Of a DNA stretch of 64,000 nucleotides, positions 1 through 64,000 are shown piece by piece. The notes below the pieces were generated by a model. It saw only the letters and a list, made by a program, of their open reading frames with translations, was not told the origin of the DNA and searched no databases. The DNA lies in contig CAIOTC010000018.1 of NCBI GenBank assembly GCA_903861205.1, positions 11,800 through 75,799 on the forward strand, in the 5' to 3' direction. Position numbers and translations under genes: made by a program. The DNA comes from an uncultured bacterium. GTDB lineage: Bacteria; Patescibacteriota; Minisyncoccia; Phycocordibacterales; DATDWN01. How positions within the stretch are numbered: position 1 is the first letter of the stretch; the number at the start of each line of letters is the position of its first letter.

Positions 1-111
1 AATAGGATTAATATTCAGGAAAAACTTGGAGAGTTTGTGAAGACTCAAAGCTTGGATGCCCTTATGAAGGCTTTGGATAAAGAAATGACTGCGGATATAA
101 AAAACAAGTAA
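1..111 (+). CDS. 3' end of an upstream gene of unknown function (partial CDS)
   Basis: Frame 1 is open from the window edge to a TAA at 109-111 (…KLGEFVKTQSLDALMKALDKEMTADIKNK*). I recognise no domain. Confidence 0.3.
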   Translation, partial: NRINIQEKLGEFVKTQSLDALMKALDKEMTADIKNK

Positions 112-123
112 TTTGCAAGAAAT

Positions 124-1464
124 ATGATTTTCAGCAAAGAAAACAAAGAATATTTTAGAAAAATCGCTCCCGAACAAGATTTTTGGGTAAATAAAAACAA
201 ATATTATCATCGGTATGTGGAATCGTTTATAAATTTTATTCTTCCTGCCGATAAGCGTGTTTTTAATGTAAGGTACAATACCGACACGTTTTCTGGTTTA
301 GGCAGTTATGACTACATCGTTTTTTCTGATATTTTGGGTCATGTTTCAGATGTAGAAAAAACTCTAATCTCCTCGTCCAATATTTTAGAGTCAGACGGTC
401 ATATAATTATTACGCAATATAATTCTCTTTGGGAACCAGTATTAAAAATTGCTTCCAAGTTAGGTTTCAGGAGACCCATGATCGAACAAAACTGGCTCTC
501 TCTAATTGATCTAAAAAATTTTGCGTATATTTCTGGGTTTGATGTTGTAAGATCTGGGACTAAAATGATAATGCCGAAATATATTCCTCTTCTCTCCTTT
601 TTTTTAAATAAATATATATCAAATATTTTTCCTTTTTCAAAACTGGGTATATTTCATTATCTTGTATTAAGAAAATGTCCGCCAACTGCCGTAGCAGTAG
701 AGGCAGCAAAACCATCTCTGTCAATTATAGTGCCAGCCAGAAATGAAGTAGACACTATTAGAAAAATAATCAAAGAGTTGCCGACAATTGGTTCTTTCAC
801 AGAGATAATTTTTGTTGAAGGAAATTCTACCGATGGTACGTTACAAGAAATTAAAAAAGTTACTTCTGAATACAACAGTATTGATAATAAAAAAAATTCA
901 TCTGTTGTTTCTAAAAATATAATAAAATATTTTGTTCAAGACGGTCGTGGTAAGGGGGATGCTGTGCGTAAAGGTTTTGAAGAGGCACAAGGAGATATAT
1001 TGATGATATATGATGCCGATATGACTGTGCCTGCCAACGAAATTTATAAGTTTTATGACTGTTTGATAAGTAAAAAAGGTGATTTTATAAATGGTTCACG
1101 GTTAGTTTATCCAATGGAGAAGGAGTCAATGAGATTTCTCAATATTTTAGGCAACAAATTTTTCTCTTTTGTTTTTAGCGCCATACTCGGCCAACCGATA
1201 AAAGACACACTTTGCGGTACCAAAGTCTTGTGGAAAAAAGATTATCAGGATATTAAAAGAAACAGATCGTTTTTTGGCGACTTTGATCTGTTTGGCGACT
1301 TTGATCTCTTGTTTGGTGCCGTTAAACTCAATTTGAAAATTGTGGATATGCCAATCCATTACAAAGAGAGAAAATATGGACAGACAAACATGAATCGCTT
1401 TAGGCATGGTTGGCTCTTACTTCAAATGACTTTTTTTGCGGCTAAAAAAATAAAATTTATATGA
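124..1464 (+). CDS. Bifunctional-looking protein with an N-terminal methyltransferase-like domain fused to a GT2 glycosyltransferase (DPM1/GtrB-like)
   Basis: Residues ~195-330 carry a GT2 core (LSIIVPARNE…TDGT…DGRGKGDAVRKG…ILMIYDADMTVP, a DxD-like DAD). The N-terminal ~180 aa resembles a degenerate class-I methyltransferase fold. An internal tandem repeat FGDFDLFGDFDL lies at 1270-1320. Confidence 0.65.
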   Translation: MIFSKENKEYFRKIAPEQDFWVNKNKYYHRYVESFINFILPADKRVFNVRYNTDTFSGLGSYDYIVFSDILGHVSDVEKTLISSSNILESDGHIIITQYNSLWEPVLKIASKLGFRRPMIEQNWLSLIDLKNFAYISGFDVVRSGTKMIMPKYIPLLSFFLNKYISNIFPFSKLGIFHYLVLRKCPPTAVAVEAAKPSLSIIVPARNEVDTIRKIIKELPTIGSFTEIIFVEGNSTDGTLQEIKKVTSEYNSIDNKKNSSVVSKNIIKYFVQDGRGKGDAVRKGFEEAQGDILMIYDADMTVPANEIYKFYDCLISKKGDFINGSRLVYPMEKESMRFLNILGNKFFSFVFSAILGQPIKDTLCGTKVLWKKDYQDIKRNRSFFGDFDLFGDFDLLFGAVKLNLKIVDMPIHYKERKYGQTNMNRFRHGWLLLQMTFFAAKKIKFI

Positions 1465-1473
1465 TATGAAATA

Positions 1474-2838
1474 ATGTATACTTTATATATGTTTAATATA
1501 AAAGAAAAAATACAAAGTTTGTCAAAATGGTTCAAGATTTTTTTGGGTGTTATAGCCATCATATATTTTGCAGTGTGGTGTTTTAGTATTCACTTATCTC
1601 TGGTTCAAAAGAACATGAATATTAAACCAATTTTGCCAGTTATGTCGAAAGATAGTCAGGAATATGCCAATTTGGCGCAATCTCTGAGGTCAGGCTCGGG
1701 TTTTATCCAAAATGGGAAAATAGAAACTCTCAGAGCTCCCGGCTATCCGATCTTTGTATCAATATTCTCATCCCTTGGCGGTTATTTTGTGGCGACATTT
1801 GTCCAGATTATTTTGGTTTTTTTATCAGCGCTTTTAATCAGGGAGATAGGCATAGTTTTTTCATCAAAGAGACTGGGGGAAATAGCTGGGATTATATTTC
1901 TTTTAAACCCGGTTGTTTTGACTCTTTCTGTAATTATTTTAACAGATATTCTTTTTCTGTTTCTTTTTTTGCTTGGTTTCTATTTAACGATATCATTGCC
2001 AAAAGATAGATTTGTTCAAAAGATTATTCTTGTATCTTTCATATATTCTTGCGCAATTTATGTCAGACCAATGGGAGTTTTTGCTCTGCCGATTTTTGTT
2101 GCTCCATTTTTATTTTCAGAACTTTCTTTGCGAGATAAAGTTAAATCAATCATTGCGATGATTTTTATTGTTTTATTGGCAATTTCACCGTGGGTTTTAC
2201 GAAATTATAAATTGACAGGTGTAGCCGATTTTACTTCTTTCAAAGCCATAAACTTGGGCTATTATGCCGCTCCAATGTTTTTAGCCAACAGAAACCACAG
2301 CGATGTTGTTGCGGAGAGAGCGATTATGGAAAAAGAAATAGGTGTTTCCCAAAATCTTTGGAGGGATCTGCGATATTCTCCGGCAGTTTCAGGTTTGGCC
2401 GAGAAGATTATACTAGAACATCCTTTTTCTTATATGGAATATCATATTATTACATCTTTAACTTTTCTTTTATCTTCTTCAGTAGAATATGCTATCAATA
2501 CTTATAAATCGGCTATCGGTATTTCCGTGGGATCTAATAAGGGAGCGATGTATTATTTAGTTTCGGGAAAGTGGAATTTATTTTTTCAAAGCATTACCGC
2601 TGTTTGGTGGAAAATTTTGGAAAAAATAATCTGGGTTTCAGTGTATATTATAGCTTTGTTTGGATTTTGGAAAGAAAGGAAAAAATCTTTGGTTTGGTTG
2701 TTTTTATTCATATCTTTTTACCTGATGATTTTGTCCGGTCCAGTAGCTAACATTCGCTATTCTATTCAAGCTCTTCCATTTATACTATTTTTGTTTGTTT
2801 CTGGAATTTTTGCTATTCAAAAAAAAATTTATGTATAA
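1474..2838 (+). CDS. GT-C fold integral-membrane glycosyltransferase (ArnT/PMT-like, GT39/GT83 family)
   Basis: More than 10 predicted TM helices. An N-terminal periplasmic loop motif RAPGYPIFVS is typical of undecaprenyl/dolichyl-phosphate-sugar-dependent GT-C enzymes. Its stop overlaps the next start (ATGTATAA). Confidence 0.55.
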   Translation: MYTLYMFNIKEKIQSLSKWFKIFLGVIAIIYFAVWCFSIHLSLVQKNMNIKPILPVMSKDSQEYANLAQSLRSGSGFIQNGKIETLRAPGYPIFVSIFSSLGGYFVATFVQIILVFLSALLIREIGIVFSSKRLGEIAGIIFLLNPVVLTLSVIILTDILFLFLFLLGFYLTISLPKDRFVQKIILVSFIYSCAIYVRPMGVFALPIFVAPFLFSELSLRDKVKSIIAMIFIVLLAISPWVLRNYKLTGVADFTSFKAINLGYYAAPMFLANRNHSDVVAERAIMEKEIGVSQNLWRDLRYSPAVSGLAEKIILEHPFSYMEYHIITSLTFLLSSSVEYAINTYKSAIGISVGSNKGAMYYLVSGKWNLFFQSITAVWWKILEKIIWVSVYIIALFGFWKERKKSLVWLFLFISFYLMILSGPVANIRYSIQALPFILFLFVSGIFAIQKKIYV

Positions 2839-3544
2839 ACAGAAAAAAGTTAGCGTTGTCATATCTACATTCAATGAAGAAAAAACTATTAGGGGTGTAA
2901 TAGATAATTTTTTTGCGACCGGTGTGGTTGATGAAGTTATTGCTATAGATAACAATGCGCTTGGAAACACGAAAATTGAAATAGAAAAAACAAAAGCCAA
3001 AAGAGTGGTGGAAACAAAACAGGGCTATGGACACGGTTACATGCGTGGACTTCTGGAAGCCACAGGGGATTTGATTGTCATGACCGAAGCAGACGGGACT
3101 TTTGAGCCGGAGGATATTCACAAATTTTTGATTTACAGCGATGATTTTCCGATCGTGTTTGGTACACGCACGTCGCGAGCGGCCATCTGGTCCGGAGCTT
3201 TCATGCCTTTTTCTGTGCGGTTTGCCAACTGGCTGTGGGCCAAAGCGGTAGAAGTTTTATATAACGGTCCGGTTTTGACGGACGTCGGGTGCACCTACAA
3301 ATTGCTCGATAGACGATCTCTCGAGCACATAAAAAAATATTTTCATTTGTCGAAAGGCGACGGCACATTTTCGCCGGAGTTGATGATTTGGCTTTTGAGC
3401 AAAGAAAAAAGAATTATCGAAATTCCCGTCATGTATAAACCGCGCATCGGCAGATCCGGCTACACCGGAAGTGTCTGGAAAGCGGCACGGCTTGGTTTCA
3501 AAATGTTGCCGGTAATAATAAAATACAAGTTTAAAAAAATATGA
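2831..3544 (+). CDS. GT2 polyprenyl-phosphate sugar synthase (DPM1/GtrB-like)
   Basis: KVSVVISTFNEE…AIDNNALGNT…GYGHGYMRGL…TEADGTF is a classic GT2 N-terminal fold with a DAD/EAD motif. The start ATG at 2831 overlaps the upstream stop, and the ORF-track start at 2795 is probably an over-extension. It is paired with the upstream GT-C enzyme, the usual donor-synthase/transferase arrangement. Confidence 0.7.
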   Translation: MYKQKKVSVVISTFNEEKTIRGVIDNFFATGVVDEVIAIDNNALGNTKIEIEKTKAKRVVETKQGYGHGYMRGLLEATGDLIVMTEADGTFEPEDIHKFLIYSDDFPIVFGTRTSRAAIWSGAFMPFSVRFANWLWAKAVEVLYNGPVLTDVGCTYKLLDRRSLEHIKKYFHLSKGDGTFSPELMIWLLSKEKRIIEIPVMYKPRIGRSGYTGSVWKAARLGFKMLPVIIKYKFKKI

Positions 3545-4194
3545 CTCAAGACACATATTATGCTACCAGGTATGTTTTTGATTCGAACAGAACTGTTGTC
3601 TGGAAAGAGATCGTCAAATTTTTACAAAAGTATGTTCAGGCCGGCGAAACAGTTTTGGACTTGGGTGCCGGATATTGTGATTTTATTAATAACATTGAAG
3701 CGGAAAAAAAATACGCCGTTGATGTTTCTCCGGAATTGGAAAAATATGCTGGTGAAAATGTTAAAAAAATAAATTCTCCGGCTTGGGATTTGTCGCTTGT
3801 CCAAGATGGTTCGGTCGATGTTGTTTTTGCCAGCAACTTGCTCGAGCATTTGGCGGACGACGAATTGCAGAAAACGATGAAAGAAATAACTCGTGTTTTG
3901 AAACCAAAAGGCAAACTTATTTTAATGCAACCGAATTATCGCTTGTCGAAAAAACATTATTTTGACGATCCTACTCACAAGAAAATTTTCGATGACATTT
4001 CTTTGCGGGATTTTCTTTTATTGCATGGTTTTAAAATATTGCTGAAGATGCCTCGCTTTTTACCTCTCTCTATGCGTTCAAATTCTTCGCTTGTTCCGAA
4101 CTTTCTTCTGCCAATTATTGTTCGCTTTTATATTCATTCACCCATAAAACCTTTCGCCGGCCAAATGCTTTTTGTGACGGAAATTAAAAAATAG
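3541..4194 (+). CDS. Class I SAM-dependent methyltransferase (Methyltransf_11/25-like)
   Basis: It has a glycine-rich motif I (VLDLGAGYCDF), an acidic motif II (DVVFASNLLEHL) and a post-II motif (VLKPKGKLIL). Confidence 0.7.
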   Translation: MTQDTYYATRYVFDSNRTVVWKEIVKFLQKYVQAGETVLDLGAGYCDFINNIEAEKKYAVDVSPELEKYAGENVKKINSPAWDLSLVQDGSVDVVFASNLLEHLADDELQKTMKEITRVLKPKGKLILMQPNYRLSKKHYFDDPTHKKIFDDISLRDFLLLHGFKILLKMPRFLPLSMRSNSSLVPNFLLPIIVRFYIHSPIKPFAGQMLFVTEIKK

Positions 4195-4199
4195 AAAAA

Positions 4200-4225
4200 G
4201 ACTCGTCCGTTTGCACGAACGAGTC
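4200..4225. terminator. Bidirectional hairpin between two convergent genes
   Basis: The sequence gactcgtccgtttgcacgaacgagtc forms an inverted repeat between the converging genes at 3541-4194 (+) and 4230-4817 (-). Confidence 0.4.
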
Positions 4226-4229
4226 CTGG

Positions 4230-4817
4230 TTACTTGGCGACCGGCTGGTGAATTTTTGTCGCCCATCGAGCCATGTATTCCGGTCCTCGCCAGGCGAGAT
4301 ACCAGAAAAACGGAGTTGGCGCGGCTTGGAACAGGAGTGCTGTCCAGGCGTGTCGGTATGACCTCATTGGGCTTTCCCAGTCAATTGTAAGTCCCAAAGG
4401 CACTGAGCAAATCCGGATGTCGGATTGTGGAAAGAACGTCCGCCAGACGATTCGACACCGTCTGGAATGGGCTTCGTCCGTGACAACTATGATGGTTGTG
4501 GGAATGAACGAAAGAGAGTTTTTGATTTTGACGCACTCTTCAATCGTTGTCATTACATTACCAACATACCCTGATCTGGGCAGCTTTTCTTTCAGGTAAA
4601 GTTCTGCCGCTGGATTTGGGGAAGCTGTGAAAGTTCCAAACCGACAAATTGCTAATGGATATTTCCCCAATAATCTGCGGGTTTGGTTTGTTGCGGCGTA
4701 TGCGCTAAGCGTAGGATGTGTTTTGGTCGCTCCGTGAGCAACAGGAACAACTAAATCTGCTTCAGCGGGCAAATTGTCATTGACTGCCCACAACTTCGCT
4801 AGCCATTTAATGGGCAT
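4230..4817 (-). CDS. DUF218 (YdcF/ElyC/SanA-like) family protein
   Basis: IIVVTDEAHSRRCRIVW matches the conserved DUF218 core (vvVTs.yHm.Ra). Local GC is higher than in the flanking genes. Confidence 0.55.
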   Translation of the reverse strand: MPIKWLAKLWAVNDNLPAEADLVVPVAHGATKTHPTLSAYAATNQTRRLLGKYPLAICRFGTFTASPNPAAELYLKEKLPRSGYVGNVMTTIEECVKIKNSLSFIPTTIIVVTDEAHSRRCRIVWRTFFPQSDIRICSVPLGLTIDWESPMRSYRHAWTALLFQAAPTPFFWYLAWRGPEYMARWATKIHQPVAK

Positions 4818-4904
4818 TAGACACCTCTCTTTCTATTATGTCATAAGCAGCTGGAAAAAGCAAGTCTATTTAAAATGTGCCTATTTTGCTAATATTTTAA
4901 ACAC

Positions 4905-6593
4905 ATGATTCAAAACAGCATCAAATGGTCTCAAAAGCATGAATGGTTTATCGTTTTGGTTTTGCTTTTGACTTTCATCCTTATACGTTTGCCCGGAGTG
5001 AATTCTCCGCTTCATCAGGACGAATACAAATGGCCGGTTATCGTAAATCCGGCCACTGCAAATGGTGTGGAAATTCCTCATCCACCGATCGGAGAATTTA
5101 TTTACCGGACAGCCGGAGAAATTATCGGATTCAATGTTCACTTTCGCTTCGTCCCACTTTTTTTTGGTGCGATCAATTTGCTTATGCTGTACTATTTTCT
5201 GCGAATGAATTTTGGCAGACTCGTAGCAATAATCGGCGCGACGCTTTTTACCTTGTCGTATTTTTCCATTCTGGCTTCGCTGATGGTTGATACTGACGGA
5301 CAGATAATTCCTTTCTTTTTTCTATTAGCTTTGATTGGTTACGGAAAATCTCAAATTTCATCCGGCAAAAAAAGAATATCTTGGCTCGTGCTTTTGGCAG
5401 TGGCATCAATCCTGGGTTTTTTTGTCAAAGTCAGTTTTGCTCTGGTTATTTGCGCTATTACTGCGGATTGGCTATGGGGTAAAAAATCACAAATGACCAA
5501 AAAAGATGTTTTGGAATATTTAGGGTATGGTTTTGGTGGGATTCTAATTTTAATCATTCTTCTTTTTCTTTCTCAATATGTTTTTAATTTTTTTAATTTA
5601 TCCAAAGCGCTTGCTTACTGGGAACATTTCGCCAATTTAAACAGAAATTGGTTTCAGACGGGCATACAGGTGGTTAAAGCAATTTTATATACCTCGCCAT
5701 TTATCTTGTTTGTTCCATTTTTCTTGTCTAAAGAAGATATAAAAAAAATCAGACCATTCCTACTATATATTATTTTTGGAATGATTTTTTATACGATTCT
5801 TTTTGACTTTTCCATTGGTGCACTTGATAGGTATTTGCAGTTTTTAATTATTCCACTTTGTGCGATATCGGCAGTAGTGATTGTGTCCGTGATGCAATCG
5901 GGTGATAATAAGAGAAATAGAGAATATATTTTTCTTGGTACAATTTTTGCTTTGATTTTATTTATGACAGTTTTTGTTCCTCATTTTGTACCATCACTTC
6001 AACCAAAATCAGCCTGGATTTCTCGGGCATTAAGTTTGAAATGGAATTTTCTTTATCCGTTTTTCGGCGGTTCTGGACCTCTTGGATTTTATGTTTCTTT
6101 TTTGTTCATGGCTTTATCGTGGATTGTATCTGTTATTTTAATTGCAATCGGACTTATAAAACCACATTTGAGAAAAATGGTTATTCTTATTTTAATACCA
6201 ATCGGTTTGGCTTATAACCTGACATTTACCGAGGAATATCTCTTTGGTAAAATAAATGGATCAGCTCCAAAACTTTTGAATGGAGCTGTAGAATTTATTA
6301 AAAATGACCAAGTTATAAAATCTGTCATAGTTTACAATGATAATGGTGGAAATGAAATTCAAAATATTGGCAAATATAAAAGACGTTTGTATCTTGATCC
6401 AATGTTTTTTGGACAGATAGATTATATGAATCAAAATAAAGGATTTTATTTTGTTTTGGATGTTCCTCGAATTGATCCGGAAAGTCTCTATGTTAAATAT
6501 TTCAATTCTTGTAAGATAGTGTATAAAGAGATAGATAAAAAAATGTCGGCAACGATTTACGATTGTAAAAATGTGCCGGATGTAAAAAGTTAA
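4905..6593 (+). CDS. Polytopic membrane protein, probably a GT-C glycosyltransferase (ArnT/PMT-like) with a C-terminal soluble domain
   Basis: It has ~12 TM helices, an early periplasmic loop containing HQDEYKW and a PPIGEF motif. This is the same architecture as the protein at 1474-2838. Confidence 0.45.
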   Translation: MIQNSIKWSQKHEWFIVLVLLLTFILIRLPGVNSPLHQDEYKWPVIVNPATANGVEIPHPPIGEFIYRTAGEIIGFNVHFRFVPLFFGAINLLMLYYFLRMNFGRLVAIIGATLFTLSYFSILASLMVDTDGQIIPFFFLLALIGYGKSQISSGKKRISWLVLLAVASILGFFVKVSFALVICAITADWLWGKKSQMTKKDVLEYLGYGFGGILILIILLFLSQYVFNFFNLSKALAYWEHFANLNRNWFQTGIQVVKAILYTSPFILFVPFFLSKEDIKKIRPFLLYIIFGMIFYTILFDFSIGALDRYLQFLIIPLCAISAVVIVSVMQSGDNKRNREYIFLGTIFALILFMTVFVPHFVPSLQPKSAWISRALSLKWNFLYPFFGGSGPLGFYVSFLFMALSWIVSVILIAIGLIKPHLRKMVILILIPIGLAYNLTFTEEYLFGKINGSAPKLLNGAVEFIKNDQVIKSVIVYNDNGGNEIQNIGKYKRRLYLDPMFFGQIDYMNQNKGFYFVLDVPRIDPESLYVKYFNSCKIVYKEIDKKMSATIYDCKNVPDVKS

Positions 6594-6594
6594 A

Positions 6595-7185
6595 ATGAAA
6601 TACAAACAATTTATAGATCAAAAAATCAGAGACATAAGCAAGGGGAAAGTGATATTGGATGTTGGCGGGGGAGATCCTTTTACCAAATGGTTAGCTTCAT
6701 ATAAAAATTTTTTTGCTGATTGTGATTATCGCACTATGGATTATGACATCTCAACAGGGGCTGACGTTATAGGAGACATTCATAAAATTCCTTTAGCTGA
6801 TAATAGTGTGGATGGAATAATATGCAGTTCGGTATTGGAGCATGTCAGTAATCCTATTCTGGCCACGCAAGAAATAAAAAGGATACTAAAACCAAACGGT
6901 AAACTGTTTGTTTATGTTCCTTCCATTTATCCATATCACGCCAAAAAAGGGCATTATCCCGATATGTGGAGATTTTTTGATGATTCTATCGATATGCTTT
7001 TCCAAGATTTTTCTTCTGTTGAAATATGTAAATTCGGTGGATATTTTAGAGCCATGTTCTTTTTTGTGCCGATGCAACATAAATTACAGTTTATTTTAAA
7101 ACCACTGTCAGGTTTTTTAGATAATCTTTTTAAGACTGAAAAAAGGAGTACTACTGCCGGATATTATATTTATGCTATTAAATAA
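6595..7185 (+). CDS. Class I SAM-dependent methyltransferase (type 11)
   Basis: Motifs ILDVGGGDPF, VDGIICSSVLEHV and ILKPNGKLFVYVP are present. Confidence 0.7.
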   Translation: MKYKQFIDQKIRDISKGKVILDVGGGDPFTKWLASYKNFFADCDYRTMDYDISTGADVIGDIHKIPLADNSVDGIICSSVLEHVSNPILATQEIKRILKPNGKLFVYVPSIYPYHAKKGHYPDMWRFFDDSIDMLFQDFSSVEICKFGGYFRAMFFFVPMQHKLQFILKPLSGFLDNLFKTEKRSTTAGYYIYAIK

Positions 7186-7186
7186 A

Positions 7187-8251
7187 ATGAAAAGAATATT
7201 AATTATAATTAATAATTTTGGTGTAGGTGGGGCCGAAAGACTCATTATAGATGACGCCAATGAATTGTTAAAAAGAAGTGATGTTGATTTTAAAATCATT
7301 ACTTTAAAAAATGAGGGTAAAGATTCTCTCGCTGAACAATTAAATAAAAATGTAAAATGGGAATGTGTGCATTTTAATGATTTTTTTGATATTAAATCTT
7401 GGTTTTTGTTGTGTAGACAAATTAAAAATTTTGATTCGGATATTTTATTTACACACTTATGGTTTTCAAATACAATAGGAAGAATATCGGGTAAATTGGT
7501 CGGCGTCTCCGAAATCATCTCTTTTGAGCATAATGTTTATGATAGTTTAAAAACGAGGAAAATGTTTTTTGTTGATTGGGTTTTGCAATTATTATCTAAT
7601 AAAATTATCGCTGTTTCTAATGCTGTGAAAAAATCATTAGTAAAACATAAAATAAGAGAAAATAAAATAAAAGTTATTTTAAACGGCATTGATGTTTCAA
7701 GATATCAAAATTTGAATATTACTGTCTTAGATGGTGAACAAAAAAAAGATTTCACTTTTGTTTATATTGGTCGTTTAATCTACCAAAAAGGAGTGGACAT
7801 TTTGCTTAGAGCTTTTGCTTCTGTAAAAAATGGAAAGTTGCTTGTCGTGGGTGATGGAGTTGAAAGAGATAGTCTGGTTAAATTATCCAAAGAATTAAAA
7901 ATAACAGACAGAGTAAAATTTTTAGGCATAAGAAAAGACATTCCGGAAATATTATCTTACGCGGATTGCTTTATTTTGCCTTCCAGATACGAGGGCCTTC
8001 CCATGGTCTTATTAGAAGCTGTTGCATCTCATAAAATAATAATTATTTCTGATTTTGAATCGGCAACGGAAGTTATTAATAATGGAGAGAATGGTTTAAT
8101 TGTCATTAAAAATAATGTGGTACAGTTAGCGTCTTCCGCTTCTTTAATCTTAGAAGATGGTGAACTTCGTGATAAACTTCGAATCGGTGTTTTTAATATT
8201 TCTAAATGTATATCAATAGAAAATCATATAAATCGCGTTCTATCACTGTAA
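7187..8251 (+). CDS. GT4 (GT-B fold) glycosyltransferase
   Basis: The N-terminus reads MKRILIIINNFGVGGAERL. The C-terminal half has the EX7E-like region YEGLPMVLLEAVASHKIIIISD. Confidence 0.7.
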   Translation: MKRILIIINNFGVGGAERLIIDDANELLKRSDVDFKIITLKNEGKDSLAEQLNKNVKWECVHFNDFFDIKSWFLLCRQIKNFDSDILFTHLWFSNTIGRISGKLVGVSEIISFEHNVYDSLKTRKMFFVDWVLQLLSNKIIAVSNAVKKSLVKHKIRENKIKVILNGIDVSRYQNLNITVLDGEQKKDFTFVYIGRLIYQKGVDILLRAFASVKNGKLLVVGDGVERDSLVKLSKELKITDRVKFLGIRKDIPEILSYADCFILPSRYEGLPMVLLEAVASHKIIIISDFESATEVINNGENGLIVIKNNVVQLASSASLILEDGELRDKLRIGVFNISKCISIENHINRVLSL

Positions 8252-8254
8252 TTT

Positions 8255-9079
8255 ATGAAAAAATTATCAGAAAAAAATTATTGGGATTCCATATATAAAA
8301 ATATAATAAAAAATGACCAAACAAGAGGTCTGTCATATTTTATTAAATTTAAAGGTTTTATTAAGCATATAAGCAGAGATTATAGCAATCACGTTTTATC
8401 AGAGTTATATTTAAAATATCTTCCAAAATCTCCAGATTTGAAAATAATTGAAATAGGTTGTGCTCCTGGTAAATATCTGATAAATTTTCACAAACAATTT
8501 GGTTACATGCCGTACGGGGTGGAATATTCAGAAGAAGGTTGCTCAATTACAAAGAACAATTTTTTAAAAGCAGGCATAAATCCAGAAAATATTATAAAAG
8601 CAGACTTTTTTGATGATAGCTTCCAGTTACAAAATCAAAAAAAATACGATCTGGTTTTTTCGAGAGGTTTTATAGAACATTTTGATGATGTAGATAAAGT
8701 AATTGATAATCATATAAAACTTTTGAAAGATGGGGGATATTTGATCGTGTCCATTCCAAACATAAGAGGAATAAATTATTCGATATTAAAACTATCAAAT
8801 CGTAATTCACTTATTACTCACAATTTTTCAATTATGGATAAAAAAGTTTTTCGTAAACTATTTGAAAATAGAGACCTAAATTTTATTTATTGTAATTATA
8901 TAGGAACTTTTAGTTTTGGTTTATTTAATACAAATAAAAAATGGAAGTATTATTTATGGAGAATTTCACTTATAATACAAAGACCATTTGATTTTATTTT
9001 GAGGGTGGTTTTTGGTGGTTATCATATAAAAAATAAATACACAAGTCCGTACTTGATTTTCATCGGCAGAAAAAAGTAA
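8255..9079 (+). CDS. SAM-dependent methyltransferase (class I, Methyltransf_12/23-like)
   Basis: Motifs IIEIGCAPGKYL, YDLVFSRGFIEHF and LLKDGGYLIVSIPN are present. Confidence 0.55.
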   Translation: MKKLSEKNYWDSIYKNIIKNDQTRGLSYFIKFKGFIKHISRDYSNHVLSELYLKYLPKSPDLKIIEIGCAPGKYLINFHKQFGYMPYGVEYSEEGCSITKNNFLKAGINPENIIKADFFDDSFQLQNQKKYDLVFSRGFIEHFDDVDKVIDNHIKLLKDGGYLIVSIPNIRGINYSILKLSNRNSLITHNFSIMDKKVFRKLFENRDLNFIYCNYIGTFSFGLFNTNKKWKYYLWRISLIIQRPFDFILRVVFGGYHIKNKYTSPYLIFIGRKK

Positions 9080-9099
9080 CATTATTTTTTAGTAAAAAT

Positions 9100-10236
9100 A
9101 TGCAACTCATCCATTTAACAGCCAAAAGATTTAAAAATTTAACTGCTGACAGCATTTATGTTTCAAATTTGACGAGACAGTTTAATAAATCCTTGCCAAA
9201 TGATTACATGTTAATTGTTGGAAATAAATTGAAAGAACAATTTATTGGAGTTAATGTAATTGATTTACACATTAGTTCTTGGGGTAATGGACTATTATAC
9301 TTTTGGCTTCCATATCTTTTTTATTTTTTTTGGCTTCCATATTTTATATTGAAGAAAAAAATCAATAATTCAGAAAAAATATTTTTTTCCAGCGATGCTA
9401 ATTTATTGGTTTTTATTATTTGGTGGAGGAAAATTTTTCGATTCAAATTTAAAATTTGTTCAGATTGGCATATGATGCACAATAATTTTAAAGACAACTA
9501 TATTGCAAAAAATTCAGAGTACATAATAACCACTTCAGAGAAATTGAAAAAGAACATGGTTAATAAATTAGGAATAAGTCCAACTAAAATTCAGGTTGTC
9601 TACGGCGGAGTGGATTTGAGTGTGTTTGAAAATGATTCAAGACCAGAAGCTTCCTTGCGGAAAGATTTGGGTTTGCCGGAATCTGACATTTTGGTCGGAT
9701 ATGTCGGTTTTTATAAAACTATGGGTATGAGCAAGGGAATAGAGACAATGATCGATGCCCTGCGTTTTATAAGTGATGAAAACATAAAAATGGTCTTTGT
9801 CGGGGGTAGAGGTAGGGAGATAGAGGAATATGGAGATTTTACCTTAAAATTAGGCTTGTCTACTAACAGGACTATCTTTGTCCCAGCCGTGTCCAGTGAG
9901 GCCACAATGGCTTATGAGAGGGCTATGGACATACTTGTGATACCTTACCCCAATAAGCCTCATTTCCGCGATTTTGGCTTTCCCATGAAGGTTTACGAGT
10001 ATATGGCAAGCAGGAGGCCGGTCATATATTCAAAGCTAGACTTAGTTGAAGAAGTAATAGGTGATTGCGCACTCGGTTTTGAGGCTGACAATGCGAAAGA
10101 TTTAGCTCAAAAGATTGTTGAATTAGAAACAAATACGACACTTTCTGCCGATTTGGCGAACAGGGCTTATGAAAAAGTTGAGGAATATAGCTGGCAAAAA
10201 AAGGCAGAAAATATTTTGGAATTCATTAAAAAATAG
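9100..10236 (+). CDS. GT4 (GT-B) glycosyltransferase
   Basis: GYVGFYKTMGMSKGIETMIDA…FVGGRGRE…KVYEYMASRRPVIYSK is the typical GT4 C-terminal domain. Confidence 0.65.
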   Translation: MQLIHLTAKRFKNLTADSIYVSNLTRQFNKSLPNDYMLIVGNKLKEQFIGVNVIDLHISSWGNGLLYFWLPYLFYFFWLPYFILKKKINNSEKIFFSSDANLLVFIIWWRKIFRFKFKICSDWHMMHNNFKDNYIAKNSEYIITTSEKLKKNMVNKLGISPTKIQVVYGGVDLSVFENDSRPEASLRKDLGLPESDILVGYVGFYKTMGMSKGIETMIDALRFISDENIKMVFVGGRGREIEEYGDFTLKLGLSTNRTIFVPAVSSEATMAYERAMDILVIPYPNKPHFRDFGFPMKVYEYMASRRPVIYSKLDLVEEVIGDCALGFEADNAKDLAQKIVELETNTTLSADLANRAYEKVEEYSWQKKAENILEFIKK

Positions 10237-11260
10237 GTTCTCCCGGTGGTTTTTTAAGTGCACATCTAACAATAAATTTAAGGATAAAAATATAATCCGA
10301 TTTGTTTGGAGATTTTCCAAATGAGGAACTTTTATATTTTTTCCACGCAATAAATCCTTGTCCGGATAAGTTGTAGCAAATAAGTAACCAGCGTCTTTCA
10401 AGTATCTTTAATAATGAACCATCATCAAAGAATTTTTTATCTTTGTTTTCATCAATTAATTTATTGAACCACTTGTTTATTTTTTTTAAAAAATATTCCT
10501 GACTAAATCCTTTCGGAATATTTGTTGATTTATGAATAATTATTTCTTGTTCGCTGGGATCTATACTCAGTCTTTTTAATGTTCTGATTATTGTTTTGTC
10601 TCCACTTTTTCTTTGCATTTCGGAATAAACATGACTAATACCAGTACCATGAACTCTGTATTTGAGTAAAAACTTATTTAAATTTGCCATGGGGAAAAAA
10701 GTAGAAGCCCTTTCCCACAGTTCTTTATCCTCGGCATGTATAAAATTTTCATCAAAATATAATTTATTACTTATAATAGATGATTTTCGCATTATAACCG
10801 TAGGATGGATGAACGCTGATTCAAAGAGTAAGTTGGCTTTTATATCTTCCGGATTTGTGTATTTTTTTACAACATTTCCAGAGCGTTCTCCTATTGTTTT
10901 TGCCCAACCTCCAGATATTCCGATATTTTGATTTTTTTCCATAAAATCATATTGCATTTCAAGTCTATTCGGCAAACTGACATCATCTTGATCCATGCGA
11001 GCAATATATTTTCCACCAGATTCATTTATGCCGATGTTCAAAGTACGAATCAATCCTAAATTTGTAGCATTTTTTAGATATCTGATTCTTGGATCATTCA
11101 TATTTTTAATAACATCTTCACTGTTGTCCGTTGAACCGTCATTGATTATCAGTAATTCAAAATCAGTGAAAGTTTGTTTTAATATGCTTTCAATTGCTTC
11201 GGCTATGTATTTTCCACCATTGTAAACGGGCATTAATACCGTTATTTTTACATTACTCAT
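10226..11260 (-). CDS. GT2 glycosyltransferase
   Basis: ITVLMPVYNGGKYIAEAIESILKQTFTDFELLIINDGSTDNS is a canonical GT2 N-terminus. The gene overlaps the convergent GT4 gene by 11 nt. Confidence 0.75.
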   Translation of the reverse strand: MSNVKITVLMPVYNGGKYIAEAIESILKQTFTDFELLIINDGSTDNSEDVIKNMNDPRIRYLKNATNLGLIRTLNIGINESGGKYIARMDQDDVSLPNRLEMQYDFMEKNQNIGISGGWAKTIGERSGNVVKKYTNPEDIKANLLFESAFIHPTVIMRKSSIISNKLYFDENFIHAEDKELWERASTFFPMANLNKFLLKYRVHGTGISHVYSEMQRKSGDKTIIRTLKRLSIDPSEQEIIIHKSTNIPKGFSQEYFLKKINKWFNKLIDENKDKKFFDDGSLLKILERRWLLICYNLSGQGFIAWKKYKSSSFGKSPNKSDYIFILKFIVRCALKKPPGEPIF

Positions 11261-11270
11261 ATTATCTATT

Positions 11271-12197
11271 TTAGATTTTCCAAATTTTTTTTAATTCTTT
11301 TATACCATCTTCCAATTTTATCTTAGGTTGCCAACCAAGAAGTTTTTTTGCTTTTGATATGTCGGCCAATGTATCTGTCGGTCCAAACTTTGACGGCAAA
11401 TGTTTAATTTTATTGCCGCCTATTAATTTGGCTATTTCATTTATCGAATAATTTTTTCCTGTTCCGATATTAATCGCCTCGCCCTTTCCCACTTTTTTAC
11501 TTTTAGCCGCTAAGATATTTGCTCGTACCACGTCTCTGACATTGATAAAATCTCGTGTTCTTTTGCCATTACCCAAAATGTGGAAAACCTTATCGTCCAT
11601 TTTGTTTTTTAAAAATCGGTCAATGACTAAGGTGCGAGGGTAATCCAAATCTGGTCTTGGTCCATAAACACTAAAGTAACGTAGTGAGACTGTTGATAAT
11701 TTATACAATTCACTCCATATTTTGCAATATAACTCGCCTGTGTATTTTTGGATTCCATATGGAGCGGATGGATTTGGAAGCATATCTTCTCTGTGCGGTA
11801 ATTTGCTTTGATTCCCATATATGGCGCTTGAACTGGAATATACTAATCTCTCGACCCCTGCTTCTTGACAGGCCAAAAGAACATTAAGTGTGCCGTTAAT
11901 GTTAACTCTATTTGATAGTGTTGGTTGTTTGACTGAATATTGTTCACCCACTACAGAGGCTAAATGAAATACAAACCTGGCTCCTTTTATAATCGGTCTA
12001 ATTGATTTTAGATTGCATATATTCGCATTATGAAAAACTGCTTTATTATGGAGTGCCTTTTTATTTTTTGATTTACCAATAATGTGAACGGTAAAACCTT
12101 CTTTTACCAAAGCGTCTACCAAATAACTTCCAATAAATCCACATCCTCCAGTGACAACCACCTTACCTTTTTTATTGTTTTTCATATTTTTATCCAT
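11271..12197 (-). CDS. NAD-dependent nucleotide-sugar epimerase/dehydratase (extended SDR)
   Basis: It has the Rossmann motif VVVTGGCGFIGSYLVDAL and a YxxxK region (PYGIQKY). Confidence 0.75.
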   Translation of the reverse strand: MDKNMKNNKKGKVVVTGGCGFIGSYLVDALVKEGFTVHIIGKSKNKKALHNKAVFHNANICNLKSIRPIIKGARFVFHLASVVGEQYSVKQPTLSNRVNINGTLNVLLACQEAGVERLVYSSSSAIYGNQSKLPHREDMLPNPSAPYGIQKYTGELYCKIWSELYKLSTVSLRYFSVYGPRPDLDYPRTLVIDRFLKNKMDDKVFHILGNGKRTRDFINVRDVVRANILAAKSKKVGKGEAINIGTGKNYSINEIAKLIGGNKIKHLPSKFGPTDTLADISKAKKLLGWQPKIKLEDGIKELKKIWKI

Positions 12198-13858
12198 GTT
12201 TCCGGAATAAGATCCCTCGTATTCATTTCTTCAGCATTAAACCATTTTTTCGGTGAAATAACAATTTTATTGGGATTATTATTCAGCCAAGCTGCCCACC
12301 AGCTAAATGTGCTGTTGGCTATTATGTTGTGCTTACATCCGCTCATTATTACCAGTTCCTGAAAATCTGCTAACCCAAAATGAGAGTCTATGTATGTCGT
12401 ATCTTTTGGAAAGGGAAGTGTTTTTGACCATTCCAAATCATCTGAAAAAACAAAAAATCTAGGATTTGATATTTTTTCTTTCATTAAAGAAGCGGCTTTT
12501 TGGTAGTATTCTTTGTCACATACACCAAATATCTTTTGATTTTTAGACACAAGGTAATCACCTCGACGAATGTGAATTGAGACAGAATTACTGGTGCTGA
12601 TATCTTTTACTAACACATCCGAACTTTTTGGTAAAGGCTCTTTTAAAGTGAATTCTTTTCTTATTATATGTTCAATATCTTCAAAATATTTATAGCTTTG
12701 ATAACACCCGTCTCCGTCAAGATAAGTATTTTTGGGCAGGTTTAAGATTTCCGGACAAAAACGATATTCCGGTTCTCTCCAAACATGTTTGTTTAATTTA
12801 TATTTATTTTCAAATCCAAAAACTTTGCCCATAATTTTATTAAAAATATTTTCCGGTTTCAAATGCCTTATTTCATCTGGACTAGCGATTTCTCCGGAAA
12901 TATTAAAATTATTCAGAAGATATTTTCGCCGTGAACTTTTTTCATACCAAGTCGTGTCGCATTTAAGAGGAACTCCTAACTTTTTTGATAAAGCGCGACC
13001 GACGGCATATTGAAAAAACTGATTACCGAGACCGCCTGTCAAATTCGTTATTATCATCCGGATTTGAATTCCATCACTATTTTTAAAAAGATATTTATAT
13101 TTTTCTTTATTATTCAAAATATATTTTGGCAAATTCGATTCGTCAATCGTGTAAGTGAATTTTCTACCCAAGAAATCTTTTCTTTTTTGTATATTAGATT
13201 TCAAATTATTTTTTACTTTATCTGAAAAATAATCTTTTTCACTATAAGAGTCTTGCAGTTTCCTTTTAACTTCTTCATACCCGCCCATTGATGTGAAATG
13301 CCAGCCGCCCACGTATTCTGTCTTTGCGGAATCTCTTCTAAGTACGTTTAGGCAATTTTGTCTGACCAAGTAATAAGGACATTTAATGAGCCCCCAGAAT
13401 TTTTCACTGGATTTGTTGTTCAAGTAATATGAATATACCTCTAACTTTATTTTTATCGGATTCTCCAAATCTTTTAGAGCGTTTTCATTCCATATTTCAT
13501 CCACATCTCCGATAAAACAAATATCATCATCTTTCAAATTGGTAAGAGCTTTTTTTATAGATTCTTTTTGCAAAAATTCATGTTGCCAATGGTATTCACC
13601 AACAGTACCGGGTGAATTTTTGGCCAGGTCGATCTCTTCTTTGGTATAATTTTCATCAATCACAAAATATTTAATCTTATTATGCCACTTCTTATACCTT
13701 TCTTTTTGCAGTTCATAATATAACGGCTTTGGTGAGCCGCTAAATGTGGTTGGAGCTTCTACAATAATAAACTCATCAACAAAATCGTTTAAAATATTAA
13801 GTCTTATTTCTAACACATCGTATTCTCCATTAAATGTAAAAATATCGTAAATTTTCAT
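12182..13858 (-). CDS. Two-domain glycosyltransferase: GT17-like N-domain fused to a GT11 alpha-1,2-fucosyltransferase-like C-domain
   Basis: The N-terminal IYDIFTFNGEYDVLEIRL…FIIVEA resembles the Glyco_transf_17 signature. The C-domain carries GT11 motif I (GGLGNQFFQYA) and the HIRRGDY motif. Confidence 0.6.
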   Translation of the reverse strand: MKIYDIFTFNGEYDVLEIRLNILNDFVDEFIIVEAPTTFSGSPKPLYYELQKERYKKWHNKIKYFVIDENYTKEEIDLAKNSPGTVGEYHWQHEFLQKESIKKALTNLKDDDICFIGDVDEIWNENALKDLENPIKIKLEVYSYYLNNKSSEKFWGLIKCPYYLVRQNCLNVLRRDSAKTEYVGGWHFTSMGGYEEVKRKLQDSYSEKDYFSDKVKNNLKSNIQKRKDFLGRKFTYTIDESNLPKYILNNKEKYKYLFKNSDGIQIRMIITNLTGGLGNQFFQYAVGRALSKKLGVPLKCDTTWYEKSSRRKYLLNNFNISGEIASPDEIRHLKPENIFNKIMGKVFGFENKYKLNKHVWREPEYRFCPEILNLPKNTYLDGDGCYQSYKYFEDIEHIIRKEFTLKEPLPKSSDVLVKDISTSNSVSIHIRRGDYLVSKNQKIFGVCDKEYYQKAASLMKEKISNPRFFVFSDDLEWSKTLPFPKDTTYIDSHFGLADFQELVIMSGCKHNIIANSTFSWWAAWLNNNPNKIVISPKKWFNAEEMNTRDLIPETWIKI

Positions 13859-14613
13859 ATGTTTTTTACTTTATTTCTAATTTTCCAGAAAATTTTTCCT
13901 CCAAATGACAATGCTTTATTGGTCCATAAAATATATGATGGGGAAATCTTTTCATAAAATTTTTCCGCAAACTTATATTTTTTGATAAAAACTATACTCC
14001 TATATAAATGTATTGAATCTATGCTTTTTTCCCACCAATTTAATTCCCCCAATTCTTTTCTCTGATAAAAATTATCTTCTTTTATATTTGAAATATCTGC
14101 TATTCCGCACTTACCTCCGGAGTTAACACAGTCCAAGAGTTCCTTTAATCGATTCATGAATAAAGTATTATCACGTCTAAAATCCGGTCGATAGCAACAG
14201 TTCAAATCTTCAACGACATAAAAACCTCCATTTTTTAAAAATGGGAAGAAAAAGTCAAATGATGTTTTCATGTGGTCGTTGAAATGTGAGCCGTCGTCAA
14301 TTATGATGTCAAATGGTCCATATTTGTCATTAACGGTTTTAAGAAAGACTAAATCATCTTGACTGCCTTTTAAAGTTTTTATTCTGTCTTCATCCATTTT
14401 ACTACAATCTTTTATATCAATACCATAAATTTCAGAGTTTGCAAAATATTCTTTCCAAGTTTTTAACGAGTAGCCGTTTTGTATGCCAATTTCTAAAATT
14501 TTTAGGTTATTGTTTTTAATACTGGAAAAATATACTTCATATTTTCCCGTGTAATTATGAACTTTACTTGATTTGTCCGTTTTATATTTTAATGCTATTT
14601 CGTCCAGTGTCAT
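13855..14613 (-). CDS. SAM-dependent sugar O-methyltransferase (TylF/CmcI-like class I MTase)
   Basis: It has the KYKTDK…HNYT…YE signature followed by LEIGIQNGYSLKTW and IIIDDGSH. Its 4-nt overlap with the upstream gene implies an operon. Confidence 0.55.
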   Translation of the reverse strand: MTLDEIALKYKTDKSSKVHNYTGKYEVYFSSIKNNNLKILEIGIQNGYSLKTWKEYFANSEIYGIDIKDCSKMDEDRIKTLKGSQDDLVFLKTVNDKYGPFDIIIDDGSHFNDHMKTSFDFFFPFLKNGGFYVVEDLNCCYRPDFRRDNTLFMNRLKELLDCVNSGGKCGIADISNIKEDNFYQRKELGELNWWEKSIDSIHLYRSIVFIKKYKFAEKFYEKISPSYILWTNKALSFGGKIFWKIRNKVKNI

Positions 14614-14637
14614 ACTTTTTTATTAATAAAAGCGGTA

Positions 14638-16440
14638 TTAAACCTTTAATAAAACAAGTTTTTTTACTATCTTTTTAAATAATGGAAATGAAGAAGCTAT
14701 TTTATTATAGATTAAAAATGCTTTTGTTTTTATGTTGATGATTACGTGTTTCTTTAATAAATACATGATTTGTTGCAGATTTAGTGTAATATGGTTAAAT
14801 CTAAAATCAGTAACAAATGTATTTTCGTTGTGAAGTTCGTAATTATTTTTTTCAAACCAACATTTTTCGGCTGAAAATATTTTTCCATCTTTATCCAAAT
14901 ATGTGAAGTCGTCCGTTATAATATCTGAAGTGGACCAATATCCATCGGATACATTATGACGTGCCCAGTATTTTGGAGCTATGACAATTTTTGTATTTGT
15001 GTTTAAATAAGCTGCCCACCAGGAGAAACTGGAATTTGGTATGATCAAATATTTAGCATTTAATAGAAGTGAAAAGTCCGTACCAATTGCGCCACCAAAA
15101 TGATGAGAAGCCATGTTCTTATCTTTTGTGTTCAAGGATGATCCTACTATTTCTACATCACTAAGAAATTTTCTTGCAATCTCCGGTTGGTCGGTCACGC
15201 AACAAAATTTTATGTTGGGATTAACGCCCCTCACAACATTCATTGCGTTTTTATAATATGAAATTGGCAGAAAAACATCTTTTTGATTGTAGAAGTCACC
15301 GCATCTTAAGTGTATTAGACAAGTATTATCATCTGTTTTTATTTTTTTAAAATCGTTTTTTATCTTAAACCAACTTATTATTTTTTCTCGGTTATTTGCA
15401 AGATATTTCGTGGATTGAAAATTACCGTCAATTTTGGTTTGTGTCGGAATGTTAAATAATTCTGAATCGGTTCTGGATATGTCAATATTGTAGCCTTTGT
15501 AAACTTCTCTTTTTTCGCGGTAATAATTTTGTATTCCATCAGGCAGTTGGAGTGGAGGTCCTCCTTCCGGAGATAATCCATTTCTCAGTTTTACGCCAAA
15601 ATCAAGTCCCATGAATTTTTTGCCCTTAAACTTCTCTTTTCCCATAACTGAAAAACTGCATTTTTTATGTTCAGCTATAAGTCTGGTTGCTGCGTATGCC
15701 CACAATTGATTGCCTAATCCTTGACCGTCATATATTTCAGTGGCAATTATTTGCTTTAACATGTAGTTTTCTGCAGTGTCGTTAAATTCCGGTGAATCTT
15801 TGAATATTTTAATAATATCGCCGGGAATAACTTTTGGATCTACGTACCAATCTTCAAATATATCTTCTTTATTAATATTTGCTATATTTCCAACTACTAA
15901 TTCATAACCGTGTGAAAGTAATATCCGCCTTGATTCATCTCTATTTTTTTTGGATTCTTCACGACTTATGCTTGAGTCATAATAATCAGTCTCATATGTT
16001 ATGACAGAGAAACGGTATTTATCCAAAGGCAATTTTTTCAGACATTTCAGGGTGTTGCTTTGCGGCTCAATATCAAGTTGCAAATAATCTATTTGATTGC
16101 CAAAACCGTTCTGCTTGAAAACTTTTTCATAGTCTATTTCTAAAGCGTTTTGAAGAATAAAATTATTTTTTCTTCCGGCTTTTTCAAATGATTTTTTTGA
16201 ATTGGGGTCTATATCAACAGACAGACCTCTCCAACCAAATTGTTTTTCCAACAAATATGTATTGTTTATGAAAATCGCTTCAAAAGCGCCTATCTCCACA
16301 TAAGTTCCATTACGTTTTCCGTTTAACATTGAAAGCACAAACATATCCTGGTAAGCCTGAGAAAAATTTCTTCTGATAGATTCTGATGAATTGAATTTGA
16401 ATCTAAGTCTTTCAAATTTACTTTTATCGTATAATCTCAT
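14638..16440 (-). CDS. FkbM-family methyltransferase domain fused to a GT11-like (fucosyltransferase-like) domain
   Basis: The N-terminal AYQDMFVLSMLNGKRNGTYVEIGAFEA is the FkbM signature. The middle and C-terminal region has GT11-like motifs (GQGLGNQLWAYA and HLRCGDF). Confidence 0.55.
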   Translation of the reverse strand: MRLYDKSKFERLRFKFNSSESIRRNFSQAYQDMFVLSMLNGKRNGTYVEIGAFEAIFINNTYLLEKQFGWRGLSVDIDPNSKKSFEKAGRKNNFILQNALEIDYEKVFKQNGFGNQIDYLQLDIEPQSNTLKCLKKLPLDKYRFSVITYETDYYDSSISREESKKNRDESRRILLSHGYELVVGNIANINKEDIFEDWYVDPKVIPGDIIKIFKDSPEFNDTAENYMLKQIIATEIYDGQGLGNQLWAYAATRLIAEHKKCSFSVMGKEKFKGKKFMGLDFGVKLRNGLSPEGGPPLQLPDGIQNYYREKREVYKGYNIDISRTDSELFNIPTQTKIDGNFQSTKYLANNREKIISWFKIKNDFKKIKTDDNTCLIHLRCGDFYNQKDVFLPISYYKNAMNVVRGVNPNIKFCCVTDQPEIARKFLSDVEIVGSSLNTKDKNMASHHFGGAIGTDFSLLLNAKYLIIPNSSFSWWAAYLNTNTKIVIAPKYWARHNVSDGYWSTSDIITDDFTYLDKDGKIFSAEKCWFEKNNYELHNENTFVTDFRFNHITLNLQQIMYLLKKHVIINIKTKAFLIYNKIASSFPLFKKIVKKLVLLKV

Positions 16441-16441
16441 A

Positions 16442-17848
16442 TTATAAATTTTTATTTTTTAATAACACATCTGTCTTGTAGTCTTTAATGACCTCCCAAT
16501 TATTTCCCAAGATTTCCAGTATTTTATTGAGAGTTGGTTCTCCTTCATAATATTCGGTATTGCTGTATTCCGTATAAATGTATTTTATTTTACCTGTCAA
16601 ACTTGTCTCTGCTCCCTTTAATATCAAATCCTCTGCTCCTTGGACATCTGCCCAAATAAAATCAACAATATCAATTTTATTATCTCTAATAAAAGTGTCT
16701 ATTGTTGTGGTTTTTACTTCCAATATTTTATCAAAATTTAAAAATGGCCATGTGGCGTATAAATTTTTTAGATTTGGTTTTTTTAAAGATGAAGAATATA
16801 CGGTTTCCGACTGATGAAATTGCATTTTTCCATCTTTATCTCCGACGGCCATTTCAACGAGCTCGACTCGTTTATCGCGTACTTTTTCTTTGAAAGAGGC
16901 AATATTTCTTGGATCCGGTTCAAAACAATACATCTTAAAATCCGAATTATCAAAAACCTTTATAAATTCCAATGTGTCCAACCCATCAGCGGCCCCTATT
17001 TCAAATATTACAGGCCTATCATTTGAAATTAGTTTTTCTATTTGCATTTTATCCAATGGAATGATTCCATTTTTATCTTGGAAATAATTTATATGCAATG
17101 TGTTTATAATTGACTTAATGAATTTTTTTATCTTACAAATAAATTTTTTTTGCAAACACAAAATTTTCCTAAAGGCTATTCTTAATAAACGATTAACCAT
17201 AATTATTTTTGGAACATTTTTTTTGTATTTATGAAAACCAAAGGGTTCTGACTCCGAATCATCACAATCCATTTCACGACTGAATTTTGAGGCCACAGAA
17301 ACAGGAGCGAGCCGCACACCATATTCCCCCAATTCTTTTTTATAATAATTGGTAATAACCCCATCTTCATTATAATAGCCACTACCATTATCGGTAAAAG
17401 GCAATTTTAACTCATTTAGAGCTTTTAATAACTTCTTACTTCTTAAAGAGAATCCTCCATTTCCAACTCTAATATTAATACCATTTTTATCAAAATGAAG
17501 ATTTTTAGGCCAAGGAGCTCCAACATAGTCATATTTCAAAAATTCATCGCTCCATTTTTCGGGTCTCAAAACATATCCGTCATATTGGACAACCAAGGCA
17601 AATTCAGTGTTTATATATTTAAATAAATCATAAAGCATAAATTTGCTATACTCATTTATATTTTTTATCTGGATGCATGGTTTAAACTTTATTTTATTCG
17701 GAAGACATTCGGGTTTTTGATGTGTAATCAAAATAACCTCATAATAGTTAATTCCATTCATTGATTGTTCCAAAGAGGCGATTGTCTCGTCTATATTTAT
17801 GGAAGAGATGGCAACCAATGTTACATTTTTTAATTCTAAATTAGCCAT
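16442..17848 (-). CDS. Two-domain protein with an N-terminal domain of unknown function (GNGGFSLRS motif, DUF5672-like) and a C-terminal FkbM-family methyltransferase
   Basis: The C-terminal VIFEIGAADGLDTLEFI…CFEPDPRN…GDKDGKMQF is FkbM-like. The N-terminal ~250 aa have no motif I can confidently name. Confidence 0.55.
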   Translation of the reverse strand: MANLELKNVTLVAISSINIDETIASLEQSMNGINYYEVILITHQKPECLPNKIKFKPCIQIKNINEYSKFMLYDLFKYINTEFALVVQYDGYVLRPEKWSDEFLKYDYVGAPWPKNLHFDKNGINIRVGNGGFSLRSKKLLKALNELKLPFTDNGSGYYNEDGVITNYYKKELGEYGVRLAPVSVASKFSREMDCDDSESEPFGFHKYKKNVPKIIMVNRLLRIAFRKILCLQKKFICKIKKFIKSIINTLHINYFQDKNGIIPLDKMQIEKLISNDRPVIFEIGAADGLDTLEFIKVFDNSDFKMYCFEPDPRNIASFKEKVRDKRVELVEMAVGDKDGKMQFHQSETVYSSSLKKPNLKNLYATWPFLNFDKILEVKTTTIDTFIRDNKIDIVDFIWADVQGAEDLILKGAETSLTGKIKYIYTEYSNTEYYEGEPTLNKILEILGNNWEVIKDYKTDVLLKNKNL

Positions 17849-17868
17849 TATTTTTATTCTCGACAGGA

Positions 17869-18636
17869 TTATTGAAATTTTAGCATCAGCAGTATTTTTT
17901 TAAAATACCCCCTCATTTTTTTAGTGAATTGATAATGTCTTTCATACCAATGAGCGTATTTTTTGAAGACTTCAGAGGCCTCACGCATTTGTTTTCCATC
18001 TGCGTCGGTAGAGATGTTGTTGTCAAAAATATGTGTGGTGGCCGGCACCGGAACATATAAGTATTTGTAGTTTTCTTTTGATATTTTTAAATAAAATTCA
18101 TAGTCCAAAGAATATTTATTTTCCTCATCGAATTTGTATTTAAGAAAAACGTGTTTTTTAAAGAACATATCTTGCATTCCCACCATCGTGCCGTATTTCA
18201 GTAGATTTTTACGATTGAATTCCATATTTGGACATTTTCTGAATGTTGTTTTATTTTCAGATGCTATAAAATTATAAGAATCAAAATATATAGCGTCAAA
18301 GTCTGTTTTATTTGCATAGTCGTTTATTGTTCCAAAAATATCCGGTGACAATATGTCATCCGATCCGAGATAACCGATAATATCTCCGGAAACTTTTTCC
18401 AAACCGATATTTAAAGCGCTGGAGATTCCTTTGTCGGGATATTTTAACCAAATAATATTTTTATTTTTTTCAACAAATGATTGAATAATTGCGTGCGACC
18501 TGTCGGTGGATTTTCCGTCCACAATAATTAATTCTTTGTTTGGGTACTCTTGAGACAAGAAGTTATTTATTGATCTGCCGATATATTTTTCGCCGTTGTA
18601 ACTCGGCATAATTATGGAGATTTTGTAATTATGCAT
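17869..18636 (-). CDS. GT2 glycosyltransferase
   Basis: The motifs ISIIMPSYNGEKYIGRSINNFLSQEYPNKELIIVDGKSTDRS and GSDD are present. Confidence 0.75.
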   Translation of the reverse strand: MHNYKISIIMPSYNGEKYIGRSINNFLSQEYPNKELIIVDGKSTDRSHAIIQSFVEKNKNIIWLKYPDKGISSALNIGLEKVSGDIIGYLGSDDILSPDIFGTINDYANKTDFDAIYFDSYNFIASENKTTFRKCPNMEFNRKNLLKYGTMVGMQDMFFKKHVFLKYKFDEENKYSLDYEFYLKISKENYKYLYVPVPATTHIFDNNISTDADGKQMREASEVFKKYAHWYERHYQFTKKMRGYFKKILLMLKFQ

Positions 18637-18637
18637 A

Positions 18638-19711
18638 TTATATAAGTTGTTTTAATTTCAAGACTTCAATTACTCGTTCACAGAAACCAGCAGGCAACCA
18701 TTTTGCATATTTTTCGCTTTTCATATAGCGATCACCGGCAGATAAATATTTATTGTATTCAACTTCTGTCATTTGTGTTATAAACTTGGCTAAATCCGTA
18801 TCATTTTTAAATTTTTTTCGGTCAATAAACGCATCGGGGTCAACATATTTTTTTGCGCTTGGTGATCCCCAATATATCGGTACCACTCTGGCCGCCAATG
18901 AATCAAATATTTTATCTGAAACATATCCATTGCCATCGGAAATATTTTCGTAGCAAATATTAAATTTATATTGTGACAATGTGCCGATTTTGTCTTTGGC
19001 AAAACCGCGATATGTTCCATATTTCTTTACTAATCGAGGAAAAATTAAATCTAATCTGGTAATCGGTTGATTCCATCGCAAACCATACAAATCAAAGTCA
19101 TTGGGGTAGTGAGAATCAAAGTAGGCAATTGCCTCTCTTCTTGCCGAGTATAGCTCATTTTTGTAGTCTGAATATTTGTTGTGTGAGATATTGACTAAAA
19201 GTTTTTTACTGTTAAAAGGACGGGCTTCCGGCAATATTTCTGAGAGAGCTGCCGGAAGATAAAATTTGAAATATTTTTTATTATCTACCAAATCATTATC
19301 CCAAGTAATAATAGTTGAAAATTTATTATGGATGGATTTTGCATAATTGTAAGGTTTTACAGATTTACCCTCCCACATCAACAAAACCATTTTATCTTTC
19401 ATTCCAGCATCAATGCACTCCTTGTAAACATTTCTTTTTGCCGGTTTTTCTTTTTTTAATAAACTTTTTAAAAAAGAGACGATATTTGTTATTGGATATT
19501 CTAATTTTTCACCCAAACTGTTGCTATCAATGAAAAGTATCATGGCGCAATCTTTCAGATCATTTTGATGAACAGTTTTAAGGTTGTATCCGATTTCAGA
19601 TAATTTATGACTAAAAATTTCCCATAATCCACCATCATTATTAATCTCATCATCAGATATTGGTTTATTCCCAAATGCATGACTTTCGAGACTTATCAAC
19701 AGGTTTTTCAT
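18638..19711 (-). CDS. GT10 alpha-1,3/4-fucosyltransferase-like protein
   Basis: KFNICYENISDGNGYVSDKIFDSL matches the GT10 FxxFENS…Y(V/I)(T/S)(E/D)K signature. Confidence 0.5.
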   Translation of the reverse strand: MKNLLISLESHAFGNKPISDDEINNDGGLWEIFSHKLSEIGYNLKTVHQNDLKDCAMILFIDSNSLGEKLEYPITNIVSFLKSLLKKEKPAKRNVYKECIDAGMKDKMVLLMWEGKSVKPYNYAKSIHNKFSTIITWDNDLVDNKKYFKFYLPAALSEILPEARPFNSKKLLVNISHNKYSDYKNELYSARREAIAYFDSHYPNDFDLYGLRWNQPITRLDLIFPRLVKKYGTYRGFAKDKIGTLSQYKFNICYENISDGNGYVSDKIFDSLAARVVPIYWGSPSAKKYVDPDAFIDRKKFKNDTDLAKFITQMTEVEYNKYLSAGDRYMKSEKYAKWLPAGFCERVIEVLKLKQLI

Positions 19712-19714
19712 GTT

Positions 19715-20935
19715 TTATTTTGAGAAAGTTTTTATAAGAATAGCAATTTCTTTTTTTGTCAGATCCGGGTTGTTTCCAAAATAAAAACCAAGCTCGTGTA
19801 TTTTTTCAGCGTTTGGTAAAAAATATTTAGTGGCGATATATTTTTTGTAAAATGCGTGTTTGTTTATACTGCCCGCCACAATAGGTCGTATTTCAATTTC
19901 AGCCTTTTTTGCCAGCTCCATATACTTTTCTTTTATTGATTTTGATTTACAAATAAGAGGAAAGGCAAAATTGGAAACCACATTCAAACCATCAGTTTTC
20001 ATTTTTACAAAATCCTTATTCTGATATATTTTCTCAAATTTTTTATAATTTTCTTGACGCTTTTTAATCATTTCATCCAAGTATTTCAATTGATTCAAAC
20101 CAAGAAAACCGTTTATTTCAGTTGGGCGAAAGTTATACCCTATGTCGTAAAAAGTAAATTTTCCATAGAATTCGTCCACATTGTATTTCAGTCTCAATTT
20201 TTTTTGTTCGTTCTCTGATATGTGACGGTCCCATCCATGAGACCGCACTATCCTAAGCATTGTGTCTATTTCCAAATCATCAGTGCAGACCATGCCACCT
20301 TCTATGGTTGACATATGATGACCGGCATAAAAAGAAAAAGTTGAAGCAAAGCCGAAATTACCCAGTTTTTCTTTTTTGTATTCAGTGCCCAGTGATTCGC
20401 AGTTGTCTTCTATAAGCAGAATATTATTTTTTTTGCAGAATTTTCTAATTTTTCCTATATCGTCGCAATATCCCAAAAGATTTGTAATAAATAAACATTT
20501 AAATTTATGTTTCTTGTGGATTTCAATAATTTTTTTTGAAGAAATATTCAACGTGTCCATTTCTATGTCAATTGGCACCGGATTGAGTTTCAGGGTAATA
20601 AGGGGCATTACATTTGTTGCCCAGGTTACAGCTGAAAATCCAACACTATCTCCTTCTTTTATTTTATTTAAATTTATAAGCACTTGAATCAAAGCCAGGT
20701 TGGCGGAACTTCCACTGTTGAACATAACAGAGTATTTTCTTCCTTGCCAATGAGAAAATTTAGTCTCAAATTCAGAGCACATTTTATCCATGGATAATTG
20801 TTTGGCTTGTTTTATGAATTTGCATAAAGCCTCTTTGGTAGCTTCTTCTTTGTGGAAAGTCGATTTGATTAGTTTGATCATTTTTTTGAATTTTATTTCA
20901 GAGGCCCGGGTTCCTGTCTGCTTAATTTTGTCCAC
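19715..20935 (-). CDS. PLP-dependent DegT/DnrJ/EryC1 family enzyme, probably a sugar 3-dehydratase (ColD/E1-type) rather than an aminotransferase
   Basis: The fold is aspartate-aminotransferase-like (GSSANLALIQ, LIEDNCESLG). The Schiff-base lysine position reads FYAGHHMSTIEGG, with His in place of Lys, as in GDP-4-keto-6-deoxymannose 3-dehydratase ColD and CDP-6-deoxy-L-threo-D-glycero-4-hexulose 3-dehydrase E1. Confidence 0.6.
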   Translation of the reverse strand: MDKIKQTGTRASEIKFKKMIKLIKSTFHKEEATKEALCKFIKQAKQLSMDKMCSEFETKFSHWQGRKYSVMFNSGSSANLALIQVLINLNKIKEGDSVGFSAVTWATNVMPLITLKLNPVPIDIEMDTLNISSKKIIEIHKKHKFKCLFITNLLGYCDDIGKIRKFCKKNNILLIEDNCESLGTEYKKEKLGNFGFASTFSFYAGHHMSTIEGGMVCTDDLEIDTMLRIVRSHGWDRHISENEQKKLRLKYNVDEFYGKFTFYDIGYNFRPTEINGFLGLNQLKYLDEMIKKRQENYKKFEKIYQNKDFVKMKTDGLNVVSNFAFPLICKSKSIKEKYMELAKKAEIEIRPIVAGSINKHAFYKKYIATKYFLPNAEKIHELGFYFGNNPDLTKKEIAILIKTFSK

Positions 20936-21936
20936 AATTCAAGAGACATATTAAGTATTCCCGCAAAATTGTTTCTTTCTATTTCTATCAGATTTTTATT
21001 TAACCATTTCTCCAGAGTTTTAATCGTACTTTCAAGACTGTATTTGGGTTTCCAGTCAAAATCTTTTTCAAAGGATTTTGATGTAATCTGGAGATTTCGC
21101 ATATCACCCACATCACTTTGAGAGACTATCCTGCACTTTACCACTTTCTGCACAGCTTCACCAAATTGTTTTTTTGAGAAGTTGTGTTTACCAATATTAT
21201 ATATCAGACGAGGCCATTTATCTTTTTTCATAATTGCAAAATAGCCACTGGTTATGTCTCGAATATCCACGGCTGCTCTAAATGCATTCAGTTCTGAAAT
21301 TCTGATAAGACCTTGGGACACGGCACAATAGGTAAAATGGTTTGGCAGGAGTTCTATTCGCATTCTGGGGGATATTCCGCAAACAGTTGCGGGACGAAGT
21401 ATGATGATTCTAAATTTTGGATTTTTCTTAACTTTATTTTTGATATAGGATTCCATTTGCAATTTGTATTTGCAGTAGTTATCGGTTGACTTTGGCAGGG
21501 GATCATTTTCACCCATGAGTTTCATTTCTTTTTGATTGCCATAAAGACTGGATGTTGAATTATAAATAATCGGAATTTCCAGCTTTTCTGCCAAGTCAAT
21601 AACCCTTTTTGAGGCCTCATAATTTAAATCTCTTGTATAATTTGGGTTATGATTGCAAGCCCAGACACTGGAAAGTTCGGCAAAATGGAAAAGAAAATCC
21701 GGTTTGAAATCTTCCAACGTTTTTTTGAGCAGTTCAAGATTTCTAGTATCTCCAATGACATATTGCAATTCAGACTTAGAGTTTTTCCCAGTTTCTATTT
21801 CTTTGATTATTTTTTTGTAATCCTGCTCGTATATAAGAGAGTCATATAACATAACAGAAAGACCTTTTGTCAACGCTTCTTTGGCTAGTTGTGAGCCAAT
21901 ATAACCCAATCCTCCGGTAATAAAGATTTTTTGCAT
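20893..21936 (-). CDS. NAD(P)-dependent nucleotide-sugar epimerase/reductase (extended SDR)
   Basis: It has the Rossmann motif IFITGGLGYIGSQLAKE and YxxxK (YCKYK). Confidence 0.7.
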   Translation of the reverse strand: MQKIFITGGLGYIGSQLAKEALTKGLSVMLYDSLIYEQDYKKIIKEIETGKNSKSELQYVIGDTRNLELLKKTLEDFKPDFLFHFAELSSVWACNHNPNYTRDLNYEASKRVIDLAEKLEIPIIYNSTSSLYGNQKEMKLMGENDPLPKSTDNYCKYKLQMESYIKNKVKKNPKFRIIILRPATVCGISPRMRIELLPNHFTYCAVSQGLIRISELNAFRAAVDIRDITSGYFAIMKKDKWPRLIYNIGKHNFSKKQFGEAVQKVVKCRIVSQSDVGDMRNLQITSKSFEKDFDWKPKYSLESTIKTLEKWLNKNLIEIERNNFAGILNMSLELWTKLSRQEPGPLK

Positions 21937-21969
21937 ACACCTAAAACTATCATAATTTTATGGGTATGT

Positions 21970-23001
21970 CTATAATTGTTCTTTTGCCCACTCCATATTA
22001 TTTTTAAGTCCTTTTGAAAATGGCGTAAATTTTAATTTCTTCATTTCTTTTTTTATTTTACTGAGATTTAGTCTGACTATTTTTGGATCTTTTCCTATAT
22101 AAGCCAACTTTGAAATATTTGCCGGAATTTCGTATTTTACATTGCATAATCTGGCAATTTTTTTTGCCAGGTTCAAAATGGAAAGACTGTCTTTTCCCCC
22201 GACGTTGTAGACGAAATCTTTTCCATAAAAAGCGATAAAAAGAATCATGGCTACGCTGTCGGCGATGTATCCATAAGTCCTGGTTGATTTTCCGCCATCA
22301 AGCAACTTGATATTTTTTTCCACCAAGGCTTTTTTTATGAACTCGCTCAAGACCCGTTTGTCGTCAAGCGGAAGTCCTGGTCCATAAGTAACAGAAATCC
22401 TGACAATTTTTATGTTTGATCCTTTATCTCTTTTATAAGCTGCACAAAGAGCTTCTCCCAAACGCTTTGATTCAGCGTAAACGGATCTTGGCAAATGCAG
22501 TGGGGAATTGCCGTTATAGTTTTCTTTGACCGGAATAAACTCCTGCGGTATATCTCCATAAACTTCGGCGGAGCTGAAAAAAATAAAGGTGGCATTTGGA
22601 GACATATCCAAGAGTCTTTGGGTCGCATCAATATTTATTTTTGTTGTTCCGTTATAATCATTGACGAACTTAGCCGGTTGGCTGTATCCGGCAGAATGAA
22701 AAATATAATCGTACCCCTTCAGATCAAAAGATTTAGTCAAGTCAACACGATGATAAAAAATATTTTTGTGTTCTTTCAAAATGGAAGAAAGGATTTCTTT
22801 TGGAGCGTTCAAACCGGTGGCCTCAATCGTATTGCCGAGATTCATTTCATGATTGGCCAGAGAAAGGGCGGCAGTAATGTGCTGACCGAGGAAGCCGTTT
22901 GCTCCGGTAACAAGGATTTTTTTTCCTTTGATTTTTCCGAGATTAACTTGACTTAAAATTTTTCGACAATCATTTTCTATTATTTTGTTCATCATTTTCA
23001 A
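21970..23001 (-). CDS. NAD(P)-dependent nucleotide-sugar epimerase/dehydratase (extended SDR)
   Basis: It has the Rossmann motif ILVTGANGFLGQHI and YAESKRLGE (YxxxK). Confidence 0.7.
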   Translation of the reverse strand: MKMMNKIIENDCRKILSQVNLGKIKGKKILVTGANGFLGQHITAALSLANHEMNLGNTIEATGLNAPKEILSSILKEHKNIFYHRVDLTKSFDLKGYDYIFHSAGYSQPAKFVNDYNGTTKINIDATQRLLDMSPNATFIFFSSAEVYGDIPQEFIPVKENYNGNSPLHLPRSVYAESKRLGEALCAAYKRDKGSNIKIVRISVTYGPGLPLDDKRVLSEFIKKALVEKNIKLLDGGKSTRTYGYIADSVAMILFIAFYGKDFVYNVGGKDSLSILNLAKKIARLCNVKYEIPANISKLAYIGKDPKIVRLNLSKIKKEMKKLKFTPFSKGLKNNMEWAKEQL

Positions 23002-24823
23002 TTATTTTGGTTTTCTCGCCACCCGGCAGAGGCGGATTTTCCCATCCTTCTATGGGGTTTATTGTCATGTTTTTGTAAAATTCATCGCGAGGAAGGTATG
23101 GATACATATCTTCTATCGGGGTGTTCCAACCAAAAACTCTTGGTTCGTACTTGTACCATTCCCCGCAGTTCACATCACAGACGATCGGTCCGTCATGTGC
23201 CAAAACTTCACCCACTATTTTTTTCACATCGTCGATCTTGTCAATTTTTTTGGTGGTAACGCCATAAGCGCCGGAAATTTTGACGAAGTCCGGAGCGACA
23301 TACCCTTTTGGTCCCGATGCTTCGTGACGTCCTTCAACATTCGTGTCTTGGAACGCCTTAATTATTCCATAAACATGATTGTTTAAAATGAACGTTTTCA
23401 CTTTGATGCCGTATGTTATCAATGTTTGCAATTCTTGGATGTTCATATTGAATCCGCCGTCTCCGATTATGCAAACCACCGAACCCTTTTTGTCCGAGGC
23501 AAACCACGCGCCGATGGCTCCGCAAAAAGAAAAACCCATGGGCGAATTGCCGTTGTTTGAAAAATATCTTTGGCCGTTTTTTGTTTCAAAAGCATGGTTG
23601 CTGATGACTATATTTCCTCCGCAATCTGTCACCAGAATATCATCTGGTTTCATCTCTTGCGAAAGCATTCTGACGAAAGCGTAAGGGTTGACATTTTCTT
23701 TCTGGGTAAAATATTCCGGCTTGACGGGATCGTAAATATTTTTCCATTCCAAAACTTGCTTTGTCCATTTAGACACATCCGGCAAGTTTGTTCCAAAAAG
23801 CTTGTTTCCCAAACGTTCCAAGAACATTTTAGCGTCGCAGTATATGCTGACATCAAACGGCACCTGTTGAAGTTTTTTCTGCAAAAGGGCTGGATCCACA
23901 TCAACCACATATTTTTTGGCTTCTCTGGCGAATGTTTTTAAATTTCCTCCGGTGATTCGACCCGATATTCGACTTCCGACCGCAATCAGCAAATCGCTAT
24001 TTTGAATGCCAAAATTTCTTCCTCGCCCGCCGTATGTTCCGACATTTCCGCCGTAAAATTCATAATCAGCCGGAACAATATCAAGGGCGTTCCAAGTCGG
24101 GAAAACCGGAATTCTGAGAAGTCTTCCCACTTTTTGCAACATATCGGTTGCTCCGGCGGTTCTGACACCTCCACCAACAAGCATGACCGGCCGTTTTGCC
24201 GTTTGCAAATCTTTCAGGAGCTGGTTTATTTTGGCATCAACGATTTTTATGTCAAACAACGCGCGTTTTGTTTGGCTGTCAAAACCGACAAGTGTATTCG
24301 GGTCTATTTCAGCTTTCTGCAAGTTTTGGGGAATATCCAAAAGAACCGGTCCGGGCCTGCCGTCAGTGGCCAAAAACCAAGCCTTTTCAATTTCGTATTT
24401 TATATCTTCCGCTTTGGTAATAAGTTTTGAATATTTTGTAATAGGGGAAGTTATAGCCACAATGTCAGTTTCTTGAAAACCAACCTGCCTTATGTCATTG
24501 TCTTGACGCAAGAATTCTGAATTAATCTGTCCGGTTATAAAAATGGCAGGTACAGAGTCATAAAAACAGTTTCCGATAGAAGTGACGAGATTCATACCCC
24601 CGGGCCCGCTGGTGGCTATGGCCACTCCCGGTATGCCTTTTATTTTAGCATATCCTTCAGCTGCAAAACCGGCCGCCTGTTCGTGCATAGTGGCAACATA
24701 CTCAGCTTTGTCCGTTCTTGTAAAAGCGTCAATAATGTAGGCATTGGCGGCTCCCGATACAACAAACATTTTGTCGACCCCTTTATCGGCAAGGAAATTC
24801 ACGACAAAATCAGCTAATTTCAT
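22970..24823 (-). CDS. Thiamine-diphosphate-dependent enzyme of the acetolactate-synthase large-subunit family, a candidate YerE-like sugar C-branching enzyme
   Basis: It has all three TPP-enzyme domains (N-terminal Pyr, central and C-terminal PP with the GDGG motif IIGDGGFNMN). Its genomic context, next to the 3-dehydratase and SDRs, suggests a role in branched-chain deoxysugar synthesis. Confidence 0.7.
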   Translation of the reverse strand: MKLADFVVNFLADKGVDKMFVVSGAANAYIIDAFTRTDKAEYVATMHEQAAGFAAEGYAKIKGIPGVAIATSGPGGMNLVTSIGNCFYDSVPAIFITGQINSEFLRQDNDIRQVGFQETDIVAITSPITKYSKLITKAEDIKYEIEKAWFLATDGRPGPVLLDIPQNLQKAEIDPNTLVGFDSQTKRALFDIKIVDAKINQLLKDLQTAKRPVMLVGGGVRTAGATDMLQKVGRLLRIPVFPTWNALDIVPADYEFYGGNVGTYGGRGRNFGIQNSDLLIAVGSRISGRITGGNLKTFAREAKKYVVDVDPALLQKKLQQVPFDVSIYCDAKMFLERLGNKLFGTNLPDVSKWTKQVLEWKNIYDPVKPEYFTQKENVNPYAFVRMLSQEMKPDDILVTDCGGNIVISNHAFETKNGQRYFSNNGNSPMGFSFCGAIGAWFASDKKGSVVCIIGDGGFNMNIQELQTLITYGIKVKTFILNNHVYGIIKAFQDTNVEGRHEASGPKGYVAPDFVKISGAYGVTTKKIDKIDDVKKIVGEVLAHDGPIVCDVNCGEWYKYEPRVFGWNTPIEDMYPYLPRDEFYKNMTINPIEGWENPPLPGGEKTKIIENDEQNNRK

Positions 24824-24854
24824 GGATTTGAGTGTTATTTTATAACATCAATCA

Positions 24855-26036
24855 TTATGCATTTTCAGTTGCATTATGCAACCTTTGACACCCTTCCAAT
24901 AAATTTTTTGCGGTATTGGCATAACACATGCGAACATAATTTTTTCCTCCTTCGCCGAACCCTGAACCCGGGCAGAGGACAACGCCGTGATTTTCCATGG
25001 CATGTTTTGCAAATCCATCTCCATTCATGCCGGTTTTGGAAACGTCAATCATAATATAAAACGCTCCGTCCGGTTTTGAAAATTCAATCTTTTTGATTTT
25101 TTTAAGTTCAGAACAGACGATCTCGCGTAATTTTTTGTATTCTGTAAAATATCGTTTGACAAATTTTTTTCTATCAGTCAGAGCCGTAATGCAAGCATCT
25201 TGCAAAAAAGGCGGAACACACGAGATTATTGTTTGGGACAGAAGAGCTATTTTATTGATAATATCTTCCGGACCGATTGCGTATCCGACTCGCCACCCAG
25301 TCATGGCAAATGGTTTTGAAAAACCGTTTGTGACAATGACTCTTTCAAGACAATGATCTATTGTTCCGGCCGAAAAATGAGCTCCTTCATATATAAGCTG
25401 TGAATAAATTTCGTCGCTTAAAATGTACAAGTTGTGTTTTTTTGCTATCTTATAGATTTCAACAATATCTTTCTTTGAATAAACCGCTCCGGTTGGATTT
25501 GACGGCGAGTTGATTACTATAAGGCGCGTTTTTGAAGTAATTTTTTTTTCTATTTCTTTCGGATCAAAACGAAAATTATTTTTATGATTTACTTTAACCC
25601 TGACATCTTTGATTTTGAGCATATTCATAACAGCGTTATATGTCACGAATGATGGATCGGTCAGAATCACTTCCTCTCCGGGGTTTACAAGTATGGAAAT
25701 AACATAATAAATAAGCGGATTTGCTCCTGATGTAACAACAATCTGGGGCAGTGAAGGTTTAAAACCAAAATCTTCCTTTACGGCTTTCTGGATTGCCAAA
25801 CGCAAGGAGTGTTCTCCAAATGAACTGCCATAATGAGTATGGTTAGATTTCATCGCCAAAGATGCGCTTTTCTTTACTTCCGGTGGCATTTCCAGATGCG
25901 AGTCGCCTATTTCAAAGTGAATTAAATGTTTGCCGTTGCGCTCCAATTCTTTAGCTTTGTCCAAAATAGCAAACATGGATTGACCAACTATTCTTTCTCC
26001 AAAATCTGAAAATGTATGATGATTTAATTTATTCAT
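24855..26036 (-). CDS. Class I/II PLP-dependent aminotransferase (AspAT-like)
   Basis: The length and motifs fit aminotransferase fold type I (GxxNP…, SKPFAMTGWRVGYA with Lys in the SKxF context, NPTG). Confidence 0.7.
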   Translation of the reverse strand: MNKLNHHTFSDFGERIVGQSMFAILDKAKELERNGKHLIHFEIGDSHLEMPPEVKKSASLAMKSNHTHYGSSFGEHSLRLAIQKAVKEDFGFKPSLPQIVVTSGANPLIYYVISILVNPGEEVILTDPSFVTYNAVMNMLKIKDVRVKVNHKNNFRFDPKEIEKKITSKTRLIVINSPSNPTGAVYSKKDIVEIYKIAKKHNLYILSDEIYSQLIYEGAHFSAGTIDHCLERVIVTNGFSKPFAMTGWRVGYAIGPEDIINKIALLSQTIISCVPPFLQDACITALTDRKKFVKRYFTEYKKLREIVCSELKKIKKIEFSKPDGAFYIMIDVSKTGMNGDGFAKHAMENHGVVLCPGSGFGEGGKNYVRMCYANTAKNLLEGCQRLHNATENA

Positions 26037-26769
26037 ATTTTATGAAAATTACATCTCCATCAGTCGGTTGTCCGGTTTTTTTGTCGATAAGGCCGTAACT
26101 TTTATGCAATCTGTAACCAAATTGTTCCAAAAATTTTTTTATATCACTAAATAATGGCTGATTTTTGTACACTTCCATATACATCACTTCTGTATAGATC
26201 AGGTCAATTTTTTTGTTCGATAGCATTTTTTCGGTTCCTTGCAACACCAAAAGTTCACCACCCTGGACATCCATTTTCAAAATATTTATTCTTTCTATTT
26301 TATTTTTTTCACAATAGCTATCAAGCGTTTCCGTATTGACTTCAATCTTTCCCATTTTTTGAAAAGCATCTTTTCCTTTTGTAAATTCTTCGTTATTTTG
26401 TAGCAGTGAATTGCAACCATGAAAACTGTTGACAAAAAATTCTGCCGTTCCATTTTGATTTGAAAGAGCAATATTGACGCAATGAACCTTCTTGTCTCCA
26501 TGAACGGACTCTACATATTCCCCAAACATTCTGGGAAACGGTTCAAATCCATGAATGGAAGCCTTCGGAAACATTTTTCTGTATTTATGTGTTGTTTGTC
26601 CGGCATTTGCTCCAACGTCAAAAATTATACCGGCCGGCGCGGAAGCGAATAATTTTTTTTGTTCCAAATAATCTTCACTCAATTTTATTTTAAGTACGCT
26701 TAAATCATACCCAAAATATTTTCTTACAATATATTTGACTAGGTTTTTAGCTTTCTGCCAAGATTTCAT
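26029..26769 (-). CDS. FkbM-family SAM methyltransferase
   Basis: IFDVGANAGQTT…GFEPFP…NGTAEF is the FkbM signature. Confidence 0.7.
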   Translation of the reverse strand: MKSWQKAKNLVKYIVRKYFGYDLSVLKIKLSEDYLEQKKLFASAPAGIIFDVGANAGQTTHKYRKMFPKASIHGFEPFPRMFGEYVESVHGDKKVHCVNIALSNQNGTAEFFVNSFHGCNSLLQNNEEFTKGKDAFQKMGKIEVNTETLDSYCEKNKIERINILKMDVQGGELLVLQGTEKMLSNKKIDLIYTEVMYMEVYKNQPLFSDIKKFLEQFGYRLHKSYGLIDKKTGQPTDGDVIFIKYE

Positions 26770-26775
26770 GTAAGT

Positions 26776-28047
26776 TTATTGAAGTTTCTCCGTTTTATAG
26801 TCAAGTATTGTGGATATTTTTCCCCAAAATGACGATCCGAATAATAATTCTCTGGGATTTTTTTCATTAGTTATAACCATACTGATATCATTGATGGTAT
26901 CTATACTTTTTTTACCATCGCTCAAATGCTTTAGCCAAATAGTGATAGATATCATACCAATTTGGAATAGAAAAGCCGGTACTTCCACACGAACTTTGTA
27001 TTTTCCCGGTTCATAATTTCTATATGTTCCGGTACCGTCTCCTTCGGTAGATAATAATATAAATTCACCTTGATAGTAAAAATACAGAAAAATCATTTTA
27101 TTCTCAATATATTTTCTGATATCAAGCTCAATTTCAATAAAAAACTTTTCCCCAACGGGTATCTGAGCTTTTGGGGCATTTTCTTGATTTAATATACTAA
27201 CTTTTGTGATTTGACCGTCAAGTTCATTTTTTATTGGATATTCCGTTACGGCATTCAAAGTTCTGTCAACATTCAAATAATAATTTATTACCTCTGAAGT
27301 TTCTCCAAATTTTACAATTTCTCCTTTTTTCAAAAGAATTGTTTTTGTGCATAATCTTTCCACCGCATCCATGTTATGACTTACGAAAATAATAGTTCGC
27401 CCCTCTTTTCTGGTGATATCTTCCATTTTTCCCAAGCATTTTTTTTGAAACTCCACATCGCCAACCGCGAGCACTTCATCTATTATTAAAATATCCGGTT
27501 CCATATGAGCGGCCACGGAAAAAGCCAAGCGGACGTACATTCCGCTGGAATAATATTTGACCGGAGTGTCCAGAAATTTATCAATTTCGGCAAATTTTAC
27601 AATCTGATCAAATTTTTTGGCAATTTCTTTTTGAGTCATTCCGAGAATTGCGCCGTTTAAAAAAATATTTTCCCGACCGGTCAGCTCCGGATGAAAACCG
27701 GTACCAACTTCAAGCAAACTTCCCACACGGCCCATTATTTTTATTTCACCTGTCGTAGGCGGAGTTATTTGCGAAAGGATTTTCAGCAGAGTCGACTTTC
27801 CGGCCCCATTGCCGCCGATAATGCCGATAATTTCTCCTTTTTTAACTTCAAAATCAATATCTTTTAAGGCCCAAAAATCTTCTCTGGTTTCAAGACCGGC
27901 CACTTGTTTTACTTTTGTTTTTAAAAAGGAAAAAGGAGATTTGATGGCGTTCATTAAAACGTCGCGCAGGGCAACATAACTTCCACGCTGATGGGTGATG
28001 TTATATTTTTTTCCTATCCCTTTGATTGTTATGATTGGTTTTTCCAT
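26776..28047 (-). CDS. wzt: ABC transporter ATP-binding protein of the polysaccharide-export type (Wzt/TagH-like) with a C-terminal extension
   Basis: The N-terminal ABC ATPase has Walker A (GIIGGNGAGKST), the signature YSSGM and Walker B (ILIIDE). An additional ~170-aa C-terminal domain is consistent with a glycan-terminus-binding domain. Confidence 0.8.
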   Translation of the reverse strand: MEKPIITIKGIGKKYNITHQRGSYVALRDVLMNAIKSPFSFLKTKVKQVAGLETREDFWALKDIDFEVKKGEIIGIIGGNGAGKSTLLKILSQITPPTTGEIKIMGRVGSLLEVGTGFHPELTGRENIFLNGAILGMTQKEIAKKFDQIVKFAEIDKFLDTPVKYYSSGMYVRLAFSVAAHMEPDILIIDEVLAVGDVEFQKKCLGKMEDITRKEGRTIIFVSHNMDAVERLCTKTILLKKGEIVKFGETSEVINYYLNVDRTLNAVTEYPIKNELDGQITKVSILNQENAPKAQIPVGEKFFIEIELDIRKYIENKMIFLYFYYQGEFILLSTEGDGTGTYRNYEPGKYKVRVEVPAFLFQIGMISITIWLKHLSDGKKSIDTINDISMVITNEKNPRELLFGSSFWGKISTILDYKTEKLQ

Positions 28048-28053
28048 AATGGT

Positions 28054-28890
28054 TTATACTATATCCGCAAAATATCTTTCTGTTTTTTTGAAAACATAAA
28101 CGCCCAAAATCATAATGATGAATGTGGCGACGAAAGAAATCAAAATCAAGAACCAATTAATCGGCGCTGTTCCTAGCAAGGATGCTCTGGCGTTTTGGAT
28201 TACTCCCATCATTGGATTGAGAGCAAGGATTTTTGAATATTTTCCGGCAATTGAAGCGGGGTAGATAACCGGTGTCAAAAATAACATAATTTGAATAAAA
28301 AAAGGAAGAACATACCTGACATCTCGATATTTAACATTTATAGAAGCCAGAACAAGTCCCATGCCGATAGAAGCCATAAAAGTGATAAGAAGAAGCAGGG
28401 GTAAAATCCAAAGTCCTGAAATATGTGGCATGTATCCATAATAAAACATCAGACCAACTAATATTATGGAGGCAATTAGAAAATCTATAAATTTTGTTGC
28501 CACAGATGATATGGGTAAAATCAATCTGGGAAAATAAACTTTAGTGATTATGGCTTGATTGCTTAACAAAGCGTTGCTGGTGTCTGCCAGGGCACTTGAA
28601 AAAAATTGCCAAAATAAAAGACCAACATAAACAAAAATGGGGTAGGGAACCCCATCTGATGGCATTTTAGCCAATCCGCCAAAAAAAACAGAGAAAACCA
28701 CCATTGTAATAAATGGTTGGAAAATAGCCCAAGCCACACCTATCATCGTCTGTTTATAACGGACTTTGAGGTCACGCCAAACGAAGAAATACATAAGTTC
28801 TTTATATTTCCAAAGCTCGGTAATATCACGAAAAGAAAAAAGCTTTTTGGGCCGTATAATAGTCTCTTTTGTGGCGACAGAAGAATTCAT
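28054..28890 (-). CDS. wzm: ABC-2 type polysaccharide export permease (Wzm-like)
   Basis: It has 6 TM helices, is ABC2-membrane-like, and lies immediately upstream of the ATPase in the same operon. Confidence 0.75.
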   Translation of the reverse strand: MNSSVATKETIIRPKKLFSFRDITELWKYKELMYFFVWRDLKVRYKQTMIGVAWAIFQPFITMVVFSVFFGGLAKMPSDGVPYPIFVYVGLLFWQFFSSALADTSNALLSNQAIITKVYFPRLILPISSVATKFIDFLIASIILVGLMFYYGYMPHISGLWILPLLLLITFMASIGMGLVLASINVKYRDVRYVLPFFIQIMLFLTPVIYPASIAGKYSKILALNPMMGVIQNARASLLGTAPINWFLILISFVATFIIMILGVYVFKKTERYFADIV

Positions 28891-29036
28891 GTAGAGAAAT
28901 CATAGCATATTGCTCGTTTTTTTTCTAGTTTCGAATTCGATATTATTGTTTGATTAATCACTTAGATTGTGCATAATAACTATGGGTCGGAGTTCTTTGT
29001 CAGACCCAAAAAACCAGAAATTCAGAAAAAGGAGGA

Positions 29037-30989
29037 ATGATGAATAAACGCAATGTCCAATTGGTTCAGGTAAATTATCGATATGGGTCAAATGTTTTTG
29101 TCCCATACTCCGTCGGTTCTCTGCAAGCGTACGCAGAAACCATTCCGGAAATTAAGAAAAATTTTCGTTTTCAGGAACCTCTCTTTTTGCGAGAAGATCC
29201 GATCAGTGTTGTTCGTAAAATGAAAAACCCGTCTGTTGTTGGTTTCTCGTGTTATCTCTGGAACTGGGAGTACAACACAGCTCTAGCCAAGGTTATGAGA
29301 GAAGCATTTCCAAAGACACTGATTGTTTTTGGAGGAACACAGGTGCCAACAGAATCGGGTGGATTTTTCAAAAAATATCCGTACGTGGATCTTTTGGTTC
29401 ATCACGAAGGTGAACTGTCGTTCGCGGATATTTTGGAGGAATCGCTTTCGATAAATCCGGATTACACGAATATATCAGGACTTAGTGTCAGAGTCGAAGG
29501 AAATCAAACTCTGAAAACTCCGCCACGTGAGAGGTTAAGTGATCTGTCTCTGCTACCGTCACCTTATCTTGCTGGTATTTTTGACTTCATGTTGGGAAGA
29601 GGATTTTCGCTCAACGTTAGTCAGGAGACCAATCGCGGGTGTCCATACTCATGCACATTTTGTGATTGGGGCGGGGCCACTTATTCCAAAATGTTTTCGA
29701 TAGATCAAGGCCGGATTCTCGATGAGTTCCACTGGTTTGGTAAAAACCAAGCCGAGTATCTGTTCAACTGTGATGCTAATTATGGCATTTTGCCTCGTGA
29801 TTACGACCTTACTCTGAAAATGATTGAGGTTCGTGCGAGGTATGATGGCTATCCGAAAAGATTTCGAATGTGCACCGCTAAAAACAGCAACGACAAAATT
29901 TTTGAAATTGTCAAAATTATTTCGGATGCTGGGATGAACAAGGGTGCCACTTTGTCTTTTCAGTCGATGGATGAGGACACACTCTCCATTGTCAAAAGAA
30001 AGAATATCAAAATTGAGAAGTTTTCTCAATTGATGGACCGGTACGGAGAAGAAGGAATTGCCACCTACACTGAACTTATCCTGGGGATGCCGGGCGAGTC
30101 TTATAAAAGTACAAAGGACGGCATAGACACTTTGATTCCCGGTCAAGACGACAGTATCAACATCTATGTTTATCCATGCACCGCATTACCAAATTCGGAG
30201 ATGAGTGATCCGGTTTATGCTAAGGTACATGGAATAAAGTCGGTGCGAATACCGATACTCCTTTCCCATTCCACTCCGGAGCCGCAATCGTTGACTGAGT
30301 ACAGCTCTGCTATCGTGGAGACATCCTCCATGTCGCGAGAAGATTGGTGTCGCAGCTACATGTTCTACTGGGCGATTCAGTGCTTCCATTGTCTGGGATT
30401 GACTCAACATATCGCTATTCTTTTTCACAAGCACTTTGGTGTAAAGTACAGCGATTTCTATGAAAGATTTGTCGAGTATTTCGCCATGAACAAAGAAAGC
30501 CTCATTGGAGGGGAAGTTGCCTTAACTTGGAAAATTGTTAGGTCGGCCCAAGACGGTGGACGACTTGACAGAATTATTCCAAAGTTCGGTAATATTTATT
30601 GGCCCCTGGAGGAAGCCACGTTTTTAAACTTAGTTTCCGACAAAGAGCGTTTCTACACAGAAGTTCGACATTTTCTCGGGGCGTTGATGCGTGATTTGGG
30701 TCTGGGTTTGGATGAAGTTGATCCTGTTTTGCTGGACGATATTGTTTTGTACGAATCGTCGAGAATTATTGGTCCGAATCTCCCGCCACAATCAATCGTT
30801 CTTCATTACAACCTACATCAGTACTTGAGTAGGTTACGAGATTCATCGGCCAGGCTCGAAAGCCTACCGACGAACCTTGGTTTCAAAGCCGAAACAGATT
30901 TTGACGGAGATCTCGAAAGATATGCCAAGGAAGTTCTTTGGTATGGCAGAAAAGGTGGAAAATTTCACCACAGAATAGAATTAAATTAG
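29037..30989 (+). CDS. B12-binding-domain radical SAM protein (class B radical SAM, function unknown)
   Basis: The N-terminal region is cobalamin-binding-like and the radical SAM core carries a CxxxCxxC triad (NRGCPYSCTFCDWGG). An AGGAGG RBS lies 5 nt upstream. The protein is large (650 aa) with an extra C-terminal domain. Confidence 0.65.
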   Translation: MMNKRNVQLVQVNYRYGSNVFVPYSVGSLQAYAETIPEIKKNFRFQEPLFLREDPISVVRKMKNPSVVGFSCYLWNWEYNTALAKVMREAFPKTLIVFGGTQVPTESGGFFKKYPYVDLLVHHEGELSFADILEESLSINPDYTNISGLSVRVEGNQTLKTPPRERLSDLSLLPSPYLAGIFDFMLGRGFSLNVSQETNRGCPYSCTFCDWGGATYSKMFSIDQGRILDEFHWFGKNQAEYLFNCDANYGILPRDYDLTLKMIEVRARYDGYPKRFRMCTAKNSNDKIFEIVKIISDAGMNKGATLSFQSMDEDTLSIVKRKNIKIEKFSQLMDRYGEEGIATYTELILGMPGESYKSTKDGIDTLIPGQDDSINIYVYPCTALPNSEMSDPVYAKVHGIKSVRIPILLSHSTPEPQSLTEYSSAIVETSSMSREDWCRSYMFYWAIQCFHCLGLTQHIAILFHKHFGVKYSDFYERFVEYFAMNKESLIGGEVALTWKIVRSAQDGGRLDRIIPKFGNIYWPLEEATFLNLVSDKERFYTEVRHFLGALMRDLGLGLDEVDPVLLDDIVLYESSRIIGPNLPPQSIVLHYNLHQYLSRLRDSSARLESLPTNLGFKAETDFDGDLERYAKEVLWYGRKGGKFHHRIELN

Positions 30990-30994
30990 TTTTT

Positions 30995-31032
30995 ACACGC
31001 CTCAGTTGGTTCAACCAGCTGGGCGTTTTTTT
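30995..31032. terminator. Bidirectional terminator hairpin between the radical SAM gene and fcl
   Basis: The sequence acgcctcagttggttcaaccagctgggcgt is an imperfect inverted repeat followed by a T-run and lies between convergent genes. Confidence 0.4.
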
Positions 31033-31035
31033 AAA

Positions 31036-31989
31036 TTATTTTTTGTCTTTAGGGCGATTTTTTAGAAACCAATCAATAGTTTTTTTCAATCCTGTTTTTA
31101 AATCTACTTCTGAAACAAATCCGAGTTCTCTTTTGGCAAGACTTACATCCAACTTTCTTCTTGGTTGTCCGTCCGGTTTGGTTTTATCCCAGACGATTTT
31201 TCCTTTGTAATCAATTATTTCCGCAATAATTTTAATTACATCTTTTATTTTGATTTCAAAACTACTACCTATATTTATAGGATTAACGTTGTTGTATTTC
31301 AGTGTTGCCAAAACTATTGCTCTGGCCGCATCTTCTACAAATAAAAATTCACGACTGGCCCGTCCCGTACCCCAGACAACCACTTCCGGTTTGTTTTGCT
31401 CTTTAGCCTCAACAAATCGTCGTATAAGAGCGGGAATAACATGTGAATGGGTGGGATTAAAATTATCTCTGGGGCCGTATAGATTTACCAAAATGAGGTT
31501 GATTCCGTTAAAATCATACTGATCCTTATAAGCTTCCAGTTGAACTATGAGCATTTTTTTCGATAATCCATACGGAGCATTTGTTTCTTCGGGGTAACCT
31601 ATCCAGAGATCTTCTTCCATAAAGGGGATTCGAATGGGGATTTTAGGATATGCGCAGACGGTTCCGATTTGAACAAATTTTTTTACTTTGGCTTTGCGAG
31701 CTTCTTCTATAAGATGTATTCCCATTACAGCATTATCGTAAAATAAAATTCCCGGAAATTCTTTGTTGAAACCTATACCTCCGACTGTTGCGGCCAAGTG
31801 AATAACCACGTCCATATTTTTTACTGCCTTCTCGCAATTTTTTTGTATTCGCAAATCCAACTTTTTACTTCTTGGGCGAAAAATATTTTTTTCTTGAGCG
31901 CCGTTTTTCAAAAGTCCTTCAAACACAGCCTGTCCCAAAAAACCGTAACCCCCGGTAAGCAAAATTTTTTTGTTTTTTATATCAATCAT
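31036..31989 (-). CDS. fcl: GDP-L-fucose synthase (GDP-4-keto-6-deoxy-D-mannose 3,5-epimerase/4-reductase)
   Basis: It has the SDR Rossmann motif KILLTGGYGFLGQAV, is ~317 aa, and sits immediately downstream of gmd in the same orientation. Confidence 0.7.
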   Translation of the reverse strand: MIDIKNKKILLTGGYGFLGQAVFEGLLKNGAQEKNIFRPRSKKLDLRIQKNCEKAVKNMDVVIHLAATVGGIGFNKEFPGILFYDNAVMGIHLIEEARKAKVKKFVQIGTVCAYPKIPIRIPFMEEDLWIGYPEETNAPYGLSKKMLIVQLEAYKDQYDFNGINLILVNLYGPRDNFNPTHSHVIPALIRRFVEAKEQNKPEVVVWGTGRASREFLFVEDAARAIVLATLKYNNVNPINIGSSFEIKIKDVIKIIAEIIDYKGKIVWDKTKPDGQPRRKLDVSLAKRELGFVSEVDLKTGLKKTIDWFLKNRPKDKK

Positions 31990-32007
31990 AATTTTGGTCT
32001 TAATAAT

Positions 32008-33036
32008 TTATTTATTTTTTTCGTAATCATACTCGGTCATGATTTTGACCAGCTCTTTGAATTTCACTTTTGGTTTCCAACCCAGTTTTTTCTTGGCTTT
32101 GGAATAGTCGCCGAGGAGTATTTCCACTTCGGCCGGACGAAAATAAACCGGGTCGATTTCAATTATAACTTTCCCTGTTTTTTTATCAACACCTTTCTCT
32201 TTCAAACCTTTTCCTTTCCAGACGATGTCCATTCCCAGTGTCTTGGCCGCCTCTTCGACGAATTCCCGGACCGTGTGAGTTTCGTTCGTGGCCAATATAT
32301 AGTCGTCCGGAGTTTTTTGCTGAAGCATCAGCCACATTCCCGCCACGTAATCTTTGGCGTAACCCCAGTCTCTTTTGGCGTCAAGATTTCCGAGATATAT
32401 TTTGTCTTGAGTCCCTAGTTTTATTTTGGAAAGACCTTTTGTTATTTTTCTGGTCACGAAAGTTTCTCCGCGACGCTCCGATTCGTGATTAAAAAGTATC
32501 CCATTCACCGCAAACAATCCATAGCTCTCTCGGTAATTTTTTGTAATCCAATACGAATACACTTTGGCGCAACCGTAAGGCGAGCGGGGATGGAAAGGGC
32601 TCGTTTCGCGAAGCGGTATCTCGCTGGCCAGACCGAACATTTCGGAAGACGACGCCTGGTAAAATTTTGTTTTTATGCCACTTGACCTGATGACGTCGAG
32701 TATGCGCGTGGTGGAGAGTCCCGTCACGTCGCCGGTGTATTCGGGCAAATCGAAACTGACCCGGACGTGGCTTTGGGCGCCAAGATGGTAAATTTCATCC
32801 GGTTTTACTTGTTCCAATATTCTATTTATATTGCTGGAATCGGAAAGATCGCCAAAGTGTAAATGGAGATTGACATTTTTCGTATGCGGATCGTTGTAAA
32901 GATGGTCTATCCGGCCGGTATTAAAAGAGCTTGATCGTCGAATAATGCCGTGCACTTCGTACCCTTTTTCCAAAAGCAACTCGGCCAAGTACGAGCCGTC
33001 CTGGCCGGTGATGCCGGTAATCAAAGCTTTTTTCAT
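32008..33036 (-). CDS. gmd: GDP-mannose 4,6-dehydratase
   Basis: [47 protein letters not shown] is the canonical Gmd N-terminus. The ORF-track start at 33072 adds 12 aa, and the internal ATG at 33036 is the likely start. Confidence 0.85.
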
Positions 33037-33096
33037 ATGCAAGTTATACCATAATGGTATTTTCTTTTCCAATTTGGATTTGCTATACTTTCAAAC

Positions 33097-35268
33097 ATGA
33101 AAACAAAAAAAATACTCGAGTGGATAATTATGGGCGGTTTGTTTCTGACTCCGTTCATCGCTTTTATTGTTTTGGGAAACACTTTTTTCCCTTTTATCAC
33201 CGGTAAAGGATTCGCTTTCAGGATTCTGATTGAAATTCTGTTCGGCCTGTATGTCGTGCTCTCTGCCATGGCGCCGGAGTATCGACCAAAAATGTCCTGG
33301 GTCACAAAAGCGGTCGGCGCTTTCGTCCTGGTCACTCTGGTGGCCGATCTTTTTTCCGCCAACGTCTACAAAAGCCTTTGGAGCAACTACGAGCGTATGG
33401 AAGGTTTCGTTTTGATTTTTCACCTCGCACTATATTATATAGTGGCGACCGGCATGTTTCGAACGATGTCGCGTTGGATAGAGTGGATTAATGTCACGTT
33501 AGGCGCCAGCGTCATCATGTCCATTTATGGCGTTCTTCAGCTTCTCGGCAAAGCGACTATCAACCAAGGCGGCGTTCGTCTCGACGGCAAGTTTGGCAAC
33601 GCATCGTATTTCGCCATCTACCTCGTCTTCCATATTTTCCTGGCTCTATATATGTTGTCGCGCCATTACCGATTTGCTTGGCAGAAATGGATTTACGGCG
33701 TGGTGGCCTTGTTTGAAATTTGGATTTTGTACTTTACCGCCACGCGCGGCGCCATTCTCGGTTTTATCGGCGGACTTTTGCTCGCGGCCATTCTCATTGC
33801 TTGGCGGGAAAAAGAAAATAAAATTATACGCAAAGTCGCTCTCGGCACTTTGGCCGGTATTATAATTCTTGGCGCCGGTTTTGTGGCGATCCGCAATGTG
33901 TCATTTGTCAGAAACAGTTCTGTTTTGTCGCGTTTTTCTTCGCTTAGTCCGAGCGAATTTCAAACACAGGGAAGATATTATGTTTGGCCGATGGCCATCA
34001 AAGGTTTTCTCGACCGACCGGTTTTCGGCTGGGGACAGGAGAGCTTCAATTTCGTTTTCAACAAATATTATGATCCGCGAATGTACGGACAGGAGCAGTG
34101 GTTTGACCGCACGCACGACGTCGTTTTGGATTGGCTCATTAACGGCGGAATTGTCGGACTTTTGGCCTACGCTTCGATGTTTGCCGCGGTCATGTATTGC
34201 CTGTGGCGCAAGAAAAGCGAATTTTCCGTTATCGAAAAAAGTTTGTTCACTGGCATGATTGCCGCTTACGTATTCCACAATTTATTCGTTTTTGATAATC
34301 TGGTCAGTTACATTTTGTTTTTCTCCATTTTGGCTTTTGTTCACACAAAAAGTACGTTGCATGATGCTCCGACCGGCAAATTTTACACTTACACTTTTTC
34401 CAAAGATACTTTGCGATACGCGATCGTGCCTGTTGTCGGTGTGGTTGCGATCGGTGCGGTTTACTTTGTCAATGTGCCGGCTATAAAGGAAAATCTCACT
34501 TTGATTCAAGCCATCACGCCTCAACAGACAGGCGGCGCGGAAGCCAATCTGGCGCTCTTCAAAAAAGCTTTCGCCTACAATTCATTCGGTAACAGCGAAG
34601 CTCTCGAACAACTCATTTCGGTCAGTTCGCAAGTGGCCCAATCCCAAACTCCGGATTCGGTCAAGCAGGAATTTTACAATTTCGCCAAGGAACAGTTGGA
34701 AAAGAAAATAGCTTCCACGCCTCACGACGCGCGCTACTTGGCTTTCGCCGGCAGTTTCTTAAACCAGTTCGGTCAATACGATTTGGCCATTCCGTACTTG
34801 CAACGCGCTGTTGTGGAATCTCCGGGAAAACAGGCCATGTACTTTGAACTCGGCACTTCTTATGTCGGGAAAAGAGATTACGCCGGCGCTTTTGATTTGT
34901 TCAAAAAAGCTTACGACCTCGAGCCGAATTCTCCGGAATCGAAAATCATTTACGCAGTTGGCGCCATTTACACCAAGAACGCCGACGTTCTAAAGCAAAT
35001 CGGTCCGCAGATTGACGCCAAAACCATCGTGAGCGACAATCGCTTTTTGCAGGCCTACGCCACCATCGGGGATTACCAAAGCGTCATTGCCATTCTGACC
35101 GAAAGATTGAAAGCCGATCCGACAAACATGCAGTTTGAGATCTCGCTCGCTTCGGCCTATTTACAAATCGGCCAGAAACAGAAAGCGATTGATATCCTAA
35201 ATCAGATGATCAAACAAGACCCAACCTTCAAAGATCAGGGTGAAGCGTATATCAAGCAAGTCCAGTAA
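33097..35268 (+). CDS. O-antigen ligase/polymerase-like (Wzy_C) polytopic membrane domain with C-terminal TPR repeats
   Basis: The first ~430 aa have about 10-12 TM helices with a large periplasmic loop. The C-terminal ~280 aa contain TPR-like helical repeats (…YLQRAVVESPGKQAMYFELGTSYVGKRDYAGAFDLFKKAYDLEPNS…). Confidence 0.5.
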   Translation: MKTKKILEWIIMGGLFLTPFIAFIVLGNTFFPFITGKGFAFRILIEILFGLYVVLSAMAPEYRPKMSWVTKAVGAFVLVTLVADLFSANVYKSLWSNYERMEGFVLIFHLALYYIVATGMFRTMSRWIEWINVTLGASVIMSIYGVLQLLGKATINQGGVRLDGKFGNASYFAIYLVFHIFLALYMLSRHYRFAWQKWIYGVVALFEIWILYFTATRGAILGFIGGLLLAAILIAWREKENKIIRKVALGTLAGIIILGAGFVAIRNVSFVRNSSVLSRFSSLSPSEFQTQGRYYVWPMAIKGFLDRPVFGWGQESFNFVFNKYYDPRMYGQEQWFDRTHDVVLDWLINGGIVGLLAYASMFAAVMYCLWRKKSEFSVIEKSLFTGMIAAYVFHNLFVFDNLVSYILFFSILAFVHTKSTLHDAPTGKFYTYTFSKDTLRYAIVPVVGVVAIGAVYFVNVPAIKENLTLIQAITPQQTGGAEANLALFKKAFAYNSFGNSEALEQLISVSSQVAQSQTPDSVKQEFYNFAKEQLEKKIASTPHDARYLAFAGSFLNQFGQYDLAIPYLQRAVVESPGKQAMYFELGTSYVGKRDYAGAFDLFKKAYDLEPNSPESKIIYAVGAIYTKNADVLKQIGPQIDAKTIVSDNRFLQAYATIGDYQSVIAILTERLKADPTNMQFEISLASAYLQIGQKQKAIDILNQMIKQDPTFKDQGEAYIKQVQ

Positions 35269-35270
35269 AT

Positions 35271-35360
35271 GTAACAATTTACAATTTTCAATTTCCAATG
35301 AATTTTTCAATGAACCAATTGATCAATTGATTCATTCATTGGAAATTGTAAATTGTTACT
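35271..35360. repeat. Roughly 90-bp AT-rich imperfect palindrome (MITE-like), family 'ttccaatttccaatgaa / ttgatcaattgattcattcattg'
   Basis: The sequence gtaacaatttacaattttcaatttccaatgaatttttcaatgaaccaattgatcaattgattcattcattggaaattgtaaattgttac has matching ends (gtaacaattt…aaattgttac). It lies immediately after the stop of the upstream gene. Confidence 0.6.
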
Positions 35361-35379
35361 TGAAAATTGTTCGCCGAGC

Positions 35380-35408
35380 TTGCATTGTCGGCGAACCTGT
35401 AGTATACT
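35380..35408 (+). promoter_or_regulatory. Candidate sigma70-type promoter (TTGCAT-N17-TATACT) overlapped by a 9-bp-arm inverted repeat
   Basis: The -35 element ttgcat lies at 35380-35385 and the -10 element tatact at 35403-35408, with an exact 17-bp spacer. The inverted repeat gttcgccga…tcggcgaac (35369-35396) overlaps the -35 element. No protein-coding gene lies downstream for ~650 bp. Confidence 0.4.
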
Positions 35409-35476
35409 GTTCCTGTGGGTGTCAATACAAAATTGCGCAAGCGATAATGTACGAACATCAACAACGAATGTCACAT

Positions 35477-35499
35477 AAAGCCCGCTTCTGGCGGGCTTT
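35477..35499 (+). terminator. Perfect 9-bp hairpin (aaagcccgc-ttctg-gcgggcttt), a candidate terminator of a short transcript
   Basis: The hairpin is read directly from the sequence. It lies ~70 nt downstream of the candidate promoter and is followed by TTT. Confidence 0.4.
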
Positions 35500-35596
35500 A
35501 TGCTATACTTATTTTAGTTGCTCCTATGCACAGCTAGTGGATAACACTCACAAACTTTGACATTTGTTGGAGGTTCGTCTCCACTGGCGTTGCATC

Positions 35597-35638
35597 GGAG
35601 TAACAAAAAAATCGCTTCTGCGATTTTTTTGTTACTCC
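35597..35638 (+). terminator. Perfect 19-bp hairpin (ggagtaacaaaaaaatcgc-ttct-gcgatttttttgttactcc)
   Basis: The hairpin is read directly from the sequence. It has the same TTCT(G) loop as the hairpin at 35477-35499. Confidence 0.4.
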
Positions 35639-35647
35639 GAAATTTTC

Positions 35648-35760
35648 AAGTATCAATTTCCAATTTCCAATGAATTTTTCAATGTTTTAATTAATCAAAC
35701 AGGGCATTTGTGTTTTTGAAAATTGATCAATTGATTCATTCATTGAAAATTGAAAATTCT
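35648..35760. repeat. Second copy of the 'ttccaatttccaatgaa…ttgatcaattgattcattcattg' MITE-like element
   Basis: The sequence caatttccaatttccaatgaatttttcaatg … ttgatcaattgattcattcattgaaaattgaaaatt matches both arms of the element at 35271-35360. Confidence 0.55.
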
Positions 35761-35939
35761 TTTTTCTAAAATAATTTTAAAAAAATATTTTAGAAAAAAG
35801 TTATCCACACTTTTCCGCAAAAAAAAGTTTGTATTAAATTCATAAATGTATGATAATTATTGTAGGTCGTAAACAACAAAAAATATTTTTCGAAATAAAT
35901 TTTGTTGCGAACTTAAAAAAATAATTTTTTCTAAATACT

Positions 35940-35993
35940 ATGGCAAAGAAGAAAAAAGTAGCAAAGAAGAAAGCTACAAAGAAGCGAGCATAA
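35940..35993 (+). CDS. Tiny lysine-rich ORF (MAKKKKVAKKKATKKRA, 17 aa) of unknown function
   Basis: The ORF runs from ATG to TAA and is followed 20 nt later by a perfect hairpin terminator. It could be a leader peptide or small protein, or spurious. Confidence 0.2.
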   Translation: MAKKKKVAKKKATKKRA

Positions 35994-36012
35994 TCTCAAT
36001 TCTTTCCTACTT

Positions 36013-36051
36013 GTGAAAACCGCACCGTCAAAAGTGCGGTTTTCACTTTTT
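36013..36051 (+). terminator. Rho-independent terminator-like hairpin (13-bp perfect stem, gtgaaaaccgcac…gtgcggttttcac) followed by TTTTT
   Basis: The hairpin is read directly from the sequence. It lies inside the N-terminal extension of the ORF-track secA call, which argues that secA starts downstream at 36061. Confidence 0.5.
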
Positions 36052-36060
36052 CGTGCTATA

Positions 36061-38553
36061 ATGACCGACATAATGCTTAATTTTTTGCAAAAAATCATCG
36101 GTTCCGAGACGGATCGCGCCATAAAGCAAATGTGGCCGATTGTCGAGCAAATAAACGCTTTTGAGCCGGAAATGCAAGCGCTTTCTGACGAGCTTTTGCG
36201 CGCCAAAACGGCCGAATTCAAGAAAAGAATTGCCGGAGGAGAAACTTTGGACAATATTTTGCCGGAGGCTTTTGCCACGGTGCGCGAAGCATCGCGTCGA
36301 ACACTCGGCCAGCGTCATTTTGACGTTCAACTGATTGGTGGAATCATTTTGCACCGTGGCGCCATCGCCGAGATGCGCACCGGAGAAGGCAAGACGTTGG
36401 TGGCCACTTTGCCGGCTTATCTGAATTCACTTTCCGGAGAGGGCGTGCACATTGTCACGGTCAACGACTATCTTTCTCGTCGTGATGCTGTTTGGATGGG
36501 ACAAATTTATGATTTTCTTGGTGTTTCCGTCGGTGTCATCAATCACGAAGAATCTTTTATTTACGACAGAACTCACAAAGAGCTCGACAAAGAACGCGAC
36601 ACACTAGGTTCTTTCAAAGTGGTTAATGAATTTTTGCGACCAGTTACACGCGGAGAAAGTTATCGTGCCGACATCACGTACGGAACAAACAACGAATTCG
36701 GTTTCGATTATTTGCGCGACAACATCGAGCACGAGTCCGGCCGTTTGCGACAACCGACGCACAATTTTGCCATTGTTGACGAAATCGATTCCATTTTGAT
36801 CGACGAAGCGCGCACTCCGCTCATTATTTCCGCGCCATCTGGAGATTCCGACGAGTTTTACGTTCGTTTTGCCGACATCGCCAAGAAATTGGAGAAAGGC
36901 GAGCATTACAGCGTCGACGAAAAGTTCAGATCGATATCGCTGACCGACTCCGGCATTAGCCGGGCCGAGGAACTTTTGGGTATTGAAAATATTTATACCG
37001 AAAAAGGCATCAAATATGTTCACCATCTGGAAACAGCCGTGCGGGCGCAAGCACTCTTTACTCTCGACAAGGACTACGTGGTCAAGGATGGCGAGGTTGT
37101 CATCGTCGACGAGTTTACCGGGCGTCTCCAGCCGGGCCGAAGGTGGTCGGAGGGTTTGCATCAGGCGATCGAGGCCAAGGAACACGTGGCTATCCAAAAA
37201 GAATCGCGCACGTTCGCTTCCATCACTTTCCAAAATTATTTCAGATTATACAAAAAGCTTTCCGGTATGACCGGAACAGCCGTGACTTCCGGCGAAGAAT
37301 TTTATAAAGTCTACGGACTTTCTGTTTATGTGGTGCCGACGAACAAACCGACTGTCCGCGATGACAAGAACGATTTGATTTTCCAAACCGAGGCCGGCAA
37401 GTTCAAAGCGATCGCCAAAGAAGTTTCTGTTCGCCACAAAGCGGGCCAGCCGGTTCTTATTGGTACGGCTTCGATTGAAAAAAACGAACTGCTTTCCGAA
37501 TACCTGAAAGCTGAAGGAATTCCGCACGAAGTTTTGAATGCCAAAAATCACACGCGCGAGGGAGAAATCATCGCTCAAGCCGGCAAAAAAGGCGCGGTGA
37601 CCATCGCTACCAACATGGCCGGTCGCGGAGTTGACGTCAAACTCGGCGGAAATCCGGGAAGCGCCGAGGCGCACGAAGAAGTCAAATCTTTTGGCGGACT
37701 TTTTGTACTTGGCACGGAGCGTCACGATGCGCGCCGAATCGACAACCAGCTGCGCGGGCGATCCGGCAGACAGGGCGATCCGGGGGAGACGCAATTTTTT
37801 GTTTCGCTCGACGATCACCTCATGCGCGTTTTTGGCGGCGACGGTTTCAAAAATTTGCTCGGCAAAATCGGCTTGCGCGATGACGAGCCGATTGAAAACA
37901 GAATGATTACCAAGTCGCTGGAAAACGCTCAGGAAAAAATCGAAGGCTTCAACTTTGACGCTCGCAAACACGTTTTGGAATACGACGACGTTTTGAATTT
38001 TCAGAGAAAAATAGTGTACGCCGAACGCCGCGAAGTTTTGCTCGGTGATGAAAATGCGGTCAAGGAATACCTCCGAAAAAATATCGCGGAAAAACTTCCA
38101 GAAAGTTTGGAACAAATCGAGGAAATAATTTCGAAGGCCGATTCGGAAAAAATGAAAGTTATTCGCGGTGTGATTTTGCAAACCATCGATATGTTTTGGG
38201 TTGATCACCTGGAAATGATGGATTACATGCGCTCGTCGGTTAATCTGCGCGCCTACGGCCAGCGTGACCCTTTAGTGGAATACAAACGTGAAGGACTGAA
38301 ACTTTTCAAAGATATGGAATTTTCAATCGTGGCTGAAATCGTCAAACTTTTACCGCAGATTCAAATGCAATCGCGAGTGGCTTTTGACGCGCCTGTCAAT
38401 TTGCAAGAGGTCCGCGCCGGCGCCGAGGAATTGACCAAAAACGGCCCGAAAGTGGCCGACACCCCCAAAACCCTCGACGGTCAGAAAATCGGAAGGAACG
38501 ATCCATGCTGGTGTGGCTCAAATAAAAAATTTAAACACTGTCACGGGAAGTAA
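36061..38553 (+). CDS. secA: Preprotein translocase subunit SecA
   Basis: The gene carries the DEAD-motor motifs …LGQRHFDVQLIGGIILHRGAIAEMRTGEGKTLVATLPAYLN…. The C-terminus has the zinc-binding motif CWCGSNKKFKHCHG. The start is taken at 36061 (MTDIMLNFLQKI) rather than 36013 because of the upstream hairpin. Confidence 0.9.
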   Translation: MTDIMLNFLQKIIGSETDRAIKQMWPIVEQINAFEPEMQALSDELLRAKTAEFKKRIAGGETLDNILPEAFATVREASRRTLGQRHFDVQLIGGIILHRGAIAEMRTGEGKTLVATLPAYLNSLSGEGVHIVTVNDYLSRRDAVWMGQIYDFLGVSVGVINHEESFIYDRTHKELDKERDTLGSFKVVNEFLRPVTRGESYRADITYGTNNEFGFDYLRDNIEHESGRLRQPTHNFAIVDEIDSILIDEARTPLIISAPSGDSDEFYVRFADIAKKLEKGEHYSVDEKFRSISLTDSGISRAEELLGIENIYTEKGIKYVHHLETAVRAQALFTLDKDYVVKDGEVVIVDEFTGRLQPGRRWSEGLHQAIEAKEHVAIQKESRTFASITFQNYFRLYKKLSGMTGTAVTSGEEFYKVYGLSVYVVPTNKPTVRDDKNDLIFQTEAGKFKAIAKEVSVRHKAGQPVLIGTASIEKNELLSEYLKAEGIPHEVLNAKNHTREGEIIAQAGKKGAVTIATNMAGRGVDVKLGGNPGSAEAHEEVKSFGGLFVLGTERHDARRIDNQLRGRSGRQGDPGETQFFVSLDDHLMRVFGGDGFKNLLGKIGLRDDEPIENRMITKSLENAQEKIEGFNFDARKHVLEYDDVLNFQRKIVYAERREVLLGDENAVKEYLRKNIAEKLPESLEQIEEIISKADSEKMKVIRGVILQTIDMFWVDHLEMMDYMRSSVNLRAYGQRDPLVEYKREGLKLFKDMEFSIVAEIVKLLPQIQMQSRVAFDAPVNLQEVRAGAEELTKNGPKVADTPKTLDGQKIGRNDPCWCGSNKKFKHCHGK

Positions 38554-38623
38554 AAAGCAAGCGAAGCGCAGTCCCGTAGTGAACGAGCGAAGCGAGTTTT
38601 ACTACTGGTGTACAAAAATTTTC

Positions 38624-38833
38624 ATGACAAATAAAATTCTCAAAAAAGAAACTTTTGAAAAAGAAATTGCAATGTGTCAAAAATTGTCAAAAAAGAACGG
38701 CGGTAAATGTAATTGGGGCGAGTGTAAAAAATGCGGTGTTATTCCATTATTGTATAAACTGGGCAAAGGTGAATTGCTAGAAGACCAAGATAAAATTAAA
38801 AAAATAAAGAACATATTGAAAAATCCCAGGTGA
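38624..38833 (+). CDS. Small Cys-containing hypothetical protein (69 aa; CxxxxxC…CxxC)
   Basis: The protein reads MTNKILKKETFEKEIAMCQKLSKKNGGKCNWGECKKCGVIPLLYKLGKGELLEDQDKIKKIKNILKNPR. It is AT-rich and ends inside a palindromic REP-like element. The ORF-track N-terminus (38513-38623) overlaps the secA 3' end and was discarded. Confidence 0.3.
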   Translation: MTNKILKKETFEKEIAMCQKLSKKNGGKCNWGECKKCGVIPLLYKLGKGELLEDQDKIKKIKNILKNPR

Positions 38834-38842
38834 CACCTGGGA
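38824..38842. repeat. REP-like palindrome tcccaggtgacacctggga (family P1), copy 1, 5' of the RAYT gene
   Basis: It is a perfect palindrome in the sequence and the same core recurs at 39137-39158 and 39558-39582. Confidence 0.7.
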
Positions 38843-38848
38843 CGGGCG

Positions 38849-39559
38849 GTGGTACACTTATATCATATGGTCAATAGAAAAATATCTTTTGTTGAAGGTG
38901 AGTATTATCATGTTTACAATAGGGGGAATAGCAAGCAGAAAATTTTTTTAAATTATGAAGATTATGATAGATTTACAAAACTTTTATTTCTATGCAACTC
39001 GGAGATAAATTTCAAATTTCGGGATGATATTGTAGAACAAAAGATTGATGCTTGGGAATTTGATCGAGGCGAACCAATTGTTTCAATTGGTGCGTGGGTA
39101 TTAATACCAAATCATTTTCATTTATATGTAACTATCAGTCCCAGGTGTCACCTGGGGCCAGAAGAAGATGCAATTGCATACTTTATGCAGAAGTTGTGCA
39201 CCGCTTATTCGATGTATTTTAATAAAAAATATGAGAGAACTGGCAAATTGTTTGAGGGTGTTTTTAAGTCAGTGCATATTGAAAACGATGAATATGCAAA
39301 ATATAACTTTTCTTATATTCACTTAAATCCGGTCAAATTGATTGATTCAAAATGGAAAGAAAATGGGATAAAAGATATCAAAAAAACCTTGAAATTTTTG
39401 GACAAGTATAAATGGAGCAGTTATCTTGATTATAAAGGTATCAAAAGACCAGAAAATAAAATAATTACTCGGAAAGATTTTCCGGATTATTTTAGTAATC
39501 CAAAAATTTTCAAGGAAGAAATTTTTGATTGGTTGAAATTCAATGAAGAGGAAAACTAG
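38849..39559 (+). CDS. REP-associated tyrosine transposase (RAYT) / IS200-like Y1 transposase
   Basis: GEYYHVYNRG… is typical of the RAYT/TnpA_REP N-terminus. The HuH motif is PNHFHLYV and the catalytic Tyr region is YIHLNPVK. The gene is flanked on both sides by the same palindrome and carries an internal copy encoding …ISPRCHLGPEE…. Confidence 0.7.
   Translation: MVHLYHMVNRKISFVEGEYYHVYNRGNSKQKIFLNYEDYDRFTKLLFLCNSEINFKFRDDIVEQKIDAWEFDRGEPIVSIGAWVLIPNHFHLYVTISPRCHLGPEEDAIAYFMQKLCTAYSMYFNKKYERTGKLFEGVFKSVHIENDEYAKYNFSYIHLNPVKLIDSKWKENGIKDIKKTLKFLDKYKWSSYLDYKGIKRPENKIITRKDFPDYFSNPKIFKEEIFDWLKFNEEEN
39137..39158. repeat. REP-like palindrome agtcccaggtgtcacctggggc (family P1) inserted in frame inside the RAYT coding sequence
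   Basis: It lies immediately after the HuH motif and is translated as SPRCHLGP. Confidence 0.65.
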
Positions 39560-39596
39560 TCCCAGGTGTCACCTGGGGCTACCTTGGACTAGTTTG
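39556..39596. repeat. REP-like palindrome (family P1), copy 3, overlapping the RAYT stop codon
   Basis: The sequence aactagtcccaggtgtcacctggggctaccttggactagtt has outer arms ctagtcc/ggactag, which extend the palindrome. Confidence 0.65.
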
Positions 39597-39660
39597 ATTA
39601 GGTTTGAATGATAATTTTATATGGAGTAATATATTGATATAAAATAATCTATATTTAAAA

Positions 39661-41952
39661 ATGACAAGGTCAATTACATCTGAAGTTTTTGATAGGGTCG
39701 TGAAAGATCAAGAAGTTTGGGATTTTAAAGTTGAAAAAAATGGAGTGTATGCTATTTCAGTTTCTGCAAAATGCAAAAATTGGAGCCAAAATTTCAGACG
39801 ATTGTTTAATGATGACGATTTAGCTGTGCAAATTGATGATTATTTGTTTGCTGAAATGAAGGGTAAAAAGCGGGAATTTGCCAGCCCCGGTTCGTGGAAC
39901 GGAAATGAAATTAAAAATAATTCAAAAACGGTTTTGTTTATTTTACCTTTAAGAAGCGGTTCTCACAAGATCACATTTTGGGTTGGCGGACAGCCTTTTG
40001 TTGAAGAAATTAAGATTTACAAGATGGAGGAAAGCGAGATTGATTTGGTTGGTGATGGTATTTTTGTATTTGAAAAATTTTCAGATATTATCATAAAAAA
40101 TCTCACAGTCGAGGAATTGAAAATATCAGCGAATGCTGGTGTTGGTTCCAATTTAGAAATGAAAGTTGATGGTGCGGTAGAAGAAAATTCAAAATATAAA
40201 AGATACAAAAAGTGGTATTGGTATGGGCGGGAGTTGAAAGGGGATTCCAGGGAATATCAAATAGCGAATGCTATGGATAATAGCCAGCACTCGTTTGAAT
40301 TTGATTGCCAAGGTAAACCAAACATTACTTCTTTCAAGTTAAAAATAGATACGGAAAATGTGGAGTATGAAGTAGGATACATAAAAATTTATAGAGATAT
40401 TATTTCAGGACATTCCTCAACGGTGTATCTTAGGTCAACATATTCAGATAAAAGTCAGATTTTAGCCGAAATAAAAGATGGCGAAAGAGTGGGAATTCAC
40501 AAAATAATTATTCCGGGCGATTATTTAGAGAATTTGTCAGAGATTTGGCACGAAGTTATTTATAAAGGAATAAAAGGTTACATTTTGTCTTCGTTTATTG
40601 AAATTGAGGGACAGGAAAGAGAAAGAATTATTGATTTGATAAAGGAAAAGTGCAATCAGTATAGCGTCGACCAAAGTCTAGTGCTTTCAATTGCAAGCGT
40701 TGAATCTCATTTCAAACCCTACGCTCGTTCCTACAGTAAAAGAAAAGGAATTTTTCAGTTGGGAGACAAAGCTTTAGAAGATGTAAGAGTTACAGACCCA
40801 TATGATTTCTACCAAAATATAGACGGCGGAGTAAGATACTATAAATCAATAGAAACACGAATTACCGATCGTGGTGATGTATTGATAAAAAGATTAGTTG
40901 CATGGCATGACGGTCCCAGTACGACTATAGATAAAATCAAAAATAAATCATTTGATTACAATAAACTTTCCGATGAGACCAAAAGTTTTATCAAATCAGT
41001 TTTGGCAAATATTCAGAAAAAGGATTGGTATCATATCATTTCAATTCCAACCACCGCACTTGTAATCTTGTTTATTTTTTCCTCAGTTTTTCTGAGTCAG
41101 AATTATTTTAACAACAAAAATGACAATATTTCAGAAACAGCTAACACAATATATAGTAGTGAACAAATTGATAAAAAATATAATTCGACAGATCTGGTCA
41201 CGTATTTTCCGGTATCGAATGAAAATAAAAATGTAGATACATCAAGATTTTTTTCTGTAATTGGTGAAAAGGAAGATATAAAAGACGAGTCATCATACTA
41301 TCCAAATGTTTTTCTTGATAAAAACGATAATGTTATATTTTTGAATTCTCAAAGAAAAATAGTTAAAAGTTTTGACGCAAAATCATTAAAATTGGAAAAA
41401 TTGCTTGGGGAATCAGATATCATGAATGATTTATATGATCCAAATTATCCAAACAACTCCTACATTGATTCGGTGGTTTTAGAAAATCCAAGCGGGGTAT
41501 TTTATTTCTCTGCGACAAACAGTTATGCTTGTGGGGCAAGTAATTGTACATATGTTTTTTATCGTTTTGATTCGAACAGTGGAAAGTTGGAGGTGTTGGA
41601 TACAGATATTTTTGGTGGAATACAAGGGCTGTATTTATCTCCAGATTTACAGAATATTATATGGGTAGCGAGTAGCTCTGGGGGCTACTGTTTAGAAGGT
41701 ACTAGTATGGGCGTAATTAATCTTTTTGATTTGAAAAAAAATATAATTAAGGATCCACTCGAAGATCATTACAGTGTCTCAAATTTGGAAAATATGTTTT
41801 GGAAAAATAATACTGAATTTCAGTTTACGATGAGTTACCAAAGTAATAATGATTGTGGTTATCTTAGATCGACAAAAGTTGATTGGTTATATAATATAAA
41901 TAATAGTATTTTAATAAAGTTAGATAGTCATTCTGAACAGAGTCATCCATAG
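39661..41952 (+). CDS. Membrane-anchored lytic transglycosylase (SLT domain) with an SH3b-like domain and a large C-terminal extracytoplasmic region
   Basis: The SLT catalytic motif is LSIASVESHF…GIFQLGD…Y (E-S…GLMQ-like). One TM helix (IISIPTTALVILFIFSSVFL) is present. An SH3b-like stretch (GYILSSFIE) lies upstream of the SLT domain. Confidence 0.55.
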   Translation: MTRSITSEVFDRVVKDQEVWDFKVEKNGVYAISVSAKCKNWSQNFRRLFNDDDLAVQIDDYLFAEMKGKKREFASPGSWNGNEIKNNSKTVLFILPLRSGSHKITFWVGGQPFVEEIKIYKMEESEIDLVGDGIFVFEKFSDIIIKNLTVEELKISANAGVGSNLEMKVDGAVEENSKYKRYKKWYWYGRELKGDSREYQIANAMDNSQHSFEFDCQGKPNITSFKLKIDTENVEYEVGYIKIYRDIISGHSSTVYLRSTYSDKSQILAEIKDGERVGIHKIIIPGDYLENLSEIWHEVIYKGIKGYILSSFIEIEGQERERIIDLIKEKCNQYSVDQSLVLSIASVESHFKPYARSYSKRKGIFQLGDKALEDVRVTDPYDFYQNIDGGVRYYKSIETRITDRGDVLIKRLVAWHDGPSTTIDKIKNKSFDYNKLSDETKSFIKSVLANIQKKDWYHIISIPTTALVILFIFSSVFLSQNYFNNKNDNISETANTIYSSEQIDKKYNSTDLVTYFPVSNENKNVDTSRFFSVIGEKEDIKDESSYYPNVFLDKNDNVIFLNSQRKIVKSFDAKSLKLEKLLGESDIMNDLYDPNYPNNSYIDSVVLENPSGVFYFSATNSYACGASNCTYVFYRFDSNSGKLEVLDTDIFGGIQGLYLSPDLQNIIWVASSSGGYCLEGTSMGVINLFDLKKNIIKDPLEDHYSVSNLENMFWKNNTEFQFTMSYQSNNDCGYLRSTKVDWLYNINNSILIKLDSHSEQSHP

Positions 41953-42056
41953 CCTTGATTCAATGCAGCCCTAGGTTAAACCTAGTGATGGGGAGGAATA
42001 GAAATTTTAGGGTGTTTGTGGTATTGTGTTAGGACTTACAATTTAAATATACAATC

Positions 42057-42437
42057 ATGAAAAAAATTATTTACTTACTAATCGCCTTGCTGTTTGTCGG
42101 GGGAGTGGTATTTGTTATTGTTTCTCCGGGCAAAACTGTGACTGGCAAATATGACGCCTTCGCCAAATGTATAAAAGACAGTGGAGCCAAGCTTTATGGG
42201 GCGTTCTGGTGTCCGCATTGCCAGGCTCAAAAAGCGCGATTTGGCACATCCGAAAAATATTTGCCGTACATCGAATGCTCCACACCGGACGGTCAAGGCC
42301 AAACCCAGGCTTGCAAGGACGCCGGCATCACCACATACCCGACATGGCAATTCGCAAACTCCACCACGACAGAAGTTGGTGAAAAAGAACTGGCAGAATT
42401 AGCCAGCTCCACCGGCTGTATACTTCCACCACAATAA
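42057..42437 (+). CDS. Secreted/anchored thioredoxin-like thiol-disulfide oxidoreductase (BdbD/VKOR-partner-like)
   Basis: It has an N-terminal signal-anchor and the active site GAFWCPHCQAQK (CxxC). Confidence 0.6.
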   Translation: MKKIIYLLIALLFVGGVVFVIVSPGKTVTGKYDAFAKCIKDSGAKLYGAFWCPHCQAQKARFGTSEKYLPYIECSTPDGQGQTQACKDAGITTYPTWQFANSTTTEVGEKELAELASSTGCILPPQ

Positions 42438-42561
42438 TCATAATAATCCTCCTTTTCTAAAGGAGGTGCCCGCAGGGCGGAGGATTTTAAAATTTAAAAA
42501 ATCCCTCGGCCTACAGCCACTCCCTTTAAAAAAGGGAGAATCAAGAATAATTTACATCTTT

Positions 42562-43116
42562 ATGATTCACTTCATCCAATCAAACGCCAGCACCATCGTC
42601 GGAGTTTTGACCCTCATGTCAAATATTGTTTTCGTCGGCGTTATTGTAACCATCATTTTACATGCCGGCAGTCGAGCCAAACTGTACGCTTTCGTCCACA
42701 AATATATTTTGGAACTTCTTTTCTGGGGCGTCATGTCGGCGGTTGTCGGCTCGCTTATTTACTCAAACATTATCGGTTTTCCACCGTGCGATTTGTGCTG
42801 GTATCAGAGAATTTTCATGTATCCTCAAGCCATTATTTTGTTCGTGGCCATGCGACGGAAAGATAAAGGTATCATCGACTATCTCGTACCACTTTCTATC
42901 ATCGGCGCAATTATTGCTTTGTATCAATCTTTTGCTCAATGGGGTTTTTCCGTTGGCTCTATTGCCGGCTGTGCGGCCGTCGGAGCTGAATGCGCCAAAG
43001 TTTATGTCAGGGAATTTTCGTACATCACTATTCCATTTATGTCGTTTTGCGTTTTCATATATATAATTGTATTGAAGTTCATCTATTACAGCCACAATAA
43101 AAAATTAACCCTGTGA
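42562..43116 (+). CDS. Disulfide bond formation protein B (DsbB/BdbC-like)
   Basis: It has 4 TM helices, a first-loop PCDLCWYQR (BdbC-type CxxC) and a second Cys pair (GCAAVGAEC). The start is taken at the internal ATG at 42562, because the ORF-track N-terminal extension spans REP-like hairpins. Confidence 0.55.
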   Translation: MIHFIQSNASTIVGVLTLMSNIVFVGVIVTIILHAGSRAKLYAFVHKYILELLFWGVMSAVVGSLIYSNIIGFPPCDLCWYQRIFMYPQAIILFVAMRRKDKGIIDYLVPLSIIGAIIALYQSFAQWGFSVGSIAGCAAVGAECAKVYVREFSYITIPFMSFCVFIYIIVLKFIYYSHNKKLTL

Positions 43117-43147
43117 TATTGCCCGGAGGGCACCTATATCACAGGGT
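43108..43147. terminator. Hairpin (12-bp arms, accctgtgatat…atatcacagggt) overlapping the DsbB stop
   Basis: The inverted repeat is read directly from the sequence. Confidence 0.4.
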
Positions 43148-43153
43148 AAAAAT

Positions 43154-44056
43154 ATGAAAATAATTGCAACTCACAGCTCGAAATTTCACACGGATGATAT
43201 TTTTGCCGTGGCCACGCTTTTGCTTGTGTTAGAGACAGATAAGGCGTCAGCTACGATAGTTCGCACGCGCGATCCTGAAATAATCAAAACAGCCGATTAC
43301 GTGGTGGATGTTGGAGGAATCTATGATCCGGAAAATAATCGTTTTGATCATCATCAAATTGGTGGAGCAGGAGTTGGGTTAAACAATATACCGTATTCAT
43401 CATTTGGTTTAGTTTGGAAAAAATACGGGGGAAAATTGTGCGGAAATGAAGAAGTTTCATTCGTTATAAATAATTTTCTGGTTCAGCCGGTTGATGCGCA
43501 TGACAACGGCATTGAAATAGTGAAGGATTCGATTTCCGGTTTGTACCCGTATGATCTCGATCAATTGAAATACATTTTGCTTCCGACATGGAAAGAAGAT
43601 GATGATTCAGACAACGTGTTTATGAAAGCGGTTGAATATGCAAAATTTATTTTGTCTCGCCAAATAAAAGTTGCATCGGATGAGGCAGAAGGGAAGGAAC
43701 TAGTGTTAAAAACATATCAAGAAGCAAAAGACAAACGATTGGTTATTCTGGATGAGAGATGGCCGTGGAAAGAAGTACTGGCAAAATTTTCTGAGCCACT
43801 TTATGTAATCTACCCGAAAAGAGTCGACGATACATGGTCATTAAAAACGGTCAGTGCAGATCCAACTGGTCTAGGGCTTTTGGAATTTGTTTCGCGCAAA
43901 GAACTTCCAAAAGAATGGGCTGGAAAAAGAGATGATGAATTGGAAAAAATAACCGGAGTTTCCGGAGCCGTATTTTGTCACCGTAACCGTTTTCTGGCTG
44001 TTGCCAAAACAAAAGAAGCGATTTTGAAATTGGCGGAAATTGCATTGAACTCGTAA
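43154..44056 (+). CDS. MYG1/UPF0160 family metal-dependent hydrolase
   Basis: The N-terminal MKIIATHSSKFHTDDIFAVATL…DVGG…FDHHQ is the characteristic MYG1 His/Asp metal-binding signature. Confidence 0.65.
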   Translation: MKIIATHSSKFHTDDIFAVATLLLVLETDKASATIVRTRDPEIIKTADYVVDVGGIYDPENNRFDHHQIGGAGVGLNNIPYSSFGLVWKKYGGKLCGNEEVSFVINNFLVQPVDAHDNGIEIVKDSISGLYPYDLDQLKYILLPTWKEDDDSDNVFMKAVEYAKFILSRQIKVASDEAEGKELVLKTYQEAKDKRLVILDERWPWKEVLAKFSEPLYVIYPKRVDDTWSLKTVSADPTGLGLLEFVSRKELPKEWAGKRDDELEKITGVSGAVFCHRNRFLAVAKTKEAILKLAEIALNS

Positions 44057-44057
44057 A

Positions 44058-44174
44058 GAAAACCGACAGAACACTTTTCCGGCGCATTGCGGAATGCGTG
44101 AAGACACGAGCAGGAAGAAATTTTCCAGCAGGAAAATATTCTGGCGACGGAAAAGTGTTTTGTCGGTTTTCTTT
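44058..44174. repeat. Long-range inverted repeat (24-bp arms, 1 mismatch) enclosing two small hairpins
   Basis: The arms are agaaaaccgacagaacacttttccg and cggaaaagtgttttgtcggttttcttt. The internal hairpins are cgcattgcggaatgcg and ttttccagcaggaaaa. It lies between the MYG1-family gene and obg. Confidence 0.45.
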
Positions 44175-44201
44175 CTCTAGATTTTCTGCTACAGTGTTCG
44201 T

Positions 44202-45170
44202 ATGGCTTTCATAGATGAAATAACACTCAACATTTATTCCGGCAAAGGCGGGGATGGTATTGTTTCGTGGATGCACGAAAAGGGAATTGACCACGCCGGT
44301 CCGGGCGGAGGCGACGGCGGACGCGGAGGCGATGTTTACCTAAAAGGCGTGCGTGATATTGCCCGACTTTCCGCCTACAAATTCGTCAAAGACTTCAAAG
44401 CCGAAGACGGCGAAAATGGCAAGGGTGGCTGTATGCATGGCAAGAAAGGCAATGACCTCATTTTGGAACTTCCGCTTGGCTGTGTTCTTCGCAATACCGA
44501 AACAGGCGAGGAAGTGGAAGTCATGTCAGAAGAGCCTTTCTTTTTTCTGAAAGGCGGCAATGGCGGATATGGCAATGAACATTTCAAAGGATCAAAGAAC
44601 AGAAGGCCAAAAGAGTTCACAAAAGGCAAAAGTGCAGTTGGCGGTTCATATTTTATTGAATTAAAGCTTATAGTTGATATAGGTTTAGTAGGGTTTCCAA
44701 ACACAGGCAAGTCGAGTTTATTAAACTCTATTACACATTCTAAAGCTAAAGTCGGTGATTATCAGTTCACAACCCTAGAGCCAAACCTCGGTAGTTTGTA
44801 TGGATTTGTCATAGCGGATATTCCGGGATTGATAGAGGGTGCCAGTGAAGGGAGAGGACTTGGACACAAATTCTTGCGTCATATAGCCCGCACAAAGGTC
44901 CTTTTGCATTGCATATCATGCGAATCTGATGATCCCATGGCTTTGTATGACACTATACGGGCAGAACTCTCTGAATACGACCCGGAACTCATCAAAAAAA
45001 CGGAGATTATCTTGTTTACAAAAACGGATATGGTTGACGGTAAGACCTTGGAAGCCAGAAAAAAGCTTTTCAAAAAACTGAAAAAAGAAGTTCTGGATGT
45101 CTCGATAATCGATGATGAGTCTGTCAAAAAACTCTCCCAGAGCCTGGTAAAAATATTGGAAAAATTGTAA
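44202..45170 (+). CDS. obg: GTPase Obg/CgtA
   Basis: The Obg fold with its glycine-rich N-terminus reads FIDEITLNIYSGKGGDGIVSW…GGDGGRGGDVYL. The G domain reads GLVGFPNTGKSSLLN…DIPGLIEGA…. Confidence 0.85.
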   Translation: MAFIDEITLNIYSGKGGDGIVSWMHEKGIDHAGPGGGDGGRGGDVYLKGVRDIARLSAYKFVKDFKAEDGENGKGGCMHGKKGNDLILELPLGCVLRNTETGEEVEVMSEEPFFFLKGGNGGYGNEHFKGSKNRRPKEFTKGKSAVGGSYFIELKLIVDIGLVGFPNTGKSSLLNSITHSKAKVGDYQFTTLEPNLGSLYGFVIADIPGLIEGASEGRGLGHKFLRHIARTKVLLHCISCESDDPMALYDTIRAELSEYDPELIKKTEIILFTKTDMVDGKTLEARKKLFKKLKKEVLDVSIIDDESVKKLSQSLVKILEKL

Positions 45171-45299
45171 AATTGAAGTGATCCAAGAGATTGTCATTCC
45201 CGTGTATACGGGAATCCAGTTTCTCAAGGACCTCTGGATCCCCGTCCCCGATCAGGTCGAGGACAGGCTCTGCGCGGGGATGACATAATACTTTCAATT

Positions 45300-46871
45300 A
45301 TGAGTGACTACAAAACAACTATCGGTTTGGAAATACACGCCGAGTTGAAGACCAAAACCAAAATGTTTTGCGGGTGTTTGAATGTGCCGGATGACAAAAA
45401 TCCGAACATTTATGTTTGTCCGATTTGCATGGGGCATCCGGGAACTTTGCCTGTTATAAACAAAGAGGCTGTAAAAAAAGTTTTGCTTGTCGGCGCGGCC
45501 ATTGGCTCGCAACTGGCGGACTTTACCGAGTTTGATCGCAAGAATTATTTTTATCCTGATATTCCAAAAGGATATCAAATCACTCAATACAAATATCCTC
45601 TGGTTTCCGGCGGAACTCTGGCGGGCGTGCAATTGACTCGCATTCATTTGGAGGAGGACACGGCGAGATCCCTCCACAGTAGTGGAGGAAATTTCCAATT
45701 TCCAATTTCCAATTTCCAATCAAATCCCAATGAATCAATTCTCAATAAAAATTCAAAAAACGAAAATTATAGTCTGGTTGATTTCAATCGCGCCGGTGTG
45801 CCACTCATGGAACTAGTGACCGAGCCCGTAATGCACTCAGCTGGCGAGGTCATGAAATTTGCGCGTGAGCTCCAACTTCTTTTGAATTATTTAGATGTCT
45901 CTGACGCAAACATGGAGAAGGGGGAAATGCGTGTCGAAGTGAATATTTCGGTGGCGAAGGATTTTTCCACACCAGGGTGTAACGTTGCTGCGCCGTTGAC
46001 ACCAGGTGAGAAAAAATCCTCAACACCGAGTGAGCTCAAACTAGGGACGAAAGTGGAGGTGAAAAATATAAATTCATTTCGCGCGGCGGGCAAAGCGGTG
46101 GAGTATGAATACGAGAGGCAAACAGCTCTCCTTGAGAGGGGAGAGAAAGTGGTTCAGGAAACTCGCGGGTGGGATGAGAATAAAGGTGTGACATTTTCCC
46201 AGAGGTCAAAAGAGAACGCGCACGATTACAGATATTTTCCCGATCCTGATTTGCCGAAACTTTTGATTAGTGAAATACCGGAATTATCTCTGGAAAATTT
46301 GAAAAAAAGTTTGCCGGAATTGCCGTGGGAAAAGAGAGAAAGATATGCGAAGGATTTTGGATTGAAAGGGGAGGATATAGAGACTTATGTGAATAATCCT
46401 GATGTGGCAAAGTTCTTTGAATTAGTCGCTGACAAACTTATAAAATGGGGTAGGGATGTTGTGCAAATGGCAAGCAACTATATTTCTTCGGATTTATTGG
46501 GATTAGCAAAGAATTTACTTACAGATAAATTCGGAAAGGTGACGCCGGAGGGTTTTTCGGGAATGATTGTTATGATAAAAAACGGAGATATTTCTTCGCG
46601 CGGAGCTAAAGATATTTTGAAAGTTATGTTCGAAAATGGGGGAAGTCCGGAAGAGATTGCCAAAGAAAAAGGATTGATCCAAAAAAATGACAGTGATGAA
46701 TTGAAAACAATTATGCAAAAAATAATTTCTGACAATCCGAAAGTGGTGGAGGATTTCAAATCTGGAAAAGAATCAGTCCTGCAGTTCTTTGTGGGGCAGG
46801 GAATGAAGGCGACAAAAGGAGCGGGCAATCCGGAAGTGTTGAAATCAATTGTTTTAGAATTACTAAAATAA
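45300..46871 (+). CDS. gatB: Asp/Glu-tRNA(Asn/Gln) amidotransferase subunit B, carrying two in-frame repeat-element insertions
   Basis: MSDYKTTIGLEIHAELKTKTKMFCGC…YFYPDIPKGYQITQ is the canonical GatB N-terminus. At 523 aa it is about 45 aa longer than typical GatB. The extra segments map to repeat elements at 45688-45750 and 45968-46010. Confidence 0.85.
   Translation: MSDYKTTIGLEIHAELKTKTKMFCGCLNVPDDKNPNIYVCPICMGHPGTLPVINKEAVKKVLLVGAAIGSQLADFTEFDRKNYFYPDIPKGYQITQYKYPLVSGGTLAGVQLTRIHLEEDTARSLHSSGGNFQFPISNFQSNPNESILNKNSKNENYSLVDFNRAGVPLMELVTEPVMHSAGEVMKFARELQLLLNYLDVSDANMEKGEMRVEVNISVAKDFSTPGCNVAAPLTPGEKKSSTPSELKLGTKVEVKNINSFRAAGKAVEYEYERQTALLERGEKVVQETRGWDENKGVTFSQRSKENAHDYRYFPDPDLPKLLISEIPELSLENLKKSLPELPWEKRERYAKDFGLKGEDIETYVNNPDVAKFFELVADKLIKWGRDVVQMASNYISSDLLGLAKNLLTDKFGKVTPEGFSGMIVMIKNGDISSRGAKDILKVMFENGGSPEEIAKEKGLIQKNDSDELKTIMQKIISDNPKVVEDFKSGKESVLQFFVGQGMKATKGAGNPEVLKSIVLELLK
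45688..45750. repeat. 'ttccaatttccaat' element (same family as 35271-35360 and 35648-35760) inserted in frame in gatB
   Basis: The sequence ggaaatttccaatttccaatttccaatttccaatcaaatcccaatgaatcaattctcaat is translated as GNFQFPISNFQSNPNESILN. Confidence 0.6.
45968..46010. repeat. Palindromic element family P3 (cacaccNggtgt-aacgttgc-gcgccgttgacaccaggtgag) in frame in gatB
   Basis: The sequence ccacaccagggtgtaacgttgctgcgccgttgacaccaggtgag is translated as STPGCNVAAPLTPGE. A nearly identical copy, including 8 flanking nt, lies at 48968-49010 in the giant ORF. Confidence 0.65.
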
Positions 46872-46922
46872 TTGATTTGAGAATAAAGATTCAAGAGACA
46901 AGATTCAAGAATAAAACAAATC

Positions 46923-46948
46923 AAAACACCGCCAAGGCGGTGTTTTGA
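46923..46948. terminator. Bidirectional rho-independent terminator (caaaacaccgcc-aa-ggcggtgttttg)
   Basis: It is a perfect 12-bp stem flanked by A/T runs and lies between convergent gatB and the HTH gene. Confidence 0.6.
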
Positions 46949-46981
46949 TTATTCCTGAATCATACATCTTGAATCATGATT

Positions 46982-47224
46982 CTACTCCTCGATGTGTCTG
47001 ATGATTAACTTCTTTATCTGACCTTTGGTGCTTTTGCGCAAACCGGCGTTTGTCTCAATTTCGTGGATAACCTTCTCCAGATCTCCGACGCTATAAACCC
47101 TGTAGTTATTCATTGGGTGACGATGAGCTTTGAGCTTACCGTTCTTGTCCCAGTTGCGTAGGGTGAGCGGCGACACTCCTAAAATCTTCGACGCTTGTTT
47201 TATGGTTATGTATAAGTTAGCCAT
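46982..47224 (-). CDS. Small helix-turn-helix DNA-binding protein (MerR/excisionase HTH_17-like)
   Basis: ITIKQASKILGVSPLTLRNWDKNGKLKAHRH…YRVYSVGDL reads as a MerR-type HTH. It is similar to the N-terminal 60 aa of the giant ORF. Confidence 0.55.
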   Translation of the reverse strand: MANLYITIKQASKILGVSPLTLRNWDKNGKLKAHRHPMNNYRVYSVGDLEKVIHEIETNAGLRKSTKGQIKKLIIRHIEE

Positions 47225-47569
47225 ATTTTTAGTTTATTACATTAATAATGATTACTAAAGCTATATAAATAATGATACTAACAATGGTAATGTATATCAA
47301 GCTATGGATAATAAAAACTGTGGATAAGTGGTAAAAGAAGGGGGATACAAAATAATTTAAAATTTAGAATTTAAAATTTAAAATGAATTTTAAATTATTT
47401 AATTTGAAAATTATAAATTCAATAAAAATTAAAAATTTTAAATTGAAAATTTCACCATTTTGACCTCGTATAATCGCTTTAAACGAGACTTTTTTGTAAA
47501 AGTGATCTAATGGCTGTGTGAATGGGTGAAAAGTTGATGGGGACTTGACAGGAATTTGAAGAATTTTTA

Positions 47570-47612
47570 GACACTCGGTGATCACGTTGCTACGCCGTGG
47601 ACACCGAGTGTC
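47570..47612. repeat. Palindromic element family P3, intergenic copy
   Basis: gacactcggtgatcacgttgctacgccgtggacaccgagtgtc. Confidence 0.55.
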
Positions 47613-47686
47613 TTACATGCGAGTGCAAGTTTAGCCAGACTAATCTTAGCTTATTTTCCAAAATCTCGGATTGAAGAAAAAACTTT

Positions 47687-47735
47687 CCGAGGACTGACCT
47701 CCGGTGCCCAATTTTTTGAGGTCAGACCTCCGAAA
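47687..47735. repeat. Palindromic element family P5 (ccgaggactgacctcc…gaggtcagacctcc), intergenic copy
   Basis: ccgaggactgacctccggtgcccaattttttgaggtcagacctccg. A second copy lies at 48125-48175 in frame in the giant ORF, where it is translated as PRTDLQCPISRGQTSG. Confidence 0.55.
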
Positions 47736-47858
47736 TTTTTTGTGAAAAATGATCCGAGAATTTGAGAAAGTCCAAAATCTCTGATTGCCGAGAAAGCCTT
47801 ATTTATCCACAGTTTTTTGCTGTAATTACACTCTGCGAACATATATAATATAGAGGTA

Positions 47859-50800
47859 ATGAGTTCCGATTTATTCTTTCAAAATAAAAAATATATTTCC
47901 GCTAAAGAAGCGGCGGAACTAACTTCGTATTCCAGAGATTACATCGGACAACTTTGCCGCGATAAAAAAATTGATTCGAAAAGAATCGGACACACTTGGT
48001 ACGTTTGCGAGGAATCAATTTTAAATTATAAAAACACTCCTACTGATTTTGATTTTGCGAAGAATTTTAAAGGTGCGCTCACACCGGGTGTTGGGGATCA
48101 AACACCCGGTGAGAGCTCCACAAATTTGTTCCCGAGGACTGACCTCCAATGCCCAATTTCCCGAGGTCAGACCTCCGGAACAAAATTTGTCAAATCGACA
48201 CACAAAATTCTTTTTGCAAAGAATTTTCACTTCTCGAAAGTTTTTGCTTCTGTTGCGGCAATTGTCATTTTCTTCCTTGGGACGATTTCATTGGCGCAAG
48301 GTTTTGCGAATCTTGTTCCGATGACTTCAAAATTTGCCGGCGATGTTTCGAAAATTTCTCTTTCACAAATTGCAAAGTCCGCGCAAAATATTTCAGATGA
48401 AATTTCCGCAGCGCCGGAAAATTCTTACAACGCGCTAAAAGATATTGCAGTTTTTTATTCATCGGAGTTTACCGATGGTCTGATCAATTTTGGAAATAAA
48501 ATTCAAAACGCCACTTTTGCATTTTTGAATCAAACGAAAAAATTGGCCAAAAATCCCCCGCTTTACATCGTCCAATCTTTGACCGGGCTAGCCGGTGGCG
48601 AAACAAAAATTGTCGACAGTGGAATTTCCATTTCCGGCAACGCCATCGCCACGGCGCACGAAAAAACTTTTGCTTTTATTTCCGACTCGATTGGCGGTTT
48701 ACCTTTTGTTGCGAACTACACCACCTCGACAACAAAAAATATGACTTCGTCGGTGGCGATGGCGGTGCAAGAAAAAGCATTGACGCCGGTTGATCATGCC
48801 GGCATTTCGATTTATGACTCGGTCAACAATTTCTTCCGAACGAATTTGTATTCTCCGCTCCTAGCATTTCTCGGTAAAAGTCCGAACATTGTGGTGCCGG
48901 AGAAAAAGTCGGCAGGACCGATGATTGCGAAAAATCAGGGTGTGCTCACACCAAAGTCAGATTTGTCCACACCTGGTGATAACGTTGCTTCGCCGTTGAC
49001 ACCAGGTGAGTACAAATCTGCGGGCATAACCAGCGCGGAGCTTGATTTGCGTTTACAGGAACTCGACAACAAAATCGCGGCCAAGTTTGCCCAACTTTCG
49101 ACTGGCAACGGCGGAAGCGTGCAAAATATTTACAACATGATTGCTCAGAGCCAAGTCGGCGCGGGCGTCTCGAACGGCGGATCGGCCAGCTCGGCAACGG
49201 TAGCCAACGGACTTGTGGCCGGCACGGACATCAGCGTCAACTCCATCACGGTTACCGGCTCGGCCACATCGACATTCGCCGGCGGAATTGCGATTAGCGG
49301 CGGCTGTATTTCGGTGAACGGCGTTTGCCTCGGTTCCGGTTCCGGCAACACAACTGGCGGTTTGGCCGGACAATTTCCGTATTACCAAAATGACGGTTCG
49401 ACACTTTATGCAACTTCATCAATCTTTATCACCCCGAACGGAAATGTCGGCATTGGCACGACGACGCCCGCCAAAAAATTCTCGGTTGACGGCGATGTCA
49501 TTGTTAGCGGAAATATTTTCACCACGCTTTTCAATGCCATCAGCTTGAGCGCGACGAATGCCACGACATCAAACTTCGCCATTACCAACATCAAATCATC
49601 TCTCCTCAAAACAAACGCCGACGGCACGGTTGTCGCCGCGATTGCCGGCACCGACTACGAATCCAGCACAACGGTCAATTCGCTGATCAACGCTTCGACC
49701 ACCATCGCCAAACTTTACACCAACAACAATTTCACCGGACTGCAAACATTCAACTACTCATCCTCCACCATTTACTCATCGTTTGTCACCGCCTCGACCA
49801 CCAATCTTTTGGCCGGTACCATCTCACTCAACGGCACAGATTTGCAAACGACACTCAACGGCAAGCAATCCACCATCTCCGCTAACTGGCCGTTCACACT
49901 CACCGGCAGCACACTTGGTTGGAATGGTCTTTCCACTTCATCGGCCGCCACCATCGGCAACATTCCGTACTTCACCTCCGCAAACACATTCGGCAATGTT
50001 GGAACCACCACACCGACATTTAACCTCGGTCTGACAGCCGGAGGAACATGGTCTGTTCTCGGTTCCGCGCCGACACTTACCATCGCTACATCTTCTCTCT
50101 ACACCGGTACCACCGGACAATTCCCGTACTTCAGTGGGACAAACACCATCACTGCCACTTCGTCACTCTTCCTCGCGACGAGTGGGAATGTGGGCATTGG
50201 AACGGCGATTCCGGGCGTGAAATTGCAAGTTGTAGGACAATCAGGAACTGGAAACATAGGAGTGATAAATATCACCGGTTATGACTCGTTCGGTCAAAGT
50301 TTGGTTATGCAACTGCCAAGTACCGGATATACCGGTAATCTGATTGCATTGATGAAAGCCGCCGGTGGCTCAGGCCAGGCCATGGGTTTTTCAACTCATT
50401 TTACTTCCGACGCGGTTGACAGGTTTTCCATAATGAATCATCTTGGCGTTGAAAATCTTTCTGTTTTAGACAGCGGCAACGTTGGCATTGGCAGTACTTC
50501 TCCAACATACAAACTATCGGTCGAAGGAACATCATCTCTAGGCAATCAAGCCATCGCCGGATATTTCACCGCCACCTCGACCATGGCCACTTCCACATTC
50601 GCCGGCGGTCTCGACATCACCAAAGGTTTGCAACTGAACAGCGGCTACATTTTCGGCGCGGGACTTTCCTCTTGCAACGGCACTACGGCCAAACTTTTAT
50701 GGAACGCGACCACCGGCCAATTCGAGTGCGGCACTGATGCCGGCTCGTCCGGTCTCGGCATCTCATCGATCAACGGTCTGGCTGTCGGTGTGCAAAAATT

Positions 50801-53800
50801 AGCCACATCGTCCACTAACGGCGGCTGGGGATTTTTGTCATCGGTTGACACGCACACGCTCAACATTCCGACGGCCTCGGCGACAAATCCGCTCGGTTTA
50901 CTTTCGTCATCGGACTGGACAACGTTCAACAACAAGGACAGTTTCGCTTTTCCATTCATCGCCCAATCGTACGGAATGTCCACCACGTCAACTCTCGGTT
51001 TGCTCGGCGGATTTTTCACACCGGCTTCGGCCTCATCCACCATCGCCGGCACGTTCAACTTGCCGTCACTTTCAAACGGCGCGCTGGCCGTCTACAACGG
51101 ACTGGTCGGAAGCTATGCCACCACCACGGCCGGATCTTCTCTGACATATTCCGGCAATGCGTTTAATCTGAACATGGCCAACGCCAACTCGTGGACGGCC
51201 AACCAAACATTTGCATTCTCGTCGACCACGTATGCATCGCTGACCACCGCGTCGACAACCAATCTCACCATCGGCGGAAACACTTTCAACACACTTGTCG
51301 GCGCAGGACTGATCAACAACTCCGGCGCGCTTGGTCTGACCAACACTTCGCTTACAGTCAACGCCGGCACCGGACTTTCCGGCGGTGGCACAGTCGCTTT
51401 AGGCGGAACAATCACACTTTCAAATCAGCTGGCCACCTCGTCCGGCGAATCAGCGGGCAACTTGGCATACTGGACCACGACCAACGGAGTGCCGGCCAAA
51501 CTCGGCTCGGTGGCCACCACCACCCTGACTGCTTCCGGCGCGCTGTCACTCGACCACGCCATTTCCGTGCTTGGCTCGACACCATCGATCCTGACATGCG
51601 CCACCGCCAACTCCTCGACGTTCGGATGTTTAGCCGCCGCTGACTTCTCCAAATTTAATTCCGCCACCACTACTTTTGGCGGAGGATTGTCATATTCAAA
51701 CGCATCAAATCAAGCGACACTGAACATGGCCAATGCAAACACTTGGACAGCGTTGCAATCATTCAACTACTCATCGTCAACGATTTACTCATCATTCGTC
51801 ACAGCATCGACCACAAATCTTTTGGCCGGAACAATTTCACTGGGCGGCGCCGATTTGCAGACGACACTGAATTCGAAACTTGGCACATCCCTCGCCAAAG
51901 GAAAATTCCTCGTAGGCGATGATAATGGCGTGGCGCAGGCGACATCGACAATTTTCATTTCTTCGACAGGCAACGTGGGGATTGGGACAGCAGTACCGGG
52001 AGCGTTAGTTCACATATTGTCTTCTGCAACAAAAAATGTAAATGGCCAAGAAGTTTTGAGACTTTCAGGTACAGCTGCAGCTGACACTATTGGAAGCGGG
52101 CCCAAAATATTATTTACTCATTCCGACAACACAGTAACCGCATCGATTCGCTCTTATACTTTTGGGGCTAGTGATACTGGTCTGGCATTTAGCACTGGTT
52201 ATGGAGCTTTGACAGATAAGATGTTTATTAATAACGCGGGCTCCGTCGGCATCGGCTCGACATCTCCGACGTACAAACTCTCCGTCGAAGGAACATCATC
52301 TCTCGGCAATCAAGCCATCGCCGGATATTTCACTGCCACTTCTACCATGGCTACTTCGACATTCGCCGGCGGACTCGATATCACCAAAGGTTTGCAACTG
52401 AACTCCGGTTACATTTTTGGCGCGGGATTGGGAACATGCTCGTCTGTTACCGGAAAAATAACTTGGAATTCAGCAACCGGACAATTTGGTTGCGGGACTG
52501 ACGCGGGTTCGTCCGGTGTTGGCATCACCTCTCTCGGCGCGCAATATTCCATCGCTCAAACCAACGCTATCCAAACTCTGGCTACCTCGACATCGCTCGA
52601 CGCCAATCTCCGACTGACCATCACCTCGGCCGGCGACACGCACACATTCACACCGTCCTGGTTTGGCACGCTCGACGACAGTCGCATCACTTCGGCCGCC
52701 AATTGGAACACCGCGTACTCGAGCAGAATCACCTCCGCCTCACTGCCGCTTTCATTCTCCGGCAACGTTCTCTCAATCTCGCAAGCCAACGGCACGACCA
52801 ACGGCTACTTGTCCGCTGCTGACTTCTCCAAATTTAATTCTGCGACAACAACATTCGGCGGAGGATTGACATACACCGCGGGCACAAACCAAGCTACGCT
52901 GAATCTTGGAAATGCCAACACCTGGACTGCACTGCAATCTTTCAACTACTCCTCATCAACCATTTACTCGTCATTTGTCACAGCTTCGACCACCAATCTT
53001 TTGGCCGGCACCATTTCACTGGGCGGCACCGATTTGCAAACAACACTCAATGGCAAACAATCCACTATCTCTGCATCATGGCCGATTACACTAAACGGTG
53101 CGACAGTTGGCTTCAACGGACTCTCCACTTCCTCTGCAGCTGTCACCGGCAACATTCCATACTTCACCGGAGCGAACACATTCGGCAATGTGGCTACCAC
53201 TACACCAACATTCAATCTCGGACTGACAGCTGGAGGAACATGGTCTGTTCTAGGCTCCGCACCGACACTTTCCATCGCCACTTCTTCTCTCTACACCGGT
53301 ACTGCTGGACAATTCCCATATTTTAGTGACACCAACACCATCACCGCCACTTCATCGCTCTTCTTAGCGACGAGTGGGAATGTAGGCATCGGGACGGCAT
53401 CTCCTGTAACTCCTCTAGATATCTACAGAAACGGCAGTTACTACAATTATTTAAATCTCAGAAACGGGCAAATGAGTAATAACGTCGGCTTGCCTTCCGT
53501 AGACACTGTGTTCAGCGTTAGCCAAGAAACTCCAACATATGGGAAAGCGATAGTCACCGGAGTTTATTCAAATGGAGACAGCTACGCATTAAAATTGAAG
53601 GGAGTTAGCGGAGCAACCAGTTTGACCGCGGCCCCTCTTGTTTTGACCGGCGCAAAAAGAAATAGCAGCAGTCAAGTTAACGTTGCTGATACAGAACAGT
53701 TGTTGCAAGTACAAAAAAATGATGGCACTGCTTTGATGACTATGTTGGGTGGTGGAAATTTGGGCATTGGCACCACCTCGCCATCGTACAAATTGGATGT

Positions 53801-56800
53801 GATGGGTGGTATTGCTTCGTACGGTTCTTCGTTCTTTGGCGGAGCCATCACCGCCACATCGACACTGAACGTCAGCGGACTTGCGACATTCGCGTATTCC
53901 ACCACCACCTACGGATCTTTCACCACCGCTTCAACAACAAATTTTGTTTTGAACGGACAAACATTCAACAATCTTGTTGGTTCCGGTCTGTCGCTAAACA
54001 ACGGCGTGCTTTCCGCGACGGGTGGAGCCGGCAATGTTTCTACCTCATCAGGTGAGGTAATGGGACAACTTTCATACTGGACTACCACTAATGGCACCCC
54101 GGCAAAATTGGGAAGCGTCGCCACCACCACCTTGACCGCTTCCGGCGCGCTCTCACTCGATCACGCCATTTCCGTTCTCGGCGGAACTCCGGCGATCCTC
54201 ACATGCACCACGGCCAACGCCACCACTTTCGGTTGTTTGGCCGCCGCTGACTTCTCCCGCTTCAATTCCGCCACGACGACATTCAGCGGAGGACTATCCT
54301 ACACAGCCGGCACAAATCAAGCATCGCTTAACATGGCAAATGCAAATACATGGACAGTCAACCAATCTTTCAATTATTCCTCATCAACCATTTACTCGTC
54401 ATTTGTCACCGCCAGCACCACCAATCTTTTGGCTGGCACAATCTCACTCAATGGCACGGATTTGCAAACAACATTGAACTCAAAACTCGGAACGACACTG
54501 GCCAAAGGAAAATTCATTGTCGGTGATGACAACGGTGTGGCGCAGGCGACATCGACACTATATATATCATCCCTCGGCCAAATCGGCATCGGCGATACCT
54601 CGCCGTCCGCTTTACTTTCCGTTGGCACCACTACCAGCACCAACGCCGTTGGCGGAATGTATTTTGGCAAGGACACCACGGCGAATTTGTACAGGAGTGG
54701 AGCGGGATGGTTGAAGACTGATGGAAATTTGGAAGTGGCCGGCGGAACAGGTTTGAAAATCAGCAGTGGAGCTTTAAATATGAATGGTGGCGCAATTAGT
54801 AGTATCAGACAATTAGTTGGAGCTACAACTGATGATGGAACAGGTGTAATTAATTTCTCTAATGCAAATCTTACATCCGCTCAATATATTAACCTTACCC
54901 AAAATACTTCCGCTTTTACCGGCGACGGTTTGAAGTTTAATTTCGCTGCAGGCTCCGGTTCCTTCACCGGCAACTTTGCTGAGTTCCAAAATAACAGCGT
55001 AACAAAGTTTGTTGTCAAATCAGATGGTTCAACCGGCATCGGCTCATCCACTCCCGGTTCGCTCCTCTCCATTGGTGGCAATGGCACAGGTTGGAATTTC
55101 TTTGACAACGGCACGACGACCAGCTACGCAAAAGGAATTGATCTGAAAAACGGCGGTTGCTTCGCTGTCAACGGCACGTGCTTGTCGAGTGGCGGATTGT
55201 CGGCGGCCATCACTTCGCTCAACGGACTAACCGGCGCGATCCAAACATTCGCCACCACATCGATCGCCGGCGGTTGGGGCTGGAGCTCGGTTGGCACCAC
55301 ACACACACTCAACATTCCGACGGCTTCGGCCACCAACCCACTCGGCCTGCTTTCCGGCGCGGACTTCACCACCTTCTCCAACAAGCTCGGCAACACGCTG
55401 GCCAAAGGTAATTTCTTTGTCGGCTCGGATGGCAATGTGGCGCAAGCGACAAGTTCCATTTTCATTTCATCGACCGGCTCGATCGGCATCGGCACGCAAA
55501 ATCCATCATCGCTTCTGTCGATCCTCGGCACCACCGGCGGACCGTCACTTTTCAACGTCGCCTCCACATCGGGCAATTCCATTTTCAGCATTCTCAATAA
55601 CGGCTCGATCGGCATCGGCACATCATCACCGCTCGCCACGCTGGACATTCAAAATAATCCGACCAGTTTCCAAAATTTGCTGAACTTCTCAAACTCCTCC
55701 GGCACATCGCTCATGAATGTCGGCTGGTACGGCGACTTGACCCAAAATATTTCCTCGACCTCGGCGGTCAATATCCAGGACGGCGCGGGCAACTCGGTCT
55801 TCTCGATCGACACCACGCAGTCGTCGTCCAACGCCGGTCTCGACATCACCGCGGGTGGCGCGCAGTCGGGTAATTTGCTGAACGTCTACTCGTCCGGCGG
55901 CGACTTGCTCTCCGGCATCACCTCCGAGGGCGGCTGGTTCTCCAACATCGGCTCGACCAACGCGCTGTCCCTGCAAAACGGCAGTGGCTTGCCGGCCTTC
56001 ACATTTGACACCATCGGCAACCAGCTGACCGTCGGCTCGTCGACCGTGCCGACCACTTCGCTTCTCAATGTCATTGCCGTCGACCAATCGACTGATTTGT
56101 TTGACATCGCGTCAACCTCAGGCACGACATCATATTTGCACGTGACCAACACCGGCCAAACCGGCATTGGTACCAGCACCATAAACGGCACATCGCTTGC
56201 TTCCACTTTGACCGTGGCCGGTGACGCCAACTTCCCGACATATCCGCTTTTGACCATCGCCTCGTCCACCGGCACAAATCTGTTGACACTGGGTGTCAAC
56301 GGATATCTGGGACTTGGCTCGACCACTCCGGGCTCGCTGTTGTCGGTGGGTGGCGATGCAGTGGGCATCAACTTCTCGCTCGCGACAACGACGTACTCGA
56401 CCACCGGTGGAATTAACCTAACCAAAGGTGGTTGCTTTGCGGTCAACGGCACATGCCTATCTGGTGGAGGAATTTCCGGATTGACCGGTTCAACATTGGC
56501 TAAAGGCAGTTTCCTCGTTGGCGGCGACAACAATCAATCGCAGGCGACATCGACACTATATATATCATCCCTCGGACAAATCGGCATCGGATCAACCACT
56601 CCATGGGGTCTCCTCTCCGTCAACGCCAACGCTCTCACCTCCGACACACCGCAATTCGTTGTCGGCTCATCGACCGCCACCAACTTCATCGTGGCGAATA
56701 ATGGCAACGTCGGCATCGGGACAACGAGTCCACAGGCAACCTTGAATGTTTGGGGAACTTCCGGAACAAATCCGTTTTTGGTTTCTTCATCAACGGGAAG

Positions 56801-59800
56801 TGGGCTGATGGTTGTTCAACAGAACGGCAATGTCGGGATTGGGACGACGGGGCCCAATGCTGACTTGGATATATCTAATGCTAATCTGACACAAACAATC
56901 AGGCTGGGTTATTCGGGAACTCCGGCGGGACAGTATGCGCAATTTCAATTTAATAAAGCCTCGGATAATAGTTTAAATATTCTCACAAATTATTCCGGAG
57001 GTACAAATAATGTAATAACGTTCTCTCCAGGCGGAACCGAAAAGGTGCGATTTCAACAGAACGGCAACGTCGGCATCGGGACGACGACTGTGGGTAGTAG
57101 ATTAGTCGTGCAAGGTTCGGGAGCTACATCAGCTACGACAGCTTTAACGGTACAGAACAGTGCGGGAAGTGTGGCAATGTCAATATTAAATAACGGCAAC
57201 GTCGGCATCGGGACGACGAGTCCGAGTCAGTTGTTGACTGTGGGGAATAATAATCAGTTTACGGTTTCTTCAGTCGGAGCACTGGTGTCTCAAACGGCAA
57301 CAATTGGAGCAACGGCTGTGGTGCCTGTTGTGGTGAGTGGTACCGGAATATTCGGTGGCGCTTCTCCTAATGGGACATACAGTTATATTGGTAAGGATGG
57401 CTTTGGTGCAAATGAGTATCAATTTGGTACTTGGTATATATGGTGGGATAATGCGGTGCCTTGCTGGATTATTAATCATAGCCTTGGAACATGGAGTTCA
57501 AACGGGTTTTATAGTAGCGGAGGTTCAGGAACACCGCCATATGGTTTGGCCTGGAACAATGGGTCGTCAGGAACTGTGACTACTGCCGCTGGAGTGGCAA
57601 GTAATTTGACGGTAGATGGAGGTGGCAGCATTATTACCGGTGGTACTTTAAGTGTAAATGGAACAGGGAATAGTTATATACTCGGCAACGTCGGCATCGG
57701 GACAACGAGTCCACAGGCAACCTTGAATGTTTGGGGAACTTCCGGAACAAATCCGTTTTTGGTTTCTTCATCAACGGGAAGTGGGCTGATGGTTGTTCAA
57801 CAGAACGGCAATGTCGGCATCGGCACCACCACTCCAACCAACAAACTGACCATCACCGACACGGCCAATCCGCAGTTGACCCTGTCGGCTGACGCGGGTG
57901 TCTCGCAATGGGCCTTCCGCAACGCCGGTGGGAATTTGTATTTTGCCACGACCACGGTGGCGGGAACAGCGACAACATCGACTTCTGCGCTCTCCATTTT
58001 TAACAACGGCAACGTCAGCATTGGCAATTCCGCCACAGCCAACACTCTGACGGTTGGTGGCGGTTCGAACCTTGCCAGTATCAGCAACACCGCCACTTCC
58101 ACATTCTCACACAGCATCAGCTTGTCTGACGGATGTTTTGCCATCGGTAACACTTGCATCGGCTCGTCAAACGGCTCGGGCACGGTTGGTGTGGGAACGC
58201 AGGGTTATGTTCCGTTCTACAACACCGCCACCGATGTTCTCCAGGCCACATCGACACTATATATAGCGCAGTCTGGCTACGTCGGCATCGGCGGAGTGAC
58301 CAGTCCGACAAATCCGCTGGACGTCAGAGTCGGTGGCAGTGTTGCTTCGCCGAAACTGATTTCCTTTGACTTACTCGGTTCGGTCGAGCGCATCAAGACA
58401 ACATCGACCGCTTTGGATTTGCCAAACTTTATATATCTCGACTCGTCATCCGGCGACGCCACTTTGTCCAACACGGCCAACACCCAGAGCCAGATATTGC
58501 TCGGCGCTAATACCACTGTCGAAGGTCAGGGCAGTTTGTACCTCGACACATTCTCCGGCGGTGGCGGCAGCATTTTCTTCCGACCGCTCGGCACGCAGAA
58601 AATGGTTTTGACCAGTGATGGCAAACTGGGCGTGAATACCACAGCTCCGGCAGGGAATTTGCAAGTCAACGATGGCGCGAACGCTTTCCTGGTCAACGCC
58701 TCCGGCCAAGTCGGCATCGGCACGACCACACTGACATCGAAACTTTCCGTCGAGGGTAGCGTGACCTCATCGGGCGCCAGCGCGGTGGCGGGATTGTTCG
58801 CTTCGTCAACATTGAGCAACTCGAATGGTAGCGGATTCCAGTTCGGCAACAGGCTGATCAACAACGTCATCGGTGGAACGGCCGGGACCGAGGACGGGTT
58901 GTTCGTGCGCATGATCGATTCGTCCAGCGCAGCCAACACGGTGCGTGGTCTCGAAGTTCAGGCTTACTCGGGCAACAACACGGCCGGCGTCAACACCGGT
59001 ATCGCCACCTACGGCAAGACATTCGGTTTGCAAGCTTACACCACCGCGCTGGCCGGCGGAGTGTCGCAACCGGCGGCGGTGTTTGCGCAACTCGACAACG
59101 GCGGCGCACCGACCATCGGCAATGCTATTCGCGCATATTCCAACTCGCTGACATCGGCCACGCTGGTCAGTTTGTACCACGAGACATCGGCCTTCACCGG
59201 CACAGGTTTGGCCATGAACTTCGGCAACAACTCCGGCAGCTTCAGCGGTAACTTCCTCGATTTGCAAAACGCGGGTGTGAGCAAGTTCCGAGTCAACAGT
59301 GTTGGCCAAACGATAATCGGTTCTGCCGGTTCGTTCAACAGCTCGATGCTCGATGTCGCTTCGTCGACCGCCACCTCGAACGTCGACATGTTCCGCATCA
59401 TCTCCGACGTCGGTGGCGCGGCCAACGTCAAATTCCGCATCGACTCCGACGGAGATGTCTTCACTGACGGTGGCACGACAATCGGCTCACCGGCCGACAT
59501 CGCCGAGAATTATCCGGTCGCCGAGGACGGCCTCGAAGCCGGCGACGTGGTGGCATTGTCAACATCAACAAGGGTCCCCCTTGTGGATTCTGGATTACAA
59601 GGGGGACCCTTGTTGGGAGATTCTGCAACCACCACCATCTCCGGTCTTGTCAAAGCTTCTCGCACCGAGCGCAACATTCTCGGTATCGTCTCAACCAAGC
59701 CAGGCGTTCTGCTTTCCGGCAACACCGAAAATGCCGTGCCTGTCGCGTTGGCCGGACGCGTGCCAGTCAAAGTGTCTGACGAAAACGGCGCCATTGTGGT

Positions 59801-60992
59801 CGGTGACTACTTGACCGTTTCGAAACTGCATCCGGGCTACGCCGCCAAAGCGCTGTACTCCGGCACCGTCATCGGCCAGGCGTTGGAGAGCACACCTGGT
59901 GTCAACGGCGAAGCAACGTTATCACCGGGTGTTAGCTCGAACCCAAACCCAGCCACTTCAACCATCCTCGCCTTCGTTCACGTCGGCTGGCAAAACGTCG
60001 ACAACCAATTCGTTCTCGGCGATAATGGCGACCAATTGACCGGCGATGTCGGCGACGGTGCGCCAAAAGATGCGGCTGACGGCGGATTCCTGATCAACCA
60101 AAAAGGCAGCGGTTCGATCTTGCAACTGCAATCGAACGACCAAAACCGATTCATGGTGGCGACATCCGGCGCAGTGACGATTTTGGCTGACACTTCGTGC
60201 GATGTTGGCGGAGAACTCTCACCTGGTGTCAACGGCGCAGCAACGTTATCACCGGGTGTGAGTTCGAACTCTTGCGCCAATCTCTTCACCGTCAAAAATA
60301 ATTCGAACGAAATCTTTAGCGTCAACGTTCGCGGAGATGTCGCGATCAAAGGCGTCTTGGTTGCTACCGACGATAGCTTTGCCGGATCGATTGCCACCAA
60401 AGCCGACGGTACCGCTGACATCGACTTCTCGTACAACCTCGGCACAGGCAAACCGGTCGTCGAGTTGACACCGGAGAGCGACTCGCCGGTCTTCGCGCAA
60501 GTCATGTCGTGGAAGAAAGACAGCGACGGCAACTACACCGGACTGGTCGTCAAAACATTTGGCTTGAGCGGCACAGCAATTTCCTCAACCGTGCACTACG
60601 TGGTGGTGGGGAAGAAAAGCGGCTACTCCACCAACGGAACAGTCATGAATGTGATGTCCTCACCGGGTGTCGGCGGCGCAGGAGCCGGAGGTGTTTCCTC
60701 GGGTAGCGAAGCGGACGGAGGTGACTCCTCGGGCGTACCGAGTGTGAGTTCAAACCCTGCTTCAACTACCCCTGACACTTCCGCCACAACCACGCCCGCA
60801 ACCGGAGAACTCTCACCTGGTGGAGCCGGAGGTGTTTCCTCGGGTGCCGACAGCCAGTCGGACACCGGAGGTGACTCCTCGGGCGCACCCGTTTCCACTC
60901 CCACCACCCCCGACACCCAACCAACCGCCTCCGCTTCAGTTGACATTCCAGCCTCAGTCCCAGCTTCCGTCGACACAAATCAAACACAATAA
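47859..60992 (+). CDS. Giant (4377 aa) cell-surface repetitive protein with an N-terminal HTH_17-like segment, a single TM helix, a huge Gly/Ser/Thr/Ala-rich repeat region (tail-fibre-like NVGIGTT/S-P repeats) and a C-terminal S74-like intramolecular-chaperone-like segment
   Basis: It is one uninterrupted 13.1-kb ORF. The first 55 aa resemble an excisionase/MerR HTH (ISAKEAAELTSYSRDYIGQLCRDKKIDSKRIGHTWYV), and a TM helix follows at about aa 130-150. The remainder consists of reiterated ~150-aa modules (…TWTALQSFNYSSSTIYSSFVTASTTNLLAGTISL(N/G)GTDLQTTLN… and …GNVGIGTTSP…). The C-terminus (…GGTTIGSPADIAENYPVAEDGLEAGDVVAL…ILGIVSTKPGVLLSG…) resembles tail-spike/fibre chaperone domains. GC is ~55%, against ~30-45% elsewhere. 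The exact start and domain homologies are uncertain. Confidence 0.6.
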   Translation: MSSDLFFQNKKYISAKEAAELTSYSRDYIGQLCRDKKIDSKRIGHTWYVCEESILNYKNTPTDFDFAKNFKGALTPGVGDQTPGESSTNLFPRTDLQCPISRGQTSGTKFVKSTHKILFAKNFHFSKVFASVAAIVIFFLGTISLAQGFANLVPMTSKFAGDVSKISLSQIAKSAQNISDEISAAPENSYNALKDIAVFYSSEFTDGLINFGNKIQNATFAFLNQTKKLAKNPPLYIVQSLTGLAGGETKIVDSGISISGNAIATAHEKTFAFISDSIGGLPFVANYTTSTTKNMTSSVAMAVQEKALTPVDHAGISIYDSVNNFFRTNLYSPLLAFLGKSPNIVVPEKKSAGPMIAKNQGVLTPKSDLSTPGDNVASPLTPGEYKSAGITSAELDLRLQELDNKIAAKFAQLSTGNGGSVQNIYNMIAQSQVGAGVSNGGSASSATVANGLVAGTDISVNSITVTGSATSTFAGGIAISGGCISVNGVCLGSGSGNTTGGLAGQFPYYQNDGSTLYATSSIFITPNGNVGIGTTTPAKKFSVDGDVIVSGNIFTTLFNAISLSATNATTSNFAITNIKSSLLKTNADGTVVAAIAGTDYESSTTVNSLINASTTIAKLYTNNNFTGLQTFNYSSSTIYSSFVTASTTNLLAGTISLNGTDLQTTLNGKQSTISANWPFTLTGSTLGWNGLSTSSAATIGNIPYFTSANTFGNVGTTTPTFNLGLTAGGTWSVLGSAPTLTIATSSLYTGTTGQFPYFSGTNTITATSSLFLATSGNVGIGTAIPGVKLQVVGQSGTGNIGVINITGYDSFGQSLVMQLPSTGYTGNLIALMKAAGGSGQAMGFSTHFTSDAVDRFSIMNHLGVENLSVLDSGNVGIGSTSPTYKLSVEGTSSLGNQAIAGYFTATSTMATSTFAGGLDITKGLQLNSGYIFGAGLSSCNGTTAKLLWNATTGQFECGTDAGSSGLGISSINGLAVGVQKLATSSTNGGWGFLSSVDTHTLNIPTASATNPLGLLSSSDWTTFNNKDSFAFPFIAQSYGMSTTSTLGLLGGFFTPASASSTIAGTFNLPSLSNGALAVYNGLVGSYATTTAGSSLTYSGNAFNLNMANANSWTANQTFAFSSTTYASLTTASTTNLTIGGNTFNTLVGAGLINNSGALGLTNTSLTVNAGTGLSGGGTVALGGTITLSNQLATSSGESAGNLAYWTTTNGVPAKLGSVATTTLTASGALSLDHAISVLGSTPSILTCATANSSTFGCLAAADFSKFNSATTTFGGGLSYSNASNQATLNMANANTWTALQSFNYSSSTIYSSFVTASTTNLLAGTISLGGADLQTTLNSKLGTSLAKGKFLVGDDNGVAQATSTIFISSTGNVGIGTAVPGALVHILSSATKNVNGQEVLRLSGTAAADTIGSGPKILFTHSDNTVTASIRSYTFGASDTGLAFSTGYGALTDKMFINNAGSVGIGSTSPTYKLSVEGTSSLGNQAIAGYFTATSTMATSTFAGGLDITKGLQLNSGYIFGAGLGTCSSVTGKITWNSATGQFGCGTDAGSSGVGITSLGAQYSIAQTNAIQTLATSTSLDANLRLTITSAGDTHTFTPSWFGTLDDSRITSAANWNTAYSSRITSASLPLSFSGNVLSISQANGTTNGYLSAADFSKFNSATTTFGGGLTYTAGTNQATLNLGNANTWTALQSFNYSSSTIYSSFVTASTTNLLAGTISLGGTDLQTTLNGKQSTISASWPITLNGATVGFNGLSTSSAAVTGNIPYFTGANTFGNVATTTPTFNLGLTAGGTWSVLGSAPTLSIATSSLYTGTAGQFPYFSDTNTITATSSLFLATSGNVGIGTASPVTPLDIYRNGSYYNYLNLRNGQMSNNVGLPSVDTVFSVSQETPTYGKAIVTGVYSNGDSYALKLKGVSGATSLTAAPLVLTGAKRNSSSQVNVADTEQLLQVQKNDGTALMTMLGGGNLGIGTTSPSYKLDVMGGIASYGSSFFGGAITATSTLNVSGLATFAYSTTTYGSFTTASTTNFVLNGQTFNNLVGSGLSLNNGVLSATGGAGNVSTSSGEVMGQLSYWTTTNGTPAKLGSVATTTLTASGALSLDHAISVLGGTPAILTCTTANATTFGCLAAADFSRFNSATTTFSGGLSYTAGTNQASLNMANANTWTVNQSFNYSSSTIYSSFVTASTTNLLAGTISLNGTDLQTTLNSKLGTTLAKGKFIVGDDNGVAQATSTLYISSLGQIGIGDTSPSALLSVGTTTSTNAVGGMYFGKDTTANLYRSGAGWLKTDGNLEVAGGTGLKISSGALNMNGGAISSIRQLVGATTDDGTGVINFSNANLTSAQYINLTQNTSAFTGDGLKFNFAAGSGSFTGNFAEFQNNSVTKFVVKSDGSTGIGSSTPGSLLSIGGNGTGWNFFDNGTTTSYAKGIDLKNGGCFAVNGTCLSSGGLSAAITSLNGLTGAIQTFATTSIAGGWGWSSVGTTHTLNIPTASATNPLGLLSGADFTTFSNKLGNTLAKGNFFVGSDGNVAQATSSIFISSTGSIGIGTQNPSSLLSILGTTGGPSLFNVASTSGNSIFSILNNGSIGIGTSSPLATLDIQNNPTSFQNLLNFSNSSGTSLMNVGWYGDLTQNISSTSAVNIQDGAGNSVFSIDTTQSSSNAGLDITAGGAQSGNLLNVYSSGGDLLSGITSEGGWFSNIGSTNALSLQNGSGLPAFTFDTIGNQLTVGSSTVPTTSLLNVIAVDQSTDLFDIASTSGTTSYLHVTNTGQTGIGTSTINGTSLASTLTVAGDANFPTYPLLTIASSTGTNLLTLGVNGYLGLGSTTPGSLLSVGGDAVGINFSLATTTYSTTGGINLTKGGCFAVNGTCLSGGGISGLTGSTLAKGSFLVGGDNNQSQATSTLYISSLGQIGIGSTTPWGLLSVNANALTSDTPQFVVGSSTATNFIVANNGNVGIGTTSPQATLNVWGTSGTNPFLVSSSTGSGLMVVQQNGNVGIGTTGPNADLDISNANLTQTIRLGYSGTPAGQYAQFQFNKASDNSLNILTNYSGGTNNVITFSPGGTEKVRFQQNGNVGIGTTTVGSRLVVQGSGATSATTALTVQNSAGSVAMSILNNGNVGIGTTSPSQLLTVGNNNQFTVSSVGALVSQTATIGATAVVPVVVSGTGIFGGASPNGTYSYIGKDGFGANEYQFGTWYIWWDNAVPCWIINHSLGTWSSNGFYSSGGSGTPPYGLAWNNGSSGTVTTAAGVASNLTVDGGGSIITGGTLSVNGTGNSYILGNVGIGTTSPQATLNVWGTSGTNPFLVSSSTGSGLMVVQQNGNVGIGTTTPTNKLTITDTANPQLTLSADAGVSQWAFRNAGGNLYFATTTVAGTATTSTSALSIFNNGNVSIGNSATANTLTVGGGSNLASISNTATSTFSHSISLSDGCFAIGNTCIGSSNGSGTVGVGTQGYVPFYNTATDVLQATSTLYIAQSGYVGIGGVTSPTNPLDVRVGGSVASPKLISFDLLGSVERIKTTSTALDLPNFIYLDSSSGDATLSNTANTQSQILLGANTTVEGQGSLYLDTFSGGGGSIFFRPLGTQKMVLTSDGKLGVNTTAPAGNLQVNDGANAFLVNASGQVGIGTTTLTSKLSVEGSVTSSGASAVAGLFASSTLSNSNGSGFQFGNRLINNVIGGTAGTEDGLFVRMIDSSSAANTVRGLEVQAYSGNNTAGVNTGIATYGKTFGLQAYTTALAGGVSQPAAVFAQLDNGGAPTIGNAIRAYSNSLTSATLVSLYHETSAFTGTGLAMNFGNNSGSFSGNFLDLQNAGVSKFRVNSVGQTIIGSAGSFNSSMLDVASSTATSNVDMFRIISDVGGAANVKFRIDSDGDVFTDGGTTIGSPADIAENYPVAEDGLEAGDVVALSTSTRVPLVDSGLQGGPLLGDSATTTISGLVKASRTERNILGIVSTKPGVLLSGNTENAVPVALAGRVPVKVSDENGAIVVGDYLTVSKLHPGYAAKALYSGTVIGQALESTPGVNGEATLSPGVSSNPNPATSTILAFVHVGWQNVDNQFVLGDNGDQLTGDVGDGAPKDAADGGFLINQKGSGSILQLQSNDQNRFMVATSGAVTILADTSCDVGGELSPGVNGAATLSPGVSSNSCANLFTVKNNSNEIFSVNVRGDVAIKGVLVATDDSFAGSIATKADGTADIDFSYNLGTGKPVVELTPESDSPVFAQVMSWKKDSDGNYTGLVVKTFGLSGTAISSTVHYVVVGKKSGYSTNGTVMNVMSSPGVGGAGAGGVSSGSEADGGDSSGVPSVSSNPASTTPDTSATTTPATGELSPGGAGGVSSGADSQSDTGGDSSGAPVSTPTTPDTQPTASASVDIPASVPASVDTNQTQ
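48968..49010. repeat. Palindromic element family P3, in-frame copy in the giant ORF (forward orientation)
   Basis: The sequence ccacacctggtgataacgttgcttcgccgttgacaccaggtgag is translated as STPGDNVASPLTPGE. Confidence 0.6.
59569..59615. repeat. Palindromic element family P2 variant (aagggtccccctt…aagggggaccctt), in frame in the giant ORF
   Basis: It is translated as RVPLVDSGLQGGPLL. Compare the P2 copy inside RAYT-2, which is translated as RVPLLGSDSEKGAPFL. Confidence 0.55.
59891..59934. repeat. Palindromic element family P3, reverse-orientation in-frame copy
   Basis: The sequence cacacctggtgtcaacggcgaagcaacgttatcaccgggtgt is translated as TPGVNGEATLSPGV. Confidence 0.55.
60217..60262. repeat. 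Palindromic element family P3, reverse-orientation in-frame copy
   Basis: The sequence ctctcacctggtgtcaacggcgcagcaacgttatcaccgggtgtgag is the exact reverse complement of the gatB copy apart from a few substitutions. Confidence 0.6.
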
Positions 60993-61003
60993 TTTTAAAA
61001 AAC

Positions 61004-61666
61004 ATGAAAAATCGCGACTATAAAGAGTTTGCAGAAGGTGAGTATTATCACATTTTTAACCGCGGTGTCGGCAAGATGGATATTTTTTTGGATGACCAAG
61101 ACTACCTAAACTTTCTCAAGCGCCTGAAAATCGTTCTGAACTTGACTCCAAAAAGGGTGCCCCTTTTGGGTTCGGATTCAGAAAAAGGGGCACCCTTTTT
61201 GCACCTGTCTCCGTTGCCTGAAAATTCCTTTGAAATCATCTGTTATTGTCTGATGCCTAACCACTTCCATTTTATTATTAAACAACTCGGCGACATTTCA
61301 ATAAGCGATTTGATTTCAAAAATCTGCATTAGTTACTCAATGTATTTCAATAAAAAAAATGATCGAGTTGGTTCCTTGTATCAAGATCAGTTCAAAGCCA
61401 TCAACATTGCTACCGACCAGTATCTCCTCTGGCTTTCCGCCTACATCCACCAAAATCCGCATGTGGCCGGGTTGGTCAAAAATTTGGCGGACTGGAAATG
61501 GTCCAGCTACCCCGACTACATCGGCGCGCGGCAGGGAACTTTGTGCAAAAAGGACGTGGTGCTAGAGCGATTCAAAAACGCGCGCGAGTACGCCGACTTT
61601 GTGGATAGCGGTTTTGATATAATAAAAAATAAGGCGGAGTTGAAAGATTTATTGTTGGATTTTTAA
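61004..61666 (+). CDS. Second RAYT / IS200-like Y1 transposase paralog
   Basis: It has the GEYYHIFNRG N-terminus, the HuH motif PNHFHFII and the Tyr region YIHQNPHVAGL. It contains an in-frame P2 palindrome at 61150-61200. Confidence 0.65.
   Translation: MKNRDYKEFAEGEYYHIFNRGVGKMDIFLDDQDYLNFLKRLKIVLNLTPKRVPLLGSDSEKGAPFLHLSPLPENSFEIICYCLMPNHFHFIIKQLGDISISDLISKICISYSMYFNKKNDRVGSLYQDQFKAINIATDQYLLWLSAYIHQNPHVAGLVKNLADWKWSSYPDYIGARQGTLCKKDVVLERFKNAREYADFVDSGFDIIKNKAELKDLLLDF
61150..61200. repeat. Palindromic element family P2 (aaaaagggtgcccctttt…aaaaaggggcacccttttt) in frame inside RAYT-2
   Basis: The inverted repeat is read directly from the sequence. It encodes KRVPLLGSDSEKGAPFL between the RAYT N-terminal motif and the HuH motif. 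Confidence 0.6.
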
Positions 61667-61704
61667 AACGATGAAAATGCTCACATTTTTTCAAAAAAAA
61701 ACAT

Positions 61705-61725
61705 CAGAGAGGGACACCCTCTCTG
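61705..61725. repeat. P2-family palindrome (cagagagggacaccctctctg) 3' of RAYT-2
   Basis: It is a perfect palindrome apart from the central base. Confidence 0.55.
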
Positions 61726-61940
61726 CGGCTCATTTGTTTTTCTTGGCCAAAATAATCAAGAGAATAAAAGCGATGGCGAGCAACGCTCCGAGGATATAGA
61801 TGTTTATCATAGAATTGTAAATAGGGGACATAATAATTATGACTTGGTTAATATTAAAATAATAATACAGCGAGTATGAATATTTTGTCAACGAAAATCA
61901 AGAAGTTGTGGATAGGTTCGGTGTGTTAAAATGAAAAGAA

Positions 61941-62165
61941 ATGTTCAAAATTTTTAGAAAAACAAATATCGGAGAGGGAGAGGGTGCCCCTCTCAACCCA
62001 AAAAGGAGAGGGGCACCCTCTCTGTGGTCCAAAGGTTACATTAAAACCAAGAAAATAATTACCATCGCCGTTATTCTAGTCCTCATTGCCACCTCGATTA
62101 TTGTTCTGCCGTTGCTCACCCAGGCGTCGTGGTTTGGGGCGGGCAAGGCGGGTGTGTTAAAATAA
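61941..62165 (+). pseudogene. Truncated duplicate of the 5' end (signal-anchor region) of the LamG/DUF2341-like gene at 62929
   Basis: …KGYIKTKKIITIAVILVLIATSIIVLPLLTQASWFGAGKAGVLK* aligns with MSQRGFVKTKKVITVAVLTVLVAASIVILPTLTQASWFSNGKGTW… of the downstream gene. The 5' part (GEGEGAPLNPKRRGAPSL) is encoded by a P2 palindrome at 61971-62024. Confidence 0.35.
61971..62024. repeat. P2-family palindromic element pair (agagggtgcccctct…agaggggcaccctct)
   Basis: The inverted repeat is read directly from the sequence. Confidence 0.55.
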
Positions 62166-62169
62166 AAAC

Positions 62170-62646
62170 ATGCTTGAATTTACAAATAAACAATTTGAGG
62201 AAGTAAAAATTAAAAGTGAAGCTTTTTACAAAAATATCGGTGAGATTTATTGTCCATATTTAAAAGAAAAAGTTTCTTTTAATACCAAAGGCCTTGAACA
62301 TCTAAGATTTAAACATAGATGGAAATCTCGTCCTGAAAAAGACCAATACATGAGATTAAAACTCATTCATCTTGCTCCGGAAGTTTTAAAATTATCACAT
62401 ACAGTGCAGGGTATTTTAGAAACCAAAAAATTTGAGAGAATAAGAATGAAAGCTAGGACAGACACAATTTTGAAACCGGTCACTTATTTTGAATTCATCT
62501 CAGTTTTAAAGAGAAACAGAGTTAGAATTGTTGTAAAGCAAATTGAAAATGGTCAAAAATTTTTCTGGAGCATTATTCCATTCTGGAAAATGAATAGAGA
62601 AACAATGACAAGGATATTGCACGATGGCGATCCGGAGGAGGATTAA
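62170..62646 (+). CDS. Hypothetical protein (158 aa) in a low-GC insert
   Basis: The ORF is clean, and its ~32% GC contrasts with flanking DNA. I recognise no domain. It sits between a duplicated gene fragment and its full-length paralog. Confidence 0.35.
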   Translation: MLEFTNKQFEEVKIKSEAFYKNIGEIYCPYLKEKVSFNTKGLEHLRFKHRWKSRPEKDQYMRLKLIHLAPEVLKLSHTVQGILETKKFERIRMKARTDTILKPVTYFEFISVLKRNRVRIVVKQIENGQKFFWSIIPFWKMNRETMTRILHDGDPEED

Positions 62647-62808
62647 ACAACAAAAAATCCGCCAAAACAGCGGGTCCTTTGTTAGCGTTTGGCTACAGCG
62701 TATATAGCCGTGAGAGGGCGAACCCTTCCAAACGCCACAACCAGTATATCACCCCCAAATGAAAAGTCAATGAAAAACCAACTGACAAAAAAGAATAAAA
62801 AAATTAGA

Positions 62809-62925
62809 TCTCACCGAGTGTCATCTGCGAAGCAAAGGGTCACTCGGTGTGAGCTAATTTTTCCAATCAGAACTCATGAACCACACTCGGTGACTGCGTT
62901 ACTGCGTCGCCGACACCAAGTGAGC
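62809..62925. repeat. Two tandem P3-family palindromic elements (tcaccgagtgtcatctgcgaagcaaagggtcactcggtgtgag and cacactcggtgactgcgttactgcgtcgccgacaccaagtgag)
   Basis: The copies lie at 62809-62854 and 62881-62925. They are read directly from the sequence, immediately upstream of the ATG at 62929. Confidence 0.5.
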
Positions 62926-62928
62926 TTC

Positions 62929-64000
62929 ATGAGCCAGCGGGGGTTTGTCAAAACCAAAAAGGTGATCACGGTGGCGGTGCTCACGGTCCTCGTGGCCGCG
63001 TCGATTGTCATTCTGCCGACCTTAACGCAGGCGAGTTGGTTTTCGAACGGCAAAGGCACCTGGAACTACCGCCAGAAAATTACACTCAATCACAAGCAGG
63101 TCAACCAAGCGACGAAAAGCAAAACGCCGCTCGCCAATTTTCCCGTCCTCATCAGCACGACAAACGTCCAGTTCAAATCGCTCACAAACGGCGGGCATGT
63201 CGGGCTGGACACCGGTTACGACATTGTCTTTACCACCGGCGATGGCAAAACCAAACTGGCGCACGAAATTGAAAAGTACGACGCCACGACCGGCCAAATA
63301 ATCGCCTGGGTCAAAGTTCCGTCGCTCAGCCCGACCACCGACACCACTATATATATGTACTACGGCAACGCCGCGGAAACCGGCAACGAGCAGAATGCGA
63401 CGGGGGTTTGGGATAGTAATTATCAATCCATCTACCATTTAGGCAACGGCACATCGCTTTCTGTCAGCGATTCCAAAAATGCTCACAATGCGACGAATAA
63501 CGGACCGGTAACTGCCACCACAGGACGAATTGACGGCGCGGCGAATGGCTTCAATTCTACCGGAACAAAATATATAGATACAGGCTATCCAATGCTTTCC
63601 ACTACCGATACAGCGGCTCCGTATACCGTGAGTTTGTGGTTTTCCAATGTGACTAATACCGTAGATTTAATTGGTCAGTTTGTTTCAGGTGATGCCGGAA
63701 GAACCACTCTTAATAAGGCGGGAAGTGTATTAATTTTTACTACAAATGGAGGCGCAAGGATTACAGGAACAAAAACAGTTAATGATGGCAGTATGCATTA
63801 TGTGACTCTAATAAAAGATAGTTCTAAAATTGTGACTATGTATGTTGATGGAGTACAAGATGGCAATACTTACACTAACAATGCGACTGCTTCAAACGTA
63901 AATACTTGGATCGGAAGAGGTTTTTATTATTTTACTGGTGGAATAATTGATGAAGTTCGTTTTTCCTCCACCGCCCGCACAGCCGACTGGATAAAAACCG
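62929..64000 (+). CDS. Signal-anchored LamG/concanavalin-A-like jellyroll (DUF2341-type) surface protein, 5' partial that continues beyond the window
   Basis: It is not in the ORF track, but frame +1 is open from the ATG at 62929 to the window end. It has an N-terminal TM anchor (ITVAVLTVLVAASIVILP) and the motif …GGIIDEVRFSSTARTADWIKT, the typical C-terminal signature of DUF2341/LamG-like domains. Confidence 0.5.
   Translation, partial: MSQRGFVKTKKVITVAVLTVLVAASIVILPTLTQASWFSNGKGTWNYRQKITLNHKQVNQATKSKTPLANFPVLISTTNVQFKSLTNGGHVGLDTGYDIVFTTGDGKTKLAHEIEKYDATTGQIIAWVKVPSLSPTTDTTIYMYYGNAAETGNEQNATGVWDSNYQSIYHLGNGTSLSVSDSKNAHNATNNGPVTATTGRIDGAANGFNSTGTKYIDTGYPMLSTTDTAAPYTVSLWFSNVTNTVDLIGQFVSGDAGRTTLNKAGSVLIFTTNGGARITGTKTVNDGSMHYVTLIKDSSKIVTMYVDGVQDGNTYTNNATASNVNTWIGRGFYYFTGGIIDEVRFSSTARTADWIKT

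Follow-up and report, generated by a model that had tools for sequence, protein, structure and literature searches.

The window analyzed here, a stretch of 64,000 nt from an uncultured bacterium, contains at approximately positions 124-35268 a gene island, every component of which can be assigned to a known family (Table 1). In the part 124-28890, 26 genes follow each other closely, their junctions ranging from -44 to +87 nt, and the open reading frames listed in an earlier note on this DNA are present there.

Table 1. Genes of the island with their assignments and the matches behind them (MT, methyltransferase; GT, glycosyltransferase)
Position	Strand	Assignment	Evidence
124..1464	+	Degenerate class-I MT remnant (residues ~38-198) + AglJ/DPM1-like GT2 (polyprenyl-phosphate sugar synthase type)	Pfam GT2 E 5.6e-19; NCBIfam AglJ E 4e-29
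1474..2838	+	GT-C type membrane GT, PMT_2-like	PMT_2 E 5e-4, below cut-off; ~10 hydrophobic (TM-like) segments
2795..3544	+	GT2, AglJ/dolichyl-phosphate-hexose-transferase-like	Pfam GT2 E 9e-14; NCBIfam AglJ E 2e-19
3541..4194	+	Class-I SAM MT (Methyltransf_11)	Pfam E 2.9e-14; motif VLDLGAG
4905..6593	+	GT-C type membrane GT (PMT_2)	PMT_2 E 1.2e-9, 39 bits, above cut-off; TM scan ~11 hydrophobic segments
6595..7185	+	Class-I SAM MT (Methyltransf_11)	Pfam E 6.6e-14; motif ILDVGGG
7172..8251	+	GT4	Glycos_transf_1 E 6.8e-39
8255..9079	+	Class-I SAM MT (Methyltransf_23)	Pfam E 8.7e-18; motif IIEIGCAPG
9100..10236	+	GT4	Glyco_trans_1_4 E 2.2e-16
10226..11260	-	GT2, last gene of minus-strand operon	GT2 E 4.3e-34
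11271..12197	-	SDR nucleotide-sugar epimerase/dehydratase	Epimerase E 3.7e-55; GalE/LegB/TviC-like
12182..13858	-	GT17-like + GT11 fusion, two GT domains	GT17 E 1.2e-21 (residues 2-257); GT11 E 5.6e-32 (residues 273-557)
13855..14613	-	MycE/TylE-type deoxysugar O-MT	PDB 3ssm E 2.1e-36, 8ia9 E 5.4e-34; motif ILEIGIQNG
14638..16440	-	Predicted divergent FkbM-like MT-fold domain (residues 1-232) + GT11 (235-521) + basic amphipathic C-tail	GT11 E 1.8e-12
16442..17848	-	DUF5672 + FkbM MT fusion	DUF5672 E 7.9e-25; FkbM E 4.9e-19; TIGR01444 E 4.6e-24; motif IFEIGAADG
17869..18636	-	GT2	E 3.6e-28
18638..19711	-	GT10 (fucosyltransferase family)	Glyco_transf_10 E 2.6e-13
19715..20935	-	ColD-type PLP/PMP sugar 3-dehydratase	PDB ColD 2gms E 3.6e-58 vs E1 3bcx E 3e-42; RfbH E 4.9e-63
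20893..21936	-	SDR nucleotide-sugar dehydratase/epimerase	Epimerase E 2.8e-29; weak GalE/CDP-glucose-4,6-dehydratase similarity
21970..23001	-	SDR reductase/epimerase, third gene of AT–ThDP–SDR cassette	Epimerase E 1.4e-38
22970..24823	-	YerE-like ThDP-dependent carboligase	PDB 8rph E 5.9e-96, 5ahk E 2e-84
24855..26036	-	Class I/II aminotransferase, part of AT–ThDP–SDR cassette	Aminotran_1_2 E 1.8e-64
26029..26769	-	Stand-alone FkbM MT directly downstream of wzt	FkbM E 1.8e-27; motif IFDVGANAG
26776..28047	-	Wzt: ABC nucleotide-binding domain + predicted C-terminal carbohydrate-binding domain (residues ~260-423)	ABC_tran E 9.4e-23; Wzt_C weak, E 0.0038
28054..28890	-	Wzm ABC-2 permease	ABC2_membrane E 4.9e-16
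29037..30989	+	B12-binding radical-SAM C-MT (KedN5 family), outside 124-28890	NF033712 E 7.5e-87; Radical_SAM + B12-binding
31036..31989	-	GDP-L-fucose synthase-like (Fcl/ColC-type) SDR	NF047922 E 6.9e-79, below cut-off
[quoted passage not shown]
33097..35268	+	Wzy_C (O-antigen-ligase/O-oligosaccharyltransferase family) membrane protein + C-terminal TPR domain	Wzy_C E 1.8e-20; TPR families; eleven TM-like segments

For Wzt, Wzm, Wzy_C and SecA alike, the nearest relatives are found in Patescibacteria. Wzt homologues are 58-79% identical, and those with a named source come nearly all from Paceibacterota, Zambryskibacteria, Taylorbacteria or Vogelbacteria; identity is 60-69% for SecA (to Parcubacteria loci), 72-84% for Wzm (to Patescibacteria Wzm), 72-76% for GMD (four loci, L001, L005, L006 and L049) and 43-46% for the GT10 orthologues (L001 and L012). 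Related genomes share the backbone SecA – Wzy_C/TPR – Wzm – Wzt, in many cases with an MT gene after it, but differ in the other genes.

Methyltransferases and fused glycosyltransferases

At least nine SAM-MT domains had been claimed for 124-28890. Our analysis has shown eight MT-like domains there (six canonical, one divergent and one degenerate), the ninth, the B12 radical-SAM enzyme, lying outside this range. About ten GT domains had been claimed; their number is 12 (DUF5672 left out of the count), and profile searches support the GT10, GT11 and GT17 assignments. Of the four MTs described as type-11/12 or TylF-like, 3541-4194, 6595-7185 and 8255-9079 are matched by Pfam, while 13855-14613 is TylE-like rather than TylF-like, as seen from its PDB matches, with a weak Methyltransf_24 match below the cut-off. 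Similarly, among the four proposed FkbM-type domains those of 16442-17848 and 26029-26769 are retained, the one of 14638-16440 is a divergent FkbM-like fold, and the one of 124-1464 is not FkbM-type but a class-I remnant.

The latter protein is indeed a fusion with GT2, but its MT part is degenerate: the Methyltransf_23 match is limited to profile positions 73-162, motif I is absent, and a deletion of ~47 residues takes out the SAM-binding loop VLExGCGxG retained by homologues. The N-terminal domain of 14638-16440 is not recognized by any Pfam or NCBIfam family and scores 27.5 bits against a local FkbM profile (HMM); the top 50 PDB fold matches of its AlphaFold model (pLDDT 88) are all class-I SAM methyltransferases. 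Its motif I is atypical (EIGAxE/D), and at least 28 full-length homologues share invariant EIGA, DYLxxDIEP and TxETD motifs. The proposed fusion to GT11 stands, with the MT part modeled as a divergent FkbM-like fold. In the two other fusions, GT17-like + GT11 (an architecture common in metagenomes) and DUF5672 + FkbM, both domains are matched by Pfam.

The MT density, earlier called exceptional, is high, 2.8 domains per 10 kb compared to the median of 1.2 in 41 related Patescibacteria loci, but it is exceeded by that of locus L002 (3.3); counts for distant loci are underestimates, since the profiles were seeded from the window. The maximum number of MT domains in 21 kb is seven in both the window and L002, and locus L087 has six MT-type genes within 21.8 kb. 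Thus, the density is at the top of the relatives' range, but not unique.

Sugar supply

The His-His pair of 19715-20935 (in YAGHHMST) is aligned to that of ColD (in YSHHIAT), whose first His, Asn in the variant chain 3b8x, occupies the site of the catalytic Lys in aminotransferases. The YerE-like ThDP enzyme 22970-24823 (for the YerE family, see PMC12247030) matches 8rph and 5ahk better than true ALS (<=3.7e-78), and 8rph has the "CDG" motif described for JanthE. Its database label is acetolactate-synthase-like. An aminotransferase and a ThDP enzyme are co-located in loci L084-L087, the order of a ThDP enzyme gene followed by an SDR gene is repeated in L086 and L087, and in L087 the cassette adjoins a gene similar to B12 radical-SAM C-methyltransferases. 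The SDR 21970-23001 may have a YerF-like role.

The fucosylation proposed earlier agrees with the GMD and Fcl-like genes found just outside 124-28890 and with the GT10/GT11 transferases; GMD and the Fcl-like enzyme would supply GDP-L-fucose. Since a ColD-type 3-dehydratase and a YerE-like enzyme are also present, the sugar chemistry probably extends past fucose, and their combination suggests a branched 3,6-dideoxyhexose. The 3-dehydratase would form GDP-4-keto-3,6-dideoxyhexose, which may be reduced to a colitose-like sugar or may receive an acyl branch from the ThDP enzyme, the SDR and aminotransferase of the cassette then acting on the branched sugar.

Exporter and candidate cap enzyme

Both Wzm and Wzt are matched, in agreement with the proposed ABC-transporter-dependent pathway. 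The closest solved relative of Wzt is the carbohydrate-binding domain (CBD)-bearing Wzt 8dku from A. aeolicus (E 4.7e-68). The C-terminal extension pointed out in the earlier note is modeled with confidence (pLDDT 89) as a Wzt carbohydrate-binding β-sandwich; its top Foldseek matches are 8dky, 6o14, 5hno and 2r5o, the best PDB matches being the A. aeolicus Wzt CBD with 3-O-methyl-mannose and the O12 and O9a CBDs. The Pfam Wzt_C match is under threshold and identity to solved CBDs is ~14%, so the ligand specificity is not readable from this match.

WbdD-type termination, suggested earlier with the fused MT-GTs as terminators, is defined by a coiled-coil ruler, and the terminated chains are exported under CBM gating (PMC11231755). 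Unlike WbdD, no island MT protein has room for such a ruler, as their catalytic domains fill them according to Pfam/NCBIfam domain spans, and domain searches found no kinase domain in any of them. Moreover, conservation of the fused enzymes alongside Wzt is not seen among related loci, while an orthologue of the stand-alone FkbM protein occupies the same position downstream of wzt in L002 and L003 (~51% identity) and L004 (55%). Being kept in three relatives, this protein, rather than the fusions, is the best candidate cap enzyme. Among 39 Patescibacteria loci, 18 have an MT domain whose start lies no more than 1.5 kb downstream of wzt. In L001, whose Wzt is the most similar (79% identity), the MT after wzt is of another type (Methyltransf_13/23/14), and thus the CBD and the adjacent MT do not co-vary simply.

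Alternatively, the MTs could act mainly on internal residues or on nucleotide-sugar precursors and so give a hydrophobic glycan of variable antigenicity, with the fusions coupling transfer and methylation of one residue and the CBD binding a non-methyl terminal feature, e.g. a terminal sugar. This has an appreciable, though lesser, chance of being correct: eight or nine MTs far exceed the need of a single cap, the MT set differs among loci with Wzt 60-79% identical, known CBDs also accept non-methyl caps such as Kdo (5hno), and 13855-14613 belongs to the MycE/TylE-type family, whose members methylate deoxysugars other than chain ends. It is opposed by the MT directly after wzt in about half of related loci and by the retention of the FkbM orthologue there with all else changing; the best structural match being a CBD with a methylated sugar also points to a methyl cap, but at 14% identity it says little on the ligand.

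Attachment, proposed function and known systems

Of 41 Patescibacteria loci, 20 have a Wzy_C/TPR gene adjoining wzm, compared to none of 27 other loci. Gene-family searches found neither an initiating phosphoglycosyltransferase nor a polyprenyl-phosphate-sugar flippase in the island, where no acceptor protein was identified either; a 4377-aa Gly/Thr/Ser-rich membrane-anchored protein encoded 12 kb away is a possible acceptor.

Attachment to peptidoglycan or a membrane lipid instead of protein, the island making a secondary cell-wall polymer or lipoglycan exported in a TagGH-like manner, seems unlikely. The acceptor missing from the island would fit it, as would the Wzt nucleotide-binding domain, with TagH/PRK13545 among its best NCBIfam matches (E 2e-63) and TarH/TagH in PDB (E 1e-56), and the plus-strand GT2 and GT-C pairs, apparently resembling the three-component systems for extracellular decoration of wall polymers (PMC11127046). 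The Wzy_C/TPR protein would then be a ligase acting on lipid or wall acceptors, or would belong to another pathway; however, its gene adjoins wzm as described, and it has the architecture of WsfB and PglL, known Wzy_C/TPR O-oligosaccharyltransferases (PMC2943079). Moreover, domain searches found no LCP (LytR-CpsA-Psr) ligase or glycerol-/ribitol-phosphate enzymes in the window, and the 4377-aa protein offers a possible alternative acceptor.

Finally, the frame of the earlier note, in which the island would serve LPS O-polysaccharide synthesis in a diderm, with chain length set by a WbdD-type methyl or phosphomethyl cap added by fused MT-GTs and a WaaL-type ligase acting on lipid A-core, is highly improbable. 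O-antigen loci typically contain Wzm/Wzt with a CBD, a Wzy_C ligase-family protein, gmd/fcl and many GTs, as seen here, and the remoter Wzt relatives include proteins from Verrucomicrobia, cyanobacteria and Proteobacteria, but the closest relatives of the backbone proteins are patescibacterial, the MT proteins lack a kinase domain and a coiled-coil-sized segment, the fusions are not kept with Wzt, and a Parcubacterium genome was reported to lack lipid A/LPS genes, the CPR envelope being described as unclear (PMC5220378). Because of the Wzt and SecA relatives and this report, the glycan is most probably not an LPS O-antigen, the host presumably lacking LPS, judging from its relatives.

We thus favor, with a probability of about 0.6, a variable surface-glycan locus of a Paceibacterota/Parcubacteria lineage on a Patescibacteria chromosome, covering supply, assembly, methylation, capping and export, and attachment; the ~35-kb island is most likely responsible for making a fucose/deoxy-sugar surface glycan of an ultra-small CPR host, for methylating and exporting it and for its attachment. 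The chain would be started on a polyprenyl carrier by a phosphoglycosyltransferase encoded outside the island and extended by cytoplasmic enzymes of the families GT2, GT10, GT11, GT17 and GT4, several of which combine two domains in one protein. FkbM-, MycE/TylE- and class-I-type enzymes would O-methylate its residues, with possible C-methylation by the B12 radical-SAM enzyme. A terminal modification, likeliest a methyl from the FkbM protein encoded after wzt, would mark the finished chain for recognition by the Wzt CBD and export. Outside the membrane, the Wzy_C/TPR protein would move the glycan onto an acceptor; as the lineage is reported to lack LPS, Ser/Thr/Tyr residues of surface proteins are the likeliest. 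More sugars may be attached by the two AglJ-like GT2 and two GT-C enzymes of the plus-strand operon, with polyprenyl-phosphate sugars as donors. Relatives with a so far undescribed cell surface repeatedly carry comparable islands.

The GC content of the island genes is 26-37%, compared to 42-49% in housekeeping genes, the same contrast as in known slg and O-antigen clusters (PMC2943079). With its Wzm/Wzt exporter, MT-GT fusions and Wzy_C/TPR ligase, the island resembles the ABC-dependent S-layer glycosylation route of Gram-positive monoderms, where the MT-GT fusion WsaE caps the chain (PMC2943079).

Organization and enzyme content of the island

The glycan genes form two convergent blocks, so tightly packed that neighbouring genes are -44 to +87 nt apart, according to the ORF map and Pfam/NCBIfam scans of 30 ORFs. 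[quoted passage not shown] GC content is 26-37% in the island glycan genes, 42-49% in the housekeeping genes of the window, and 52% in a giant ORF outside the island; the same low-GC contrast is seen in slg and O-antigen clusters (PMC2943079).

Coordinates and composition of features in the window (MT, methyltransferase; GT, glycosyltransferase)
Feature	Position	Strand	Content or remark
Plus-strand block	124-10236	+	Order: MT-remnant+GT2 fusion, GT-C (PMT_2-like), GT2 (AglJ-like), Methyltransf_11, short minus-strand ORF, GT-C, Methyltransf_11, GT4, Methyltransf_23, GT4
Minus-strand operon	28890 down to 10226	-	Order: Wzm, Wzt, FkbM, class-I aminotransferase, ThDP enzyme, SDR, SDR, DegT-family enzyme, GT10, GT2, DUF5672+FkbM, (MT-fold)+GT11, MycE/TylE-like MT, GT17+GT11, SDR, GT2
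Canonical MT domains	3541-4194, 6595-7185, 8255-9079, 13855-14613, C-domain of 16442-17848, 26029-26769
195-aa ORF	4230-4817	-	49% GC; DUF218, E 6e-4
B12 radical-SAM C-methyltransferase	29037-30989		KedN5 family, E 7.5e-87; beyond 124-28890
Fcl-like SDR and GMD	31036-33072		Just beyond 124-28890
Wzy_C + TPR membrane protein	33097-35268		Beyond 124-28890
AT-rich palindromic element, two copies	35275-35770		About 95 nt each
Perfect 21-nt hairpin	35595-35640		Flanked by the two element copies
SecA gene			Beyond Wzy_C/TPR, outside 124-28890
Giant 4377-aa ORF	47859-60992
IS200-like Y1 transposase gene	61004-61666		PF01797, E 2e-9

The 195-aa ORF lies within a plus-strand operon of 33-37% GC, and its DUF218 match is weak; it may be a separate acquisition or no gene at all. 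The palindromic element lies in the 744 nt that separate the Wzy_C/TPR gene from secA; its copies are direct repeats of 83-86% identity, with inverted arms of 44-52 nt. The window contains neither a tRNA gene nor a match to any Rfam family.

The scans, combined with a motif check, identify six canonical MT domains with the glycine-rich motif I. Together with one divergent and one degenerate domain this gives eight MT-like domains within 124-28890, where at least nine had been claimed, and 12 GT domains (Pfam/NCBIfam), where about ten had been estimated. The fusions of GT17 with GT11, DUF5672 with FkbM, and MT with GT2 are real by the same scans. The families and fusions of the earlier note are borne out, while its MT count and some of its family labels are corrected. 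The protein encoded at 13855-14613 is weak in Pfam and matches the deoxysugar O-methyltransferases MycE (3ssm, E 2e-36) and TylE (8ia9, E 5e-34). The DUF5672 domain of 16442-17848 has no PDB sequence match, and no informative paper on it was found in the literature searched.

Two of the fused MT domains depart from the canonical pattern. The N-domain of 14638-16440, which had been described as FkbM fused with GT11, has no Pfam or NCBIfam match at E <= 0.01 (FkbM families PF05050/TIGR01444), and its motif I is EIGAFEA, compared to the DVGAxxG expected of FkbM. An FkbM profile built from related loci scores 27.5 bits over both motif regions, an iterated search seeded with this domain converges on FkbM domains, and the top 50 PDB fold matches of its AlphaFold model (pLDDT 88.4) are class-I SAM methyltransferases only. 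Moreover, the fusion occurs in at least 28 full-length homologues, in which the motifs EIGA, DYLxxDIEP and TxETD are invariant. The MT fold holds in the model, the FkbM assignment falls short of the family thresholds, and the domain is treated as a divergent FkbM-like one that is probably active. The N-domain of 124-1464, also labelled FkbM-type earlier, is instead a remnant of a class-I MT from which about 47 residues are missing, the GCGxG SAM loop among them. Its homologues are mostly 470-500 aa long and retain VLExGCGxG, while one other cluster representative (P0361, 437 aa) shows the same loss; judging by these alignments, it looks like a conserved pseudo-methyltransferase domain.

The KedN5-family B12 radical-SAM enzyme may be responsible for sugar C-methylation. 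Its gene is divergent from wzm, and a similar gene directly follows the ThDP cassette in L087, another Patescibacteria island.

Several enzymes of the minus-strand operon bear on the sugar chemistry, which probably goes beyond fucose. The DegT-family ORF (19715-20935) is closest to ColD (2gms, E 3.6e-58), and its His-His pair aligns with that of ColD (YSHHIAT), the first His being Asn in the variant chain 3b8x. In ColD this position matches the catalytic Lys site of aminotransferases; since His-His stands in place of the catalytic Lys, the enzyme is assigned as a 3-dehydratase, not an aminotransferase. A ColD-type 3-dehydratase, GMD and a Fcl/ColC-like SDR would together give a route to a colitose-type 3,6-dideoxyhexose and fucose.

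The best solved relatives of the ThDP enzyme are 8rph (E 5.9e-96) and 5ahk (E 2e-84; the P. protegens YerE homologue), both ahead of genuine acetolactate synthases. The alignment with 8rph shows a CDG motif, reported for the YerE-like enzyme JanthE (PMC12247030). Enzymes like YerE attach acyl branches to 4-keto-3,6-dideoxy sugars, and reductases or transaminases can act on these branches afterwards (PMC9306805). The order aminotransferase – ThDP enzyme – SDR recurs in L087; in L086, a locus from a 6.5-Mb genome, the order is ThDP enzyme – SDR – aminotransferase, clustered with GT10 and GT11. In many metagenomes the ThDP enzyme recurs at 64-82% identity. The window lacks the canonical CDP-glucose route (cytidylyltransferase, E3), and going by the gene content an acyl-branched 3,6-dideoxyhexose would plausibly be made on GDP- rather than CDP-sugars. 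The cassette lies within 19715-26036, beside the ColD-type 3-dehydratase; GMD and the Fcl/ColC-like SDR are located on the other side of wzm. A phosphonate pathway, considered for the combination of a ThDP decarboxylase and an aminotransferase, was rejected, as there is no PEP mutase and the ThDP enzyme is of the full-length ALS/YerE type.

Exporter and candidate capping enzymes

An ABC-transporter-dependent pathway, as had been proposed from the sequence, is upheld: Wzm and Wzt are encoded together, 6 nt apart (PF01061, E 4.9e-16; PF00005, E 9.4e-23), and the solved protein nearest to Wzt is the Wzt of A. aeolicus bearing a carbohydrate-binding domain (CBD; PDB 8dku, E 4.7e-68). The Pfam Wzt_C model yields 17.6 bits, under its cut-off. 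The AlphaFold model of residues 260-423, with 72 homologues in the alignment, is all-β (pLDDT 89). In a Foldseek search of the PDB, Wzt CBDs or full-length Wzt make up all of the best 14 matches and 17 of the best 18 (E of at least 1.5e-7, TM of at most 0.77). The top CBD match is 8dky, the A. aeolicus CBD with 3-O-methyl-mannose (E 1.5e-7, TM 0.76), and further ones are 6o14 (apo form), 5hno (O12 CBD) and 2r5o (O9a CBD). Because the model is all-β and its best fold matches are Wzt CBDs, the predicted β-sandwich carbohydrate-binding fold of the Wzt C-terminus stands, as the earlier note had expected of this extension. Identity to the solved CBDs is about 14%, too low to infer ligand specificity.

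As regards the enzyme that could cap the chain, 18 of 39 Patescibacteria loci have an MT domain that starts no more than 1.5 kb past wzt. The stand-alone FkbM following wzt in the window (26029-26769) has orthologues in the same position in three related loci (51% identity in L002 and L003, 55% in L004), the rest of the locus being different. The fused MT-GT genes are not conserved alongside Wzt in related loci, which leaves their proposed role as terminators unsupported. Any link between the CBD and the MT next to wzt is putative. The idea that CBD similarity simply follows the type of this MT was considered and rejected: the related locus L001 has the most similar Wzt, yet another MT downstream of wzt. 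Among the 69 Wzt retrieved whose C-termini are complete, lengths range from 405 to 442 aa, so that there is no CBD-less group to compare with respect to the wzt-adjacent MT.

A WbdD-type mechanism, suggested initially, would fit the gene content poorly. Known terminators bear a long coiled coil serving as a molecular ruler (PMC11231755). In the island, MT-bearing ORFs are all filled by catalytic domains, according to domain accounting; the longest unassigned stretches are a linker of about 60 aa (16442-17848) and a basic tail of about 70 aa (14638-16440), and the N-domain model of the latter protein has no long helix. No kinase family match was obtained in any of the 30 ORFs scanned. Methyl capping, if it occurs, would by analogy resemble that by Geobacillus WsaE, an MT fused to GTs that lacks demonstrated length control (PMC2943079), rather than by WbdD.

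Related loci, host lineage and possible attachment of the glycan

The window was compared with 86 fetched loci by our own profile searches on six-frame ORFs. The Patescibacteria loci have a common backbone, SecA – Wzy_C/TPR – Wzm – Wzt, with GMD and Fcl often present; Wzy_C/TPR was found in 20 of 41 Patescibacteria loci and in none of the 27 other loci. The genes downstream of wzt differ almost entirely between loci, a pattern that, at the level of gene content, is that of a putative serotype-like variable locus.

Methyltransferases are common in Patescibacteria Wzm/Wzt loci. L002 carries FkbM, GT11, FkbM, FkbM, GT10, MT, GT2+DUF268, MT and GT11 within 10 kb of wzt, and L087 carries a GT2+MT fusion, FkbM, DUF268, MT, B12-rSAM and a CmcI-type MT. 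The profiles detecting MTs were seeded from the window, and hence MT counts in distant loci are underestimates. With such window-seeded profile counts, the window reaches 2.8 MT domains per 10 kb and, in its densest 21 kb, 7 domains, equal to L002; the density once called exceptional is thus at the top of the range, but not unique. For the same reason a difference in MT density between CPR and non-CPR loci (p = 0.045) is not relied on. The literature searched, the coverage of which is incomplete, yielded no account of such a locus type for CPR bacteria.

In two relatives, 82-aa HTH_17 proteins are encoded upstream of wzm, immediately in L002 (8902-9150) and at about 3.4 kb in L001 (478-726); the only HTH_17-like sequence of the window is the N-terminus of the giant ORF. 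Identical genes were found in ENA samples ERZ18626762, ERZ27313102 and ERZ1426681.

Wzt, Wzm, Wzy_C and SecA all have their nearest relatives in Patescibacteria. Each Wzt homologue with 58-79% identity has a length of about 420 aa, and the named sources of these homologues are nearly all Paceibacterota, Zambryskibacteria, Taylorbacteria, Vogelbacteria and 'Patescibacteria group' MAGs; SecA and Wzm are 60-69% and 72-84% identical, respectively, to those of Patescibacteria loci. Since the window encodes Obg, GatB and DsbB, it is chromosomal. One Parcubacterium genome has been reported without lipid A/LPS genes, and CPR envelope structure and assembly are described as unclear (PMC5220378). Given these relatives and that genome, the LPS O-polysaccharide frame of the earlier note does not fit: sequence relationships do not point to a diderm host with a lipid A-core, as would be expected of an LPS O-antigen locus.

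Attachment to another acceptor may be the task of the Wzy_C/TPR protein (PF04932, E 1.8e-20; TPR_19, E 1.2e-13), with 11 TM-like segments and a C-terminal TPR. This make-up is the one described for the O-oligosaccharyltransferases WsfB and PglL (PMC2943079), so that the protein is assigned their architecture by its domains. An initiating phosphoglycosyltransferase of the WsaP/WbaP or WecA type is not seen, with no Bac_transf or Glycos_transf_4 match in the window ORFs scanned, and no S-layer gene was found.

The giant ORF, 12 kb from the Wzy_C/TPR gene and above its surroundings in GC, begins with an HTH_17-like region, followed by one TM segment at about residues 123-150. Gly, Thr and Ser make up 40% of the roughly 4200 residues that come next, and the protein ends in a tail rich in Ser/Thr/Pro. 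It matches no Pfam domain, lacks a PDB relative, and may be a surface protein and O-glycosylation target, a candidate acceptor only. The IS200-like transposase gene starts 11 nt past it.

Two AglJ/DPM-like GT2 genes of the plus-strand block (all under equivalog cut-offs) are adjacent to two PMT_2 GT-C genes (39 and 20.7 bits). These genes would fit extracytoplasmic sugar addition from polyprenyl-phosphate donors; no GtrA-like flippase was found in the window ORFs scanned.

Overall reading and comparison with known systems

CPR/Patescibacteria are thought to live attached to other cells, and therefore the choice of partner and the sensitivity to phages probably depend on the chemistry of their surface. 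A bolder reading, to which we give about one chance in four, is that of a Paceibacterota serotype-like hypervariable locus at a fixed site of the chromosome by secA, producing a capped, poly-methylated fucose/3,6-dideoxyhexose glycan with a GDP-built acyl-branched sugar of the YerE type. The glycan would be exported by a cap-reading Wzm/Wzt, the Wzy_C/TPR protein would transfer it to pili or to giant surface proteins rich in Ser/Thr, and the coat would then be among the main factors by which host cells and phages are recognized in the case of these episymbionts. The island and its backbone predict a hydrophobic O-methylated deoxyhexose glycan, cap-gated export, and attachment by a ligase, not to LPS. 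Its interest lies in the host lineage, the conserved backbone with variable MT-rich content in Patescibacteria, and the ColD/YerE-like module; the FkbM-like–GT11 fusion, the GT17–GT11 fusion and the YerE-like/aminotransferase cassette are compact candidates for glyco-engineering.

Every component falls into a known family, and the island follows the logic of ABC-dependent O-antigen and S-layer glycan pathways already described, with no new principle. The systems of E. coli O9a/K. pneumoniae O3 (WbdD with Wzt-CBD), O12 and A. aeolicus (2r5o, 5hno, 8dky, 8dku) share with the island Wzm, a CBD-bearing Wzt and an MT gene adjoining wzt, and their CBDs are the best fold matches. Unlike them, the island has no kinase or coiled-coil ruler protein, its CBD shares only about 14% identity with theirs, a lipid A-core acceptor is not expected, and the terminator would be a small stand-alone FkbM.

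Rhizobial loci with Wzm and a CBM-bearing Wzt make O-polysaccharides that are rich in fucose or 6-deoxyhexose and O-methylated or acetylated; that of R. etli CE3 carries a tri-O-methyl-fucose cap. The O-polysaccharide loci of R. tropici (PMC12595478) resemble the island in having wzm, wzt with a carbohydrate-binding module, gmd, fcl and many GTs in one operon, and their hydrophobic deoxyhexose glycans with methyl decoration resemble the one predicted for the island. The rhizobial systems differ in being proteobacterial LPS with other GTs (such as the GT-A fucosyltransferase WrtF), and no YerE/ColD module is reported there.

The pathways to colitose (ColD) and to the branched sugars yersiniose and erwiniose (YerE, ErwE, JanthE; PMC12247030, PMC9306805) share with the island the ColD-type 3-dehydratase with His-His, the YerE-like ThDP enzyme and a neighbouring SDR comparable to YerF. 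YerE is known to act on CDP-4-keto-3,6-dideoxyglucose, whereas the dehydratase of the island is closer to the GDP-specific ColD and GMD is present; moreover, neither a cytidylyltransferase nor an E3 reductase was found in the island, and its cassette includes a class-I aminotransferase.

Finally, the slg pathway of Geobacillus stearothermophilus NRS 2004/3a and Paenibacillus alvei (PMC2943079) differs from the island in using dTDP-rhamnose rather than GDP-derived fucose/3,6-dideoxyhexose types, and in having one MT compared to the 8-9 MT-type domains of the island, whose GTs are GT10, GT11 and GT17; the island, in a Patescibacterium host, has no S-layer gene or WsaP-type initiating enzyme. Still, both combine a monoderm host with an ABC-dependent lipid-linked glycan, overlapping wzm-wzt-MT/GT genes, a Wzy_C-domain protein with C-terminal TPR (WsfB in slg) and a GC content lower than in the remaining genome, and WsaE, the proposed chain capper of slg, is like the MT-GT fusions of the island in its described architecture.

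Follow-up and report, generated by a model that had tools for sequence, protein, structure and literature searches.

A predicted pathway for a C-4-branched deoxy sugar in a surface-glycan operon of an uncultured Patescibacteriota bacterium

Which sugar would be made by a cassette that encodes both a DegT-family dehydratase and an acetolactate synthase-like ThDP enzyme? The question is raised by a stretch of 64,000 nucleotides (the window) from an uncultured Patescibacteriota bacterium (assembly GCA_903861205.1, contig CAIOTC010000018.1, positions 11,800 to 75,799). The answer favored here, somewhat ahead of all others combined, is that the genes belong to a surface-glycan operon served by a Wzm/Wzt exporter and are predicted to make a 3-deoxy nucleotide sugar with an acyl or hydroxyalkyl branch at C-4, most likely a 3,6-dideoxy sugar. 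An earlier note had read the cassette in much this way from the window alone, and that reading was largely supported, with the product and the activities standing as predictions from sequence.

All five cassette genes were confirmed on the minus strand (Table 1). They are transcribed in the order aminotransferase, ThDP enzyme, SDR-B, SDR-A and DegT, so that the DegT gene, which the earlier note described as followed by the two SDR genes and the ThDP gene, is in fact the last of the five. The array that runs from wzm to the last GT2 gene contains 16 genes, successive members of which overlap or are separated by at most 33 nt. Wzm and Wzt, predicted to form an ABC exporter of a lipid-linked glycan, are encoded by its first genes, and the genes between 10226 and 18636 are all co-directional with gaps of at most 24 nt.

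Table 1. Positions of the predicted genes discussed in the text, with the supporting matches
Feature	Position in window	Strand	Match
GT2	10226-11260	-	Pfam
SDR epimerase-like	11271-12197	-	Pfam
GT17+GT11 fusion	12182-13858	-	Pfam
Methyltransferase	13855-14613	-	Pfam
GT11-like	14638-16440	-	Pfam
DUF5672+FkbM fusion	16442-17848	-	Pfam
GT2	17869-18636	-	Pfam
GT10-like (fucosyltransferase-family) glycosyltransferase	18638-19711	-	Pfam Glyco_transf_10, E 2.6e-13
ColD-type nucleotide-sugar 3-dehydratase	19715-20881	-	DegT_DnrJ_EryC1, E 7.9e-62
Extended SDR-A	20893-21936	-	Pfam Epimerase, E 2.8e-29
Extended SDR-B (UXS/ArnA-like)	21970-22995 (ORF to 23001)	-	2b69
Three-domain ThDP enzyme, 617 aa	22970-24823	-	TPP_enzyme_N, M and C domains
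Class I (AspAT-like) aminotransferase	24855-26036	-	Aminotran_1_2, E 1.8e-64
FkbM-family methyltransferase	26029-26769	-	Methyltransf_21, E 1.8e-27; TIGR01444, 109.6 bits (cut-off 37.7)
Wzt	26776-28047	-	Pfam ABC_tran; best NCBIfam TagH/Wzt family
Wzm	28054-28890	-	Pfam ABC2_membrane; best NCBIfam Wzm family
B12-binding radical SAM enzyme (KedN5-like C-methyltransferase family)	29037-30989	+	Pfam Radical_SAM + B12-binding
Fcl-like GDP-sugar epimerase/reductase	31036-31989	-	NF047922 GDP-L-fucose synthase, 265 bits (cut-off 500)
GDP-mannose 4,6-dehydratase (Gmd)	32008-33072	-	TIGR01472, 564.7 bits (cut-off 415); GDP_Man_Dehyd, E 2.2e-153

The DegT open reading frame spans 19715-20935, and public gene calls place its start at an ATG at 20881, which gives a protein of 388 aa. 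The protein contains the motif FYAGHHMSTIEGG, and in phmmer alignments the first His of this motif occupies the column of ColD His188, the same column in which the mutants 3b8x and 2r0t carry N and K, respectively. The GHH of the window protein aligns with S-H188-H of ColD and with the HH of E1, so the proposal that a His replaces the PLP-binding lysine withstood the alignment that could have overturned it. His was found at this position in 55 of the 56 DegT homologues that neighbor the same ThDP family elsewhere, and the substitution is therefore not a chance one. The best PDB match was ColD (2gms, E 3.6e-58); E1 (3bcx) matched at 3e-42. Of the ColD/E1-type assignment first offered, only the ColD part stands (both types as defined in PMC8987622): the E1 [2Fe-2S] motif RDCYCAPGCDNTCKK aligns with WDRHISENEQKKLR, which has no Cys, and because this motif is absent the dehydratase was classed as ColD-type rather than E1-type. 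Neither an E3-like reductase gene nor a CDP-glucose pathway or nucleotidyltransferase gene was found in the window, and the score against the RfbH model, 213 bits, was far under its cut-off of 423. The NCBIfam search of the protein gave no ColD-specific match and hence no curated family assignment.

The closest structures to the ThDP enzyme were JanthE (8rph, 325 bits) and PpYerE (5ahk, 287 bits), both ketone-accepting YerE-like enzymes (PMC12247030, PMC12188165), ahead of plant AHAS (266 bits) and E. coli AHAS I (223 bits). In a neighbor-joining tree that held two AHAS sequences only, it fell with 100% bootstrap support in a clade of YerE-like enzymes that also includes its counterpart from an E1-type cluster (L019) and that stands apart from E. 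coli IlvB and IlvI. Characterized YerE-like enzymes are only about 32% identical to it, hardly more than IlvI at 31%. The protein carries GDGGFNMN, and where AHAS has RFDDR it has RISGR, which is invariant in its family. Its best NCBIfam model was TIGR00118 (acolac_lg, E 1e-124), for which the score of 417 bits is under the cut-off of 538, as it is under the cut-off of every AHAS equivalog. Public annotations name its relatives acetolactate synthase large subunit. No ilvN, ilvC or ilvD gene was found in the window. These results support the earlier view of the enzyme as YerE-like and not an acetolactate synthase; by homology it is predicted to be a carboligase of the AHAS superfamily that takes an acyl group from a 2-oxo acid and joins it to a sugar nucleotide at its C-4 ketone.

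Approximately 95 related loci encode the same ThDP family, with 58-82% identity. Where at least 8 kb was available on each side of the ThDP gene (n = 29), a His-type DegT gene was present in 86% of the loci, an SDR-A homologue in 83%, a B12-radical-SAM gene in 76% (other subfamilies included), and either PanB or an aminotransferase of class I in 90%. These percentages are not independent counts, since the sets contain redundancy, one cassette type being shared by many of the metagenome loci. SDR-B homologues were found in only 21% of loci. In one locus (L107) the order of the window is repeated: Wzm, Wzt, aminotransferase, ThDP enzyme, SDR-B, SDR and a DegT protein with GHH. The reverse search, which set out from orthologues of the aminotransferase, led to ThDP loci in all three further cases looked up. 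DegT was absent within 10 kb in about half of the closest relatives (ThDP enzyme at least 70% identical, usable flanks), among them L018, L021 and two others, and L106 has no DegT gene but a sugar-nucleotide (UDPG/GDP-Man) dehydrogenase-like gene. Because their co-occurrence is conserved across loci, a functional link between the DegT and ThDP enzymes is supported, as is their earlier placement in one pathway. The expectation that such a pathway would be unusual for this lineage was not borne out: homologues 75-82% identical, with the aminotransferase-ThDP-SDR order kept, are frequent in Patescibacteria contigs, and the cassette extends to DPANN archaea and to several phyla of bacteria.

The aminotransferase gene adjoins the ThDP gene, immediately upstream. 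Its product is most similar to aromatic and aspartate aminotransferases of P. horikoshii (about 1e-68) and contains the PLP Lys (SK240), NPTG, DEIY and Arg368; its orthologue group is sharply bounded, with 64-81% identity inside and at most 49% for the next sequences. In the window's family the slot upstream of the ThDP gene holds this aminotransferase or a PanB that scores above the panB cut-off, and in the canonical E1-type cluster L019 it holds an HMGL-like aldolase, a layout that matches the published ErwI/ErwE scheme (PMC9306805). From gene position and analogy with donor-forming enzymes of related clusters, the aminotransferase is probably the source of the 2-oxo-acid donor, which is the least certain step of the pathway, and/or is predicted to serve the dehydratase by recycling glutamate and 2-oxoglutarate.

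Of the two nearby genes reported earlier as gmd and fcl, gmd was verified by its score and the other can be called only Fcl-like, under the cut-off; it is a candidate GDP-fucose synthase or ColC-like enzyme, ColC being a homologue of Fcl. With gmd nearby, the carrier is probably GDP rather than the CDP of the yersiniose pathway. Genes of the GT10 and GT11 families lie within the operon, Gmd orthologues (51-62% identity) lie beside the cassette in seven other loci, and ManC is encoded in two. Large-genome cassettes carry HddA-like kinase genes and a nucleotidyltransferase gene with top scores on guanylyltransferase models. The sugar of the window is most likely 6-deoxy; clear Gmd orthologues were found in only about 10% of the well-flanked loci, so that this feature is not a general one.

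SDR-A was most similar to 6vo6 (E 2.8e-33; next match about 1e-14), which we take to be the Campylobacter jejuni C4-dehydrogenase Cj1427, and it may act on nucleotide sugars as a C4 oxidoreductase or an epimerase. An enzyme of this type could yield a 4-keto sugar without 6-deoxygenation, and a 3,6-dideoxy product is less certain than the earlier note had it. The SDR-B gene overlaps the end of the ThDP gene and follows it directly in ten other loci. Its best PDB match was UDP-glucuronate decarboxylase (2b69, E 6.3e-30). SDR-B may reduce the newly added acyl branch (a YerF-like role) or be a 4-keto-forming enzyme; because the catalytic residues of the UXS type are conserved in it (at the S-x-E, YxxxK and Arg positions), it could make a 4-keto-pentose acceptor instead of reducing the branch.

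Several other genes may act on the product. The GT10-like gene starts 3 nt downstream of the dehydratase gene and encodes a candidate transferase for a GDP-linked product; homologues (36-48% identity) were found at four other ThDP loci. The FkbM-family methyltransferase next to the aminotransferase is probably involved in O-methylation of the glycan or sugar. The B12-radical-SAM gene is divergent from wzm, and its product, which scores 292 bits against NF033712 (cut-off 700), is a candidate C-methylase of the branch, donor or sugar; homologues adjoin the ThDP gene in three loci, in one of them as two copies.

In the proposed pathway Gmd, assigned to its family by score, would convert GDP-mannose to GDP-4-keto-6-deoxymannose. 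The ColD-like enzyme, with PMP regenerated from glutamate, would then expel the 3-OH to give GDP-4-keto-3,6-dideoxymannose, ammonia and 2-oxoglutarate, a step proposed because of the His and the lack of both the Cys motif and E3. As homology and conserved context suggest, the ThDP enzyme would decarboxylate a 2-oxo acid and attack the C-4 ketone with the acyl anion equivalent, so that C-4 becomes a tertiary alcohol bearing an acyl branch. An amino acid would be the source of that 2-oxo acid, formed by the aminotransferase, which may also return 2-oxoglutarate to glutamate. SDR-B and/or SDR-A could reduce the branch ketone or change the ring stereochemistry, methyl groups could come from the FkbM methyltransferases and the B12-radical-SAM enzyme, and the GDP-sugar would be used by GT10/GT11-type transferases before the glycan leaves via Wzm/Wzt.

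The same genes might instead serve two parallel pathways, an unlikely alternative. Gmd, the ColD-type enzyme and the Fcl/ColC-like enzyme, all of which are present, would make GDP-colitose (or GDP-fucose and colitose) for the GT10/GT11 transferases, and a self-contained trio of aminotransferase, ThDP enzyme and SDR-B would branch another 4-keto sugar, for instance a 4-keto-pentose that SDR-B would derive from a nucleotide-linked uronate, as happens on the way to eurekanate. The kinship of SDR-B with UDP-glucuronate decarboxylase and its catalytic residues fit this arrangement, as do L018 and L021, where the trio has no DegT or Gmd gene within 10 kb, and L106, where it adjoins the dehydrogenase-like gene. 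The feeding of ThDP C-4 branching by UXS-like enzymes is also discussed for everninomicin (PMC10338323). Yet the 86% of well-flanked loci that pair a His-type DegT with the ThDP family mostly do so without Gmd, the DegT gene of the window is packed in the same string as the ThDP gene (two genes after it, with SDR-B and SDR-A between), no uronate-forming dehydrogenase was found in the window, and SDR-B, at 21% of loci, cannot be the general supplier of the acceptor.

It is considerably less probable that the aminotransferase and ThDP enzyme act off the sugar, turning an amino acid via a 2-oxo acid into an aldehyde or acyloin that, once reduced, would become a non-carbohydrate substituent of the glycan. 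The aminotransferase does look like a canonical alpha-amino-acid enzyme, with its PLP Lys and carboxylate-binding Arg, the tightest neighbors of the ThDP gene are the aminotransferase or PanB plus the B12-radical-SAM gene, and the AHAS superfamily, judged by the PDB matches, performs many decarboxylations and carboligations. However, the nearest characterized enzymes are ketone-accepting and branch sugars, the SDRs of the cassette are of the extended, nucleotide-sugar type, and this explanation gives no reason for the near-universal presence of a 3-dehydratase, which is known to yield nothing but a 4-keto-3-deoxy sugar nucleotide. Least probable by far is an ordinary AHAS for branched-chain amino acids that lies in a glycan operon by chance. 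TIGR00118 as best model and the public labels on relatives favor it, but the shortfall of 417 bits against 538 and against all other AHAS cut-offs, the missing ilv genes, the family-invariant RISGR, the separation from IlvB and IlvI in the tree and the glycan context kept across about 95 loci all speak against it.

The branched-sugar pathway favored here would be chemistry of a known kind in a variant that is undescribed and widely shared. It follows the logic of yersiniose A synthesis in Yersinia pseudotuberculosis (Eod, E1/E3, YerE, YerF), one enzyme of each class being present in the window. There, a 4,6-dehydratase and a His-type PMP 3-dehydratase give a 4-keto-3,6-dideoxy sugar nucleotide, to which an AHAS-like ThDP enzyme adds a 2-oxo-acid acyl group at C-4 before a reductase acts; the class I aminotransferase and B12-radical-SAM enzyme of the window have no counterpart (PMC9306805, PMC12247030). 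The window also differs in its ColD-type dehydratase, without the [2Fe-2S] motif and without E3, in its probable GDP carrier in place of CDP, and in a ThDP enzyme only about 32% identical to the YerE-like enzymes with structures.

As in the window, a gene of 2-oxo-acid metabolism lies beside the ThDP gene in the erwiniose, caryophyllose and "gastriose" clusters, where ErwE, MMAR_2332 and MyGE are paired with the donor-forming aldolases ErwI, MMAR_2331 and MygI (PMC9306805). In the window's family this partner is an aminotransferase or PanB hydroxymethyltransferase, often with a B12-radical-SAM enzyme, rather than an aldolase, and the published pathways run on CDP-3,6-dideoxy-4-keto-glucose. 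The eurekanate ThDP enzymes of avilamycin and everninomicin synthesis are two-subunit proteins of the pyruvate-dehydrogenase E1 type, not AHAS-like. That system recalls SDR-B in that a UXS-like SDR is tied to ThDP C-4 branching (PMC10338323); no uronate-forming dehydrogenase was found in the window.

Campylobacter jejuni acts on GDP-linked sugars with a C3-dehydratase that resembles ColD and works with PLP and glutamate (PMC10680097). The large-genome cassettes, with their HddA-like kinase and guanylyltransferase-like genes, resemble this GDP-heptose system, whereas the window has Gmd and not heptose-forming genes. To our knowledge, C-branching is not known in C. jejuni GDP-heptose modification. 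With the GDP-colitose pathway (Gmd, ColD, ColC) the window shares Gmd, a His-type, Fe-S-free, glutamate-dependent class of 3-dehydratase and an Fcl/ColC-like gene adjoining gmd. Colitose synthesis involves neither a ThDP enzyme nor an aminotransferase nor further SDRs, whereas the dehydratase gene of the window is embedded among genes for these and accompanies the ThDP family from phylum to phylum.

The five genes that the earlier note had read as a pathway for a branched or dideoxy sugar were found where it had placed them, with the starts of two of them trimmed in public gene calls. All five lie in a co-directional array of sixteen minus-strand genes, in which neighbouring genes overlap or are separated by at most 33 nt. 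The remainder of the window encodes additional glycosyltransferases and the housekeeping genes secA, gatB and obg; the named homologues of the Obg protein came from Minisyncoccia, Parcubacteria and Zambryskibacteria (70-73% identity), which places the source organism among the Patescibacteria. An Rfam scan of the whole window returned no matches.

Positions of the glycan-locus genes and of other features in the window
Feature	Position	Strand	Remarks
Sixteen-gene array	10226-28890	-	
Wzm, then Wzt		-	first genes of the array; ABC glycan exporter
FkbM methyltransferase		-	after Wzt in transcription order
Class I aminotransferase	24855-26036	-	
Three-domain ThDP enzyme	22970-24823	-	
Extended SDR "B" (SDR-B)	21970-22995	-	start 22995 per public gene calls
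Extended SDR "A" (SDR-A)	20893-21936	-	
DegT-family protein	19715-20881	-	start ATG 20881 per public gene calls
GT10-like transferase, then GT2, GT11-like and GT17+GT11 transferases, more methyltransferases, one further SDR		-	downstream of DegT
DUF5672 + FkbM methyltransferase fusion	16442-17848	-	
GT17-like + GT11-like fusion	12182-13858	-	
B12-binding radical-SAM enzyme	29037-30989		divergent from wzm
Fcl-like gene	31036-31989		beyond the radical-SAM gene
gmd	32008-33072		beyond the radical-SAM gene
O-antigen-ligase-like/TPR protein			beyond the radical-SAM gene, with the Fcl-like gene and gmd
ORF paralogous to 61004-61666	38849-39559	+	
4377-aa ORF	47859-60992	+	
ORF paralogous to 38849-39559	61004-61666	+	directly 3' of the 4377-aa ORF

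The G+C content of the ThDP, radical-SAM and gmd genes was 0.43-0.45, compared with 0.29-0.32 in the adjoining glycosyltransferase genes, which could reflect either acquisition from outside or strong sequence constraint. Homologues of the GT17+GT11 fusion protein were also present in L007, L008, L018 and L021, the closest Patescibacteria loci (L-numbers denote other genome or metagenome loci that carry relatives of the window's ThDP enzyme). The 4377-aa ORF contains many repeats of the type GNVGIGT(T/S)SP, has a G+C content of about 0.5-0.57, well over the 0.29-0.36 of the glycan operon, and probably encodes a giant surface or adhesin-like protein. The two paralogues (about 220-236 aa each) have the motifs EGEYYH..NRG and PNHFH in common and look like relatives of HUH/Y1 (IS200/REP-type) transposases.

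Comparison of the DegT-family protein with solved structures ranked ColD highest (2gms, E 3.6e-58), followed by E1 (3bcx, E 3e-42) and then by true sugar aminotransferases (E values of 1e-27 or higher). Nucleotide-sugar 3-dehydratases are defined by a His that replaces the PLP-binding lysine of the sugar aminotransferases (PMC8987622). The first His of the motif FYAGHHMST aligned to His188 of ColD, a column identified by means of the engineered ColD chains 3b8x (Asn) and 2r0t (Lys), and the HH of E1 fell in the same column as this His, so that the His at the catalytic-Lys position noticed earlier was borne out. The earlier assignment had been to a ColD/E1 type, and only its ColD half was retained. 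E1 and SpnQ contain a [2Fe-2S] cluster bound by four cysteines and need a reductase, while ColD has neither (PMC8987622). The Cys-motif region of E1, RDCYCAPGCDNTCKK, aligned to WDRHISENEQKKLR in the DegT protein, which has no Cys there. None of the scanned window ORFs resembled E3, the reductase partner of E1, or a ferredoxin or flavin reductase, and the score against the RfbH model NF011936 was 213 bits, below the cut-off of 423. Because the protein lacks the [2Fe-2S] Cys motif and no E3 reductase ORF was found among the scanned window ORFs, it was assigned to the ColD type, and an E1-type dehydratase working with E3 was excluded.

The ThDP enzyme has the TPP_enzyme_N, M and C domains, the architecture of the AHAS superfamily, with the motif MHEQ, which includes the catalytic Glu, and the ThDP-binding motif IGDGGFNMN. 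Its highest-scoring matches in the PDB were 8rph (325 bits) and 5ahk (287 bits), ahead of the AHAS of plants (266), yeast (241) and E. coli (223). These two structures are JanthE and PpYerE, respectively, both of which belong to the YerE-like enzymes and use ketones as acceptors for 2-oxo-acid donors (PMC12188165, PMC12247030). The best NCBIfam model was acetolactate synthase, but its cut-off of 538 bits was not reached (417 bits), and the scores against all other AHAS models were also below their cut-offs. The RFDDR motif of AHAS is replaced by RISGR in every member of the window's ThDP family; the GDGGFNMN motif of this family is also present in the ThDP enzyme of L019, a Candidatus Riflebacteria contig. 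A neighbor-joining tree (574 columns, 200 bootstraps) was inferred from 12 members of the window family, JanthE, PpYerE, the L019 enzyme and IlvB and IlvI of E. coli, with Gcl as the outgroup. The window family, JanthE, L019 and PpYerE grouped together with 100% bootstrap support, separately from IlvB and IlvI, and ilvN, ilvC and ilvD were not found among the window ORFs. The raw identity of the window enzyme was 32% to YerE-like enzymes and 31% to IlvI, and with such near-equal values and thin sampling of AHAS the tree is supporting evidence for a YerE-like placement, short of proof. The view that the enzyme is YerE-like rather than IlvB gained support from the PDB ranking, the tree, the RISGR motif and the low AHAS model scores; the motif and the tree, together with score cut-offs and gene context, also led to the rejection of a bona fide AHAS.

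The aminotransferase matched the Pfam family Aminotran_1_2 (E 1.8e-64), and its nearest solved relatives were archaeal aromatic and aspartate aminotransferases. With the PLP lysine (SK240), N180 (NPTG), D208 and Y211 (DEIY) and the carboxylate-binding R368 all in place, it is predicted to be a canonical class I (AspAT-like) alpha-amino-acid enzyme; its scores were below all of the specific equivalog cut-offs. Its homologues formed a clearly delimited group of 41 clusters (64-81% identity), the next ones being no more than 49% identical. Fifteen of these clusters were on contigs equally long as those of ThDP clusters, and all three of the further clusters that were looked up were located in ThDP loci. 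Judged from these sequence comparisons, the aminotransferase is part of the same cassette as the ThDP gene. The gene order in L107 was that of the window (Wzm-Wzt-aminotransferase-ThDP-SDR-B-SDR-DegT, the DegT protein having GHH), and that in L105 was Gmd-aminotransferase-DegT(GHQ)-SDR-A-like, with the ThDP gene farther on.

A possible role for the aminotransferase is suggested by known branched-sugar clusters. A published "unifying scheme" describes donor-forming aldolases (ErwI, MMAR_2331 and MygI) encoded beside the ThDP gene (PMC9306805). As an internal control for this pattern, L019 was examined, which contains a canonical CDP/E1-type branched-sugar cluster (L019:4003-13984): a nucleotidyltransferase, a 4,6-dehydratase, an E1-like DegT protein with the Fe-S Cys motif, an HMGL-like aldolase, a ThDP enzyme 36% identical to that of the window, FkbM and an SDR. 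The HMGL-like aldolase gene is immediately upstream of the ThDP gene. In the window family the position beside the ThDP gene is occupied by the aminotransferase, or by a PanB, whose L011 copy scores above the panB cut-off. Because known clusters and L019 place a donor-forming aldolase there, the aminotransferase is a candidate supplier of the 2-oxo-acid donor. A gene for PanB (3-methyl-2-oxobutanoate hydroxymethyltransferase) directly adjoined the ThDP gene in 23 of 94 loci (L011:7179-8066 and 22 others, including L012, L014, L017, L059, L067, L076, L089 and L096), usually with a B12-radical-SAM gene present, so the donor in these cassettes may be a 2-oxo acid similar to ketopantoate. The SDR of L019 was compared with SDR-A and SDR-B in search of a YerF-like reductase, and no informative similarity was found.

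More than 120 database clusters were 64-82% identical to the window's ThDP protein, which appears unusually conserved. When one genome per species was considered, relatives were found in Parcubacteria, Saccharibacteria, Terriglobia, Rhodospirillales, Planctomycetia, Woesearchaeota and Pacearchaeota, and a metagenome scan added up to at least 412 confirmed relatives. In about 95 non-redundant ThDP loci, every ORF was compared with the window proteins. His occupied the ColD H188 column in 55 of the 56 DegT homologues beside a ThDP gene, the exception being the second DegT protein of L019. Among the 29 loci in which the ThDP gene is flanked by at least 8 kb on either side, a His-type DegT gene was present in 86% (25 of 29), an SDR-A homologue in 83%, a B12-radical-SAM gene in 76%, a class I aminotransferase in 66%, a PanB-like gene in 24% and one or other of the last two in 90%; a GHMP kinase and a nucleotidyltransferase were each present in 62%, and a clear Gmd orthologue in 10%, all of these percentages being inflated because many of the loci are similar and have the layout of large genomes. 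That layout is DegT-Fcl-like-SDR-A-GHMP kinase-nucleotidyltransferase-aminotransferase-rSAM-ThDP, while marine contigs have rSAM-PanB-ThDP-DegT and Patescibacteria have aminotransferase-ThDP-SDR-B. The window's radical-SAM enzyme and those in the other layouts share only about 21% identity. The closest ThDP relatives (at least 70% identity, usable flanks) had a DegT gene within 10 kb in only about half of the cases; in L008 it was about 10 kb from the ThDP gene, past wzm.

The earlier note had expected such a sugar to be unusual for the lineage, which did not hold: the cassette is common in Patescibacteria. It was also found on DPANN contigs, L016 and L014 from Pacearchaeota and L011 from Woesearchaeota; L016 encodes SDR-B, the ThDP enzyme (60%), the aminotransferase (46%), a DegT protein (52%, GHH) and an Fcl-like gene. 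These copies imply that the pathway has been exchanged between ultra-small bacteria and archaea. In L004 (2306-11839) and about 25 similar metagenome loci, genes for DegT(GHQ), an Fcl-like protein, an SDR-A-like protein, an HddA-like GHMP kinase, a guanylyltransferase-like nucleotidyltransferase, an AspAT-like aminotransferase, the B12-rSAM and the ThDP enzyme are followed by genes of the GT9 heptosyltransferase family, which may point to a branched 3-deoxy sugar, either a heptose or a hexose, in an LPS core.

The front end of the pathway is probably GDP-based, a reading that draws on gene context. The predicted Gmd scored 564.7 bits against TIGR01472, above the cut-off of 415, and is encoded 11 kb from the DegT gene in the same glycan locus; Gmd is also present in L003, L005, L012, L030, L088, L095 and L105, and ManC in L006 and L055. 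The nucleotidyltransferase of the large-genome layout scored highest against guanylyltransferase models, and GT10 and GT11 family genes adjoin the pathway genes in the window. The nearest PDB match of SDR-A was 6vo6 (E 2.8e-33), which we take to be the GDP-heptose C4-dehydrogenase Cj1427; should GDP-mannose be oxidised at C-4 by SDR-A, the pathway could yield a 3-deoxy instead of a 3,6-dideoxy sugar. SDR-B resembles UXS, keeps the catalytic residues (Ser-x-Glu, YxxxK and Arg) and might instead generate a 4-keto-pentose acceptor. In keeping with this alternative is L106, a 16.8-kb contig without DegT, on which a short UDPG/GDP-mannose-dehydrogenase-like gene precedes the aminotransferase, ThDP (77%) and SDR-B (64%) genes (L106:6716-12353) and may provide another route to a keto-sugar acceptor. 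The DegT gene of the window, which shares an operon with the ThDP gene, fits the ColD-type route. The Fcl-like gene could encode a colitose synthase of the ColC type, in which case colitose and the branched sugar may have a common intermediate.

Two other readings of the gene set were rejected. An aminotransferase, a ThDP decarboxylase and a B12-rSAM would also suit phosphonate decoration in the style of fosfomycin or AEP, but the operon has no gene for a PEP-mutase-like protein, and its ThDP enzyme resembles AHAS and not Ppd. The aminotransferase of the large-genome layout, which occurs with a GHMP kinase, was considered as a CobD-like decarboxylase acting together with that kinase; it is AspAT-like instead, matching the window enzyme with E 1e-66.

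In the ColD-type route, every functional step of which is a prediction, Gmd would form GDP-4-keto-6-deoxymannose. The ColD-type enzyme, with glutamate regenerating PMP, would then remove the 3-OH to give GDP-4-keto-3,6-dideoxymannose, ammonia and 2-oxoglutarate, by a mechanism described for ColD (PMC8987622) and also shown for the GDP-heptose C3-dehydratase of C. jejuni (PMC10680097). YerE acts on pyruvate and CDP-3,6-dideoxy-4-keto-glucose (PMC9306805, PMC12247030); by analogy the ThDP enzyme, encoded together with enzymes for a 4-keto-3-deoxy sugar in that the His-type DegT gene is in the same operon, would decarboxylate a 2-oxo acid and add the acyl unit at C-4 of the sugar, leaving a tertiary alcohol. 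An SDR would reduce the new ketone, the role of YerF, the reductase of the yersiniose pathway. The aminotransferase would supply the 2-oxo-acid donor and could simultaneously turn the 2-oxoglutarate from the dehydratase back to glutamate.

To our knowledge, no glycan structures are known from Patescibacteria or DPANN archaea, the surfaces of which presumably mediate attachment to host cells. It is possible, though we consider it rather doubtful in its entirety, that a cassette exchanged across domains (Patescibacteria, DPANN, Terriglobia, Planctomycetia and Proteobacteria) encodes a conserved YerE-like ThDP enzyme (58-82% identity) that branches a GDP-3-deoxy-4-keto sugar with an amino-acid-derived or tailored 2-oxo acid from a dedicated aminotransferase or PanB, often with a B12-rSAM methylase, yielding branched sugars new among glycan structures on the surfaces of ultra-small symbionts. 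Such a conserved, horizontally exchanged branched-deoxy-sugar pathway is a concrete and testable prediction about the surface chemistry of Patescibacteria and DPANN. If true, it would extend ThDP sugar branching from CDP-sugars (E1/E3) to GDP-sugars (ColD-type enzyme), add a new supply of acyl donors by transamination or PanB-type hydroxymethylation, possibly with radical-SAM methylation, and reveal a large pool of conserved ketone-accepting carboligases that may be useful to biocatalysis. If the locus makes plain colitose and an unrelated product instead, it would represent routine O-antigen-type biology.

No GDP/ColD-coupled YerE-like pathway was found in the literature, though earlier catalogues may include some of the loci, nor were such branched sugars found there for Patescibacteria or DPANN. 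The chemistry proposed for the window cassette is already known from the pathways to yersiniose and erwiniose. It differs from them in its ColD-type and probably GDP-based front end and in its distinct, highly conserved ThDP subfamily, and where the known clusters carry an aldolase, the window family has an aminotransferase or PanB, together with a B12-rSAM.

Follow-up and report, generated by a model that had tools for sequence, protein, structure and literature searches.

RAYT-type enzymes are the leading candidates for the spread of REPs, and the locus described here raises the question of how such an enzyme and its repeat stay matched. In the window, by which we mean the whole 64,000-nt stretch of Patescibacteria DNA that was analysed, a RAYT-like gene has the same palindrome in front of it, behind it and, in frame, within its own coding sequence. 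Why would the hairpin on which an enzyme putatively acts be written into the gene for that enzyme, and what keeps the copies alike?

Results

A RAYT-type gene and its palindrome

The gene (Table 1) starts almost certainly at ATG 38867 and not at GTG 38849, since database protein P0001 and all homologues have their start there; the protein then begins MVNRK..., and the upstream palindrome ends 24 nt before the start, and not 7 nt as first annotated. Its NHFH (codons at 39110-39121) and YIHLNP (catalytic Tyr codon at 39314-39316) motifs, the HUH and Y---NP signature of the Y1 HUH superfamily, are invariant across the homologue alignment, and the palindrome-coded peptide comes directly after NHFHLYVTI. 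Profile matches are weak but specific: Pfam Y1_Tnp (PF01797) gives E=0.007 and 16.9 bits, under its 23-bit cut-off, and NCBIfam REP_Tyr_transpos gives E=9e-9 and 35 bits, under a cut-off of 80. By sequence the gene is a divergent member of the superfamily, with less profile support than the initial annotation implied. Its family is settled by the predicted fold. The AlphaFold2 model (mean pLDDT 85, pTM 0.86) has as its best Foldseek match in the PDB 4ER8, the E. coli RAYT with a REP hairpin (E=1.8e-5; 14% identity in the structural alignment), followed by ISDra2 and IS608 TnpA, so that motifs and modelled fold uphold the RAYT-type Y1 HUH identity originally assigned. The peptide encoded by the internal palindrome lies in the model between the HUH strand (E89-96) and helix 108-127, a stretch over which the model has lower confidence.

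The palindrome, P1, reads TCCCAGGTG(A/T)CACCTGGG. A search of the whole window with the pattern TCCCAGGTGWCACCTGGGA, allowing up to two mismatches, returned only the three copies at the gene, the upstream one with 0 mismatches and A at its centre, the internal and downstream ones with one mismatch each and T at the centre. The remaining 63 kb hold no further copy, and none of the three would be expected by chance, 100 dinucleotide shuffles scanned with the same pattern having given 0 matches. The bracketing of the gene by a cognate palindrome and the third copy in frame just after the HUH motif were both correctly read at the outset. As DNA, the upstream copy forms a hairpin of -8.1 kcal/mol (z = -3.3) and the downstream copy one of -8.8 kcal/mol (z = -3.4), the stop codon pairing within the extended stem of the latter. 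A stretch of 22 nt, AGTCCCAGGTGTCACCTGGGGC, is common to the internal (39137-39158) and the downstream (39558-39579) copy. The stems are perfect, unlike the imperfect stems of REPs. No GTAG or CGTC foot or cleavage motif lies beside the palindromes, and no base outside the maximal palindrome is conserved at upstream, internal, downstream or extra copies. Extra half-site repeats were dismissed as a general feature, since they adjoin only about 10% of palindrome copies. The centre of the upstream copy supplies both a -35-like hexamer and the TGA stop of an unannotated ORF (38513-38833).

Table 1. Features of the two RAYT-type loci, in window coordinates.
Feature	Position	Strand	Remarks
Upstream P1 copy, TCCCAGGTGACACCTGGGA	38824-38842		perfect 9+1+9
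Predicted RAYT promoter	38830-38858	+	consensus scan only
RAYT/TIRYT-like Y1 HUH gene	38867-39559	+	230 aa from ATG 38867
Internal in-frame P1 copy	39139-39157		perfect core 39140-39156; translated S-P-R-C-H-L-G
Downstream P1 copy	39560-39578		adjoins stop codon TAG 39557-39559
Second RAYT-type gene	61004-61666	+	220 aa; motifs NHFH, YIHQNP
REPIN-like in-frame inverted doublet inside second RAYT	61149-61201		translated ...PKRVPLLGSDSEKGAPFLH...
Palindrome CAGAGAGGGACACCCTCTCTG	61705-61725		38 nt 3' of second RAYT stop

The three-place layout across homologous loci

A homologue search returned 6799 proteins, and 80 homologous loci were taken from GTDB Patescibacteria MAGs. The internal copy, which could have passed for a lineage-specific accident, recurs widely among them. 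A perfect internal palindrome, its stem 8-15 bp long, is found in 45 loci. Of 72 genes, 46 have a perfect palindrome in the 75 nt after the HUH motif, whereas only 1 of 432 other 75-nt intervals of those genes has one. These internal palindromes have 41 distinct arm sequences. Among the 42 loci with both flanks, the same palindrome (at most one mismatch) stands upstream, inside and downstream in 29, upstream and inside in nine more (several of these do have a downstream copy, but translated as a C-terminal tail and entered elsewhere in the count), and inside and downstream in two; nearly everywhere, a short-loop subfamily included, the upstream and downstream palindromes match each other. Across a large clade of Patescibacteria the three-place hairpin layout is conserved, with a sequence that is specific to the locus.

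Palindrome and protein diverge together. Protein clusters coincide with palindrome families even after the palindrome-coded columns are masked, and in the CCAYAAGTC group L066, L064 and L048 each have a private variant, which is found in the two arms of every copy, upstream, internal and downstream. The proteins of palindrome-bearing lineages differ by about 40%. More distant homologues do without the internal segment (the short-loop subfamily L067-L080, the second RAYT of the window and the E. coli RAYT), so that the segment has to be an element of the DNA rather than a piece of the ancestral protein, as the initial annotation had it. We consider it next to impossible that a peptide xPRxxLG is conserved for its function and that its palindromic coding is incidental or due to chance. 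A loose pattern of this kind does recur in the closest homologues, but the peptides vary widely (NAEARLP, SHKSDLW, SPTPGVG, MKNARRS) over DNA that is always a perfect palindrome equal to the non-coding flanking copies, and by the shuffles no match is expected. From clade to clade the palindrome centre shifts among the three codon phases (29, 11 and 5 loci), for which reason repeated replacement fits better than a fixed functional site.

The copies stay close to their gene. In the flanks of homologous loci, 14 extra palindrome copies were found within 0-1.5 kb (111 kb examined) and 0 within 1.5-3 kb (106 kb), all of them confined to about 1.2 kb around the gene, a figure that comes from MAG contig flanks only and is compatible with a low genome-wide density. 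Over the window and the MAG flanks examined, P1-type palindromes are gene-local and not genome-wide REPs, and the label REP, which stands for a dispersed, high-copy repeat, does not fit them there.

Is the internal copy, then, only a neutral passenger, a cognate hairpin without a role that came to rest in a surface loop able to accept it, and that is renewed or lost only because the enzyme acts on copies nearby? We regard this as possible, if on the unlikely side. The internal copy is dispensable, being decayed or lost in about one quarter of the long-loop genes, with ORFs intact: it is degenerate in L002, L021, L026, L042 and L075, and absent from L008, L011, L013, L018, L025, L031 and L045, where the flanking copies are also intact. 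The use of all three codon phases and the dip in model confidence between the HUH strand and the next helix point the same way, as do sporadic in-frame copies at other positions of the gene (L052 and L063 at +492, L128 at +469, L155 at +638, and RAYT2-like genes), and Quentin et al. (2018) rated such insertions as peripheral and of little impact (PMC6006769). However, a neutral palindrome of 20-30 bp should decay, and here a perfect one is found at a single site in nearly two thirds of the genes, in proteins that have drifted far apart, with almost none elsewhere in the gene. The internal copy stays identical to the flanking copies, and continuing homogenisation is therefore required.

Against the reading that we prefer below, we saw no orphan N- or C-terminal half-gene bounded by palindromes and no excision or inversion variant between hairpins in 160 loci; two apparent orphan half-genes turned out to be a contig end and a divergent N-terminus. 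An active IS200-like insertion sequence of about 760 bp, whose left- and right-end hairpins would be the upstream and downstream palindromes and whose alternative end would be the internal one, is an improbable account. It has in its favour a unit size and layout like those of IS200, a gene homologous to Y1 transposases, genomic neighbours that vary between most loci, many loci at contig ends and several paralogues per genome. Yet paralogues from the same MAG are only 62-82% identical in nucleotide sequence, a value to be read with the caution that identical repeats are collapsed in MAG assemblies, and their palindromes differ from one another, while secA-RAYT synteny is kept in the window, L002, L031, L057 and L045 at 59-67% protein identity. 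Moreover, the left end does not differ from the right, both being one symmetric palindrome, a conserved cleavage tetranucleotide is missing, and there is no tnpB gene.

The upstream copy and the promoter

A consensus scan places a promoter over the upstream palindrome, with a -35 GTGACA (38830-38835) inside the palindrome and at its centre, a 17-nt spacer and a TG-extended -10 TACACT (38853-38858) that leaves 8 nt before the ATG. The homologous loci have the same arrangement: a perfect TATAAT is present in 28 of 39, ending a median of 6 nt (about 6-7) before the ATG, and in 34 of 38 the upstream palindrome covers the -35 position. The hexamers there agree only weakly with a -35 box (on average at 3 of 6 positions). 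The observed orientation of the upstream copy matches the -35 better than the opposite one in 11 loci, equally in 27 and worse in 0, a tally inflated by kinship, as 7 of the 11 carry the same TTGCTT hexamer. The -10 box is so near the ATG that the mRNA is likely leaderless or nearly so, as the sequence suggests for the clade.

With a leaderless mRNA, transcription would take in the internal and the downstream copy but not the upstream one, and one may ask whether the two that are transcribed act as RNA hairpins, by blocking a 3' exonuclease, offering a processing site, pausing translation or leaving a stable truncated 5' fragment. The hairpins are stable, and a stabilising effect on mRNA is known for 3'-terminal REPs of E. 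coli (PMC3733652). But the promoter position, which is untranscribed, retains this sequence too, the copies are found in both orientations, with different RNA loops as a result, and strict perfect symmetry points to a constraint on DNA, all of which makes an RNA-level role improbable. There is also no Rfam match at the gathering threshold in the whole window, and no T-run 3' of the internal or downstream copy on the + strand. An intrinsic terminator on that strand was likewise rejected, with consensus matches on the minus strand only.

The second RAYT-type gene

The second gene is 37% identical to the first in protein and exceeds the Pfam Y1_Tnp cut-off, with 38 bits. It was annotated as repeating the pattern of the first, and this stands only in part. 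Its internal element is a doublet whose 19-nt arms (61149-61167 and 61183-61201) are 100% complementary, with a DNA fold of -21.4 kcal/mol (z = -5.5), and it occupies another loop, between helix 1 and strand 2. There is no upstream copy at this gene, and the downstream palindrome shares with the doublet a GGG-N3-CCC core but has a different outer stem. About 8 of 79 RAYT2-like genes have an in-frame copy at +140 to +190. A 4377-aa ORF of the window also carries in-frame palindromic repeats.

Discussion

The reading that we prefer, with a probability of roughly 60%, is a REPtron/TIRtron-type unit, in which a domesticated-type IS200-like Y1 HUH gene is accompanied by a private cognate hairpin in three fixed places, and which belongs to a large clade specific to Patescibacteria. 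What the sequences demonstrate is how the unit is built, that this is conserved, that the hairpin sequence is specific to the locus, and that palindrome type and protein clade have diverged together. One hairpin overlaps the -35 and the spacer of the predicted promoter of the gene, a second is read in frame within the loop that follows the HUH beta-strand, and the third is at the stop codon; all three are putative single-stranded DNA substrates of the encoded enzyme. The copies may be held identical by copying from one to another, either through cleavage and rejoining catalysed by the enzyme or through short-tract conversion. Such copying between sites is favoured over independent mutation, which at every step would have to repeat one change in the two arms of each of the three copies, and three copies that change together are, for comparative sequence data, strong evidence of it. 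For the E. coli enzyme TnpA_REP, cleavage and rejoining of REPs are reported (PMC3333891, as related in PMC6006769). The internal copy probably persists because its loop tolerates the insertion. Enzyme bound at the promoter-embedded copy, and perhaps also at the internal one, would limit its own expression, and the position of the copies suggests regulation in cis as the most likely consequence.

A bolder version, which we hold to be doubtful, is a self-addressed circuit, in which the enzyme would recognise the promoter and coding-strand copies, dampen the expression of its gene or go as far as cutting and rearranging it, and overwrite the three sites with the active variant. If this were true, the in-frame copy would document, within the gene itself, that a Y1 HUH enzyme has replaced hairpins precisely and without loss of the frame, and an abundant Patescibacteria family would provide a natural system for the co-evolution of RAYTs and their repeats.

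How new is the REPtron/TIRtron-type unit proposed here? The initial annotation held a REP in frame inside a RAYT gene to be undescribed, but Quentin et al. (2018) reported in-frame REPs, in the same loop, in tnpA_REP subclass 2.4 (PMC6006769), whose REPtrons correspond to the Group 4 RAYTs of Bertels and come from Cyanobacteria and Bacteroidetes (PMC6006769). As in that subclass, the gene has cognate palindromes on its flanks and also within it, where the reading frame stays open. Several things differ. The palindromes here are perfect and have no GT[AG]G foot, single or double; each gene has one internal copy at a nearly fixed position, where subclass 2.4 has insertions that vary in length and sequence; the copies are gene-local and not dispersed in the genome; and the host phylum, Patescibacteria, was unsampled in Quentin et al. 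(2018). As far as a comparison of motifs goes, subclass 2.4 has NH[IFV]H, WQ and YIxNNP with a median of 194 aa, whereas our gene has NHFH, FE and YIHLNP with 230 aa. A tblastn search against plasmids for a cyanobacterial example of subclass 2.4 returned only distant Firmicutes and Proteobacteria sequences (24-33% identity), and a literature search for the in-frame hairpin arrangement in Patescibacteria found nothing specific.

In its motifs the protein resembles TIRYTs, the enzymes of the TIRtrons described by Di Nocera et al. (2013; PMC3733652), which Quentin et al. equate with TnpA_Y1 subclass 2.1 and Bertels Group 1 (PMC6006769). The signature of that subclass is NH[YF]H, FQ or W[EQ], and Y[IV]HLNP, in about 238 aa with a C-terminal extension bearing a conserved Ser; NHFH, YIHLNP, the length and an invariant KWSSY (W189/S191/Y192) fit it, and FE replaces FQ, again on motifs only. 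TIRtrons are also alike in that the gene is flanked by inverted repeats, possibly self-complementary and often unrepeated elsewhere in the genome (PMC3733652). However, P1 lacks their GGGGWSAS motif, the flanking elements here are short perfect palindromes with a third, in-frame copy, and subclass 2.1 genes have neither adjoining REP-like structures nor intragenic copies according to Quentin et al. (PMC6006769), while both are present here.

The E. coli REP/TnpA_REP system (subclass 2.2, 4ER8) shares with ours the Y1 HUH chemistry and a low-copy gene flanked by hairpin repeats, besides being the best structural match. Its REPs are imperfect and GTAG-tagged, with hundreds of dispersed copies and BIMEs, in contrast to perfect, untagged and gene-local P1-type palindromes, and its RAYT gene has no intragenic copy. 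More generally, REP-RAYT systems and REPtrons resemble our loci in having a low-copy gene with its cognate palindrome on either side, and diverged paralogues each with its own repeat type; a high-copy dispersed repeat (over the window and MAG flanks) and a GTAG/CGTC foot with an imperfect stem are missing here. From IS200/IS605 elements our loci differ in lacking near-identical multiple copies, which MAG assemblies would collapse, and distinct end hairpins with cleavage tetranucleotides. Rickettsia palindromic elements and other intragenic REPs are likewise palindromic repeats translated in frame within protein genes (PMC3733652), but the Rickettsia-type elements sit in unrelated host genes, whose proteins do not have them as their cognate site.

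Our result is an extension and not the discovery of a kind, because a cognate in-frame REP inside a RAYT gene is already published. What is new is that a known in-frame hairpin phenomenon is found with 2.1/TIRYT-like motifs, with untagged perfect palindromes and in a Patescibacteria host. According to the published trend, tnpA_REP-like genes are found in larger genomes (PMC6006769), and a family so common in the ultra-small genomes of Patescibacteria runs against it. The clade gives dozens of independent natural cases that bear on how an enzyme and its repeat stay matched, in each of which three copies of a private hairpin, one bound by the reading frame and one by the promoter, have changed with the protein.

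Results

A pattern search with TCCCAGGTGWCACCTGGGA, allowing up to two mismatches, finds the palindrome of the first RAYT-type gene (P1) three times in the entire window and in 0/100 dinucleotide-preserving shuffles, confirming the layout described in the initial annotation, in which an upstream and a downstream copy flank a third one carried in frame. The internal and downstream copies are identical over 22 nt, and each of the three folds as single-stranded DNA into a hairpin of 8-11 bp (-7.5 to -8.8 kcal/mol). The internal copy encodes SPRCHLG, adjoining NHFHLYVTI, and a single base separates the TAG stop from the downstream copy. The start, previously placed at GTG 38849, is better set at ATG 38867, as the identical database protein has 230 aa and homologues all read M-x-x-R-K there; this puts the end of the upstream copy 24 nt ahead of the start. 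An unannotated ORF of 106 aa, a putative gene with no hit in Pfam, overlaps the end of secA, and its TGA stop is supplied by the upstream P1 centre.

Coordinates of the features in the window
Feature	Position	Strand	Remarks
secA	36013-38553
106-aa ORF	38513-38833		putative
First RAYT-type gene	38867-39559	+	230 aa
P1, upstream	38824-38842
P1, internal	39139-39157		in frame
P1, downstream	39560-39578
4377-aa ORF	47859-60992		intact
REPIN-like inverted repeats in 4377-aa ORF	48077-48116, 48122-48187, 48958-49020, 59566-59615, ~59892-59950, ~60219-60280		in frame
Second RAYT-type gene	61004-61666	+
GGG-N3-CCC palindromes	59568, 59597, 61151, 61182, 61705, 61978, 62006
74-aa ORF	61941-62165
Inverted palindrome doublet in 74-aa ORF	61978-61994, 62006-62022		N-terminal coding part
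Long perfect hairpins unrelated to P1	35474-35502, 35595-35640, 46919-46950		stems 12, 21, 15 bp

The first-gene protein scores under the gathering threshold of Pfam Y1_Tnp (E=0.007) and under the cut-off of NCBIfam REP_Tyr_transpos (E=9e-9). Its HUH and Y---NP motifs are invariant across the family, and the best PDB match to its AlphaFold2 model (mean pLDDT 85, pTM 0.86) is 4ER8, the E. coli REP-associated tyrosine transposase with a REP hairpin, followed by ISDra2 TnpA and IS608 TnpA structures. In the model (236-aa numbering), the palindrome-coded S97-G103 follows the HUH strand (E89-96) and precedes helix 108-127; residues 98-102 form a short helical turn according to DSSP, and block confidence falls to pLDDT 64 at residues 101-110.

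Relatives of this protein number in the thousands, in essentially all cases from Patescibacteria metagenome bins. Among 80 loci of the family (L001-L080), taken from species-representative genomes, 45 have a perfect internal palindrome (stem 8-15 bp, centre 1-5 nt) 31-50 nt past the Asn codon of NHFH. The sequences differ strongly by locus, with 41 distinct arms (for example CCCCTAGGG.., TGCGGAAGC.., CCATAAGTC.., CCCTACACC.., AAGAACGCC..), and each locus repeats its own palindrome on either side of the gene, 13-54 nt ahead of the ATG and, relative to the stop, at -12 to +32 nt. Where both flanks are available, all three copies (at most one mismatch) are present in 29/42 loci, the upstream and internal ones in nine, the internal and downstream ones in two and the internal one alone in two; in several of those nine, the downstream copy is translated as a C-terminal tail. 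The 75-nt window after HUH contains a palindrome in 46/72 genes, against 1/432 for six other such windows of the same genes. Loss of the internal copy does occur: it is degenerate in L002, L021, L026, L042 and L075, and absent from L008, L011, L013, L018, L025, L031 and L045, whose ORFs and flanking copies are intact. In the related loci L052 (~3494) and L063 (~3493) a fourth in-frame copy lies in the C-terminal region (gene +492/+493).

The more distant subfamily L067-L080 has a shorter loop without internal copy, together with upstream and downstream palindromes that match each other, and the second gene also has a shorter post-HUH loop without a copy at that site. Its absence from distant homologues marks the segment as a DNA element, not as protein sequence inherited from an ancestor, the point on which the initial interpretation turned. 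Across clades, palindrome centres fall in each of the three codon phases (29, 11 and 5 loci), which fits replacement at a permissive site. The internal copy is an old, maintained element rather than a recent insertion, a conserved trait and not an accident.

When the first-gene family is clustered with palindrome-coded columns masked, protein clusters coincide with palindrome families (the GGAAGC-AAG-GCTTCC, CCAYAAGTC and TTCCCC...GGGGAA clades), and L001 and L041 fall in one group with the window's gene. Members of the CCAYAAGTC group carry single base-pair variants that are common to both arms of all three copies of a locus (L066 has GCACAAGTC throughout, L064 CCCGAAGTC and L048 CCATAAGTC). 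Since independent copies would need six parallel substitutions per step, copying from site to site explains this most economically, and we infer that the copies are homogenised in this way. Differences within a locus are mainly point changes in a single arm and resemble ordinary decay. An additional half-site, made of 7-9 nt from one arm, lies 2-15 nt from about 10% of palindrome copies, as in L048, L047, L017, L024, L010 and L049; it may be a trace left by the copying.

Consensus matches, as opposed to transcript mapping, place the upstream copy within a predicted promoter. Between palindrome and ATG, 28/39 loci have a perfect TATAAT and 39/39 a hexamer within one mismatch of it. The median distance from the palindrome core to the start of the hexamer is 12 nt, and from its end to the ATG 6 nt, implying an mRNA that is leaderless or close to it. 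In 34/38 loci the palindrome includes the -35 position. The observed centre matches TTGACA better than the flipped one in 11 cases, equally in 27 and worse in none, a count that overstates independence because 7 of the 11 have the same TTGCTT hexamer. In the window, a scan places -35 GTGACA at the P1 centre, followed after a 17-nt spacer by a TG-extended -10 TACACT, with the ATG 8 nt past it.

P1 has no further copies outside the gene in 63 kb of window. Flanks of homologues hold 14 extra palindrome copies at 0-1.5 kb from the gene (111 kb examined) and none at 1.5-3 kb (106 kb), and no GTAG or CGTC foot is present beside the palindromes. P1 and the palindromes of the homologous loci are probably no genome-wide REPs, being local to the gene in the 63 kb of window and in flanks to 3 kb. 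A currently active insertion sequence is argued against by paralogues of one genome, which share 62-82% nucleotide identity and have a separate palindrome each, and by the secA-RAYT neighbourhood, retained in several diverged genomes, with the caveat that identical repeats collapse in MAG assemblies. Many homologous genes have a contig end within a few hundred bases or come from very short contigs (L006, L010, L020, L028, L037, L044, L050, L066, L072, L075), and may break assemblies through being repeated or strain-variable. A RAYT-type gene also sits just downstream of secA in L002, L031, L057 and L045 and, in the second family, in L104, L122, L130 and L141, which suggests that the position is old and conserved or that such genes land there preferentially. 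Two long hairpins precede secA by a few hundred bases (35474-35502 and 35595-35640).

The second gene passes Pfam Y1_Tnp and carries an in-frame inverted doublet with 19-bp arms (-21.4 kcal/mol) in another loop, the one that joins helix 1 to strand 2. In 80 metagenomic loci of its family (L081 onward), the gene is commonly flanked by palindromes or REPIN-like doublets, and an internal in-frame copy equal to the flanking ones is sporadic (~8/79 loci), at +140 to +190 in L081, L084, L093, L095, L154 and L159 and elsewhere in L128 and L155. The window has seven palindromes with a GGG-N3-CCC core, every one within ~2 kb of the second gene (59.5-62.0 kb) and none in its other 60 kb; the core is kept and outer stems vary (ACAA, AAAA, GAGA). 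The 74-aa ORF that contains two of them has a hydrophobic C-terminal half and no Pfam match. The REPIN-like repeats of the 4377-aa ORF, translated for example as LTPGVGDQTPGES, NLFPRTDLQCPISRGQTSG and TPGVNGEATLSPGV, recall the Rickettsia palindromic elements that occur in coding genes.

Discussion

Together, the first gene and its palindromes make up a REPtron/TIRtron-like unit, which belongs to a RAYT clade specific to Patescibacteria. A private perfect palindrome lies at the promoter, follows HUH in frame and recurs at the stop, its copies being kept in concert. The encoded enzyme would recognise the palindrome hairpin and could homogenise the copies by cleavage and rejoining, and the promoter-embedded copy may allow autoregulation of the gene.

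The initial interpretation is supported in part: it stands as regards the DNA element, and its claim that no RAYT gene had been described with a REP in frame is incorrect. TnpA_Y1 subclass 2.4 has REP sequences inserted in the tnpA_REP genes themselves, a feature its authors consider unique to it (Quentin et al. 2018, PMC6006769), and intragenic REPs are known from many genes, as are TIRtrons, RAYT-like genes between inverted repeats often unrepeated elsewhere (Di Nocera et al. 2013, PMC3733652). In the library searched we found no paper on this arrangement in Patescibacteria, an absence of evidence and not proof. Subclass 2.4 differs in its motifs (YIxNNP, WQ, 194 aa) from the first-gene clade (NHFH, FE, YIHLNP, 230 aa), which has a conserved KWSSY extension. 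By motif comparison only, the latter looks 2.1/TIRYT-like rather than 2.4-like; subclass 2.1/TIRYT has NH[YF]H, Y[IV]HLNP and 238 aa, and its genes lacked REP-like flanks in published work.
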